The translations under genes were made by a program, and so were the position numbers. DNA of 64,000 nt from Dimorphilus gyrociliatus (taxonomy: Eukaryota > Animalia > Annelida): assembly GCA_904063045.1 (NCBI GenBank), contig CAJFCJ010000003.1, forward strand, positions 1-64,000, in the 5' to 3' direction. Below are positions 1-64,000 of this stretch, one piece after another. The notes below the pieces were generated by a model. It worked only from the letters and a program-made list of their open reading frames with translations, did not search any database and had not been told where the DNA came from. Within the stretch, counting starts at the first letter, position 1, and each line of letters starts with the position of its first letter.

Positions 1-1492
1 GCCTACTACTTCCAAAAGAGAATTTTGGTGGTTCATAAGAAGCCAGAGGAAGTTGAGGATGATCAATCAATTTTTGAAAAAAAGACTCTCCAACAATGTG
101 CGTTTAAACACAAGACTCTTTTGGAAAAGAACATTCTACAACATCAAACTTAATGAACCTAACTGAAACAAAAACAAGAGATACAGTTCAACAACCTCCT
201 TCCCAACACATTTTAGATGATATCATCAGACATGCTTTGAATGAGGAGAATGTGGTAACAAAATTAAATTTCTCAAAAATAGTGTTGATTGGGTATCACC
301 CTTAAAGACATCATCACCAATACTAGAAACAGACCCAACAAAATCAAATTGTTCAGAATGACACCAGTTACAGTATTTCACTTGACTCTAGCGAAATGGA
401 TTTATTCGATGAAGCAGCTTGGATAGAATTAGAGGAGAGGAAATCTGAAGCTGAAGCTCAATCATCTAAAGAAAAAATAAAAGTCAACAAAAATTTTTCT
501 TTTGATGGATGCAATTTTCTCATTCTCAGTATGACTGATCATATTACAAATTATAAAGGATGGAGAATGGTTGTTAGAAACCATTATAGAAGGATAAAAG
601 TTAATCATCTCTATAGAGAATGGGGGAAAATTTTTCTCTCAGACAGAGAGGCAAAGAATTATGCAAAATTATTGGAACCAAATATTCCATTAAAAACAGA
701 CTTTTTCATGATATGTGACAGCTCTTTTAGAGATGTCCAAATAAAGAATATAGCATTGTCTGGTCAAAAATACAATGCTTGTAAAATGGCATCATGATAA
801 ACATCAGCCAATTAAATTTTGACGACGTTTTGGCAATTATTACAAAATGGGATATTAATTATAAATATGTCTTTATTCATGCCAACTTGAATTCGTCAAA
901 AGCTACTTGTGGAATTGCAACAGTTTGAAGAGGAAGTTTGGAAATTGTAAAATGTTATCATTGCTATTCCATTTGGTACAAAACCATTCTTTTCTTCTTA
1001 TAAGGATGTTAAGATGGCAGCAACAGATAGAGCTACAATACTGGATTTGACTAACATGAAGAGCTTGGGATTTTTTTGAAAGTCCAACTGGAAATTCGAA
1101 ATCTAAACACTTGACAAAAAAATGTCAGGAATTTTCCATCAACTTGATAATGAAAAGCTTGGGAAGAATTGTGAATGATAAAGATACATCTGTTAATAAG
1201 GTAGCTATTTTTGGTAGGATGTTAAATATGCAATATGTTGTTAATCTAAGCAAATATCAGATTCCCAGTCACATATACCATTTCTTGAACCTTGGTTTAA
1301 AATTTGTATATGAAATCATTAAACCAAAGAAATGGAAGCAATATACTTTATTTAATTTAGAAAAATTTTTAAAAAATTGTCAATTGTTGTAAACAAAACA
1401 AAAAATCAGGCACAGATTTCAATCTTAGGTATATTAATCACCAATGGAAGCCAAAAGATAATCACATAAATATTGATTGTAATCAAATTCAA

Positions 1493-1523
<31 letters not shown>

Positions 1524-3961
1524 CTGAAAATGATGATCTGCTAAAATTTTACAACACCTGCAGAAAAGCTATCAACAATCATCTGCTCAGAGGAAATTCA
1601 AAAAACTTGAAAAATTTGATAAAGACTTTTTACATCTTTAACAGAATTTCTCTCATTGAACATTGTTATCAAACCAGCTGACAAAGGATCCTGCATTGTA
1701 ATACAAAACACTCACGATTATATTCAAATGTGCAATCAGCTACTCTCAGACAAAAGACAATACTGCCAACTATCTACAACTTGTAATATCAATGGTTCTG
1801 GTGAAGATGAATTTTTGAAGAAATCAGTATCCTATTACAAAGATTTGATTAACACTTTCAAAGTTACATTGAATGAAAATGAATATAAACAATTGTTGGA
1901 TTCTCTATCATCAAAGAAGCATTCTTTTAAGAATAGGATTTTTTATGGATTACCAAAGATACACAAAGACATGGATGAATGGCTTGTAAGAGGACAATTC
2001 CAAAAGGCAGACCAGTTGTTAGCAACCTAGGAACAGAATCTTTTGAAATATCAAGATACCTGTCACATCACCTCAAACCAATCAGTATGCTGCATTCATC
2101 ATATATTGGCAATACACAACAGCTGTTACATGAACTTGAACAAGTGAAAATTCCTAATGGTGCACTCCTCATAACATTGGATGTTAAAAACATGTATACA
2201 AACATTAATACGTATACTGGACTAAAAGCTGTTAAATATTTTCTACAAAAGATTCCTTCAAAGCAGAGATCTGATGACTTTCTTATTGAGCTTCTCAAAT
2301 TCAACTTGCATAAGAATCATTTCAAGTTTTTGAACAAAACATATTTGCAAAAGAGTGGTTGTGCAATGGGTCAGAGTTATGCTCCAGCCTATGCAAACAT
2401 TTGGATGGCTTGGATTGAAGAAGTCTATCTTTTTAATATTCAACCTTCGCCTATATTTTATAAAAGATATTTGGATGATATTTTCTTAATTTGGACAAGC
2501 AGTTTGGATGAATTTTATAAATACCTCTACAAAGCTAATAGTATATTAAAAAATTTAAAGTTCAAAGAAACTATCAGCTCAGAATCTATCAACTTTTTAG
2601 ATTTGACTCTCTTCAAAGGAACAAGATTTCTCTCAACAAACCAATTGGATCATACAACTTTTTTTAAAAGTTGTGAAACATTCCGCCAACTCCATAAAAG
2701 TTCTTTTCATCCAAAACATATTTTTAAAGGAATTTTGAAATCTCAATTTCAAAGATTTCTAACAAACAGCTCTTCTCAGTTTCTATTTTCTCAAACTTGT
2801 CAAACTGTTATGAAACCTCTTTTAGATCAAGGCTACAAAAGAAAGGAAATAATCAAAATCGTCAGAATTGTAGTTAAAGAAAAAGCCAAAAAGGATCAGT
2901 TTGAAAAAATGTTGGCAGAAAATAAAAGCACAAATTTATATATTCCACATGAGTTTTCTTTGCATTTTAATACAAGAGAAAAAATATTCTGCCCATTGAA
3001 AATGAATTTTTTACACAGGAGAAATTGTGTAAATCTAACAGAAAAGGCATCACAAGTATTTCTACTTCAATGTAAAGAATGTGGGCAGTTGATGTTTTTC
3101 TCCACACAACAACAACATACCAATATCAACATTTTCCAAACTCTATTTTTCCTTTTAACAAGGAAATATTTAAAACTAGAGAATAATGAACTTATGGAAA
3201 ACTTTATCCAGCATCATCATTTTGCAGAAAATCATTTAAATATAACAATATTCCCTTATGAACAATTACAAACTAACTTATCAACAGTCCAAATGAATCA
3301 ATATATCTATCATCTCAACATCAAACACATTATGTATCATCCTTTTGGTTTAGCTAGATATACAAGTTGTCAGATATTTACAAAACTACCATTTGTTATG
3401 CCCTATCAAAAAAATCTTGGACCATTGTTAAAAATATTATCAAACACTTATGGCAACTTGACAAAAAACATTGAAATATTTAAACAAATTCCACTGATAT
3501 TTGCTTTTACAAACAACAAATGCAGCTATTTTCAATTAATTCATAATAACATATCTTACAAACAGCAACAAAATAAATCCATTTCTTCGTCCATTTCTTC
3601 CACTTCTTCCACTTCTTCCAGTGAAAAGGATAGCAGCCAAGAAGTGAAAAAAACATCAGAAGAAGAAAATCATTCATTAAAGAAATTAAACAAGAGGAAA
3701 AGCACACCATCCAACACTCTTTCAACTCCTCAAGGAAAAAAATCCAAATGTGAAAATCTAGAAGGTGAACATTCAAATGAGAAATATTGTGAAGCAAAAT
3801 CAGGCAATGAAAAGTTTAAAACACCTTCTCCTCCATCTTCATCACTAACAAAAACAAGAAAATTTTCTCTAAAGAGAAAAGTTGAAAATGAAGAACAGCA
3901 ACACCAACAAGCATCACAGAAAATTATAAGAACTGGACGAAGAATTAAAAAGAAACTGTAA
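1..3961 (+). CDS. Partial copy 1 of the PLE reverse transcriptase polyprotein; starts mid-ORF, with indel-broken frames over 1-1978 and an intact frame over 1979-3961
   Basis: Colinear with 31466-35435. The 660-aa ORF matches the C-terminal part of the 1685-aa ORF apart from its first few frameshifted residues (LDVKNMYTNI, GCAMGQSYAP, RYLDD). Upstream fragments 396-797, 1111-1392 and 1656-2030 match it apart from single-base indels. Confidence 0.9.
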
Positions 3962-5257
3962 ACATTTAAAATATTTTTAGAAATTGTTTCTTTAGTTAGA
4001 ATACTTTTTTGTTGTTGTCTTAATATTAGTTTAGGATTACTAACATTGCATATATATACACACATATATATATATATATCTGGTTTTTGTGTCAGTGTAG
4101 TCTTTTGCTCCATCTAAATTTTGTGGAAAAAATATAACAATATCTTGCTTCAAAATTTTTTCTTTCAAATGGCAAAAACAAGTCAGCAAAACCAAATTGA
4201 AGGCTTAGAAAAGAATGGAAATATAACCAATGAAACACTTGCAATGGAATATTTTCTACCATCTTCTCTCAACCAATTTTTTAACTTTGGTATATTTTAC
4301 AATTATCTTCATTAATTTAAAAGAGAACAAACAAATCATCATTCTCCTCTTTTTAATGCAAATCAATTTAAAAAAGAATATGATTGAAAAAAATTCTCGC
4401 AGTTGAACAAGAAAAAGAAACAAATCATATCAATACAGCTCATCTGGCAGAATGAAAATGTTGATGAAATGACAAGACATCAACTCAAGCATTCGAAAAA
4501 ATCTAAGAGGTTTGAAATTTTATGACAATTTAACAACAATTGTGATTTGTTGCTATTAACTGATAAGAATCTCAATTAAAACTTAGACTAGGAATATCTG
4601 AATTAATCAAAGAAACAAAATGAAATTGTAAACAAAAATGATAATTGTGAAATAACACCAGATGTTCTTTCAACAGATATGCCAAAAAACTGACATATCA
4701 GAAATTACATAATAATGCCATATGTCATTCAACAAAAAACAAAAAAAATCAAATATCTGACATTTTTGTAACTTGAAATATTACACAATATGAAATGATT
4801 GACATGATATCTTGCAATTGTGACATGTGTCAATTACATAATCAGCAGCTATATAATTGGAATATTTTACACACATACCATCATTCCTTCAAAGTCTTCC
4901 ACTACCAACACAACCCTTTCATCTTCTTCAATTCTACAAATATACAACTTCTACCAACTTTACAAAAGAGAAATAACTCAACCTACAAACTCAAACAGAA
5001 AGCAACAAAACCTACAAGTAAATAAAAGGTGAGTAAATATTTCATGTTCAATAAAGTCTCAAAAGAAAGAACCATGAGTTTTTGACCCAGGTTCCTTTCA
5101 TTGTTCATTTATGTCATTTCCATTTACGGTTCATACATCCACACAAAAAACAAACAAAAAATAAAACAAACAATATAATTGCAAGGAAGGAATTAATTAC
5201 AGAATTGATCCTATCCTCTCCTTCAAGATAGTAGTAAGTGAAGCTATCCTCTGAAAA

Positions 5258-5307
5258 TGGCCCTGATGAGTCTTTGCTAAAGGGGAAGACGAAACCATGG
5301 TAGGTCA
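5258..5307 (+). ncRNA. Type I hammerhead ribozyme, first unit in the 3' UTR of RT copy 1
   Basis: TGGCC-CTGATGA-GTCTT...AAGAC-GAAA-CCATGGTA-GGTCA. Stem I is TGGCC/GGTCA (one G-U), stem II is GTCTT/AAGAC, and the predicted cleavage is GUA|GGUCA. Confidence 0.9.
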
Positions 5308-5401
5308 AAAATTCTTTGGCAATCATTTGAAAACTCAACACATTGATCAAAATAAAACATACATTCAACAAAAAAGTTCATTCTTCATAGTTGTACAAAA
5401 A

Positions 5402-8400
5402 GTTCTTACTCTTGCATCTCACAATAATGGGGGATCTCCTGAAACTTTGTTGGAAGTTATTCAACTTTCATCAGAACTTAGATCTTAGTATCTAGTTCAA
5501 CATTACAAAAACCTAATCAGAAGTAAGGAGAGTCAAGGGGTTTGACGAACAGTACAAGTTGAATTCTATGTCTGATCATCCAGCTTACAAAAAAATTAAA
5601 CAAAAAATATTTCAAAATACAACAGTACTCATATGTTTATTCATACAAACAAACATACATTTATTACAAAATTCAACTTCCACAGTTGATATTACAATAA
5701 AACACATCTATACATTATTAGACATACAGTTACAAAAAATTATCTCTTCCATTCAATCTATGCACATTCATCAATCTTATGACAAAAATAAAATGCAAGG
5801 CAGGATACAATTGCAGAATTGGTCCTGACCTCCCCTTCAAGGTAGTGTAAGTGAAGCTATCTTCTGAAATGACCCTGATGAGTCTTTGCAAAAGGGGAAG
5901 ACGAAACCATGGTAGGTCAACCATACTTGGTTCCATTTCACTTAATACTAGATATATACTACATTAAGACATTAAATCATCAATCAACTTGAGATGTGAA
6001 GACTACTTGATTCATATTGTGCAATAAGTTCTTACTCTTGCATCTCACAATAATGGGGGATCTCCTGAAACTTTGTTGGAAGTTATTCAACTTTCATCAG
6101 AACTTAGATCTTAGTATCTAGTTCAACATTACAAAAACCTAATCAGAAGTAAGGAGAGTCAAGGGGTTTGACGAACAGTACAAGTTGAATTCTATGTCTG
6201 ATCATCCAGCTTACAAAAAAATTAAACAAAAAATATTTCAAAATACAACAGTACTCATATGTTTATTCATACAAACAAACATACATTTATTACAAAATTC
6301 AACTTCCACAGTTGATATTACAATAAAACACATCTATACATTATTAGACATACAGTTACAAAAAATTATCTCTTCCATTCAATCTATGCACATTCATCAA
6401 TCTTATGACAAAAATAAAATGCAAGGCAGGATACAATTGCAGAATTGGTCCTGACCTCCCCTTCAAGGTAGTGTAAGTGAAGCTATCTTCTGAAATGACC
6501 CTGATGAGTCTTTGCAAAAGGGGAAGACGAAACCATGGTAGGTCAACCATACTTGGTTCCATTTCACTTAATACTAGATATATACTACATTAAGACATTA
6601 AATCATCAATCAACTTGAGATGTGAAGACTACTTGATTCATATTGTGCAATAAGTTCTTACTCTTGCATCTCACAATAATGGGGGATCTCCTGAAACTTT
6701 GTTGGAAGTTATTCAACTTTCATCAGAACTTAGATCTTAGTATCTAGTTCAACATTACAAAAACCTAATCAGAAGTAAGGAGAGTCAAGGGGTTTGACGA
6801 ACAGTACAAGTTGAATTCTATGTCTGATCATCCAGCTTACAAAAAAATTAAACAAAAAATATTTCAAAATACAACAGTACTCATATGTTTATTCATACAA
6901 ACAAACATACATTTATTACAAAATTCAACTTCCACAGTTGATATTACAATAAAACACATCTATACATTATTAGACATACAGTTACAAAAAATTATCTCTT
7001 CCATTCAATCTATGCACATTCATCAATCTTATGACAAAAATAAAATGCAAGGCAGGATACAATTGCAGAATTGGTCCTGACCTCCCCTTCAAGGTAGTGT
7101 AAGTGAAGCTATCTTCTGAAATGACCCTGATGAGTCTTTGCAAAAGGGGAAGACGAAACCATGGTAGGTCAACCATACTTGGTTCCATTTCACTTAATAC
7201 TAGATATATACTACATTAAGACATTAAATCATCAATCAACTTGAGATGTGAAGACTACTTGATTCATATTGTGCAATAAGTTCTTACTCTTGCATCTCAC
7301 AATAATGGGGGATCTCCTGAAACTTTGTTGGAAGTTATTCAACTTTCATCAGAACTTAGATCTTAGTATCTAGTTCAACATTACAAAAACCTAATCAGAA
7401 GTAAGGAGAGTCAAGGGGTTTGACGAACAGTACAAGTTGAATTCTATGTCTGATCATCCAGCTTACAAAAAAATTAAACAAAAAATATTTCAAAATACAA
7501 CAGTACTCATATGTTTATTCATACAAACAAACATACATTTATTACAAAATTCAACTTCCACAGTTGATATTACAATAAAACACATCTATACATTATTAGA
7601 CATACAGTTACAAAAATTATCTCTTCCATTCAATCTATGCACATTCATCAATCTTATGACAAAAATAAAATGCAAGGCAGGATACAATTGCAGAATTGGT
7701 CCTGACCTCCCCTTCAAGGTAGTGTAAGTGAAGCTATCTTCTGAAATGACCCTGATGAGTCTTTGCAAAAGGGGAAGACGAAACCATGGTAGGTCAACCA
7801 TACTTGGTTCCATTTCACTTAATACTAGATATATACTACATTAAGACATTAAATCATCAATCAACTTGAGATGTGAAGACTACTTGATTCATATTGTGCA
7901 ATAAGTTCTTACTCTTGCATCTCACAATAATGGGGGATCTCCTGAAACTTTGTTGGAAGTTATTCAACTTTCATCAGAACTTAGATCTTAGTATCTAGTT
8001 CAACATTACAAAAACCTAATCAGAAGTAAGGAGAGTCAAGGGGTTTGACGAACAGTACAAGTTGAATTCTATGTCTGATCATCCAGCTTACAAAAAAATT
8101 AAACAAAAAATATTTCAAAATACAACAGTACTCATATGTTTATTCATACAAACAAACATACATTTATTACAAAATTCAACTTCCACAGTTGATATTACAA
8201 TAAAACACATCTATACATTATTAGACATACAGTTACAAAAAATTATCTCTTCCATTCAATCTATGCACATTCATCAATCTTATGACAAAAATAAAATGCA
8301 AGGCAGGATACAATTGCAGAATTGGTCCTGACCTCCCCTTCAAGGTAGTGTAAGTGAAGCTATCTTCTGAAATGACCCTGATGAGTCTTTGCAAAAGGGG

Positions 8401-9271
8401 AAGACGAAACCATGGTAGGTCAACCATACTTGGTTCCATTTCACTTAATACTAGATATATACTACATTAAGACATTAAATCATCAATCAACTTGAGATGT
8501 GAAGACTACTTGATTCATATTGTGCAATAAGTTCTTACTCTTGCATCTCACAATAATGGGGGATCTCCTGAAACTTTGTTGGAAGTTATTCAACTTTCAT
8601 CAGAACTTAGATCTTAGTATCTAGTTCAACATTACAAAAACCTAATCAGAAGTAAGGAGAGTCAAGGGGTTTGACGAACAGTACAAGTTGAATTCTATGT
8701 CTGATCATCCAGCTTACAAAAAAATTAAACAAAAAATATTTCAAAATACAACAGTACTCATATGTTTATTCATACAAACAAACATACATTTATTACAAAA
8801 TTCAACTTCCACAGTTGATATTACAATAAAACACATCTATACATTATTAGACATACAGTTACAAAAAATTATCTCTTCCATTCAATCTATGCACATTCAT
8901 CAATCTTATGACAAAAATAAAATGCAAGGCAGGATACAATTGCAGAATTGGTCCTGACCTCCCCTTCAAGGTAGTGTAAGTGAAGCTATCTTCTGAAATG
9001 ACCCTGATGAGTCTTTGCAAAAGGGGAAGACGAAACCATGGTAGGTCAACCATACTTGGTTCCATTTCACTTAATACTAGATATATACTACATTAAGACA
9101 TTAAATCATCAATCAACTTGAGATGTGAAGACTACTTGATTCATATTGTGCAATAAGTTCTTACTCTTGCATCTCACAATAATGGGGGATCTCCTGAAAC
9201 TTTGTTGGAAGTTATTCAACTTTCATCAGAACTTAGATCTTAGTATCTAGTTCAACATTACAAAAACCTAA
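5402..9271 (+). repeat. Tandem array of the 626-bp HHR unit (family B), about 6.2 near-identical copies
   Basis: Repeated ORFs start at 5559, 6185, 6811, 7437, 8062 and 8688 (period 625-626). One HHR per unit at 5870, 6496, 7122, 7747, 8373 and 8999. Confidence 0.97.
5870..5919 (+). ncRNA. Type I hammerhead ribozyme, family B representative (6 copies)
   Basis: TGACC-CTGATGA-GTCTTTGCAAAAGGGGAAGAC-GAAA-CCATGGTA-GGTCA. Perfect 5-bp stem I and a full catalytic core. Confidence 0.92.
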
Positions 9272-9373
9272 CCCTAACCCTAACCCTAACCTAAACCTAA
9301 CCCTAACCCTAACCTAACCCTAACCCTAACCCTAACCCTAACCCTAACCCTAACCCTAACCTAACCCTAACCC
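9266..9373 (+). repeat. Interstitial telomeric tract (CCCTAA with CCTAA variants)
   Basis: Direct read. TTAGGG-type repeat on the minus strand. Confidence 0.97.
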
Positions 9374-11893
9374 AGACTAAGTTAACCAACAAAACACATA
9401 TACCCCAAAAAACATTATAATGTTATTTTCAAAACTTACAAACATCAATACAAACAAAAAATTAAAGGCAAGGTAGGACTCAGTTAAAGAATTGATCCTA
9501 GCCTCCCCTTCAAGGTAGCAGTAAGAGAAGCTATACTCAGAAATGACCCTGATGAGTCTTTGCTAAAAGGGGAAGACGAAACCATGGTAGGTCAAAAATT
9601 CTTTGGCAATCATTTGAAAACTCAACACATTGATCAAAATAAAACATACATTCAACAAAAAAGTTCATTCTTCATAGTTGTACAAAAAGTTCTTACTCTT
9701 GCATTCCATCTTGGGATCTCCTGAAACTTTCGATGAAAGTTATTCAACTTTTGTCAGAACTCAGATCTTAGTGTCTAGTTCAACATTATGAAAACCTAAT
9801 CAGAAGTAAGGAGAGTCAAGAGGTTTTGAGGAACAGTACAACTTACAAACTTACAAACTTACACTTCACATCTGATCAACAAACAAACATACAAATACAA
9901 ACAAATACAAATGCAAACATAGATGCATCTATACATTCAAATATCACAGAAAACAATTTTCACCACAAACAATCTAAATTGCAAACAACAATAGACACAT
10001 ACTCAAAAACAAAAAATACTTATCTTAAAACCTACAAACATCAATACAACAAATCATTTTCATACAAGGTAAGACTAAGTTAACCAACAAAACACATATA
10101 CCCCAAAAAACATTATAATGTTATTTTCAAAACTTACAAACATCAATACAAACAAAAAATTAAAGGCAAGGTAGGACTCAGTTAAAGAATAGATCCTAGC
10201 CTCCCCTTCAAGGTAGCAGTAAGAGAAGCTATACTCAGAAATGACCCTGATGAGTCTTTGCTAAAAGGGGAAGACGAAACCATGGTAGGTCAAAAATTCT
10301 TTGGCAATCATTTGAAAACTCAACACATTGATCAAAATAAAACATACATTCAACAAAAAAGTTCATTCTTCATAGTTGTACAAAAAGTTCTTACTCTTGC
10401 ATTCCATCTTGGGATCTCCTGAAACTTTCGATGAAAGTTATTCAACTTTTGTCAGAACTCAGATCTTAGTGTCTAGTTCAACATTATGAAAACCTAATCA
10501 GAAGTAAGGAGAGTCAAGAGGTTTTGAGGAACAGTACAACTTACAAACTTACAAACTTACACTTCACATCTGATCAACAAACAAACATACAAATACAAAC
10601 AAATACAAATGCAAACATAGATGCATCTATACATTCAAATATCACAGAAAACAATTTTCACCACAAACAATCTAAATTGCAAACAACAATAGACACATAC
10701 TCAAAAACAAAAAATACTTATCTTAAAACCTACAAACATCAATACAACAAATCATTTTCATACAAGGTAAGACTAAGTTAACCAACAAAACACATATACC
10801 CCAAAAAACATTATAATGTTATTTTCAAAACTTACAAACATCAATACAAACAAAAAATTAAAGGCAAGGTAGGACTCAGTTAAAGAATTGATCCTAGCCT
10901 CCCCTTCAAGGTAGCAGTAAGAGAAGCTATACTCAGAAATGACCCTGATGAGTCTTTGCTAAAAGGGGAAGACGAAACCATGGTAGGTCAAAAATTCTTT
11001 GGCAATCATTTGAAAACTCAACACATTGATCAAAATAAAACATACATTCAACAAAAAAGTTCATTCTTCATAGTTGTACAAAAAGTTCTTACTCTTGCAT
11101 TCCATCTTGGGATCTCCTGAAACTTTCGATGAAAGTTATTCAACTTTTGTCAGAACTCAGATCTTAGTGTCTAGTTCAACATTATGAAAACCTAATCAGA
11201 AGTAAGGAGAGTCAAGAGGTTTTGAGGAACAGTACAACTTACAAACTTACAAACTTACACTTCACATCTGATCAACAAACAAACATACAAATACAAACAA
11301 ATACAAATGCAAACATAGATGCATCTATACATTCAAATATCACAGAAAACAATTTTCACCACAAACAATCTAAATTGCAAACAACAATAGACACATACTC
11401 AAAAACAAAAAATACTTATCTTAAAACCTACAAACATCAATACAACAAATCATTTTCATACAAGGTAAGACTAAGTTAACCAACAAAACACATATACCCC
11501 AAAAAACATTATAATGTTATTTTCAAAACTTACAAACATCAATACAAACAAAAAATTAAAGGCAAGGTAGGACTCAGTTAAAGAATTGATCCTAGCCTCC
11601 CCTTCAAGGTAGCAGTAAGAGAAGCTATACTCAGAAATGACCCTGATGAGTCTTTGCTAAAAGGGGAAGACGAAACCATGGTAGGTCAAAAATTCTTTGG
11701 CAATCATTTGAAAACTCAACACATTGATCAAAATAAAACATACATTCAACAAAAAAGTTCATTCTTCATAGTTGTACAAAAAGTTCTTACTCTTGCATTC
11801 CATCTTGGGATCTCCTGAAACTTTCGATGAAAGTTATTCAACTTTTGTCAGAACTCAGATCTTAGTGTCTAGTTCAACATTATGAAAACCTAA
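9374..11893 (+). repeat. Tandem array of the 698-bp HHR unit (family A), about 3.6 copies; begins mid-unit on the left and ends at the AAAACCTAA anchor on the right
   Basis: ORF repeats at 9826, 10524 and 11222. HHRs at 9544, 10242, 10940 and 11638. Both ends abut telomeric repeats. Confidence 0.97.
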
Positions 11894-11989
11894 CCCTAAC
11901 CCTAACCCTAACCCTAACCCTAACCTAACCCTAAACCCTAACCTAACCCTAACCCTAACCTAACCCTAACCTAACCTAACCTAACCCTA
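11888..11989 (+). repeat. Interstitial telomeric tract
   Basis: CCCTAA/CCTAA run. Confidence 0.97.
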
Positions 11990-12618
11990 TAAAAAATTAG
12001 GCATCAAAATACAACTATCTCTATGACCAAAATCATCTTCATAATCCTAATAGGAAACAAACTAAAAAAATTACAAAAAAATTACAAAAAACAAATCTCA
12101 ACTTGTTGACAACTATTACAAAAATCAACTTCAATGGTTGATATATACATTCACAATCACACATACACCTACACATAATGATACATATACATACATATAA
12201 CAATTTATGATTAGGCTTATAACCAAAAACTTACTGCAGGGAAGGATTCAATTGTAGAATTGATCCTCTCCTCCCCTTCAAGATAGTTCTTAGGTTATAC
12301 TATCCTCTGAATTGACCCTGATGAGTCTTTGCATTAAAAGGGGAAGACGAAACCATGGTAGGTCAACCATACTTGGCAACCATCTAGATTAATATATCCT
12401 AGGTTAAACATACTATTGCAATTTAAAACCAAATCAAAAACAAACAAACAGACATAAATTGATTAGTGATGGGAAGAGTACTTGTTTTAAAATGTACAAT
12501 AAGTTCTTACTCTTGCATTCCATTTCATTATGGGATCTTCTGAAAGTTTGGTGGAAGTTATTTGACTTTCATCAGAACTGAGACCTTAGTGTCTAGTTCA
12601 AACCTATATAAAACCTAA
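11990..12618 (+). mobile_element. Single diverged HHR unit (family C) between two telomeric tracts
   Basis: Homologous to families A and B around the HHR and in the 3' segment (AAGTTCTTACTCTTGCAT ... TCTAGTTCAA ... AAAACCTAA). Confidence 0.85.
12312..12366 (+). ncRNA. Type I hammerhead ribozyme, family C
   Basis: TTGACC-CTGATGA-GTCTTTGCATTAAAAGGGGAAGAC-GAAA-CCATGGTA-GGTCAA, with a 6-bp stem I. Confidence 0.92.
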
Positions 12619-12655
12619 CCCTAACCCTAACCTAACCCTAACCCTAACCCTAACC
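12613..12655 (+). repeat. Interstitial telomeric tract
   Basis: About 7 CCCTAA/CCTAA units. Confidence 0.95.
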
Positions 12656-13600
12656 AAAATTCTCCACTTTTCTAATATTCCATCAAATATTCTCCAATAT
12701 TCTCCAATATTCATCAATATTCCAAATTACCCAAAATTCTCCAATTTTCAAATATTCCATCAAATATTCCATCAAACACCATCAAATACTCTCAAATATT
12801 CATCGATATTCCAAATAACCCAAAATTCTCCAATTTTCTAACATTCCATCAAATATTCCATCAAACATCATCAAATACTCTCAAATATTCATCGATATTC
12901 CAAATTACCCAAAATTCTCCAATTTTCTAATATTCCATCAAATATTCCATCAAACACCATCAAATACTCTCAAATATTCATCGATATTCCAAATAACCCA
13001 AAATTCTCCAATTTTCTAATATTCCATCAAATATTCCATCAAACACCATCAAATACTCTCAAATATTCATCGATATTCCAAATAACCCAAAATTCTCCAA
13101 TTTTCTAACATTCCATCAAATATTCCATCAAACACCATCAAATACTCTCAAATATTCATCGATATTCCAAATAACCCAAAATTCTCCAATTTTCTAATAT
13201 TCCATCAAATATTCCTTCAAATACTCTCAAATATTCATCAATATTCCAAATTACCCAAAATTCTCCAATTTTCTAATATTTCATCAAATATTCCATTAAA
13301 TATTCTCCAATATTCAAGAATATTCCAAATAACCCAAAATTCTCTAATTTTCTAATATTCCATCAAATATTACATCAAATACTCTCTAATATTCTCCAGT
13401 ATTCTTAATTTCCCAAAATTCACCAATTTTTTAATATTCCATCAAATATTCCATCAAAAAGTATCAAATATTCTCTAATATTCATCAATATTCCAAATTT
13501 CCAAAAATTCTCCAATACTATCCAATATTATATTGTTCCATCAAATATTCAATTAAATATTCTCCAATATTCAAAATTCTCTAATATTATCCAGGAGAAA
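12656..13600. repeat. G-poor satellite with an 89-bp higher-order unit built from ATATTCCATCAA / AATATTCTCC sub-repeats
   Basis: TCCAAAT(T/A)ACCCAAAATTCTCC recurs at 12721, 12810, 12899, 12988, 13077 and 13166, then degenerates. Confidence 0.9.
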
Positions 13601-13610
13601 TATTAACAAA

Positions 13611-14112
13611 CTCTATCAGGTGGCAAATTAAAACAAGTCCATCTGTTGCCTCATACAATCAACTCCACCAGGTGGCAAACACCAACAGTGTCCACCAGGT
13701 GGCTAACCCTAACCATATCCACCAGGTGGCTAAAACTGAGACTGTCCACCAGGTGGCTCACACTAACAAAGTCCACCAGATGGCTAATTTAAACAAAGTC
13801 CACCAGGTGGCTAATTTAAACAAAGTCCACTAGGTGGCTAATTTAAACAAAGTCCAACAGGTGGCTAACCCTAACAAAGTCCACCAGGTGGCTAATGTTA
13901 ACAAAGTCCACCAGGTGGATAATACAAACAATGTCCACTAGGTGGCAAATACTAACAAAGTCCACCAGGTGGCTAACGTTAACAAAGGCCACCAGGTGGC
14001 TAACTCTAACAAAGTCCACCAGGTGGCTAACTCTAACAAAGTCTACCAGGTGGCTATTATGACCAATGTCCACCAGGCGCCTAATGCTAACCCTGTCCAC
14101 CAGGTGGCTACT
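13611..14112 (+). repeat. 27-bp minisatellite of about 18 units with conserved core GTCCACCAGGTGGCTAA (CTCF-motif-like) and a variable ~10-nt spacer
   Basis: Cores at 13665, 13692, 13719, 13746 and so on to 14097, with an exact 27-nt period. Confidence 0.92.
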
Positions 14113-14719
14113 ATCAATAATATTCAAGACACAAAATTAATCTATGCCTGTAATAAAAACGTAATAAAGACTTTTCCTTAGTCAAAGATCCTATTTACAA
14201 ACAATACAGAACGTTAAAAAAAAAAAAATTTTCAAAATTTTTCAAAGTCCAGACTCCAGCCATTTTACCGAACTTTCGGCAACCATAACTTTGTTAATAC
14301 TGCCCCAAATCGCCTGAAATTTTGTATGACCTTGAATCTCAACAAAACACTCAAACTGCAACAATAAAAAATTTTGACCTAAATTTTGACCTAGAACGTA
14401 GAATTTTTTTTTAAAAGTTATTAAAAAACAATGAGTAACCAAAGAACATTATTAGGTATATCTTTTCACCAAAACTTATATGAGCCCAAACTACATCTTC
14501 ATACCAAAAATCAACTTAAAAAAGCTATTAGAAGTTGGAGTTTTTTTCTCTATAGAATGATAGTATTTTTTTTTAAACGTTTTTAAAAAACAACAGCCAA
14601 ACTAAAAACATTTTTAGGTCATTTTTTACAGATCCATAATCAGCAAACAAAACTGTATATTTCCATAACTTATGAACTCAAAATTTTTTTGGGGACCCCT
14701 GTGTAACCTAACCCTAATG

Positions 14720-15935
14720 ATCAAATATCATTCAATATTATTCAACATTTTTAAATTCCTTTAAACATTACATCAAATATTTCATCAAGTATTCCATGTA
14801 ATAATCTTTAGCATTATTTAAAATTTTACATTCTTCAAAGTTCTTCAATGTTCTAAAACACAATCAAATATTCCATCAAATATTCTTCAATATTGTTCAA
14901 TATTTCAAATTCCCTCAAATTCTCCAATTTCCAAACATTCCATCTAATATTCCATCAAATATTCCAAATTACCTAAAATTATCCAATTTTCTTATATTCC
15001 ATCAAATATTCTGTTTTACCCAAAATTCTCCAATTTTCTAATCTTTCATCTAACACCATCAAATATTCTCCAATATTCAGCAATATTCCAAATTACCCAA
15101 AATTCTCTAATTTTCTAATCTTTCATCAAACACCATCAAATATTCTCCAGTATTCAACAATATTCCAAATGACCCAAAATTCTCCAATTTTCTAATATTC
15201 CATCAAATATTCCATCAAATATTCTCCAGTATTTTTCAATATACTCCAATTTTCAAAATTAGCCAATATTTCTTCATAATTTATTATTTCATCAAATATT
15301 CTTCAATGATCAAAATATTTAACTAAATTATCAAATATTTTAATTTTCCATCAAATATTCTCCAATATACTCAAATATTCCAAATTATCCAAAGTTCTTC
15401 AATATTTTAATATTCCATCAAGGATTCTCAAATATTCTCCAATACACTCAAATATTTCAAATCCTCCAAAATTTTTCCATATTTTAATATTCCATCAAAT
15501 AATCTCCAATATTATTTGATATTTTTATATTTCATCCAATATTCCTTCAAATTTTCTTCAATATTCCAAATTGTCCAATATTATTCTATATATTAATATT
15601 CTATCAAATATTCTTCCATATTCCATATGGATTTACAAATTCTTCAATATTCAGAATTCTTCAATAAACTCCAATATTTAAAATTCTACAAAACCTATTT
15701 TTCAATATTGTAAAATTCTATCAAATATTTGTTCAATATTCTCCAATATTTTCTAATAACTTTCCATATTTCAATATTCCATCAAATATTCTTCAATATC
15801 CTCTAATCTTCAATTATTCCAGCAAATATTCTCTATTTTTTTCCAAAGTTCCAAATTCTCTAATATTGTCCAATATTCTAATATTGCATTGAATACTCTT
15901 CAGTCTTCAAATAAAAATCTCCAATATCCAATATA
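14720..15935. repeat. Degenerate continuation of the ATATTC(C/T) satellite
   Basis: Same sub-repeats (AAATATTCCATCAA, AAAATTCTCCAATTTTCTAA) as 12656-13600. Confidence 0.85.
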
Positions 15936-16659
15936 TTTTCAGGAATAGATGAAACAACCACTTGAGCCCAACATTATTTTCAAACAGCCATAGCTCATAA
16001 ACAACTGAGCCAATTTGACTCAAATTTTGTACAGTGATTGGTTCATATTAGGACTAAGCTTGTACCAAATTTCAGGGAATTTGCAGCACTTTAAAATTTT
16101 TGAAAATTTCAGTGATCAACTTACAAGTTGAGGACAATAGTATTCAGCTGTAGGCTTTTTAATAATTAGTCTGGAGGCAATTGTAAAAAGCCTATGTTTT
16201 AAAAATCAATTAAAAAAGGGTTAATAAATTGGAAATATTGTGAGTATTTTAATTTGGTGAAATTGATAAAGTTATTGAGATAGCAGTTTTCTTCACCGTT
16301 TTTTAGAATTTCTATTGCATTTTTGTTGGTGATACTATAATAGCTTAGGCTAGGAGGTTAGGTTTAGATAGCAATTCCAAAACAGCTACACTGTCAGTGG
16401 AATTGTTAGGGGGTTGCCAGTCTGTAGTGATTGTGCTAATCCCTATCACTTGGCTTTCCTACCAAACCTAACAAAAAGTAGGAGTGCATCATCTTCAATT
16501 ACTGTTAAAGATGTCATTAAATCATTTGAGAATTTATGAGTTGAGGTTTTTGTCAAAAAATGATTACCTCCTCAGGGAAACTGTATATTTCACATATTTT
16601 TAAACACAAAAAAAATGATAAAGTCATTACAGTTAAGGTGAACCTAGTTGGCTAAAATT

Positions 16660-16959
16660 TTAATAAAACAAGTTTTCTTGAACTGTACATAATGTATCAT
16701 TAATATCAAATAATATTTCAACAATACAACAAAATAATTCATGATATTTATCAAATAAATCTTTTAATTTTTGTTGATCAGATTCACTTAATTCTGAAGA
16801 CATTTCCACAAATTCTTCTTCTTCTTCTACTAATTTATTAAAAATGGAATGCACTTGTTTAATAGTTAGTGAGTCTTCAAATCCAAGTCCAGTTATTTCA
16901 TCTTTAACAATTGTTAAATAATACAGCTTATTCTCAATCAAGTATTCAAATTCACTCAT
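16660..16959 (-). CDS. Small acidic helical protein (99 aa), paralogue of 18720-18989
   Basis: ATG start. Aligns without gaps to the MDEFQY ORF (M-x-E-F-x-Y, T23-G24-x-x-F27, L68, Y72, L75, I79, D85). Confidence 0.65.
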   Translation of the reverse strand: MSEFEYLIENKLYYLTIVKDEITGLGFEDSLTIKQVHSIFNKLVEEEEEFVEMSSELSESDQQKLKDLFDKYHELFCCIVEILFDINDTLCTVQENLFY

Positions 16960-17145
16960 CTTTGAAGGAGAGAAAATATTAAAATTAATGCAAAAATTTT
17001 TTTAACTTGTATTAATTTGTATTCTAAATAAAAAAAAAAAATTTTAAAAAAACATACAACTTTCCAATGATTTAGTAAAATATAATTGTTACAAAAAAAT
17101 AATTCTAAAAAGCAATACAACACATTTTTTTAATTTAATTTGTTT

Positions 17146-18315
17146 TTAGTACTTTTTTTGCAAATTTTCAATGTGCTTATTAACAAGTTCTTTGAGATTG
17201 GGTTTTTCAACCAATGAATCTGGATTAATTTCTGATAAGAAATGAATAATTTTAATATAGGGATTAACCAATGTTGAGTGTTTATTTTGTAATTGAAAAG
17301 TTTTAATAAATCTATTTTGTAAGCAATTTTTTAACCCATCCAAATCAACCAACAGATCACAATTTCTATAAGGGAAATTACAATGTCTGCTTGCATTATT
17401 AATTTCGATTGCAATACATATGAAAAGCTTATTGGAAGAACTTAGTTGTTTGAAACTTTGAAAAAATTCACCAATATAATTATTGATAACAATTGGATGT
17501 TCTGCTAAATGAATAATGATTTGTTGGCATTCAATTTTCCAATCTCTAAAGATATTTGGCAAATCACTAGCACACATATCTTCAATATGAATTATATATA
17601 ATTGCCCATCCAAACCAAACTTAAGAATATTTACAGCAAGTGAAGCTTTATCATAATCAAAACTTGTATCAGTGATTATTACATATTTACACTTTATATC
17701 CTTTTCAGGTTGTACCTGTCTAATTAATTTGGCAATGTCTATTTCTATATTTGATTTTTTTGCGCAAAAGTTTTGTAAAAAATTAATAAATGAATGACTT
17801 TTTCTCCTAACAAACACAGTTAAACTACCCTCTATTTTAATATCGTCACATTTTTGTTGATGTAATAATTTCTTATGTAAATGTTTAGCAAAGCTTTTAT
17901 CCAAACTTGTTAAATCTTCGAAATAGTTTTTTTTCACAGGGCTTTTCTTCTCCATTATTTCATCATCTGATGACTGTGAGGATGACAGCAATTCAATACA
18001 TTCAATATGCTTTCTTTTCTTTGATGGGCCAACTTCAACACAGTAATCTTTCTCAATTTCTTTACAACTTGATCCTGGTTGTAAATTCTTCAATTGAACA
18101 ACACTATTTATTTCCTTTGTTAAAAAATATTTTGTAATTGTTGCATTATTGCTTTTCTCACTTTGTTTTTTATTTTTAACCACAGATTTTTTACAATTGT
18201 CATTTTGTGCAGTTTTCTCTTCAATTAAACACTTGTTTTTTTCAGTTTCAGATTTGTAAGACTTTGTTGTCTTGGTGGACTTGAATTTAAATAGATTTCT
18301 ATGCTTGTCAGCCAT
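17146..18315 (-). CDS. Antisense ORF, about 389 aa from MADKH; K/S-rich N-terminus and C-terminal SGNH-like domain
   Basis: Long ORF in AT-rich DNA. Motif ITDTSF...IIHIEDM...DL..IF..W.I....IIIH is shared with the RT ORF and the 509-aa ORF. The upstream 24 codons run through a (TA)n tract and were excluded. Confidence 0.8.
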   Translation of the reverse strand: MADKHRNLFKFKSTKTTKSYKSETEKNKCLIEEKTAQNDNCKKSVVKNKKQSEKSNNATITKYFLTKEINSVVQLKNLQPGSSCKEIEKDYCVEVGPSKKRKHIECIELLSSSQSSDDEIMEKKSPVKKNYFEDLTSLDKSFAKHLHKKLLHQQKCDDIKIEGSLTVFVRRKSHSFINFLQNFCAKKSNIEIDIAKLIRQVQPEKDIKCKYVIITDTSFDYDKASLAVNILKFGLDGQLYIIHIEDMCASDLPNIFRDWKIECQQIIIHLAEHPIVINNYIGEFFQSFKQLSSSNKLFICIAIEINNASRHCNFPYRNCDLLVDLDGLKNCLQNRFIKTFQLQNKHSTLVNPYIKIIHFLSEINPDSLVEKPNLKELVNKHIENLQKKY

Positions 18316-18719
18316 TTTCTGTTTGATGGAATATAAAACAATATATATATATATATATATATATAAAATAGAGAAATAAAAAAACATCCTGAATTAAAAC
18401 CAAAAATAACATATACAACAGTTTATTTTCAAAAATACTATTGTTTTTAAATTGAATTTTGTTTGTTTGCGAAGAAAATGCATGAATTTATAACAATCAA
18501 CAGATATTTTTCTTTTTTATGACAGCATTTTTACAACAATGTTTGCTTTAAATTTAATAAGTACAATTTTTTAACAATATATATAGGACTGGTATCTTTA
18601 TTTTCAAGATGATTATTCTTTTAACAGCATTAACCTAAATGACAAAAATTAACAATAACTGACTACAAAGGAAAAAAATATAAAACCAAAAAAGATAATC
18701 TAGTTAGTTAATTTTTTTT

Positions 18720-18989
18720 TCACTGCTTATGACAATCAATGATGTAGGAAAGAATTGCAGAAATTAAAATATCGTAAAGGTTATTCAAGTTTTTTCTCAT
18801 TTCAATCTCTATGGAATCGTCTAATTGGTCCAAAGTTAAAGTATTATCATCTAGACAATCGAATGCAATGTAAAGGCAATCTTCCCAATCTTTGTAAGAT
18901 TTCTTGTTGAAGGATTTTCCAGTTAACATTGCCAAAAGTTTATTAATCTGCCCAGTTCTACTATTATAAAAGTATTGAAATTCATCCAT
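18720..18989 (-). CDS. Small acidic helical protein (89 aa from MDEFQY)
   Basis: Paralogy with 16660-16959. The track ORF begins upstream in T-rich sequence. Confidence 0.6.
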   Translation of the reverse strand: MDEFQYFYNSRTGQINKLLAMLTGKSFNKKSYKDWEDCLYIAFDCLDDNTLTLDQLDDSIEIEMRKNLNNLYDILISAILSYIIDCHKQ

Positions 18990-19163
18990 TATTGTTTGGA
19001 TTAAAAGAAAGGTTAAGGGAATCTGTATAAATGAGAATCCAAAACAAAAATTCATTGATGACATAATGACTAATAACAACACAAACACATGGCTGTAGAT
19101 TAGAATTAATAAAACTAAAACCTAAAACCTAAAAAAAAGAACCCTTTTACTGTTATTCTGTGT

Positions 19164-19502
19164 CTAATGCATTGAATATAGAAAATTATCTGGTAGCATA
19201 TCTAAACCTAGTTCAATGAGAACTTGTTTCAAATTAATAACGCAGGTGACATTGGCAATTGTTTTTAAAATTTTTAAACAGATATCCATATTATTATCTT
19301 CACTCTGCCCTGCTCCATCCCAATAAAAATCATATAGAACAATTAACATTTCTCTAACAAAACTTAAACTTTGACAGTGATTATTTTCAAAATCTGAATT
19401 TGTTGTATTATCTGTGAGCATATCCAGAGTATAATATCCTGTCAAACCTATCAAGTCATTGTTAACTTCTTCAATAACCTCTTTAATGTAGTCAGTTGAC
19501 AT
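19164..19502 (-). CDS. Small acidic protein (about 112 aa from MSTDY), possible distant member of the same family
   Basis: Same strand, size and composition, with LTG at a similar position. Confidence 0.5.
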   Translation of the reverse strand: MSTDYIKEVIEEVNNDLIGLTGYYTLDMLTDNTTNSDFENNHCQSLSFVREMLIVLYDFYWDGAGQSEDNNMDICLKILKTIANVTCVINLKQVLIELGLDMLPDNFLYSMH

Positions 19503-21282
19503 CTGTAGCAATTACATTGTGATTAATTCTTTTTCTCCACTCTACCAATATGACAATGTATTAGGAAATCTGCCATATTTTTCCAATTCAAATATTTTAA
19601 TTGTTTGTTAAACAAAATAAATAGACATTTTCAAATGTAACACCCCATTTTATTTCAAATCTTGCCTAAACAAATTAATAACAAAAAGTCAATGCATTCA
19701 AGATTTCTCTACTCAATACACAATATTGATTATTTTAACTGTGTAGAAAAATGTTTCTTTTTAAAATCCATTGAATGTTTTTTATTATCAAGAGTGCATT
19801 GAAATTTATTTTATAGTATCAAAGTAATTGTAGTAACTCAATTTCATTATTAAGACAACAAATTATAGTAAAAATCCTAAAAGATCAATACTATAATGGT
19901 GTTACACACTGGCATTGTAACAGGGTTACAAATCAACTCACATTGAATTTCTTTAAAAAATCAGAAGATTTTGTGAAGGAAGAGTAAGAGGAGACTACAA
20001 CTATGTACAGTCAGTTCTCAGGCAATAATGAAGAATCACCTACAATTCCCTTCCCTTTTATACAACTATTGCAAAGCCAGCAGCCTCCTTATTGGCTCTT
20101 CCCTTATCAAATCAAAAACTTGACTCCACCCCCCCTAAACCTTCCTTGTAAGATAATATCTATACAAAATAATAATATCAATATGGGTTAAATATATGAA
20201 AAGCAAATGATGGTGATTGCCATTAATTGAACATTAGTATTTTCAAAAATATGAAATATGCCATAATCCACAAACAAACAAACAAACAAATGGTCTTAAA
20301 AAACAAAACACAACATTAAAATGTTAAAGAAAAACAATTTAAACAACAACAGTACTTATTGAAAAAAAATGGTTCATTTTATTAGTCAATATGCAAGATG
20401 TTTGACGTTTTCTTCTTTTCAGTATGGGTTCCTGTTATGTGTAAATTCCAATTTATTTTCTATCGTTTTCAGCTGCAGATTTGAAAAATGCTGTAAATTG
20501 GATGAGAATTTCTTGTAAATTTTGCTAAAATCAGAAAAGGATGGACAATTGTAGGGTTAGGTTGGAGAACATTTTATAGAATTTTACAAAATGATATAAA
20601 GAGTGCAACAATTATTATTACTTTCTTTATTATTTTATTCAATTGAAACATTAACATAAGGTTATTCATTAATTTGTTTTGTAAACAAACTAATCAGGGT
20701 GGTTTTCTCATAAAACTGTCAAGTGCCTTTCATCAGGCCAAAGTGAAAAACCTTTTTTTGATTATACAACAAAACTGTTGATTGATATCTTGATTGATAT
20801 CTAAATTAAACTAGACCTTATTGCATAATTGAACAGAGTAGTGTAATACACACTCATTTTCGGTTAGAATAATTTTGTAATAAAGCCTTTGAAAAATTGA
20901 TTGAAAAATTAGGCAAAATTTCGTTACAAATAATAAAAAACAATTGAAATTTATTGTTAAAAATTGTAAAAAATGAACAAAAACAATCATATAACAAAAT
21001 CATCTAAAAGATTAAACATAAAAATTATCAATCATTTCAAAAATTATTGTTATTATTATTGGAGGAATTGACAAAACATTTTCCATTAATGTTGATGGTA
21101 ACATTCCAGTAGAAATCAATCGACAATAACAAAAACGTAATTCAGTTTAACAATTGAAGCATTCACCATAATAACTTCATTAAAATATATATATATATAA
21201 AACGAAAGGGTTAAAAAACAATAACTGGACATGTAAAGAAAATGTTTGAAATGTAAAAAAAATGAACAAGGAATGAAAATTT

Positions 21283-21585
21283 CTACTTCCAATAATCGAA
21301 ACAATTTATGCCAAATATATCATTTAATTTTATAATTGACACATCAAAATCAAATTTTTCTTTAATTTCATTTAAAATCTGCGTAATTTTTGTTACACAT
21401 AAAAATATAGAATTTTGCATAAAATCATTGTGTTCCTTATTAAAAAGGCGCATTAAAAAATTTTTTTTTTCTAATAATTTTATGTATAAAATGAAAGCAT
21501 CGGTTTCAGTAAAATTATTGACATTATTATATATATTCTCCAATGTTCTACAATGGTTTTCAACGATTTTCATCCAAGGTTCCAT
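21283..21585 (-). CDS. Hypothetical 100-aa helical protein, first gene of the antisense cluster
   Basis: ATG start, amphipathic pattern, same strand as the cluster. Confidence 0.45.
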   Translation of the reverse strand: MEPWMKIVENHCRTLENIYNNVNNFTETDAFILYIKLLEKKNFLMRLFNKEHNDFMQNSIFLCVTKITQILNEIKEKFDFDVSIIKLNDIFGINCFDYWK

Positions 21586-21779
21586 GACTTTTTTTTCAAT
21601 GAAACAAAAAACAACAGCAAATGATTAATATTAACATTAAAAGATTTTTGGTTATTTAAATTGCTGACTGGTCTTCATTACAAATTTTCTTACTTGTATC
21701 ACTTAATTCATAAATATTTTGTGCAGAAGAAAATTCAATAATCTTTAATGAATAAAGCTTAATATTTTACAGTTTAACC

Positions 21780-24700
21780 GTTTTTCTTTTACAGGTTAGT
21801 AATGTGACCTATTTATGTGACCTACTTTTTCAACTCTTTAACGGTGGAAATTATTTTAAAAATAATGGTCAGAAAATATTTCAATCAAAGTTCATTAAAT
21901 ACAGTTTTTTCTTTCTTTATATAACATACTACTAACACCTTAATTTCCTGCAACACTACAACCTACATGTAAAATACATACAGACATATGTCAAACAAAT
22001 TAAACAGCCAAATATTATATTAATTTACAAATATAAAACACAACACCCCCACGACCTGCAGCTAATAGCCACGCCCATCCAACACCGCCAACAAGGTCAC
22101 CGCCACCACCGCCGCCACCACCGCTACCGCCACCTACTTGACTATTTAGGTCAAATATTGATGACAATAAAACATAACTGCCTTATGTACCTGATATATA
22201 AAGAGCTGCGTCTATATATTTTCTACATATAGACATCTATATTGAACAAATTACTGAAACAATTCTAAAAGAACTGAAACTCTAATCAATAAAAAAAATA
22301 TTCTTTTACTAAAATATAAAACACAATGCTGCCATCGTCTATGTAGGTTATATAATGAACCCAGTAGCTATATAGGCCAAAAAACAAGCTGACACTATAT
22401 ATCTTGAAATATATTAAAGACCTACTTTAATAGAATATAACGCCCTTACATACATGATATATATATATATATATATATAAAGAGAGAGCTGCCTATATGT
22501 ATATATGCAGAAAAACGCATGGACACTATGTAGGTCAGATAAAGACCTGCTCAATATAATAAAAATTGGCAATAATATAACACTATGCTATTAGGTGCCT
22601 AAAAGGACAACCTGCTACATTAGAAAACAGCAACGTTATGTAAATGATTATAGACAGCTACCTCTATATATATATACGCAGCCACTGCAGCCGCTGCCAC
22701 CGCCACTCACTCCACTATTTAGGTCAAATAACTATGACCCACTACAATAGAATATAACGGCCTTATGTACCCTGAAACTCTAATCAAAAACACAACGCCG
22801 ATGTCCTCTTTGCAGGTCATATAATGACCCCAGCGGCTAGAGAGAGCTGCCTATATTATATATATAGACGACTTATATGTAATCGATGAATGAGTAGCCA
22901 GTGTAGGTTAAAGCTATTTTCACCTACTTTACAGATATAAGTAAATATAGCTGTAGTAATAAGTAATAATGTATCAGAAATAATAATAAAAATATATATA
23001 ACGTAAAGGGAATTTGGCTCAGGGTTAGAACCCATTCACTACATATCTATATATATATATATGCAGAAAAACGCATGGACTCTTTATAGGTCAGATATAG
23101 ACCTGCTCAGTATATAATAAAAATTGGCATTAATTTACTACTATAAAACGCAACACCATCACTAATGTCAATGCTATGTAGTTCATAACAGGCTCACCTG
23201 CTACATTTGAAAACAACAACGTTATGTAAATGATTATAGACGGCTACCTCTATATATATATACGCAAAAAAGATAGGCCAACCCTATGTAGGTCAGATAA
23301 CGACCGGCGCCACTATATAGGCCAAAACGACTTGGCTGTTATTAAACCACTATATAGGTCGAATAACGATGACCTCCTACAATAGAACAACAATAACAAC
23401 GTTATGTACCTGATATATAGAGAACTCCATCTATAAGATACTTGAATGTTAACATCATATATGTAGGTCATACATTATAACAGTAATTATATTACGAAAA
23501 ACACTCTTTTTAAGTATATACTGACTACGACCTACATATATAATACATATAGACGACATTACAGAAACAAACAATCTTTAAACTTTTTCCGTTTTATCTA
23601 CATATATAGAGTGTACAACCTATTCTTTTGACCTATATATGCGACCTACTTTTTCAACTCTTTAACGGCGGAAATTATTTTCTAAATAATAATAGCAAAG
23701 ATTATGTTTTAACGCCTAAATATTATTTCTACAGCTTAATGTTTTTCTCTCTTTTTGTATATATTACATCTACTAATTGTACACATTCTTTCGGCGACCT
23801 ACAATATATATATAAATATATAACCCTGTATATACCTATACAGATATTGAACAACAAATTACAGAAACAATTTAACAACTGAAACTGTAATATGGCACAC
23901 AGGACAGACGTAACATATATATATACATACCCAGTAATCGGAATAGGTAGGGTGAGAAATTAGAGAAAAGGGTAGGCGAATAATGTAAGGAAGATGAAAA
24001 GATTTTCAGCGAAAACGGCAGGAGGAAGGGTTGTTGAGGCTGTAAAAGAACAAATGTTTGAATAATTAGTAACTGTTCTTCAAAAATAATTCTACATCTT
24101 TACCTTAAAACGGTTGAAATGTGAGTGATATATTGCCGAAAATCGACCTGTATTTAAACCAGGTAGTTGAGTTTAAACAGTAATCAGTTACATAATAATT
24201 TAAACGTCACAAACAAGTATTTGGGTTAAATGTGTTTGTTTGGTACATTCAGTTTGGTGTCAACAATTACCAAACAAACACTTTTCAAAACAATTCTCAA
24301 AAGTTTAAACAGAGTGCTCTAAATATAAGACTAAACAATCCTATTAATTAAACCTGTCAAACGTTAATTCTTTAACTACCAAACAAACATTTGAATTGAA
24401 TATATACACCTTGACCAAATCACTAACCCAATATCATTCTACTATTCGTAGTCCTTGGCTCAACATCTCATCAGAATTCTATCAATTTGGTAAGAATTAC
24501 TTTGCCGTTTTTATTTTGCTGTCATTGCTTAACTAATAATATTATCTTTATCTTTTTTTTCAAACTCAATCCTCTACCTACAATCTACTCATTAGACGTT
24601 CTTCATTGGTAACCGCAATTTCACAATCTCTCCTAGCCACCAGCACCCTCCCCTTCTCCAACTTCAATCCAACACATTTTCGTTTTTTCGCTTCTATATC

Positions 24701-26720
24701 CTACAGCAAACAGCGGCGTATCATGGCAGTTTCTAAGTAAGTTATTCATTGTATTGTCTTGTGAAATCAAGTTCATTTCTAGCTTTTGCCGGTTTTGAAC
24801 TTTTGTCTTTTGTATATTTCTTTAGTATATTTCAACTGTAACATTGGTCGTATTGTCTAGTCTGTATGTAGGTCAATGGTTGACATCGGCTGTCTAACCC
24901 CTTCCCTTTCTTATCTTATACACATCGCCTGCATTTTCCTGCAGTTGGTTAACCGTTATTTTAATATGTGCGTTAATTTAAAACTAGGTCGAACCAGTTT
25001 TTTATAGGCTGAAAAATACTTTTTTCATTATATGTAGGTCGAATAATGCGCCACATGCGCGTGCGCATCTGTATAGATACTAGACGACTACTATGTACTG
25101 TTAAAAATGTGCCCTGTCTATATAGGTCAAAAGATACTAGACGGCAATTATTTATACCAATATTATAACCTGTCCAGTCATCTAAATACGCTGTAGGTTA
25201 AAATAACCAGTCACCTCTTTATAGGGTGACTATTATGTAGGTCGAAAATAACGAGCTGCATTGTCTGTGTAGGCAAAAAAAAATATACTCTGCCGCAATG
25301 TAGGTCAAATAACAACTGGCATCTAAATAGGCGAAAAACACTAGGCCACTGTCTGGGTGAAATAGCAAAACGCCTCTAGTCTGTCCATACATAAGTTAAA
25401 TATGTAGGCCAAATAGATGGCCTTTTGTTTTATATTTTACTATATGGTTAGAGAAGAAAATAAGCGTTAACTTCCTTTTTAAGCCTATCTATCTTTTGGC
25501 ATTGGTGGATATAGATATCGTCACATTTATATTTCATTATCCTTTATGATTTCTATACGATATTACTTATTATTACTGCTATATTTATTATTACAGTTAG
25601 GTTATATATGCATATTGTTTATGCGTAGGTCAATAGCTGAGTACTGTTTATGACACTGTGCCGCCGCCACCACCAACGCTGTCTATATGTAGGTCAATAG
25701 CCCTATACTGCCACCATTGCCGCCACCGCAAACTACCATTGATACTGCTGGCGCCACCAACGCCAATATCGATACCGCTAGCGCCACCAATGCCACCGCC
25801 GCCACACATCGATACAGCTAGCGCCACCACCGCCTTTCGCCACTATCGATACAGCTAGCGCCACCAACGCCATCGCCTCCACCATCGATACAGCTAGCGC
25901 CACCACCGCCTTCCGCCACTATCGATACTGCTAGCACCACCAACGCCACAGCCACCTTTAAAAAATATTGGCTGTACTTTGTTGTATTATAATTGTAGGA
26001 ATTTCTGGTTCATCACAACTGTAATTGTCCTTTGCAATCATTGACCAACTTGCCAAAGTACTCACACAAATAGAATCTTTCAAGTTTGTCCACAAATAGT
26101 CTTACAAAGGCAATTTCGGTAGAAAAGAATCAACAAAACACAAGTATTTCATGCAAAGAATATGTATTGAGTAAAATGAGCTTCTAGTTCTAAACAAGCT
26201 AGTTTAAACAACTAGGTGACAGTTAGAAAGCTGAACTATGAACTGTTAATTTCGTAGGGTTTATATGCTCTTTAAAGGGTTCATAGTTGACAAAAACAAA
26301 AGTTGTAAATATGGTCATGTTTTTATTGTTTTCCTCTTCGAAATAATAGTTGAATTTCTCAGGTTGGAGAGTTGCATAACATGTAGCAATTTTAGTAGGA
26401 CAAATCGAACAATGAAGAAAACATGTAGATTGTATATTTGACTGTTATATCTGATTAATGCATTTTAAGAAGAATAGTGAATATAATCTAAAGTTAGAAT
26501 TGAAGCATAATTGATAATTAATTCAAGCAGTTTTAGTTGAAAATCGTAAATGTATGGATTAATAAATTGTAATATTAATGCTAGGTTGCAAATAGCAAAT
26601 ATTCTTTATATAATTTAATAGGTTTTATTGCTGCGTAATGTGTATGCAATGCCCTACACAAAACTAGACGCCACTGTTTATCTATAGGCTGAAAAATAGA
26701 AATGTTCCTATGTAGATTTT
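21780..26720. promoter_or_regulatory. Repeat-rich region between divergent ORF clusters, with about 30 (T)A(T)GTAGGTCA-like motifs and GCC(A/G)CC-rich patches
   Basis: Motif seen at about 22527, 23285, 23460, 24866, 25031, 25232, 25297 and 25686. Direct duplication at 21806 and 23630. GC-rich tandem repeats at 22070-22135 and 25660-25960. Regulatory role is inferred from position. Confidence 0.5.
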
Positions 26721-26764
26721 AAAAAAAGAGTTGACTCTGTTTATACAAAATTCATATACATACA

Positions 26765-28294
26765 ATGCAGTTATTTACCTCAATTAGGATGAATATTAAA
26801 TGGTTTATGGCATATAAGACCCTGCCCTATCAGCATCCCCACATTGATATAAATAGGACCTCATTAAGGTTTCAGTTAAGGTACATTCTTAGCTGTTACT
26901 TTAACGATGAAAATTCAAAAGTGGCTGACCATTTACTCAAAAGGATGAATGATGAGTTGAACAATATAACATTACCAGGCCCAAACAAGTTAGACAACTA
27001 TAGACATTCAGCAGAAGATAATCCGTTTCAACAACTATTTCACTGGATTGAACAACTGCCAATTATTACCAAAAGTTGCTTTAAAGAATATTATTCACTG
27101 ACCAAAAAATTAGACCAGTATTTTTATTTAAAAAGACTATTAAGATTATTAGAATCGAAGGAAGAACTTATTCAAGAAATGCAATTCGTTAATGGAGAAA
27201 TTCAAAACAAAAAGAGACATTTAAAAAATTTTAAAACCAATTACTTTGACGAATTTTCAAGAGACATGTTAGATTTTTATACAAAGGCTGTAGCACAAAC
27301 AGAACAACCCCAACAACCAATAGACACATTAACAAACATTCCTCAACATCAACTCCAACAAGTCAATACAGATACAGATATTGCTGTTCAGACAGAAAAA
27401 CTGCAAACTGTTGATGTGGCTACTCAAATCGTTAAAACATTTAAAGATGCTTCAAGCCAAACAACCATCCCACAATTATATACAAAAAGTAGACTAAAAG
27501 AAAATTCCAAGCCTGATATTATTCAAGTTATTGATTCTGATGTAGAAATTGAGCAAAAATCGTATGACAAACAGAGCAGAAAGCGAAAAAGACAAACTAT
27601 TGTTGTAGAGGAGGAGTCAAATTCGCCATCAAAAAAACAGAGAAAACAACAACAAAAGCCAACCGCCAAAACAACTGTTCAACCTCAGCAGAACAATATT
27701 GAAGACAGGGCTAGGCAAATTAATTTCGATTATTTAAGGAAAGTAAATGAAAAAGTTGTAAATTTTCACCACTTTACACATGTTACAAGAAAAAATGTAA
27801 TTATTGATCAGGATTTTAATTGTGTAAAAAGCATTCCATTTGTTAGTAATGAACACTTTCATTTATTATTTATTGCTGATGACACCTTTCAAAAAGTAAC
27901 ACCTAAAAGAGCCTTCAAAATAAAATATCCTATTATTGGCAATAGGAGAAAAGTACTTTTCATTCAGATTGAACACCTACGTTTTTTGGACATAATTTCA
28001 ATTTTACAAAATTGGACTCTTTCATTTGACAAATTATTTGTTTTCATAAAGGACCAGCCCATCAAACCCTATACGAAATTACAAACAGTGCCAGTTAGAT
28101 TAGAAAAGATTACATTTCCTCACAACTATTTTACAACACATTATGAAAAAATTTTCAAAGAAAATCAAATGAATTTTATTGCCCTTCCAAAAACGCTTGA
28201 AGAAAAACTTGTTAAGCAAAAAGGTGGCTTTAATCCATTGGAAGAAAAAGAAGATCAGAAGATGCTACTTGAAAATTTTCTTTATAAATTATAA
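26765..28294 (+). CDS. ORF1-like protein (509 aa): helical/coiled-coil N-terminus, Q/K-rich linker, SGNH-like C-terminus; paralogous to the N-terminal half of the RT ORF
   Basis: SLRFQLRYILSCYF versus DLHKQLKFIIEKYI, LDNYRH versus LDNYAH, and IADDTF...W versus ICDSSF...W in the RT ORF. Confidence 0.82.
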   Translation: MQLFTSIRMNIKWFMAYKTLPYQHPHIDINRTSLRFQLRYILSCYFNDENSKVADHLLKRMNDELNNITLPGPNKLDNYRHSAEDNPFQQLFHWIEQLPIITKSCFKEYYSLTKKLDQYFYLKRLLRLLESKEELIQEMQFVNGEIQNKKRHLKNFKTNYFDEFSRDMLDFYTKAVAQTEQPQQPIDTLTNIPQHQLQQVNTDTDIAVQTEKLQTVDVATQIVKTFKDASSQTTIPQLYTKSRLKENSKPDIIQVIDSDVEIEQKSYDKQSRKRKRQTIVVEEESNSPSKKQRKQQQKPTAKTTVQPQQNNIEDRARQINFDYLRKVNEKVVNFHHFTHVTRKNVIIDQDFNCVKSIPFVSNEHFHLLFIADDTFQKVTPKRAFKIKYPIIGNRRKVLFIQIEHLRFLDIISILQNWTLSFDKLFVFIKDQPIKPYTKLQTVPVRLEKITFPHNYFTTHYEKIFKENQMNFIALPKTLEEKLVKQKGGFNPLEEKEDQKMLLENFLYKL

Positions 28295-28502
28295 ATGTTT
28301 CTTTATGTTGTAATCGTTTCCTATTCATTTTGGTTCATATTCATTTAGTTTCATTTCAGTGTTGTTTCTTTAAAAATTTACTTTTCTCTTCAACTGTTCC
28401 ACAAATAAACCATGTTTTTAATTTAACTTTATAAAACCACCATTCTTCCATATTTTTTACTAATTTACTCATTCATTACACTATCTTATGACCTAATTTT
28501 TA

Positions 28503-28612
28503 ATGGTGCGCGAAAATCACATTTACTGCTTGCTGATTGGTTCAAACATCCTGTAACTGAATTTAAATTGTGCGCGAAAATCACATTTACTGTATGCTAA
28601 TTGGTTCAAACC
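28503..28612. promoter_or_regulatory. Duplicated 64-bp module, each copy with E2F-like GCGCGAAAA, CCAAT box (ATTGG) and CHR-like TTCAAA
   Basis: Motifs at 28508/28536/28541 and 28572/28600/28605, upstream of TATATAAA at 28892 and a GTAAGA donor-like site at 28975. Confidence 0.55.
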
Positions 28613-30602
28613 GGCCTGGGAACATATTTAAATGCAAAAGAGAATCGAATTATTTATTGAATTGATAATTGTGGAAAGCGTCAAGGACTCTACAAATTGT
28701 TAGATGAATTAAAAATATTAAAAAGAATCCCTGAAAGAGTTTTGAGGGAGAGTGTCAGGGTTAGGCACTTATCACTTAATCTCCTTTCTTCAAAAACCCT
28801 TCAACTTTCATTGATATGACACATCTCTGACAGCATTGTTTCAATCTTATCAGGGGTTTTTCTTGACATGGGGGTCTTCTCTCCCCAACCATATATAAAC
28901 CCTCCACTTCGTCATTCCACCATTGGTGACCATTGAGGAAAGACTACTCTGTCAGACTACTCTCTCTGCTACCAGTAAGATCTCTTTCACTATTCCCCAA
29001 CTATATTCTTCTGAATGGTTGAGTGAATATATACAATATATATATCGTTAGAATCGCCAGATGGCGCTCTATAACCTCATTTAAATATTTATAGTATTTT
29101 AAATTGTTTTTTTTTTAACGGCAGCTTCAATGCAACTTTGATTTCTATTATCTTTTTCTAATAATTCTCTTGTGTTGTTATGCTACAGAATCCCTACGTT
29201 TTCATTGAATATTTTTGGAATCTGTCTGAATTTTTTATTATCAATATTGGTGAGTTGTTGTTACAACCCTGAATTTTTCCTCTCTTTCAAAAATCCATTC
29301 TGATAATATTTTACGATTGTAGAAGAATTATCATCAAACAATTTGCTAGAAAAGAAACTATCCACATATAAGAAATATATTTCTTTTTGACACTGGTAAA
29401 TATTTTGTACTCTTTACAAAACATGTCTATTGTAATATTCTTTCTAAACAAATTTTAACAGTGTGACAAAACTTGTTGCCACAACAACATCCAATCTACC
29501 AACAGTTCTCATCTTTTTTCAAATATCTTTTGAAGGAAATCATTCACTTCTAACAAGGTATGTTTTGTTTTTGTTTTCAAGAGTTTTGTCTTTTTTCAGT
29601 AAATTTCATGGCTTTTGCTATGAATTTTCTCACTGTTCATTTATTTACTTCTACATATACTGTATATATATATATATTAACTTCAATACAGAGTTAGACC
29701 ATGAACTGTTTGCTATTCTTCCTTTTCACAAAAATTACAAACATTTCTTTTAAAAATGTTCAGATTATTTGAATTCGTTGGCTTTTGCTATCAACATTCA
29801 ACTTGAAAACATTTGCAAAATAATCTGAATAAGTGAATCTTATTTTTCTAAATTCGCACCAATAGATTATGTGTTGATTGACTTGGCTTTATTTGGCTAA
29901 CGATTTCAACTTTTTGAAATAATCTATCTCTTGTCAACAAAATTGTCAAAAGTTTTTTTGTTTTTAAAAACAGGGTTTGCTTCCATTCAATTGATTGATT
30001 GATTACGCTTTTCAAGTGTTTGATATTGACTTTGATATTGTGAATCTTTAATAAAAAAGAAAAGGTTACTGTCTGATGTAATGTTTATTGATTTGGCTTT
30101 TTGTTTTTGCTAATGATTTAGACTTTGAACATCGATATCCTTTTAAGAAAATATACAATTTAATATTAAAATTTTTTCTTTTGCATTTTGAAATTATTTT
30201 AAGAGGCTTATGAATTTAATGTTAATTGATTTGGCTTTTTTGGCTAAAGATTTTGACTTTGTAAATTTATAATGTTAAAAAAAAAATTCACAGTATTGTT
30301 GTATAATTCAATTCAATTTCTCTTGCTTTTCAAGTAATTGACTTTGACCTGGTTATTCCATAATACTTAATCATTCTATGATTTTTTTTTGGCAAGTAAA
30401 GATTCACCATCTAAATTTCTTTTCAATTTTTTTTTTGTTAAATTTTTCAAATTTTTTACAATTGCTCTTTTCATTCTCCTTTCCTATATACAAAAATTGG
30501 AAGAATAGATTTTTTATGCATTATTTCTTTGTTCATCTTGTTTGCTTTATGCCAATGTTTTTTTTTATTTATGTTTTGCTTTTTTTGTGCCAAAAAAAGA
30601 TT

Positions 30603-32963
30603 ATGAATTCTAAACTCCAAAAGACGGAATTCAAAGGAAAAGTGAACAAACTTCATCCCTGGTTCTACCCTGACGACATCTTTAAGGAAAAAGAATGCTT
30701 GAAATACAACAACAAAACAGTACAAATGGATCTCCATAAACAATTAAAGTTTATCATTGAGAAATACATCGAAAAACATAATGGAGTTCCTTTCAAAAAG
30801 ATATGCAGCTCCTCAGAAAATTTGTATTTTACCAATAGATTCAACATTACAGCTGAAATTCAAGAGTCGATGAAGGAAGAATTTAAAAACTTTAAATTGG
30901 TCATTGAAAAGAAATATATCGAAAATCTTAACAAGTTTTTAGATTTGGATAATTATGCTCATAACATTTCCATGCTTTGCAAAGATTTCCACAAGAATGA
31001 TATTAGAAGATATATTTCAAAAGTGTTTCTAGAAAAATCTTTACTACTAGAAAAGGAATTTGTCGAGGAAACAAAAAATAGTTTATTGCATTTCTGCTTA
31101 AAATGCAAAAACAGTGCAGAAACTTTTAAAAAACAAAAAAGCAAAAAGACCAATGGAGCAGAAAAAGAAAAGGATAAATCAAACATTCAACAGCAAGTTG
31201 AAGCAAGACTAGAGATTGAGAAAGAAAAGGACCAAACAAAAATTTGTGAAACACTTTTAAATGAAGAAGATTACAAGAAACTTGAAGAAACACATCTTAT
31301 TGATAATGTAATTATCACAGAATCAATTTTGGATAAGAAAGATGCAATGGAAAGAAGGACAAGTACCAACAGAAGAATTCAGTTACCTCAATTAGATGTT
31401 GTTCTTACATGTGCAAATGAAAATGATGATCCTATAATTGATGGTGGAAAATCTTTAAATGAAAAGCCTACTACTTCCAAAAGAGAATTTGTGGTGGTTC
31501 ATAAGAAGCCAGAGGAAGTTGAGGATGATCAATCAATTTTTGAAAAAAAGACTTCCAACAATGTGGTTAAACAAAGACTTTTTGGAAAAGAACATTCTAC
31601 AACATCAAACTTAATGAACCTAACTGAAACAAAAACAAGAGATACAGTTCAACAACCTCCTTCCCAACACATTTTAGATGATATCATCAGACATGCTTTG
31701 AATGAGGAGAATGTGGTAACAAAATTAAATTTCTCAAAAAATAGTGTTGATTGGGTATCACCCTTAAAGACATCATCACCAATACTAGAAACAGAACCCA
31801 AACAAAATCAAATTGTTCAGAATGACACCAGTTACAGTATTTCACTTGACTCTAGCGAAATGGATTTATTCGATGAAGCAGCTTGGATAGAATTAGAGGA
31901 GAGGAAATCTGAAGCTGAAGCTCAATCATCTAAAGAAAAAATAAAAGTCAACAAAAATTTTTCTTTTGATGGATGCAATTTTCTCATTCTCAGTATGACT
32001 GATCATATTACAAATTATAAAGGATGGAGAATGGTTGTTAGAAACCATTATAGGAAGGATAAAAAGTTAATCGATCTCTATAGAGAATGGGGGAAAATTT
32101 TTCTCTCAGACAGAGAGGCAAAGAATTATGCAAAATTATTGGAACCAAATATTCCATTAAAAACAGACTTTTTCATGATATGTGACAGCTCTTTTAGAGA
32201 TGTCCAAATAAAGAATATAGCATTGTCTGGTCAAAAATACAATGCTTGTAAAAATGGCATCATGATAAACATCAGCCAATTAAATTTTGACGACGTTTTG
32301 GCAATTATTACAAAATGGGATATTAATTATAAATATGTCTTTATTCATGCCAACTTGAATTCGTCAAAAGCTACTTGTGGAATTGCAACAGTTTTGAAGA
32401 GGAAGTTTGGAAATTGTAAAAATGTTATCATTGCTATTCCATTTGGTACAAAACCATTCTTTTCTTCTTATAAGGATGTTAAGATGGCAGCAACAGATAG
32501 AGCTACAATACTGGATTTGACTAACATGAAGAGCTTGGGATTTTTTGAAAGTCCAACTGGAAATTCGAAATCTAAACACTTGACAAAAAAATGTCAGGAA
32601 TTTTCCATCAACTTGATAATGAAAAGCTTGGGAAGAATTGTGAATGATAAAGATACATCTGTTAATAAGGTAGCTATTTTTGGTAGGATGTTAAATATGC
32701 AATATGTTGTTAATCTAAGCAAATATCAGATTCCCAGTCACATATACCATTTCTTGAACCTTGGTTTAAAATTTGTATATGAAATCATTAAACCAAAGAA
32801 ATGGAAGCAATATACTTTATTTAATTTAGAAAAATTTTTTAAAAAATTGTCAATTGTTTGTAAACAAAACAAAAAATCAGGCACAGATTTCAATCTTAGG
32901 TATATTAATCACCAATGGAAGCCAAAAGATAATCACATAAATATTGATTGTAATCAAATTCAA

Positions 32964-32994
<31 letters not shown>

Positions 32995-35435
32995 CTGAAA
33001 ATGATGATCTGCTAAAATTTTACAACACCTGCAGAAAAGCTATCAACAATCATCTGCTCAGAGGAAAATTCAAAAAACTTGAAAAATTTGATAAAGACTT
33101 TTTTACATCTTTAACAGAATTTCTCTCATTGAACATTGTTATCAAACCAGCTGACAAAGGATCCTGCATTGTAATACAAAACACTCACGATTATATTCAA
33201 ATGTGCAATCAGCTACTCTCAGACAAAAGACAATACTGCCAACTATCTACAACTTGTAATATCAATGGTTCTGGTGAAGATGAATTTTTGAAGAAATCAG
33301 TATCCTATTACAAAGATTTGATTAACACTTTCAAAGTTACATTGAATGAAAATGAATATAAACAATTGTTGGATTCTCTATCATCAAAGAAGCATTCTTT
33401 TAAGAATAGGATTTTTTATGGATTACCAAAGATACACAAAGACATGGATGAATGGCTTGTAAGAGGGACAATTCCAAAAGGCAGACCAGTTGTTAGCAAC
33501 CTAGGAACAGAATCTTTTGAAATATCAAGATACCTGTCACATCACCTCAAACCAATCAGTATGCTGCATTCATCATATATTGGCAATACACAACAGCTGT
33601 TACATGAACTTGAACAAGTGAAAATTCCTAATGGTGCACTCCTCATAACATTGGATGTTAAAAACATGTATACAAACATTAATACGTATACTGGACTAAA
33701 AGCTGTTAAATATTTTCTACAAAAGATTCCTTCAAAGCAGAGATCTGATGACTTTCTTATTGAGCTTCTCAAATTCAACTTGCATAAGAATCATTTCAAG
33801 TTTTTGAACAAAACATATTTGCAAAAGAGTGGTTGTGCAATGGGTCAGAGTTATGCTCCAGCCTATGCAAACATTTGGATGGCTTGGATTGAAGAAGTCT
33901 ATCTTTTTAATATTCAACCTTCGCCTATATTTTATAAAAGATATTTGGATGATATTTTCTTAATTTGGACAAGCAGTTTGGATGAATTTTATAAATACCT
34001 CTACAAAGCTAATAGTATATTAAAAAATTTAAAGTTCAAAGAAACTATCAGCTCAGAATCTATCAACTTTTTAGATTTGACTCTCTTCAAAGGAACAAGA
34101 TTTCTCTCAACAAACCAATTGGATCATACAACTTTTTTTAAAAGTTGTGAAACATTCCGCCAACTCCATAAAAGTTCTTTTCATCCAAAACATATTTTTA
34201 AAGGAATTTTGAAATCTCAATTTCAAAGATTTCTAACAAACAGCTCTTCTCAGTTTCTATTTTCTCAAACTTGTCAAACTGTTATGAAACCTCTTTTAGA
34301 TCAAGGCTACAAAAGAAAGGAAATAATCAAAATCGTCAGAATTGTAGTTAAAGAAAAAGCCAAAAAGGATCAGTTTGAAAAAATGTTGGCAGAAAATAAA
34401 AGCACAAATTTATATATTCCACATGAGTTTTCTTTGCATTTTAATACAAGAGAAAAAATATTCTGCCCATTGAAAATGAATTTTTTACACAGGAGAAATT
34501 GTGTAAATCTAACAGAAAAGGCATCACAAGTATTTCTACTTCAATGTAAAGAATGTGGGCAGTTGATGTTTTTCTCCACACAACAACAACATACCAATAT
34601 CAACATTTTCCAAACTCTATTTTTCCTTTTAACAAGGAAATATTTAAAACTAGAGAATAATGAACTTATGGAAAACTTTATCCAGCATCATCATTTTGCA
34701 GAAAATCATTTAAATATAACAATATTCCCTTATGAACAATTACAAACTAACTTATCAACAGTCCAAATGAATCAATATATCTATCATCTCAACATCAAAC
34801 ACATTATGTATCATCCTTTTGGTTTAGCTAGATATACAAGTTGTCAGATATTTACAAAACTACCATTTGTTATGCCCTATCAAAAAAATCTTGGACCATT
34901 GTTAAAAATATTATCAAACACTTATGGCAACTTGACAAAAAACATTGAAATATTTAAACAAATTCCACTGATATTTGCTTTTACAAACAACAAATGCAGC
35001 TATTTTCAATTAATTCATAATAACATATCTTACAAACAGCAACAAAATAAATCCATTTCTTCGTCCATTTCTTCCACTTCTTCCACTTCTTCCAGTGAAA
35101 AGGATAGCAGCCAAGAAGTGAAAAAAACATCAGAAGAAGAAAATCATTCATTAAAGAAATTAAACAAGAGGAAAAGCACACCATCCAACACTCTTTCAAC
35201 TCCTCAAGGAAAAAAATCCAAATGTGAAAATCTAGAAGGTGAACATTCAAATGAGAAATATTGTGAAGCAAAATCAGGCAATGAAAAGTTTAAAACACCT
35301 TCTCCTCCATCTTCATCACTAACAAAAACAAGAAAATTTTCTCTAAAGAGAAAAGTTGAAAATGAAGAACAGCAACACCAACAAGCATCACAGAAAATTA
35401 TAAGAACTGGACGAAGAATTAAAAAGAAACTGTAA
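30603..35435 (+). CDS. Penelope-like reverse transcriptase polyprotein (about 1610 aa from MNSKLQ): helical N-terminus, SGNH-like domain, RT core and thumb, degenerate GIY-YIG-like domain, basic tail
   Basis: PLE-typical motifs IKPADKG, FYGLPKIHK, GRPVVSN, LDVKNMYTNI, QKSGCAMG.SYAP.YAN, RYLDD, INFLDL, LH.SS.HP and GY. The track start at 30378 adds 75 T-rich codons that are probably non-coding. Confidence 0.93.
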
Positions 35436-36731
35436 ACATTTAAAATATTTTTAGAAATTGTTTCTTTAGTTAGAATACTTTTTTGTTGTTGTCTTAATAT
35501 TAGTTTAGGATTACTAACATTGCATATATATACACACATATATATATATATATCTGGTTTTTGTGTCAGTGTAGTCTTTTGCTCCATCTAAATTTTGTGG
35601 AAAAAATATAACAATATCTTGCTTCAAAATTTTTTCTTTCAAATGGCAAAAACAAGTCAGCAAAACCAAATTGAAGGCTTAGAAAAGAATGGAAATATAA
35701 CCAATGAAACACTTGCAATGGAATATTTTCTACCATTTTCTCTCAACCAATTTTTTAACTTTGGTATATTTTACAATTATCTTCATTAATTTAAAAGAGA
35801 ACAAACAAATCATCATTCTCCTCTTTTTAATGCAAATCAATTTAAAAAAGAACATGATTGAAAAAAAATTCTCACAGTTGAACAAGAAAAAGAAACAAAT
35901 CATATCAATACAGCTCATCTGGCAGAATGAAAATGTTGATGAAATGACAAGACATCAACTCAAGCATTCGAAAAAATCTAAGAGGTTTGAAATTTTATGA
36001 CAATTTAACAACAATTGTGATTTGTTGCTATTAACTGATAAGAATCTCAATTAAAACTTAGACTAGGAATATCTGAATTAATCAAAGAAACAAAATGAAA
36101 TTGTAAACAAAAATGATAATTGTGAAATAACACCAGATGTTCTTTCAACAGATATGCCAAAAAACTGACATATCAGAAATTACATAATAATGCCATATGT
36201 CATTCAACAAAAAACAAAAAAATCATATATCTGACATTTTTGTAACTTGAAATATTACACAATATGAAATGATTGACATGATATCATGCAATTGTGACAT
36301 GTGTCAATTACATAATCAGCAGCTATATAATTGGAATATTTTCCACACTTACCATCATTCCTTCAAAGTCTTCCACTACCAACACAACCCTTTCACCTTC
36401 TTCAATTCTACCAACATACAACTTCTACAAACTTAACAAAAGACAAATAACTCAACCTACAAACTCAAACAGAAAGCAATGAAACCTGCAAGTAAATACA
36501 AGGTGAGTAAATATTCCATGTTCAATAAAGTCTCAAAAGAAAGAACCATGAGTTTTTGACCCATGTTCCTTTCATTGTTTATTTATGTCATTTCCATTTA
36601 CAGTTCATACATCCACACAAAAAACAAACAAAAAATAAAACAAACAATATAATTGCAAGGAAGGAATTAATTACAGAATTGATCCTATCCTCTCCTTCAA
36701 GATAGTAGTAAGTGAAGCTATCCTCTGAAAA

Positions 36732-36781
36732 TGGCCCTGATGAGTCTTTGCTAAAGGGGAAGACGAAACCATGGTAGGTCA
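36732..36781 (+). ncRNA. Hammerhead ribozyme, first unit of the RT copy 2 3' UTR (second, slightly diverged unit at 37446-37495)
   Basis: Same core and stems as 5258-5307. Confidence 0.9.
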
Positions 36782-37699
36782 AAAATTCTTTGGCAATCAT
36801 TTGAAAACTCAACACATTGACCAAAATAAAACATACATTCAACAAAAAATTCATTCTTCATAGTTGTACAAAAAGTTCTTACTCTTGCATTCCATCTTGG
36901 GATCTCCTGAAACTTTCGATGAAAGTTATTCGACTTTTGTCAGAACTCAGATCTTAGTGTCTAGTTCAACATTATGAAAACCTAATCAGAAGTAAGGAGA
37001 GTCAAGAGGTTTGAGGAACAGTACAACTTACAAACTTACAAACTTACACTTCACCTCTGATCAACAAACAAACACAAGTACATTCTTTCCATAAAATACA
37101 AACAAATACAAACACAAACATAGATGCATCTATACATTCAAATATCACAAAAGACAATTTTTACCACAAACAATCTAAATTGCAAACAACAATAGATACA
37201 TACTCAAAAACAAAAAATACTTATCTTAAAACCTACAAACCATCAATACAACAAATCAATTTCATACAAGGTAAGACTAAGTTAACCAACAAAACACATA
37301 TACCCCAAAAAACATTATAATGTTATTTTCCAAAAACTTACAAACATCAATACAAACAAAAAATTAAAGGCAAGGTAGGACTCAGTGATAGAATTGATCC
37401 TAGCCTCCCCTTCAAGGTAGCAGTAAGAGAAGCTATACTCAGAAATGACCCTGATGAGTCTTTGCTAAAGGGGAAGACGAAACCATGGTAGGTCAAAAAT
37501 TCTTTGGCAATCATTTGAAAACTCAACACATTGACCAAAATAAAACATACATTCAACAAAAAATTCATTCTTCATAGTTGTACAAAAAGTTCTTACTCTT
37601 GCATTCCATATTGTGATCTCCTGAAACTTTCGATGAAAGTTATTCGACTTTTGTCAGAACTCAGATCTTAGTGTCTAGTTCAACATTATGAAAACCTAA

Positions 37700-40600
37700 T
37701 CAGAAGTAAGGAGAGTCAAGAGGTTTTGAGGAACAGTACAACTTACAAACTTACAAACTTACACTTCACATCTGATCAACAAACAAACATACAAATACAA
37801 ACAAATACAAATGCAAACATAGATGCATCTATACATTCAAATATCACAGAAAACAATTTTCACCACAAACAATCTAAATTGCAAACAACAATAGACACAT
37901 ACTCAAAAACAAAAAATACTTATCTTAAAACCTACAAACATCAATACAACAAATCATTTTCATACAAGGTAAGACTAAGTTAACCAACAAAACACATATA
38001 CCCCAAAAAACATTATAATGTTATTTTCAAAACTTACAAACATCAATACAAACAAAAAATTAAAGGCAAGGTAGGACTCAGTTAAAGAATTGATCCTAGC
38101 CTCCCCTTCAAGGTAGCAGTAAGAGAAGCTATACTCAGAAATGACCCTGATGAGTCTTTGCTAAAAGGGGAAGACGAAACCATGGTAGGTCAAAAATTCT
38201 TTGGCAATCATTTGAAAACTCAACACATTGATCAAAATAAAACATACATTCAACAAAAAAGTTCATTCTTCATAGTTGTACAAAAAGTTCTTACTCTTGC
38301 ATTCCATCTTGGGATCTCCTGAAACTTTCGATGAAAGTTATTCAACTTTTGTCAGAACTCAGATCTTAGTGTCTAGTTCAACATTATGAAAACCTAATCA
38401 GAAGTAAGGAGAGTCAAGAGGTTTTGAGGAACAGTACAACTTACAAACTTACAAACTTACACTTCACATCTGATCAACAAACAAACATACAAATACAAAC
38501 AAATACAAATGCAAACATAGATGCATCTATACATTCAAATATCACAGAAAACAATTTTCACCACAAACAATCTAAATTGCAAACAACAATAGACACATAC
38601 TCAAAAACAAAAAATACTTATCTTAAAACCTACAAACATCAATACAACAAATCATTTTCATACAAGGTAAGACTAAGTTAACCAACAAAACACATATACC
38701 CCAAAAAACATTATAATGTTATTTTCAAAACTTACAAACATCAATACAAACAAAAAATTAAAGGCAAGGTAGGACTCAGTTAAAGAATTGATCCTAGCCT
38801 CCCCTTCAAGGTAGCAGTAAGAGAAGCTATACTCAGAAATGACCCTGATGAGTCTTTGCTAAAAGGGGAAGACGAAACCATGGTAGGTCAAAAATTCTTT
38901 GGCAATCATTTGAAAACTCAACACATTGATCAAAATAAAACATACATTCAACAAAAAAGTTCATTCTTCATAGTTGTACAAAAAGTTCTTACTCTTGCAT
39001 TCCATCTTGGGATCTCCTGAAACTTTCGATGAAAGTTATTCAACTTTTGTCAGAACTCAGATCTTAGTGTCTAGTTCAACATTATGAAAACCTAATCAGA
39101 AGTAAGGAGAGTCAAGAGGTTTTGAGGAACAGTACAACTTACAAACTTACAAACTTACACTTCACATCTGATCAACAAACAAACATACAAATACAAACAA
39201 ATACAAATGCAAACATAGATGCATCTATACATTCAAATATCACAGAAAACAATTTTCACCACAAACAATCTAAATTGCAAACAACAATAGACACATACTC
39301 AAAAACAAAAAATACTTATCTTAAAACCTACAAACATCAATACAACAAATCATTTTCATACAAGGTAAGACTAAGTTAACCAACAAAACACATATACCCC
39401 AAAAAACATTATAATGTTATTTTCAAAACTTACAAACATCAATACAAACAAAAAATTAAAGGCAAGGTAGGACTCAGTTAAAGAATTGATCCTAGCCTCC
39501 CCTTCAAGGTAGCAGTAAGAGAAGCTATACTCAGAAATGACCCTGATGAGTCTTTGCTAAAAGGGGAAGACGAAACCATGGTAGGTCAAAAATTCTTTGG
39601 CAATCATTTGAAAACTCAACACATTGATCAAAATAAAACATACATTCAACAAAAAAGTTCATTCTTCATAGTTGTACAAAAAGTTCTTACTCTTGCATTC
39701 CATCTTGGGATCTCCTGAAACTTTCGATGAAAGTTATTCAACTTTTGTCAGAACTCAGATCTTAGTGTCTAGTTCAACATTATGAAAACCTAATCAGAAG
39801 TAAGGAGAGTCAAGAGGTTTTGAGGAACAGTACAACTTACAAACTTACAAACTTACACTTCACATCTGATCAACAAACAAACATACAAATACAAACAAAT
39901 ACAAATGCAAACATAGATGCATCTATACATTCAAATATCACAGAAAACAATTTTCACCACAAACAATCTAAATTGCAAACAACAATAGACACATACTCAA
40001 AACAAAAAATACTTATCTTAAAACCTACAAACATCAATACAACAAATCATTTTCATACAAGGTAAGACTAAGTTAACCAACAAAACACATATACCCCAAA
40101 AAACATTATAATGTTATTTTCAAAACTTACAAACATCAATACAAACAAAAAATTAAAGGCAAGGTAGGACTCAGTTAAAGAATTGATCCTAGCCTCCCCT
40201 TCAAGGTAGCAGTAAGAGAAGCTATACTCAGAAATGACCCTGATGAGTCTTTGCTAAAAGGGGAAGACGAAACCATGGTAGGTCAAAAATTCTTTGGCAA
40301 TCATTTGAAAACTCAACACATTGATCAAAATAAAACATACATTCAACAAAAAAGTTCATTCTTCATAGTTGTACAAAAAGTTCTTACTCTTGCATTCCAT
40401 CTTGGGATCTCCTGAAACTTTCGATGAAAGTTATTCAACTTTTGTCAGAACTCAGATCTTAGTGTCTAGTTCAACATTATGAAAACCTAATCAGAAGTAA
40501 GGAGAGTCAAGAGGTTTTGAGGAACAGTACAACTTACAAACTTACAAACTTACACTTCACATCTGATCAACAAACAAACATACAAATACAAACAAATACA

Positions 40601-43600
40601 AATGCAAACATAGATGCATCTATACATTCAAATATCACAGAAAACAATTTTCACCACAAACAATCTAAATTGCAAACAACAATAGACACATACTCAAAAA
40701 CAAAAAATACTTATCTTAAAACCTACAAACATCAATACAACAAATCATTTTCATACAAGGTAAGACTAAGTTAACCAACAAAACACATATACCCCAAAAA
40801 ACATTATAATGTTATTTTCAAAACTTACAAACATCAATACAAACAAAAAATTAAAGGCAAGGTAGGACTCAGTTAAAGAATTGATCCTAGCCTCCCCTTC
40901 AAGGTAGCAGTAAGAGAAGCTATACTCAGAAATGACCCTGATGAGTCTTTGCTAAAAGGGGAAGACGAAACCATGGTAGGTCAAAAATTCTTTGGCAATC
41001 ATTTGAAAACTCAACACATTGATCAAAATAAAACATACATTCAACAAAAAAGTTCATTCTTCATAGTTGTACAAAAAGTTCTTACTCTTGCATTCCATCT
41101 TGGGATCTCCTGAAACTTTCGATGAAAGTTATTCAACTTTTGTCAGAACTCAGATCTTAGTGTCTAGTTCAACATTATGAAAACCTAATCAGAAGTAAGG
41201 AGAGTCAAGAGGTTTTGAGGAACAGTACAACTTACAAACTTACAAACTTACACTTCACATCTGATCAACAAACAAACATACAAATACAAACAAATACAAA
41301 TGCAAACATAGATGCATCTATACATTCAAATATCACAGAAAACAATTTTCACCACAAACAATCTAAATTGCAAACAACAATAGACACATACTCAAAAACA
41401 AAAAATACTTATCTTAAAACCTACAAACATCAATACAACAAATCATTTTCATACAAGGTAAGACTAAGTTAACCAACAAAACACATATACCCCAAAAAAC
41501 ATTATAATGTTATTTTCAAAACTTACAAACATCAATACAAACAAAAAATTAAAGGCAAGGTAGGACTCAGTTAAAGAATTGATCCTAGCCTCCCCTTCAA
41601 GGTAGCAGTAAGAGAAGCTATACTCAGAAATGACCCTGATGAGTCTTTGCTAAAAGGGGAAGACGAAACCATGGTAGGTCAAAAATTCTTTGGCAATCAT
41701 TTGAAAACTCAACACATTGATCAAAATAAAACATACATTCAACAAAAAGTTCATTCTTCATAGTTGTACAAAAAGTTCTTACTCTTGCATTCCATCTTGG
41801 GATCTCCTGAAACTTTCGATGAAAGTTATTCAACTTTTGTCAGAACTCAGATCTTAGTGTCTAGTTCAACATTATGAAAACCTAATCAGAAGTAAGGAGA
41901 GTCAAGAGGTTTTGAGGAACAGTACAACTTACAAACTTACAAACTTACACTTCACATCTGATCAACAAACAAACATACAAATACAAACAAATACAAATGC
42001 AAACATAGATGCATCTATACATTCAAATATCACAGAAAACAATTTTCACCACAAACAATCTAAATTGCAAACAACAATAGACACATACTCAAAAACAAAA
42101 ATACTTATCTTAAAACCTACAAACATCAATACAACAAATCATTTTCATACAAGGTAAGACTAAGTTAACCAACAAAACACATATACCCCAAAAAACATTA
42201 TAATGTTATTTTCAAAACTTACAAACATCAATACAAACAAAAAATTAAAGGCAAGGTAGGACTCAGTTAAAGAATAGATCCTAGCCTCCCCTTCAAGGTA
42301 GCAGTAAGAGAAGCTATACTCAGAAATGACCCTGATGAGTCTTTGCTAAAAGGGGAAGACGAAACCATGGTAGGTCAAAAATTCTTTGGCAATCATTTGA
42401 AAACTCAACACATTGATCAAAATAAAACATACATTCAACAAAAAAGTTCATTCTTCATAGTTGTACAAAAAGTTCTTACTCTTGCATTCCATCTTGGGAT
42501 CTCCTGAAACTTTCGATGAAAGTTATTCAACTTTTGTCAGAACTCAGATCTTAGTGTCTAGTTCAACATTATGAAAACCTAATCAGAAGTAAGGAGAGTC
42601 AAGAGGTTTTGAGGAACAGTACAACTTACAAACTTACAAACTTACACTTCACATCTGATCAACAAACAAACATACAAATACAAACAAATACAAATGCAAA
42701 CATAGATGCATCTATACATTCAAATATCACAGAAAACAATTTTCACCACAAACAATCTAAATTGCAAACAACAATAGACACATACTCAAAAACAAAAATA
42801 CTTATCTTAAAACCTACAAACATCAATACAACAAATCATTTTCATACAAGGTAAGACTAAGTTAACCAACAAAACACATATACCCAAAAAACATTATAAT
42901 GTTATTTTCAAAACTTACAAACATCAATACAAACAAAAAATTAAAGGCAAGGTAGGACTCAGTTAAAGAATTGATCCTAGCCTCCCTTCAAGGTAGCAGT
43001 AAGAGAAGCTATACTCAGAAATGACCCTGATGAGTCTTTGCTAAAAGGGGAAGACGAAACCATGGTAGGTCAAAAATTCTTTGGCAATCATTTGAAAACT
43101 CAACACATTGATCAAAATAAAACATACATTCAACAAAAAAGTTCATTCTTCATAGTTGTACAAAAAGTTCTTACTCTTGCATTCCATCTTGGGATCTCCT
43201 GAAACTTTCGATGAAAGTTATTCAACTTTTGTCAGAACTCAGATCTTAGTGTCTAGTTCAACATTATGAAAACCTAATCAGAAGTAAGGAGAGTCAAGAG
43301 GTTTTGAGGAACAGTACAACTTACAAACTTACAAACTTACACTTCACATCTGATCAACAAACAAACATACAAATACAAACAAATACAAATGCAAACATAG
43401 ATGCATCTATACATTCAAATATCACAGAAAACAATTTTCACCACAAACAATCTAAATTGCAAACAACAATAGACACATACTCAAAAACAAAAATACTTAT
43501 CTTAAAACCTACAAACATCAATACAACAAATCATTTTCATACAAGGTAAGACTAAGTTAACCAACAAAACACATATACCCCAAAAAACATTATAATGTTA

Positions 43601-46600
43601 TTTTCAAAACTTACAAACATCAATACAAACAAAAAATTAAAGGCAAGGTAGGACTCAGTTAAAGAATTGATCCTAGCCTCCCCTTCAAGGTAGCAGTAAG
43701 AGAAGCTATACTCAGAAATGACCCTGATGAGTCTTTGCTAAAAGGGGAAGACGAAACCATGGTAGGTCAAAAATTCTTTGGCAATCATTTGAAAACTCAA
43801 CACATTGATCAAAATAAAACATACATTCAACAAAAAAGTTCATTCTTCATAGTTGTACAAAAAGTTCTTACTCTTGCATTCCATCTTGGGATCTCCTGAA
43901 ACTTTCGATGAAAGTTATTCAACTTTTGTCAGAACTCAGATCTTAGTGTCTAGTTCAACATTATGAAAACCTAATCAGAAGTAAGGAGAGTCAAGAGGTT
44001 TTGAGGAACAGTACAACTTACAAACTTACAAACTTACACTTCACATCTGATCAACAAACAAACATACAAATACAAACAAATACAAATGCAAACATAGATG
44101 CATCTATACATTCAAATATCACAGAAAACAATTTTCACCACAAACAATCTAAATTGCAAACAACAATAGACACATACTCAAAAACAAAAAATACTTATCT
44201 TAAAACCTACAAACATCAATACAACAAATCATTTTCATACAAGGTAAGACTAAGTTAACCAACAAAACACATATACCCCAAAAAACATTATAATGTTATT
44301 TTCAAAACTTACAAACATCAATACAAACAAAAAATTAAAGGCAAGGTAGGACTCAGTTAAAGAATTGATCCTAGCCTCCCCTTCAAGGTAGCAGTAAGAG
44401 AAGCTATACTCAGAAATGACCCTGATGAGTCTTTGCTAAAAGGGGAAGACGAAACCATGGTAGGTCAAAAATTCTTTGGCAATCATTTGAAAACTCAACA
44501 CATTGATCAAAATAAAACATACATTCAACAAAAAAGTTCATTCTTCATAGTTGTACAAAAAGTTCTTACTCTTGCATTCCATCTTGGGATCTCCTGAAAC
44601 TTTCGATGAAAGTTATTCAACTTTTGTCAGAACTCAGATCTTAGTGTCTAGTTCAACATTATGAAAACCTAATCAGAAGTAAGGAGAGTCAAGAGGTTTT
44701 GAGGAACAGTACAACTTACAAACTTACAAACTTACACTTCACATCTGATCAACAAACAAACATACAAATACAAACAAATACAAATGCAAACATAGATGCA
44801 TCTATACATTCAAATATCACAGAAAACAATTTTCACCACAAACAATCTAAATTGCAAACAACAATAGACACATACTCAAAAACAAAAAATACTTATCTTA
44901 AAACCTACAAACATCAATACAACAAATCATTTTCATACAAGGTAAGACTAAGTTAACCAACAAAACACATATACCCCAAAAAACATTATAATGTTATTTT
45001 CAAAACTTACAAACATCAATACAAACAAAAAATTAAAGGCAAGGTAGGACTCAGTTAAAGAATTGATCCTAGCCTCCCCTTCAAGGTAGCAGTAAGAGAA
45101 GCTATACTCAGAAATGACCCTGATGAGTCTTTGCTAAAAGGGGAAGACGAAACCATGGTAGGTCAAAAATTCTTTGGCAATCATTTGAAAACTCAACACA
45201 TTGATCAAAATAAAACATACATTCAACAAAAAGTTCATTCTTCATAGTTGTACAAAAAGTTCTTACTCTTGCATTCCATCTTGGGATCTCCTGAAACTTT
45301 CGATGAAAGTTATTCAACTTTTGTCAGAACTCAGATCTTAGTGTCTAGTTCAACATTATGAAAACCTAATCAGAAGTAAGGAGAGTCAAGAGGTTTTGAG
45401 GAACAGTACAACTTACAAACTTACAAACTTACACTTCACATCTGATCAACAAACAAACATACAAATACAAACAAATACAAATGCAAACATAGATGCATCT
45501 ATACATTCAAATATCACAGAAAACAATTTTCACCACAAACAATCTAAATTGCAAACAACAATAGACACATACTCAAAAACAAAAAATACTTATCTTAAAA
45601 CCTACAAACATCAATACAACAAATCATTTTCATACAAGGTAAGACTAAGTTAACCAACAAAACACATATACCCCAAAAAACATTATAATGTTATTTTCAA
45701 AACTTACAAACATCAATACAAACAAAAAATTAAAGGCAAGGTAGGACTCAGTTAAAGAATTGATCCTAGCCTCCCCTTCAAGGTAGCAGTAAGAGAAGCT
45801 ATACTCAGAAATGACCCTGATGAGTCTTTGCTAAAAGGGGAAGACGAAACCATGGTAGGTCAAAAATTCTTTGGCAATCATTTGAAAACTCAACACATTG
45901 ATCAAAATAAAACATACATTCAACAAAAAAGTTCATTCTTCATAGTTGTACAAAAAGTTCTTACTCTTGCATTCCATCTTGGGATCTCCTGAAACTTTCG
46001 ATGAAAGTTATTCAACTTTTGTCAGAACTCAGATCTTAGTGTCTAGTTCAACATTATGAAAACCTAATCAGAAGTAAGGAGAGTCAAGAGGTTTTGAGGA
46101 ACAGTACAACTTACAAACTTACAAACTTACACTTCACATCTGATCAACAAACAAACATACAAATACAAACAAATACAAATGCAAACATAGATGCATCTAT
46201 ACATTCAAATATCACAGAAAACAATTTTCACCACAAACAATCTAAATTGCAAACAACAATAGACACATACTCAAAAACAAAAAATACTTATCTTAAAACC
46301 TACAAACATCAATACAACAAATCATTTTCATACAAGGTAAGACTAAGTTAACCAACAAAACACATATACCCCAAAAAACATTATAATGTTATTTTCAAAA
46401 CTTACAAACATCAATACAAACAAAAAATTAAAGGCAAGGTAGGACTCAGTTAAAGAATTGATCCTAGCCTCCCCTTCAAGGTAGCAGTAAGAGAAGCTAT
46501 ACTCAGAAATGACCCTGATGAGTCTTTGCTAAAAGGGGAAGACGAAACCATGGTAGGTCAAAAATTCTTTGGCAATCATTTGAAAACTCAACACATTGAT

Positions 46601-48860
46601 CAAAATAAAACATACATTCAACAAAAAAGTTCATTCTTCATAGTTGTACAAAAAGTTCTTACTCTTGCATTCCATCTTGGGATCTCCTGAAACTTTCGAT
46701 GAAAGTTATTCAACTTTTGTCAGAACTCAGATCTTAGTGTCTAGTTCAACATTATGAAAACCTAATCAGAAGTAAGGAGAGTCAAGAGGTTTTGAGGAAC
46801 AGTACAACTTACAAACTTACAAACTTACACTTCACATCTGATCAACAAACAAACATACAAATACAAACAAATACAAATGCAAACATAGATGCATCTATAC
46901 ATTCAAATATCACAGAAAACAATTTTCACCACAAACAATCTAAATTGCAAACAACAATAGACACATACTCAAAAACAAAAAATACTTATCTTAAAACCTA
47001 CAAACATCAATACAACAAATCATTTTCATACAAGGTAAGACTAAGTTAACCAACAAAACACATATACCCCAAAAAACATTATAATGTTATTTTCAAAACT
47101 TACAAACATCAATACAAACAAAAAATTAAAGGCAAGGTAGGACTCAGTTAAAGAATTGATCCTAGCCTCCCCTTCAAGGTAGCAGTAAGAGAAGCTATAC
47201 TCAGAAATGACCCTGATGAGTCTTTGCTAAAAGGGGAAGACGAAACCATGGTAGGTCAAAAATTCTTTGGCAATCATTTGAAAACTCAACACATTGATCA
47301 AAATAAAACATACATTCAACAAAAAAGTTCATTCTTCATAGTTGTACAAAAAGTTCTTACTCTTGCATTCCATCTTGGGATCTCCTGAAACTTTCGATGA
47401 AAGTTATTCAACTTTTGTCAGAACTCAGATCTTAGTGTCTAGTTCAACATTATGAAAACCTAATCAGAAGTAAGGAGAGTCAAGAGGTTTTGAGGAACAG
47501 TACAACTTACAAACTTACAAACTTACACTTCACATCTGATCAACAAACAAACATACAAATACAAACAAATACAAATGCAAACATAGATGCATCTATACAT
47601 TCAAATATCACAGAAAACAATTTTCACCACAAACAATCTAAATTGCAAACAACAATAGACACATACTCAAAAACAAAAAATACTTATCTTAAAACCTACA
47701 AACATCAATACAACAAATCATTTTCATACAAGGTAAGACTAAGTTAACCAACAAAACACATATACCCCAAAAAACATTATAATGTTATTTTCAAAACTTA
47801 CAAACATCAATACAAACAAAAAATTAAAGGCAAGGTAGGACTCAGTTAAAGAATTGATCCTAGCCTCCCCTTCAAGGTAGCAGTAAGAGAAGCTATACTC
47901 AGAAATGACCCTGATGAGTCTTTGCTAAAAGGGGAAGACGAAACCATGGTAGGTCAAAAATTCTTTGGCAATCATTTGAAAACTCAACACATTGATCAAA
48001 ATAAAACATACATTCAACAAAAAAGTTCATTCTTCATAGTTGTACAAAAAGTTCTTACTCTTGCATTCCATCTTGGGATCTCCTGAAACTTTCGATGAAA
48101 GTTATTCAACTTTTGTCAGAACTCAGATCTTAGTGTCTAGTTCAACATTATGAAAACCTAATCAGAAGTAAGGAGAGTCAAGAGGTTTTGAGGAACAGTA
48201 CAACTTACAAACTTACAAACTTACACTTCACATCTGATCAACAAACAAACATACAAATACAAACAAATACAAATGCAAACATAGATGCATCTATACATTC
48301 AAATATCACAGAAAACAATTTTCACCACAAACAATCTAAATTGCAAACAACAATAGACACATACTCAAAAACAAAAAATACTTATCTTAAAACCTACAAA
48401 CATCAATACAACAAATCATTTTCATACAAGGTAAGACTAAGTTAACCAACAAAACACATATACCCCAAAAAACATTATAATGTTATTTTCAAAACTTACA
48501 AACATCAATACAAACAAAAAATTAAAGGCAAGGTAGGACTCAGTTAAAGAATTGATCCTAGCCTCCCCTTCAAGGTAGCAGTAAGAGAAGCTATACTCAG
48601 AAATGACCCTGATGAGTCTTTGCTAAAAGGGGAAGACGAAACCATGGTAGGTCAAAAATTCTTTGGCAATCATTTGAAAACTCAACACATTGATCAAAAT
48701 AAAACATACATTCAACAAAAAAGTTCATTCTTCATAGTTGTACAAAAAGTTCTTACTCTTGCATTCCATCTTGGGATCTCCTGAAACTTTCGATGAAAGT
48801 TATTCAACTTTTGTCAGAACTCAGATCTTAGTGTCTAGTTCAACATTATGAAAACCCTAA
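37700..48860 (+). repeat. Tandem array of the 698-bp HHR unit (family A), about 16 near-identical copies
   Basis: Sixteen ORF repeats from 37726 to 48188 (period 695-698). HHRs from 38142-38192 to 48604-48654. Ends at ATGAAAACCCTAA. Confidence 0.97.
38142..38192 (+). ncRNA. Type I hammerhead ribozyme, family A representative (20 canonical copies in the window)
   Basis: TGACC-CTGATGA-GTCTTTGCTAAAAGGGGAAGAC-GAAA-CCATGGTA-GGTCA, with predicted cleavage after A38187. Confidence 0.92.
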
Positions 48861-48977
48861 CCTAACCCTAACCCTAACCCTAACCTAACCTAACCCTAAC
48901 CCTAACATTACAAAAACCTAACCCTAACCCTAACCCTAACCTAACCCTAACCCTAACCTAACCCTAACCCTAACCCT
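48852..48977 (+). repeat. Interstitial telomeric tract with an embedded ACATTACAAAAACCTAA snippet
   Basis: Direct read. The snippet is at 48905-48921. Confidence 0.95.
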
Positions 48978-49344
48978 GAACTCAATAGAGCTCCAAGAGC
49001 TCAAGTGAGCTTCAGCAGTTCTTACAACTTAGTCAGACAAAGAAATGGTCCCTACCAAGGAACAGACTGAGGAGGAAGAAGATGATGACAACTATGATGA
49101 TATGGAAGATGGTGAGTATCAATATGAAAGCACTCCAAAAGAGAATAGCAATATTGGAATACAACAAAGACTCCTAATCAAAAGATCAGGTGATGAATTT
49201 GAAGTAGTACCTTCAAAGAAACAAAGAAAAATGTAGTTAGGTGGCGCTAGTGCAAGGGCAGCCATCTTGTTTTCATGTTTTATATATAAATTTTTTTTTT
49301 TTTGTGGTGATGGTATAAATACTTATGTTTGTGTTCAGTTTAAC

Positions 49345-49389
49345 TTACAACCTGATGAAGCCTCAAGTAGAGGCGAAATATTGTTGTAA
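49345..49389 (+). ncRNA. Minimal type I hammerhead, family D (second copy 49744-49786)
   Basis: TTACAAC-CTGATGA-A-GCCTC-AAGTA-GAGGC-GAAA-TATT-GTTGTAA. 7-bp stem I, 5-bp stem II and a palindromic AATATT rudimentary stem III. Confidence 0.78.
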
Positions 49390-50130
49390 TATGTTTTAAA
49401 GTTTAAAATAAAAAGTTGATGAAAAAGAAAAAATTTAATTGTTATTGAATAAGACTAAGAGTTTGACAGAGCACTGAAGCACCAAGGAGCTCAGACATAG
49501 AGAACTCCTACCTATTGGAAAATTGGTAGAACCCTGGAACACCAACTAACCAGTTCCCAAAACCTGACTAAGACTGGGAGCCCAGATCTATAATCCTGAC
49601 CAAGGAGAACCCCTACCTAACATTGAGTAAAAGTTAGGTATTACACTGGAACACTAGCTAACCAGTTCCCAAAAACATTACCAGAGTTGTGTGAGTGGCC
49701 TAACCCATAACCCTTACCAAACCCTAACCCTAACCCTAACCTAACAACCTGATGAAGCCTCAAGTAGAGGCGAAATATTGTTGTAATATGTTTTAAAGTT
49801 TAAAATAAAAAGTTGATGAAAAAGAAAAAATTTAATTGTTATTGAATAAGACTAAGAGTTTGACAGAGCACTGAAGCACCAAGGAGCTCAGACATAGAGA
49901 ACTCCTACCTATTGGAAAATTGGTAGAACCCTGGAACACCAACTAACCAGTTCCCAAAACCTGACTAGAACTGGGAGCCCAGATCTATAATCCTGACCAA
50001 GGAGAACCCCTACCTAACATTGAGTAAAAGTTAGGTATTACACTGGAACACTAGCTAACCAGTTCCCAAAAACATTACCAGAGTTGTGTGAGTGGCCTAA
50101 CCCATAACCCTTACCAAACCCTAACCTAAC
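49345..50130 (+). mobile_element. Two copies (397-bp spacing) of an unrelated HHR unit (family D, pLTR-like), each ending in a degenerate then canonical telomeric tail
   Basis: 49348-49738 is duplicated at 49745-50130. Tail is CCTAACCCATAACCCTTACCAAACCCTAACC. Confidence 0.85.
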
Positions 50131-50244
50131 ACTCAATAACATGTTCTTAGAATCTTTATCAATCAACAATATACCAAGTATCTGTAGAGAACTCCTTTTA
50201 TAAGACTTCTCAAAACTGTCTAGTCTGTTTAAATTTAATGCTAG

Positions 50245-50307
50245 TGACTCTGATGAGTCCCAGATATATAAATATTGTAGAGAGGGGGACGAAACCACAG
50301 TAGGTCA
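50245..50307 (+). ncRNA. Diverged hammerhead, family E (unit 50131-50494, ending AAAACCTAACCTAACCCTA)
   Basis: TGACT-CTGATGA-GTCCC..24-nt loop..GGGAC-GAAA-CCACAGTA-GGTCA. Stem II is compensated relative to families A-C; stem III is only 2 bp. Confidence 0.8.
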
Positions 50308-50787
50308 AGTAGGTAGGAAATAAATTTAAGAAAAAAATTTTTTCTGTTGGAAATTGTTTTAAACGTCGATTTTGGTGTATTTTTTCTGTGACTGCTTTCC
50401 AAAATCAACTGGGACTCTTGAAATGTGAGAATCCTGTTTCTCTTTTTTGATTTAGTCAAAAACAACATTTGCTGACCAAAACCTAACCTAACCCTATTTA
50501 AAAGAAATTCTTCAAGTTTTAAAAACAGCTTTATGAAATTTGTTAGAATTCAAAAGCTTTTAGAAAATGAAACTATTACATTTTTAGACATATAGAAATA
50601 TAAAAAAGGACATTTGTTAAGAGATTGTTGAATGGCTTTCAATATATGAAAGAAGGTTTTATACTGTGAAATCATTCATAAATTTTCCCACAGTAAATTG
50701 TAAGACATTAAGATCCGTATAAATTTGAATGTATATAAAGGGAGCAAGCAGATTGGTTTCAATCAAAATATTTTTAAGTTTGAAAGA

Positions 50788-52080
50788 ATGATGTTAAAGA
50801 ATTTACTGCATTGTGTACTGCTGGTTCATTCTGTCTTAGCACAAGTTATTTTCAATGAAGTTGATTTTGGAGGATCAAAAGTTGAAATGATTGCTTTGCC
50901 TGGTTCCTATCCAAGTACTAAAGCACATATTATCTCAGGCGCCAAAGTTAGAAAGTACGCCTTTCTGATTGGTGCAGACTATCAAACTGAAACTATTTTT
51001 AAGAAAAATATTCCATCCTTTCCAAAAACTGAACAATTTTTACTCGTTTTTTATAAAGGTAGGATAATGATATTAATATTATTTAACAATTCTATAAATC
51101 CAAATCATACTTTTCCAAAATCTTTTAGAACAGTCAGATAGTGATACCACTCTTTATGCTGACTTTGTAAAAGAAAATATTTTAGATGCTATTGTTTTCT
51201 CACCCACTCAAAATGATCCAAATCAATTCTCTGACAAAATACCAGAATGGGACAATAAAGTTCTCTACATTTCTAATGGTGCAAATGCATTTTCAAAGTG
51301 TTTTAAACAGGAACCATTCATTCCAAATTATTGGTTTGAGAGGCCTGTTACTTTGTTGACAGCAAATGATTGTCCTGAAGGTATTATTTCATACATTATT
51401 CTACATGCAAATTGATTATTTTATTAACATTCAATGCAGTTGACCCAAATGCGGGTGGGGATCCACATTTCTCCCAAAAGGTTGTTGATTCAAAAACTAG
51501 GAGAATGATGAATATTTGTTATGATATTGTTGGCAAAAGTAGTCAATCAATTAATATTTTGAATGATAATTCTACAAATACAAATGTTCAAGGTGTCCTT
51601 AAAGATGATTATTACATGCATCAGATTATTATTCAATATAAAGGTGGAGTGATTATTGTTGATAATACATTCATTCAAATCAATAATAAAAAAATGAAAT
51701 GGGCCAACCTGGTTAAATACAAAGTTCATTTTGCCACTGTTCATGTTAAGTCAACTGAAGAAATTCAAATTGAAACATTTTATAAAAAATTCAAAATAGT
51801 CACAATTGTCAAAAAAGAGTTTAAATCATACAGTGGCTCATTTCTTAATGTTTACTTTGAAGAATTGAATGTATTTTATGAAAATCTTGGAGGATTAATT
51901 GGAGATATTGGAAAAAAGACATACATTTTCAATGATGAAATCCAAGTAAATTCAAATAATGTTAGAGTTGATAATATTGAAATTGAATCAACTGTTACAA
52001 GAAGATGGCTGAATGAGTGTTATCTCCTTCCAATAGCAGAACTAATACATCCTAAAACAATATCAGATTATATTCACTAA
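50788..52080 (+). CDS. Secreted protein with GGDPHF motif and ITIH-heavy-chain-C-terminal-like domain; exons 50788-51058, 51129-51380, 51440-52080
   Basis: Signal peptide MMLKNLLHCVLLVHSVLA. GT-AG introns of 70 and 59 bp join the frames. DPHF...NICYDIVG resembles the ITI_HC_C start. TATA box at 50732. Confidence 0.8.
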
Positions 52081-52309
52081 TCAAAATTCTTAGCCAAGCA
52101 GCAAAATCTACTGACTACACACCAAGGAATAATGAAAAAATTTAATCTATTTGACAGACTTAGGATTGTAATTGGGTAAAGATAATCAAAAAAACTTTTT
52201 TCTCATGTTATTATTGGTGTTTATTGTTAATAAATGTAGATTTAATTATTAATTCCAAGTCTTAGATCTCTTTATCATTTATTTTTACAGACCATTGTGT
52301 ACCATTTTT

Positions 52310-52860
52310 TGTGGGGTGCCACATACATTGATTTGGGTTCAGTTTAAGGCTCCCTACTGGCCAATCAATGGGCTTGATTTCATTCCTTTCAAAGGCCCTT
52401 TTTGTTTTTTTCAGGTCCACTTAGCAAGAATCTAGCCTCATCAGAAAAAATAACTTTTGACCAGTCTATATTCTTCCTAACAATTTTTAGACAATAATCT
52501 TTTCTTCTTTTGCAATCATTAGAGGTGAGATTTGTTCTTTATCTGATTCTTTTTTACTTGAAATATTGTCTATTCAGCTCCCTCTGAATGATTCTAACTC
52601 TTACATCTAGTTATAATTCTTTTGATGTCTTTTCGTTATAGTCTTTAACTTTTTGATGGTCCTTTTCACCATGGCTATATCTGTCCAAAAACCTCTTTGG
52701 TCCACCTCTATTGTCTTGCTCTAGCTGCTTATACTTCATGATATTGCTGATTGTTGATGGTGGCATTTCCAAAACTCTTGCTGTTGCCCTTAATTTCCCT
52801 ATTTATTTATTTTTTTTACTACGAGATCCCCAATATCTTTACTCTACATCATACCTAAAA
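52310..52860 (-). pseudogene. Tc1/mariner transposase remnant
   Basis: The minus strand translates to ATARVLEMPPSTISNI (HTH), GGPKR and RRKDYC...DWSKVIFSDEARF (first catalytic Asp motif), with in-frame stops. Confidence 0.85.
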
Positions 52861-53179
52861 AAAATACAACAAAAACTATATAATGTAATTAAAATAATCA
52901 CTAAGTAGGAAACTTAAGTTGGAAAAACCAATATGTGCACTCATATTTAGACTTTAGATATAAAGATACTTTAGAAAGACTTTTATTTTGTAGGAATTAG
53001 AATGGTCGAACTTTGGAAAGACTTCTAAAGAGCTAGTTTCAAAATTTGATTGGATTTATTGTTAGAAGGGCTCCTATTTAAGGTTAGCATATATTAATAA
53101 CATAGATATTACACTCAACTTCAGATATATTGAGGTAGACTTGAATCCTCCAAGAGTATGTTTGCTCACCCACCCAGTA

Positions 53180-53295
53180 TCATTAAAGTATACAGAGGTT
53201 TAGCTATTCTTGCAAAATGTTTTATAAACTTTCTGTAAGAGCCACAAAAAGCTACAATGCTCCGTAGAGAATTTACAAAAATTGGGGGCATTAAC
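53180..53295 (-). pseudogene. Ty3/gypsy pol fragment (RT thumb/connection)
   Basis: LRSIVAFCGSYRKFIKHFARIAKPLYTL matches the lrsFLG..gYYRrFI..fa.ia.PL..L pattern. Confidence 0.7.
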
Positions 53296-53798
53296 AAGAA
53301 GAATGTGAGCAACAAATTGCTGAATTGGTAAAAAGCAAAGATATTTTCTTTTGAAAACTGTTTGATAATGCTGCTTGTAGGTAAAAGAAATAACAATATT
53401 AACTTTTTTAATAGACGATGCCATTATTTTTTAACTATAATTCATAAATGTACAGTTAGATATAATAAAATAGGATAAGCATGAAATATAACAAAAGTTG
53501 TACATTAGTATTCAACATATTCATGTGTTCAGTTTGATTATGGTTTAGGCTTGAAAATAATAAAATAGGGCATTTTTCAAACTTTGAATGAAATCTCCTG
53601 AAAGCAGCAAAGCCAGAAAAACTACACTATAATTGTTTCAAGTCTATAGTATATTGGAAACTATGCACTCTTATGCTAAACTAAAAATACTTTGCTATCT
53701 CTATCAGGTTGAACTTTTAAAAACCAACAAAAGAGTTATGTTTAAATTAGGTTTCCTATAGAAATGTATTAGTGAACTGTATTATGAAATTGAGCAGT

Positions 53799-54292
53799 TT
53801 ATTTTCTGAGTTCAAAAAATCTGGTTACACCACATCTACTTGCACATACTCCAGTCAAGCCTGATGCTCTACAAGCAGCATAACATATGATATTCAAATT
53901 TTTCTCATTTTTCAACTAAAAAAAACACAAACAAAATATAAATAGCCAGGTGAATCTTTTCTAAAATTAAGATTTGACTTACCATTTTCAATTTAGACAA
54001 CAGAATAGATCTTGGTGTATTGCAAGTTGAACCAGCATTTGCTCTACTTCCATCAATTCCAGTCATTACAAACTCACAAATAACAGCTGCTTCAAAACTA
54101 TCCAATTCATCACTCTTTTTTGAATTAAATGTTATTGTTAAAAAGAAAAAGTTGGATTGAAAGAAATTATCAATACTAACACCTCTCTTAACCAGTTCTT
54201 CCCTTCCTCTCTCTCAGCAGATCAAGTACAGAGGAACTTTGGTATACTTGCAGAACCAGTGCAATAACAAAAATCACTGATACAAATTTCAT
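53799..54292 (-). CDS. Small secreted Cys-rich protein, multi-exon (first intron acceptor unresolved)
   Basis: ATG at 54292 gives signal-like MKFVSVIFVIALVLQVYQSSS. A clean 67-bp GT-AG intron (53916-53982) joins ...STCNTPRSILLSKLKM to LKNEKNLNIICYAACRASGLTGVCASRCGVTRFFELRK. TATA at about 54363-54370. Confidence 0.5.
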
Positions 54293-54514
54293 ATCTTTAC
54301 TTTGGCAGTTGTGTGAATGATAATTTTTACTAAAATGATAATTTTTACTAAAGACTTTTCTCTTTATATAGATTTATGATTTAAATGAAATAAGATATAC
54401 AATCCACATATTCTGTTAATTGTTGGACTTGTCATATTAAAATTGTTACATCTTATGCAACTCTCCAAGTTTCGAAATTCAACTATTATTTAGAAGAGGA
54501 AAACAATAAAAACC

Positions 54515-54660
54515 CTTTAATTGTTTTAAATGTCGATTTTGGTGTATTTTTTCTTTGACTGCTTCCCAAAATCGATTGGGCCTCTTGAAAGGTGAGAATT
54601 CTGTTTCTCTCTTTTTATTTAGTAGAAAAAAACCTTTTGCAAACCCTAATCAAGATTAGG
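54515..54660 (+). mobile_element. 5'-truncated 3' end of a family E unit (no HHR), ending in AAACCCTAA
   Basis: Clearly similar to 50352-50480 (TTGTTTTAAA.GTCGATTTTGGTGTATTTTTTCT.TGACTGCTT.CCAAAATC...). Confidence 0.8.
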
Positions 54661-56978
54661 TATTTAACGATCTAACAGGCGAATTAGCTGTAAGAAAACT
54701 CAAAGAATGTCAATCATATATGCATAGATTTGGACTTGAAAAGTCTCAATACATGAATCTGGTAAAACGTTCAAATGATGAAAAAGGCGTCAACTTGAGC
54801 TATAAGAACAAATAAATAAATGATCTGATTCTGATCATTGAAGAAATAGGAATCAGTGATGATGCCTTGCTTTTTGATATTATGATCAAAGATTGTATGA
54901 GAATGAAATAAACACATTCTTTAAGTCAAAATCACAATCACTTTCAGATGACTGTCAAGTTTCAAGTGGGAAAATGTTCAACTTAAATATAACTTTCGAA
55001 AATTTAGATTCAGAAGTTGCAAAGGCAAAACTCAAAGTAGTTCCAGCTAAGTCAGTTGACATTAAATTTGTCCAACAAAAATCAGCTCTTTTGAGGCTGG
55101 TCAAATTGAATACTAAACTGAAAGATGGTGAGTTATTTAAAAATGACAGTGATAAGTTTGAAAAACTGAAAAGATCGCAGCTTCTGAAGGAATTAGGTAA
55201 GCTAAAGTCAGATGAAATGCTGTGCTGTATCATGTTTGAAAACACTTGTGTTGATCAGGTAGAAAACATTATCAAAAACTGTAATAAAACTATTGCGTTT
55301 GTTATTTGCTTCGAAGTCATTTGTAATTATTTTCATAGTGATCTAGAACAAGATCAAGCTAACTGAAGTTTTGATCAATTGAACCAATTGAATAAGCAGA
55401 AATTGTCATCAATTTGCTTTGAGAACATAATTTTGAATTCTCTTTAGAATTTGATTATTTATTGGACAAAAATGTTGAGTTCATTTTGGAAAATGCCAGT
55501 CTGGAGGAAAAAGACATAAAAATCAAAGACAAAAAGAATATTAAAGACATGCACATCAACAATTCTCTCTCTACACTGGAATTGAACATATTTATCTTAA
55601 GAGGAATTGAATTCATTATTCTTGCAGAAGAGAAAAAGTTTGTTCCATTGTGCATTATAAGTCCTGTGGCTTCTCTTGGTTTAGGTCAAGCGATGCTTGG
55701 TTGTGCTTTGATAATAACTGGTTTTGGCGCCTCCTTGAGAACGGCAATAGTTGCAGAAGGAATAGCACACATGGTAGTAGTGGCATATAACACACACTGC
55801 ACATAGCTATTTCAGTGGAACCATTACTGTCAAAAGAAAGCAGTTGGTCTGGCCATATCCGCTGTCTCTATGGGGATGTCAATTATGAAGGATGATGCCA
55901 AGGGTATGAAGGCATTAGTAACTGGTAGTGAGAAAGAAATGATAGAATAATCTGCTACTCAGATCATCACCAATAACAAAGCCATTGCATCAAAACTGAT
56001 AAAAACGGGTGCAAATTTGAAGAGTTTGGCTAGTAAAGGCGTGGGTGTTGAATTTAGAGAGGCCGTGGCAAGGAAGGGTTTAAGCACAGGCGTCCAGCTT
56101 TTGTTCGATTTTTCATTTGAAAGAATAAAACCTTCACTTTCCGAATCAGTGGAGTCACACATTAGGAGTTCATTTCACAACGCAAACCTCAAATGTTTAT
56201 TGTATAAAATGTATGCCATTGATTTAGTTGTGGGCTCAGAGAAACTTCTTTGTAGAGTTGAACAGTTCGTATCTGATATTATTAATCAAGAAGAATTCAA
56301 CACCACTATCTTGTAGACGGGGAACAGAATTCAGATAGTCAAAAAGTTGATGAAGAGAATTTAGCTGCAAGGGAGCAGGAGTTTCTGGCGAATTATGGCA
56401 AGTACAGAACATTTCAACAGCAACTCAACTACAACAGCAGGGACTATTGCATAGCATATAGTCAATAAATAAGCGAATAAATCTTACAAGCAAATCAGGA
56501 GTATGCTAAAAACTCAACAGACAAAACAGTCCAGAAAAGAGCTAATGACATTCGACAAGGAAAAGCAGATATAATAGCTGCTGCTAAACGTTACAGAATC
56601 ATATTGAAAATTGTAGACAGTTTAAAGTACAGCTTAATCAGAGAAGATGTCGAAAATAAAGTTAGAGTTATATATGTTCAATTTGATTATAGTTTAGACA
56701 TTCGTGATATCTTTTACGTGAATGATGGAGGCTGTGTGGTTGAAATAACAGCCAGTCGTGAGATAAACGACTATCCCTTTGATGCTTTCAGTCATATTCT
56801 TGACAAGCAGGGCATCAGCAAATCCCTCATTAATGTTCGGGGTGTGACTGCCAAATATATGGAATTAAACTGCAATTACTTTTATGAATACATTAGACAA
56901 AAAGCCGGTGTGAGAACTGAGACAACGACAGATTATATAACTAAAGAGTTTTGGCGTTATGAAACAATGTCACAATAG
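54660..56978 (+). pseudogene. Decayed C-terminal part of a large protein resembling eukaryotic SecA-domain giant proteins (Gly/Ala-rich hydrophobic segment)
   Basis: ORFs at 54893, 55462, 56017 and 56604 join through stops and frameshifts: GLGQAMLGCALIITGFGASLRTAIVAEGIAHMV...FQWNHYCQKKAVGLAISAVSMG. Family assignment is from memory only. Confidence 0.45.
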
Positions 56979-58700
56979 AAAACTGGAATTTTGGAGAATT
57001 GTGCTTTTTAAGCTCTAAATTGTTCCATAAAAGAAGACGATCAACTGAACCCTAAAACGTATGGACGACATTAATTACAGATTCATATTCACAAGACCAA
57101 ACAACTATATATATGTGTGTGTGTCTGTATAAGTTTTAAGCCTAAAATAATTTTGGAGACCTCTGTGTAACCTTTTATTTAACCCTAACTACAAACTACA
57201 AATGTCAAATTTTCTATAGCGCAAGATGTTGCTCAATATTTATCCATTTAAAAAAAAAACAGACCTGCGTAGTCTCAAATGAAAATCTGACTAATAACAA
57301 ATATGTGGAAATTTTTCAAACAATAAAGCTTTCAAGTTGACCATATCTCTAATAATCTATCAATAATTATTTAAATTTCTATTTCATTTTCAGTCAGAGT
57401 CTCTTCCAGAGACGATCTAATTAACCTCATCATCATCTTCTACTGAAAAAGTAATAGCAGCCGACCGGGGTTGGCTAACCCTAACAAAAACGTTTATAGG
57501 GCGCCTTCCAGGTGCTTAGATGTGGAACTATAATCCCTGTATCATTCAGCCGGAGTTTGAGTATGGGAAATTTTACCGAATTGTTCAGAAACCAAGATCA
57601 ACAAACGTCCCTCTCACATCCCTGATTGTTCTTGTTTTATTTAGCAGTCTGCATGTCAATTTTCATTGTAAGAGAATCTGTCAATGTAGAATGGTTAATA
57701 TGTTGTTCCAGGTCAGTTCGTAACTTGGGCTCTTTTACAAGGCACTCCACTTGATGAGTTTGAAGGATACACGAATAAAAGTTCACTTTCCAGTCTTGCT
57801 TTATAATGGATTGGTAGAAAATCCGACCACGTTTAAGCTGTACTTGCCTGCGTATCTTTACTGAGACACAGATACAAGTTATGCGCTTACAGGCGCTACC
57901 CAAAAATAACAAAATAAAACCGAAAACGTTAACAATTGAATGCGAAGGTGGAGATGATATTCTGTATATTTAAGCTTATTCAATAATGCTTATACTAATT
58001 AAACGTTAATTGCAACTGTTATCAATTCAATAGATAAAACTATGGATAAAAGTTATGGCGACCCAAAAAAAGCTTTTGTCCTTTCACTAGGCCTACCATT
58101 TCAAAAGACACCCTTATGCTATTTTATTAGAAAAATACTAGAATTTCGTGCGACGACAACTGATGAGGACAGTTTATAAGCTATGAAATGGTTCAGTATT
58201 TAGAATCTGCTTGAACCGTAAGCATCTCGATAGCAAGTTTATGGAATGATCTAATTCTTCGAAATGAACAATTTTTTATTATCTAAACTAGATAATGGAT
58301 AATGCCGTCAACTCTTTGTCCTCTTAATCGTCCTCTGTACGTTTTACGTGGAAGTGTTGACTGGCTGGTCAATATTATCTCTATTATTGTATGCTAAAAA
58401 AAGCGTTTAATAGCGCGAATCTGTGTTTTATTTAAAGAATTATGTTGGTAAAAACTGGAACGGTAGTATTACAACCTAATAACCCCGATAGCGTATACGC
58501 GATACACAAAACACCACCTTAAATTTGCTCATATTAGCAAGATAATATAAATCCGATAGGTGATATACTAAATTAATTGAGTAGTTAACTAGTAAAAGGT
58601 TACGGTGTTCGAAAATTGTTTGTATAAATACTGCAGACGAACAATTAGAAGCGTTTTGAATTGTGATAGAGAGAGAGAGAGAGGAGACTAAAACTTCGGC

Positions 58701-59873
58701 ATGTCAACAGTACTTATATTCTCAATAGTCTTTTTATGCTGTTGTATTAATCTGGGCACTCTTGCACAATTTACTGGATTCAATTTCAACGGCAAAAGTA
58801 AAATTGCCACTGAAGGAGTTCCATTTTCTATTCCTGTTACAATTGAAAACCCAACAACCGATTTAGATTGTCATGTTCTTATACAGACAAGTTTGAAATT
58901 AGAAGCAACGACAAATGATATCTTTCCAGCTGGTCAAGTGAAGACAATAAACTTTCTTTTCGTATTTGATTCCTCAATAGCCGACAAACCTTGCTCAACT
59001 GCAATTGCTCAATTGGAACTTAGGTGTAGTATGGGTTCTTTCAAGAAGGATATCGAGACTATTAGAGTTAAAGATGCGGATGGTACTGGTTGCGACGACC
59101 CTCATTTTAAACAAATCATTCAAGGTGTAGATGGTTCTAATTTGCAAACTATTCAAATGAACGTTTGTTACGATCTCTACGGAAATTCTGGCGATATATA
59201 TGAAATTCTAACTGACAATATTCTTGATTTGTCCTTATTTATTCAACTCAGAGGCGATTATTATATTGGTAGAATACTCTTGAAAACTGCTGACGGATTT
59301 ATTAATATTTCAACTCAATTGATTTCTTTACCAAACTATCTGACATTCGATTGGAATTCCGGTCAGTTTACGCCTGTCGAATCAAATATCGCTTCACTAG
59401 TCCATGTACAATTCAATGAAAATGGCGATATATATATCAATTCTATTAGTAACAATGAGCGAGAAGAACGCTTCTTTGCTATTGAGATTAGTAGAGTTTA
59501 TCAAAAAATCGGTAAATATTATCTCAATTTTCGTCTAAAAACAAACAGTGGTAGGGGAAACAATGACGGAGTTCTCGATGATACCTACACTGGACTCATG
59601 GCTCATGTCTATAATTCTCGATATAAATTCTATTATCCCGTTCAAGAATTTCATACAAACACCGTTGTTAACGTCAATGGTCGTTTTGTTCAAGCATGGA
59701 TGAAAAATTCACCGACAATAGTCAAAGTAGACGAAGATAACGAAAAAGATGAATCAGATAATAAGATTTCAAGTTCAAGTTGTATATCTGTTCGATTAAA
59801 CGATTTAATTTATCCGAAAACTGCCAAACATTTCAAAATAAAAACATTGAATAAGAACATTCTTCCTGCTTAA
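58701..59873 (+). CDS. Intronless secreted protein (390 aa) with DDPHF motif and ITIH-C-like domain, different N-terminal beta domain
   Basis: Signal peptide; DPHF...MNVCYDLYGNSGDIYEIL; C-terminal LIYPK shared with its paralogues. TATA at 58623. Confidence 0.85.
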   Translation: MSTVLIFSIVFLCCCINLGTLAQFTGFNFNGKSKIATEGVPFSIPVTIENPTTDLDCHVLIQTSLKLEATTNDIFPAGQVKTINFLFVFDSSIADKPCSTAIAQLELRCSMGSFKKDIETIRVKDADGTGCDDPHFKQIIQGVDGSNLQTIQMNVCYDLYGNSGDIYEILTDNILDLSLFIQLRGDYYIGRILLKTADGFINISTQLISLPNYLTFDWNSGQFTPVESNIASLVHVQFNENGDIYINSISNNEREERFFAIEISRVYQKIGKYYLNFRLKTNSGRGNNDGVLDDTYTGLMAHVYNSRYKFYYPVQEFHTNTVVNVNGRFVQAWMKNSPTIVKVDEDNEKDESDNKISSSSCISVRLNDLIYPKTAKHFKIKTLNKNILPA

Positions 59874-61520
59874 AGGAACAGATTACAAGATTGTGTTCAA
59901 TTTTTCGCTATATCGGTCGAAAACATTTGAGAATGCACCTTCTCAATACAGAACGAGTATATTTCGATAGTCTTTGAAAAAATACTCCTCCACCATCGTT
60001 GTCAGTAAATAAGAAGAGGTTAATTATAAGGATATTAAGGTAATCGTTATATCTTCTTATTGGGCGAAAATGTACATTTACCGAAATTTTAATGCTAGAC
60101 AATTGAAATTAGACATAGTAGTAGATATTCAAATCGTCAATGAGAATTCAATGTTAGTAGTTGTTCAACGTTCACGATTCTCTTTCGCTACCATCATCAG
60201 TTCAGAGAAATTGTCCAGCATGTGACGAGTCTGTTTATTCATTCCATTCTGGCGTTGAATTTTCGCAAAGGTATAAGATGCAATCTGCTGATCATTGTGT
60301 TACGTGCCAAGTTACGTGGATGCGGAAGATGGGCTTTAGAATATTCAGCTGCCAACAAAGAAGAAACAACTTTAAAAGTTTCTTTTCAGGCGTTCGGGCA
60401 TTTCTACTGTTGGAATTATTTCATTTATTACTAAATTAGTATTAATTCTTCTCTTCAGCACTTTTACTCTTTTGCACTATTATAATTGTTATCTGTTAGA
60501 CAATAACGGCTGCTATCCAACCCGACGACGTCTTTGAGAAGGATGAACACAGAAAACAGACAGTCATTCTCCTTGTTAGAGTTTCTAATTTTGGTGGAAG
60601 GACGAAACGAAAAAAACAGCTGCAAATCAGTAGGCCTAAATAAGCAGAGAATATTACCTTATACATTATATATTTAAGATTCTTTGGCATAAAGTTCTTT
60701 ACCTAAATAAGCGATAGCTGAGAGCTGAGACTCTCATATATCATAATCCCATCGTGAACAAATGTTATGGATAGGGTTTTGTATTAGATAATTTACAATC
60801 AATTTTATCGATCAGTGTAGAAGAGAGAGTGGGAAAAAAAACGATTAAATATCTCAGAAAAATTTGTCCTTGCAAACATCTGTTGTGGGCTCTCGTACTC
60901 TGTTCATAATTTCCCGTTCAATTTTATCTCTTAGACAGGGTTGAAATGAAAAGAACTCGCCTTAGAGAAAAGATTCAATCTGTTGTTGGAATACAATTTC
61001 TTTATTGTAAATATGTTGTTCTTGTCTAAAAGGGGAGAGATTTTAGAAAAGTTTTACCGCACGCAACTAGCAACTAGGTAGAAATTCATTTTCATTCATA
61101 GACGATAACGCAAATTGAAAATTTACGCCTATATCTCTTTCGAGCAAGAAAGAGTCTGTCTATACAGCAAACTCTACGAAAGATTACTTGTTTGGCAAGT
61201 GGACGGAGAAGGTTAAAAATGATTGACAAAACCTTTTTTAATATAAAGTGAATACTTTTGAATAGAAATTATGAATCACATTCTTCAAAACATGCACAAT
61301 TCGAGTCAGCATTTATCTTTTCAGCCATTAAGAAAAGCTTAAGAATTTCAAGTTCAAAGAGATAAATAAGTTGAATAGAAACACTCTCGTCTTTCCCATG
61401 ACATACTTAAAGCATGAATTGGTGTGAAATGTATATAAATATAAGAAGCTGTTTAGACAGAGAGACGATGAAAAATATTTGAAATTTGAATTTTGGAACG
61501 GTACCATCCTTTTGGGCGTA

Positions 61521-62823
61521 ATGGCTTTTCAATTAATCTTTACCTGCTCATTAATTGTTGGCTGCTTCTCGGCAAAGTTTTTATTCAATGAAATGCGACT
61601 GTTAACAAGACAACTTGAATATACTATTCTGGAGGATGGCGTGTATTCGAACATATTCCTATATATGTTTAGCTCGGATGAAAATTTCCCACAATTGATC
61701 TCTGACGTAATTGACGAAGGTAAAAATGTTGGATCTCTTAATTTGGCTGGTGTTAATGCGTTACCGAGTAATAAACAAGTGGCAATAATTTTTTACCAAG
61801 GTTAATTAGATTTACATAATTGTGATTAGCAGTATGATAATATACTAATTTTCCAAAAATAGGCACGTGCCCAACTTGTTTTGTTGCCTTTAACGACCTA
61901 GTTGAAGGAAATATTCATGATTCAATTGTTGTTTCACCAATTGAAAATGATGCCAATAAATTTTCAAGCAAGCTGCCACAATGGAACAACAAAGTCTTGT
62001 ATAATTCTGGTAGTTTGGAATTATCCAGATGTTTTTCAACAAGTCCTAGTGTTCCCGATTATTGGTTTAGTGGAAGGACTGGAACATTTTTGGCTCCAAA
62101 TGATTGTCCTGCAGGTTGAAAACGAATATTAAATTTTTAAATGTTCACTTTTGTAAATTAAAAATCTTTTATATCGCTTCAACAGAAGATCCAAACGCAG
62201 GTGGCGATCCTCATTTCTTGCAAAAAGTATTCGATGGGAAAACTAAACAGTTGACAAACATTTGCTATGACGTGTTTGCAGAAAGCAACGAACTCATTTC
62301 TATTCTCCATGATAACTTAACCAATTCAGACGTTCAAGGTGTCCTAAAAGACGACTACTATATGCATCAGATTATAATTAGATACAAAGGCGGATTGATT
62401 GTCGTTGATTCATCATTTATTATGTTGAACAACCACAAATTGGAATGGGCTGTATCTAAATACAATTTCGACAATTTAGTAATCGCAGTGTCAAAAAGAG
62501 AAGTGTCTATTCAGACATCGTACAAAAATTTCAAGCTGACTACAATAGTTCGCCGAGAATTCAAACAACATACCGGCTCTTTTCTCAATGTCTTTTTCGA
62601 GGGCATGGACGCGTTTTCTGGCCGATACAATGGCCTAATAGGAGATATTGGAAAGAGGAAATATATTATAAATGATGGTATCCAATCGAATGGCAAAAGT
62701 GTTTGGCTTGATGGTGATACGATTATAGAAGGCAGGGTTACTAAAAGATTTTCAAGTGAATGTATTCTTCTACCAGTAAACCAGTTGTTGCATCCAAAGA
62801 AACTATCCGATTATGTTTATTAA
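61521..62823 (+). CDS. Paralogue of the 50788 gene; exons 61521-61800, 61863-62114, 62186-62823
   Basis: Signal peptide MAFQLIFTCSLIVGCFSA. Same intron positions and phases (62 and 71 bp). LPQWNNKVLY versus IPEWDNKVLY, plus DPNAGGDPHF. TATA at 61432. Confidence 0.8.
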
Positions 62824-64000
62824 AAACATTCATCTTTTCTATGGCCAATTATATAATCTATCGTCAAGCCCAAATAATTTTACATAATTTCCTCTTCCAC
62901 GTGAGAATTGTTGAACGATGGCATTAGCAGTAATTCTTCCAACCCATACAATAGTAGTTTGTTGAGAAGAGAAGAGAGATATTCCAAGAAAATGACTAAC
63001 TTTTCAATGGAACGGCATTTTGTTAAGTGAAACATCACGTCTTATTATATAAATGTTGATTAATTCACTTGAATTCAGTTGATAAATGCTAACCTTTGCT
63101 CTTCTACCATAATTTCAGTATCGTTTTGCTGTTCTTCTCGTTCCGTCATTGTAGTCAAATGTGGTAAAATGAATAATAAATTAGGGTGGATTGGAAACGT
63201 AAAATGTTAAATTTTTTTTCCCGAGTTCTGGTGTTGACTATAAAATGTTTTACCATGCGAAATAATCACGATTTTCATTTCCAAGTTGTCATTAACGGCT
63301 CATTAACACATACGAGAAAGTTAATTGCTACTGCAAAGATAGAGAGAAAAAGTTACGGTGTACGTTTCATAAGTTTTAAGACCAGTATCATTTTCACATA
63401 AGTTATATACACTTTATATACTTAGGTGCACAGGAGTTAAGACTAGATATACTACCAGTTGGTGTATCCCTTCCTGCATTGTTCTTTTCTTATTCGTACT
63501 AAAGGATGAAAGTAATAATTGAAATTATTTTGTATTTGAATGGCATATAGTGTAGCCTGGATAATCAAGGAATTACGCTATTATTACAAGTATTATTTAG
63601 TAAGATGGCCGTCGGTTAATCCTATCTTTCTAAAACATTTCCACCAAGAGAAGAGATGATAAATAGTTGACAATAGCTTTTGTTGAAATATATTTACTGT
63701 TATGAGTAGTCATTTGATTGGGTAGGTAAATTTCTGTGGATTGTTATGAAGAGAAGCTCAAGGAGAGAGGATTTTTGATTGATTAATTTTCATAGTCAAC
63801 CTACATTTGCATAACATTATAGTTTCATGGCCAACAGGAATAGTTCCTTGTTTTTCAATAGTGTATCAAGAAAATAAGAGAGAGGGGACACTGTAATATT
63901 GTTTGCATATTCTGCAACTTTATTCAAGATGACATATATAATATAATAATTGATGGGCGTGTGAACAGTTTTTGTTACAACGTTCGTAGGAAAGCCAAAA

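Follow-up and report, generated by a model that had tools for sequence, protein, structure and literature searches.

Growth of a Dimorphilus gyrociliatus scaffold end, probably by telomere-primed addition of Penelope-like retroelement copies and hammerhead-ribozyme units

The left end of the 3.2-Mb scaffold CAJFCJ010000003.1 of the annelid Dimorphilus gyrociliatus (assembly GCA_904063045.1) carries arrays of hammerhead ribozyme (HHR) units fused to telomeric repeats, and the question it raises is how, and from what form of RNA, these arrays came to be placed there. We refer to positions 1-64000 of the scaffold, the whole 64-kb stretch analysed, as the window. Telomeric repeats, mostly CCCTAA with some CCTAA variants that may in part be long-read homopolymer errors, appear as the C-strand on the + strand: this places the chromosome end at the left, and the 3' end of every element points toward the centromere. 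Host genes begin only at ~50788, to the right of the additions. The arrangement of the sequence gives good support to the view that the scaffold end has grown by ~50 kb through copies of a Penelope-like retroelement (PLE) begun on the telomere. As an explanation for the whole of 1-50495, retroelement additions chained head-to-tail at the chromosome end are the best that we can offer (probability roughly 0.55); the chain extends the Athena/Terminon mode of chromosome-end extension to an animal and a form that are both new for it. Its features are as follows.

1..5302, + strand: reverse transcriptase (RT) element copy 1; 5' part lost off the scaffold end, 3' UTR included as far as its first HHR cleavage site
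5380..5400, + strand: chimeric joint from 698-type 3' UTR to 626-type unit, by alignment and sliding identity
5400..9271, + strand: array 1, 6.2 units of 626 bp, one HHR per unit, terminating at the anchor AAAACCTAA
9267..9373, + strand: telomeric tract 1 (C-strand)
9374..11893, + strand: array 2, 3.6 units of 698 bp, anchor at the right end
11889..11989, + strand: telomeric tract 2
11990..12618, + strand: lone unit from a third, divergent family, HHR at 12318, terminating at the common anchor
12614..12656, + strand: telomeric tract 3
12657..30377, + strand: 17.7 kb on the 5' side of the 36-kb unit, with minisatellites and accessory ORFs, between telomeric tract and RT ORF
26765-28294, + strand: 509-aa accessory ORF
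30378..35435, + strand: intact 1685-aa ORF with Penelope-like RT
35436..36776, + strand: 3' UTR to the first HHR cleavage site, its HHR with a G-U wobble in helix I
36777..38187, + strand: first two monomers at the RT-side edge of array 3, a variant of 714 nt and a hybrid
38188..48860, + strand: uniform stretch of array 3, made of 15 complete 698-nt monomers and a last piece of 212 nt that reaches the anchor
48853..48977, + strand: telomeric tract 4, micro-insert at 48905-48920
48978..50130, + strand: two older additions with a 397-bp part in common
50131..50495, + strand: oldest small HHR element, HHR at 50250, anchor and telomeric repeats at 50474-50496

A periodicity scan and a BLAST search of one unit against the window recovered three same-strand arrays of near-identical units with one HHR each, just as the first-pass annotation had described. 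Its sizes for arrays 1 and 2 were also borne out, while the third array, which it had given as 16 units of 698 bp, comes to about 17 (17.1 units from 36919 to 48860). In array 1 (~5400-9271) six cleavage-to-cleavage monomers measure 625-626 nt, and the first, a hybrid, 612 nt. The first monomer of array 3 differs from the others at ~25 positions and by a 17-bp insert; these variants continue into the hybrid second monomer and cease between 37646 and 37724, with the anchor (37690-37699) inside that interval. The other 15 full monomers of the array and its last, partial one are practically identical to one another. The units are non-coding (their sole ORFs are TTG-started, 81-96 aa long and lie in low-complexity sequence) and differ from one another mainly in homopolymer indels.

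The right ends of all three arrays fall at one unit position, AAAACC(C)TAA, which is followed by CCCTAA/CCTAA tracts. The common right end at a unit-internal AAAAC(C)CTAA motif, noticed already in the first reading of the sequence, is therefore confirmed, and with three further anchor junctions at 12618, 48920 and 50478 the 3' junctions number six. CCTAA occurs exactly once per unit, as the point of fusion to (CCCTAA)n; four independent ends at one of ~650 positions are far beyond chance. The left ends, as also noted earlier, fall at other points: that of array 2 lies mid-unit at 9374 and is re-capped by telomeric repeats (9373), and those of arrays 1 and 3 run on from the RT 3' UTR. Telomeric tract 4 contains an 11-nt non-telomeric insert that corresponds to the bases preceding the 626-unit anchor, that is, a unit fragment of ~12-17 nt; this is probably an abortive addition, of a kind that recombination would not be expected to yield. 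Anchor-to-CCCTAA junctions of both unit types are present also in contigs of public short-read runs, and at one other locus in such contigs the anchor is followed by 17 nt of telomeric sequence, after which comes a truncated unit. To the right of tract 4, each of the two older additions opens with a minimal HHR (49347, 49744) and closes on a short telomeric tract (49716-49745, 50113-50130).

The ribozyme is of type I (core CUGAUGA, GAAA and cleavable GUA), with 30 motifs of identical core in the window and one more at 50250. An Rfam scan gave no HHR match at the gathering score (best 17.2 bits, against a cut-off of 48.5 for RF00008), as is expected for the minimal, dimer-type HHRs of PLEs (PMC4209133); the identification rests instead on the core motif, the three helices and their covariation, since 98.6% of helix cells pair and there are 3 compensatory pairs across 6 HHRs. 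The core is invariant among families whose flanks are 10-25% different. The predicted cleavage site, GUA|GGUCA, does not adjoin the anchor: the order of HHR and anchor is kept, with the single CCUAA 212 nt after cleavage (175 nt in the oldest copy), and the hairpins that precede the anchor are retained through one-sided changes. The RNA predicted from the RT element ends in a conserved 3' module made up of a dimer-type type I HHR, a stretch of ~200 nt that bears two conserved hairpins, and one CCUAA; the same module exists also as the 626- and 698-bp tandem units, which appear to behave as separately evolving non-coding passengers.

The 1685-aa ORF has the RT motifs ADKG, RPVVS, LDVKNMY, AMG and YLDD. 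Pfam hmmscan of this ORF itself returned no match, and its homologues carry PF00078, PF28514 and PF26215. A profile search for GIY-YIG in the ORF found no match, and in the alignment the C-terminal endonuclease (EN) of relatives has no counterpart; a GIY-YIG-like remnant (aa ~1380-1486) does match relatives in position and keeps the CxxC, with the Tyr, Arg and Glu positions absent, and its similarity by hhalign is weak (P = 8e-4, probability 24%). These observations support an RT of Penelope type that probably has no working endonuclease, with a dead-looking GIY-YIG remnant, in agreement with the endonuclease-less PLE RT proposed at the outset. In the RT tree, which was calculated without an Athena reference sequence, the three RTs of Dimorphilus type group together (100/100) next to EN+ PLEs (sister-group support 100/99), the closest non-Dimorphilus relatives being EN+ elements. 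The ORF also has a Ser/Lys-rich tail and a weak SGNH-like region (atlas score 0.80, model pLDDT 63, Foldseek TM <=0.5), a reading that we regard only as a lead. The whole of 12657..30377 would belong to the RT element; a search for another copy of it elsewhere within the 64-kb window found none.

RT copy 1 is 98.8% identical to 31466-36776, and its 660-aa ORF (1979-3961) matches the C-terminal portion of the 1685-aa ORF at 99% identity; upstream of 1979 the reading frame is disrupted by 1-nt indels. The two copies are mosaic, with 2.2 kb of coding sequence identical and the 3' UTR 2.8% divergent. The arrays attached to these two RT bodies belong to unit families more than 10% apart, and the joins are seamless, one in an 18-nt block identical in all families and the other in a 78-nt interval: RT bodies thus appear to join arrays by homology-guided switches.

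From these features we infer the following sequence of events. The telomeric G-overhang would pair with the CCUAA of the element RNA and prime reverse transcription, giving a complete or 5'-truncated cDNA that telomerase would then re-cap; units could be added there either together with an RT body or by themselves. Telomere-primed addition is indicated by the fixed 3' junction (n=6), the strand orientation at the scaffold end, the repeat-capped 5' truncations and the ~12-17-nt abortive insert. The pairing site that had been proposed for a TTAGG overhang is thus supported, even though the repeat is mostly CCCTAA rather than CCTAA; priming on the overhang by the PLE RT is likewise supported, but this is the already published Athena/Terminon mechanism. 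The template would most likely be concatemeric unit RNA, transcribed from existing arrays and left uncut or partly cut by a weak, dimer-dependent HHR; any internal anchor of the concatemer might serve as the priming start, and homology-guided template switching, at the RNA/cDNA level, would link unit RNA to RT-body RNA. A circular unit RNA would be an optional template.

The first-pass annotation had gone further, and a circle is indeed one way to account for the arrays: HHR-cut unit RNA would be ligated to a 626- or 698-nt circle, primed by TTAGG(G) and traversed many times by the PLE RT, with one event per array. Tandem cDNA made in this way by PLE RTs from primed HHR circRNA is a published proposal for PLE-mobilised retrozymes (Cervera & de la Pena 2020, PMC7229834), and the dimer-type HHR with palindromic helix III ACCAUGGU is of the kind that cleaves multimers and spares monomer circles (PMC4209133). 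A circle would also explain why each array is near-identical internally and of one unit family though both families coexist, why the right end is fixed at the sole CCUAA while left ends vary, and why 30 of 30 HHR sites are identical in sequence across the cleavage point, with no end-to-end jump scars; if the RT then moved from the circle to RT-body RNA, the divergent edge units on the RT side would be explained as well. Yet concatemeric linear templates yield every one of these features too, and nothing in the sequence demands a circle. Arrays 1 and 3 each run on from an RT body without a break, and a rare T>A variant is common to arrays 2 and 3. At this position the units of array 2 read T, A, T, T (the A at 10191), and a single unit of array 3 has the same A (42276), which argues against a single monomer circle as template and fits the copying of a heterogeneous concatemer; the common variant could also be a product of gene conversion or mis-polishing. 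The unit RNA also differs from retrozyme circles: it is A/C-rich, with a mostly open minimum free energy structure (z = -2.5) in place of the compact self-paired rod of retrozyme circles. We consider a circular origin of the arrays unlikely. Under concatemer copying, the near-perfect identity of the 15 units still needs an amplifying step, which copying alone would not supply; internal-anchor priming and 5' truncation would shorten arrays, therefore unit reiteration of some form (circle, realignment, DNA exchange) is called for. Long-read assembly polishing can itself homogenise repeats.

Reiteration could have taken place entirely in DNA, through single-copy insertions followed by unequal sister-chromatid exchange, replication slippage or ALT-like break-induced replication between ends, the chimeras of RT body and array then being recombination products. 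Subtelomeres are prone to recombination, the chimeric joints fall in identity blocks, the RT copies are mosaic, and edge units more divergent than interior ones are the classic satellite pattern. In array 3, however, divergence is confined to the RT-side edge, and arrays 2 and 3 both have consensus sequence at their telomere-side edge; array 2 is isolated between two telomeric tracts and has a canonical 3' junction, so that it was inserted as an array, and the short insert in tract 4 points to active RT priming from the anchor at this scaffold end. We rate this account as improbable, to the same degree as the circle. Far less credible still is an expansion or mis-joining of the scaffold-end repeat by long-read assembly, notwithstanding the many 1-nt deletions in the first 2 kb of the scaffold relative to the second RT copy, the predominance of homopolymer indels among unit differences and the fact that none among the short-read contigs listed spans the stretch. 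The anchor-telomere junctions and both unit types recur in those contigs, the internal telomeric tracts differ in sequence from one another, and the word-depth ratios of units to 3' UTR (run X2; a rough measure) come to ~7.8 (698 units) and ~3.1 (626 units), against ~10 and ~3.1 in the window.

The reading that we prefer, telomere-primed addition from RNA, can be placed among known systems, and for Athena and Terminons we rely on Gladyshev & Arkhipova 2007 and Arkhipova et al. 2017 as summarised in PMC6431247 and PMC8557442. EN-deficient PLEs (Athena, Coprina, Terminons) attach to telomeres through reverse-complement telomeric repeats beside an HHR (PMC6431247, PMC8557442). The Dimorphilus elements resemble them in a PLE RT without a working endonuclease, in 3' ends on telomeric repeats oriented for G-overhang priming, in repeat-capped 5' truncations and in a telomere-complementary motif 3' of the HHR. 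Terminons offer a further parallel in their long head-to-tail chains, and the Dimorphilus unit, with 36 kb between the telomeric tracts around the RT ORF, may likewise be up to 36 kb long with extra ORFs; a GDSL esterase-type accessory ORF is represented only by the SGNH-like lead. Athena is described as rotifer-specific (PMC8557442), whereas the host here is an annelid with TTAGGG-type repeats, and the Dimorphilus RT groups beside EN+ PLEs (in a tree with no Athena sequence) and retains a GIY-YIG-like remnant. Terminon repeats directly adjoin the HHR (PMC6431247), unlike the anchor here, a single CCUAA 212 nt past it and no more than 5-7 nt in length, and this counts against the preferred reading. 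In Dimorphilus the 3' module comes in runs of 6-17 copies and also inserts by itself. With metazoan non-LTR retrozymes the units share non-coding tandem organization, a type I HHR with short palindromic helix III in each unit and a proposed dependence on PLE RTs (PMC7229834); they differ in length (626-698 nt versus ~170-400 nt, PMC7229834), in an RNA that is not strongly self-paired, in a 3' module common to them and an autonomous element, and in a defined telomeric priming site.

The PLE RT comes from the sister lineage to TERT (PMC8557442). As in telomerase, a short template-alignment motif would pair with the 3' end of the G-strand, and one template may perhaps be copied repeatedly, although the template here is 0.6-0.7 kb long and carries a ribozyme. 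Unlike telomerase, this RT has no dedicated RNA subunit that we know of. Drosophila HeT-A, TART and TAHRE also form 5'-truncated head-to-tail arrays at chromosome ends, with an A/C-rich sense strand and non-autonomous partners that borrow the RT of another element (PMC5537684). They belong to the non-LTR (LINE-type) elements and stand in for telomerase, whereas the Dimorphilus RT is Penelope-like and telomerase repeats lie between the additions.

The three same-strand arrays of tandem hammerhead units described by the first-pass annotation were recovered by a periodicity scan and by BLAST with a single unit, and reading of the junctions confirmed for all three the right-end motif that it had seen fused to telomeric repeats. 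The observation holds as a whole, and three extra junctions of the same kind can be added to it.

Repeat features of the window (coordinates, strand where assigned, description, method)
~5400-9271, +, array 1, 626-bp hammerhead units (periodicity scan, BLAST)
9374-11893, +, array 2, 698-bp units (periodicity scan, BLAST)
36919-48860, +, array 3, 698-bp units (periodicity scan, BLAST)
9267-9373, 11889-11989 and 48853-48977, +, C-strand telomeric tracts (Tandem Repeats Finder)
11990-12618, lone unit of a third, diverged family, then telomeric tract 12614-12656; same junction type
50474-50496, end of an older small hammerhead element, reading AAAACCTAACCTAACCC; same junction type
Between the tract with the micro-insert and the oldest element, two small additions with a 397-bp part in common, a minimal hammerhead at the start and a short telomeric tract at the end

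Cutting the window at the conserved CCATGGTA/GGTCA yields 30 hammerhead sites, spaced 625-626 or 695-698 nt. Each array ends at AAAACC(C)TAA, where CCCTAA/CCTAA repeats begin directly; there is exactly one CCTAA per unit, and we refer to this point as the anchor. The third extra junction lies in the tract at 48853-48977, which is interrupted by a micro-insert of 11 non-telomeric nt, the bases just 5' of the 626-unit anchor. A higher-order periodicity of 1395 bp in array 3 was rejected, as it is produced by single-base indels and not by a true dimer repeat. The two 397-bp copies (49341-50130) are 98.7% identical, each closing with its own short telomeric tract, and their minimal hammerheads are devoid of helix III and have an extra base ahead of helix II; they are a separate small telomere-attached family.

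The unit counts of the arrays are those of the assembly. Independent data on units and junctions came from contigs of short reads from public DNA runs. In these contigs the two types of unit recur, as do the junctions from anchor to CCCTAA, and at one further locus the anchor is followed by 17 nt of telomere and then by a truncated unit; under a second organism label in the public runs, a related unit was found running into telomere-like repeats. The word depth of the units, a rough measure, is ~3-8x that of the 3' UTR of the reverse transcriptase (RT), near the ratio in the window.

An Rfam search of the window gave no hammerhead match at the gathering score, and at a relaxed threshold weak Hammerhead_3 matches alone (best 17.2 bits versus a cut-off of 48.5). 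Since no usable call was obtained in this way, the hammerhead was called by motif scan and covariation. The motif comprises helix I (UGACC/GGUCA), CUGAUGA, helix II (GUCUU/AAGAC) and GAAA, with a helix III of 2 bp, a CAUG loop and a predicted cleavage after GUA; ACCAUGGU is an 8-nt palindrome. The palindromic form is that of metazoan type I hammerheads, which are inactive alone and, in tandem copies, cut as dimers (PMC4209133). The 50-nt core shows no variation among four families with flanks 10-25% apart. In an alignment of six hammerheads (one each from the four families and a related RT contig, plus the copy at 50250) 98.6% of the helix cells are paired, and compensatory double changes occur in three pairs. 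The anchor sits 212 nt downstream of the predicted cleavage site; the two hairpins that lie between them are kept across families, with one-sided changes that preserve pairing, while elsewhere the unit varies, is rich in A and C and is mostly unpaired. The related contig (P0002, 45% identical) carries a type I hammerhead, compensatory changes being present in both helix I and helix II, at 8251-8300, ~930 nt past its ORF, and stops 75 nt past this ribozyme, short of any anchor position. Two scans of metagenomes for the exact hammerhead pattern gave no match.

That the RT is Penelope-like, as originally proposed, is borne out by Penelope-type RT motifs in the intact 1685-aa ORF at 30378-35435; Pfam matched neither RT nor GIY-YIG in the window ORFs up to E = 10. 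The closest relatives of this ORF are two proteins of 45-48% identity, one of them annotated in D. gyrociliatus, and the next closest are proteins with RVT_1 and GIY-YIG domains, to whose C-terminal endonuclease (EN) the alignment shows no counterpart in the 1685-aa ORF. A GIY-YIG-like remnant common to the two closest paralogues can be recognized at aa ~1380-1486 (window 34495-34835), flanked by the RT thumb on one side and a tail rich in Ser and Lys on the other: it keeps the CxxC and PxGL spacing (~90 aa), the catalytic Tyr/Arg/Glu positions are replaced, and a profile comparison of this block with GIY-YIG is weakly significant. In the RT tree the three EN-less RTs group together (100/100), their sister group is made up of two EN-bearing RTs (100/99), and all are placed among other EN-bearing elements, in agreement with the published origin of EN-minus families inside EN+ clades (PMC8557442). 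As judged from these sequences, the tree, which was built without Athena references, speaks against simple membership of the RT in the rotifer Athena clade. A masked run of N lies directly downstream of the paralogous RT gene DgyrCDS14925. A candidate degenerate SGNH/GDSL-like alpha/beta domain can also be placed at 32130-32705, N-terminal in the RT ORF (within its first half), with a related stretch at 27809-28060 in a 509-aa ORF for which the search gave no usable match; the signs of this domain are weak (atlas 0.80, pLDDT 63, TM 0.5 or less), and we take it as a lead only.

The window is the first 64 kb of the 3.23-Mb scaffold CAJFCJ010000003.1 (assembly GCA_904063045.1), to which one of its proteins maps at unchanged coordinates; host genes are called from ~50788 onward. 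Because the + strand is the C-rich telomeric strand, the chromosome end lies at the left. All elements point their 3' ends centromere-ward, abutting telomeric repeats, which is the orientation expected if the 3' end of the G-strand primes cDNA synthesis on element RNA.

Chain of elements, from host DNA outward
Links 1-3: 50131-50495; 49744-50130; 48978-49743
Links 4-5: telomeric tract with the micro-insert; 36-kb unit 12657-48860, closing in array 3
Links 6-8: lone unit; array 2; another RT copy plus array 1, running off the scaffold end

Window 1-5400 aligns with 31466-36870, so that there are two RT copies, with 2.2 kb of identical coding sequence and 24 substitutions in the 3' UTR. The first 2 kb of the copy cut by the scaffold end show ~20 single-base deletions relative to the intact copy, mostly in homopolymers; these probably reflect low polishing quality at 1-2000, and the broken ORF of this copy may therefore not be real. 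The first hammerhead is present in both 3' UTRs, which differ from the 698 unit by ~10% upstream of it and are identical to the unit from the ribozyme on. The copy at the scaffold end switches to the 626 family near 5380-5400, in an 18-nt block common to all families, while the intact copy passes into array 3 through a 714-nt variant monomer and then a hybrid monomer, in which the variants end between 37646 and 37724; next come 15 monomers that hardly differ from one another, and the array closes with a partial unit of 212 nt. Array 3 is divergent at its RT-side edge only, the telomere-side edge being consensus. Arrays and RT bodies thus have separate histories; the two are joined seamlessly where their sequences are identical.

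The arrays had been attributed to telomere-primed RT copying of a circular or multimeric RNA, a reading that is partly supported. A process at the level of the RT is favoured by the abortive micro-insert within a telomeric tract, by array 2, which stands alone, its 3' junction canonical and its 5' end healed by telomerase, by the one-sided edge divergence, and by predicted cleavage sites that are scar-free in 30 of 30 cases. The last observation, together with the purity of each array for one family, makes end-to-end jumping between cleaved monomers unlikely. A circle of unit RNA as template would account for arrays that are each homogeneous and pure for one family, but these are the only points specific to a circle and a concatemer gives them equally; a single monomer circle is disfavoured by a T>A variant that, among 19 copies, is carried by just one unit in each of array 2 (10191) and array 3 (42276), at a position where the short-read consensus is T.

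Pure concatemer copying of existing arrays is opposed by their length, which could only fall: priming at internal anchors with truncation only shortens arrays, and thus an extra reiteration step is needed. We favour telomere-primed copying of templates that hold several units, accompanied by template switching; a circular template is a possible alternative. Array growth or chimeras may also have a DNA-level origin, in unequal exchange or break-induced replication. The wider proposal, that between ordinary rounds of telomerase a Penelope-like RT repeatedly adds 0.6-0.7-kb ribozyme RNA to chromosome ends, via a circle or via realignment of TTAGG on CCUAA in the manner of a telomerase-style macro-template, appears doubtful to us, with roughly one chance in four of being correct.

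These results can be compared with known systems. Athena, Coprina and Terminons are EN-deficient Penelope-like elements (PLEs) found on G-overhangs via reverse-complement telomeric repeats beside the hammerhead, with capped 5' truncations and long chains (PMC6431247, PMC8557442), whereas the D. gyrociliatus unit has one short anchor 212 nt away. Tandem hammerhead repeats near telomeric sequence were noted previously (PMC4209133), and the idea that a PLE RT turns primed hammerhead circRNA into tandem cDNA is published (PMC7229834). In the searchable literature, telomere-attached PLEs in animals are essentially those of bdelloid rotifers. Four features look new: the annelid host, whose repeats are of TTAGGG type; the probable independent descent of a telomere-attached PLE from an EN-bearing lineage; the single short anchor set apart from the ribozyme; and the multiplication of the 3' module to arrays of 6-17 units (as assembled), which insert also without the RT body.

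Penelope-like RTs are the sister lineage of the telomerase RT (PMC8557442), and telomere-attached PLEs inform the relationship between retroelements and telomerase. Here a bdelloid-type strategy, probably derived independently from an EN-bearing lineage, is seen in an annelid whose telomeres are of the ordinary TTAGGG type, and a non-coding hammerhead unit has a defined start point on the chromosome end, which retrozyme-type tandem repeats had lacked. If the arrays are reiterated copies of one RNA, they would bridge retrotransposition and the action of telomerase as a natural intermediate, usable for testing initiation and template switching by PLE RTs. The interest of the locus, which we take to be moderate to high, lies chiefly in its use for such tests.

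Throughout the chain (1-50495) the sense strand is A/C-rich (A 39%, G 12.5%), which makes the strand that continues into the telomeric G-strand rich in G and T, a property shared with the telomeric elements of Drosophila. On the host side (50496-64000) the excess of A/C is weak (A 34%, T 33%, C 16%, G 17%). Dense minisatellites with periods of 89, 79, 77, 57 and 27 bp (12655-15800 and 13599-14110) come right behind the telomeric tract 12614-12656, where the 36-kb unit has its 5' end, and a GC-rich tandem repeat (37/76 bp) lies at 25761-25953 within this otherwise AT-rich unit. A 119-bp stretch among the host-side genes (54395-54513) recurs inverted, with 87% identity, at 26319-26437 in the 36-kb unit. 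The region 50788-64000 holds a same-strand run of paralogous genes, with products that measure 330-390 aa and lack Pfam domains, a subtelomeric gene family whose 390-aa member is ~30% identical to DgyrCDS9729.
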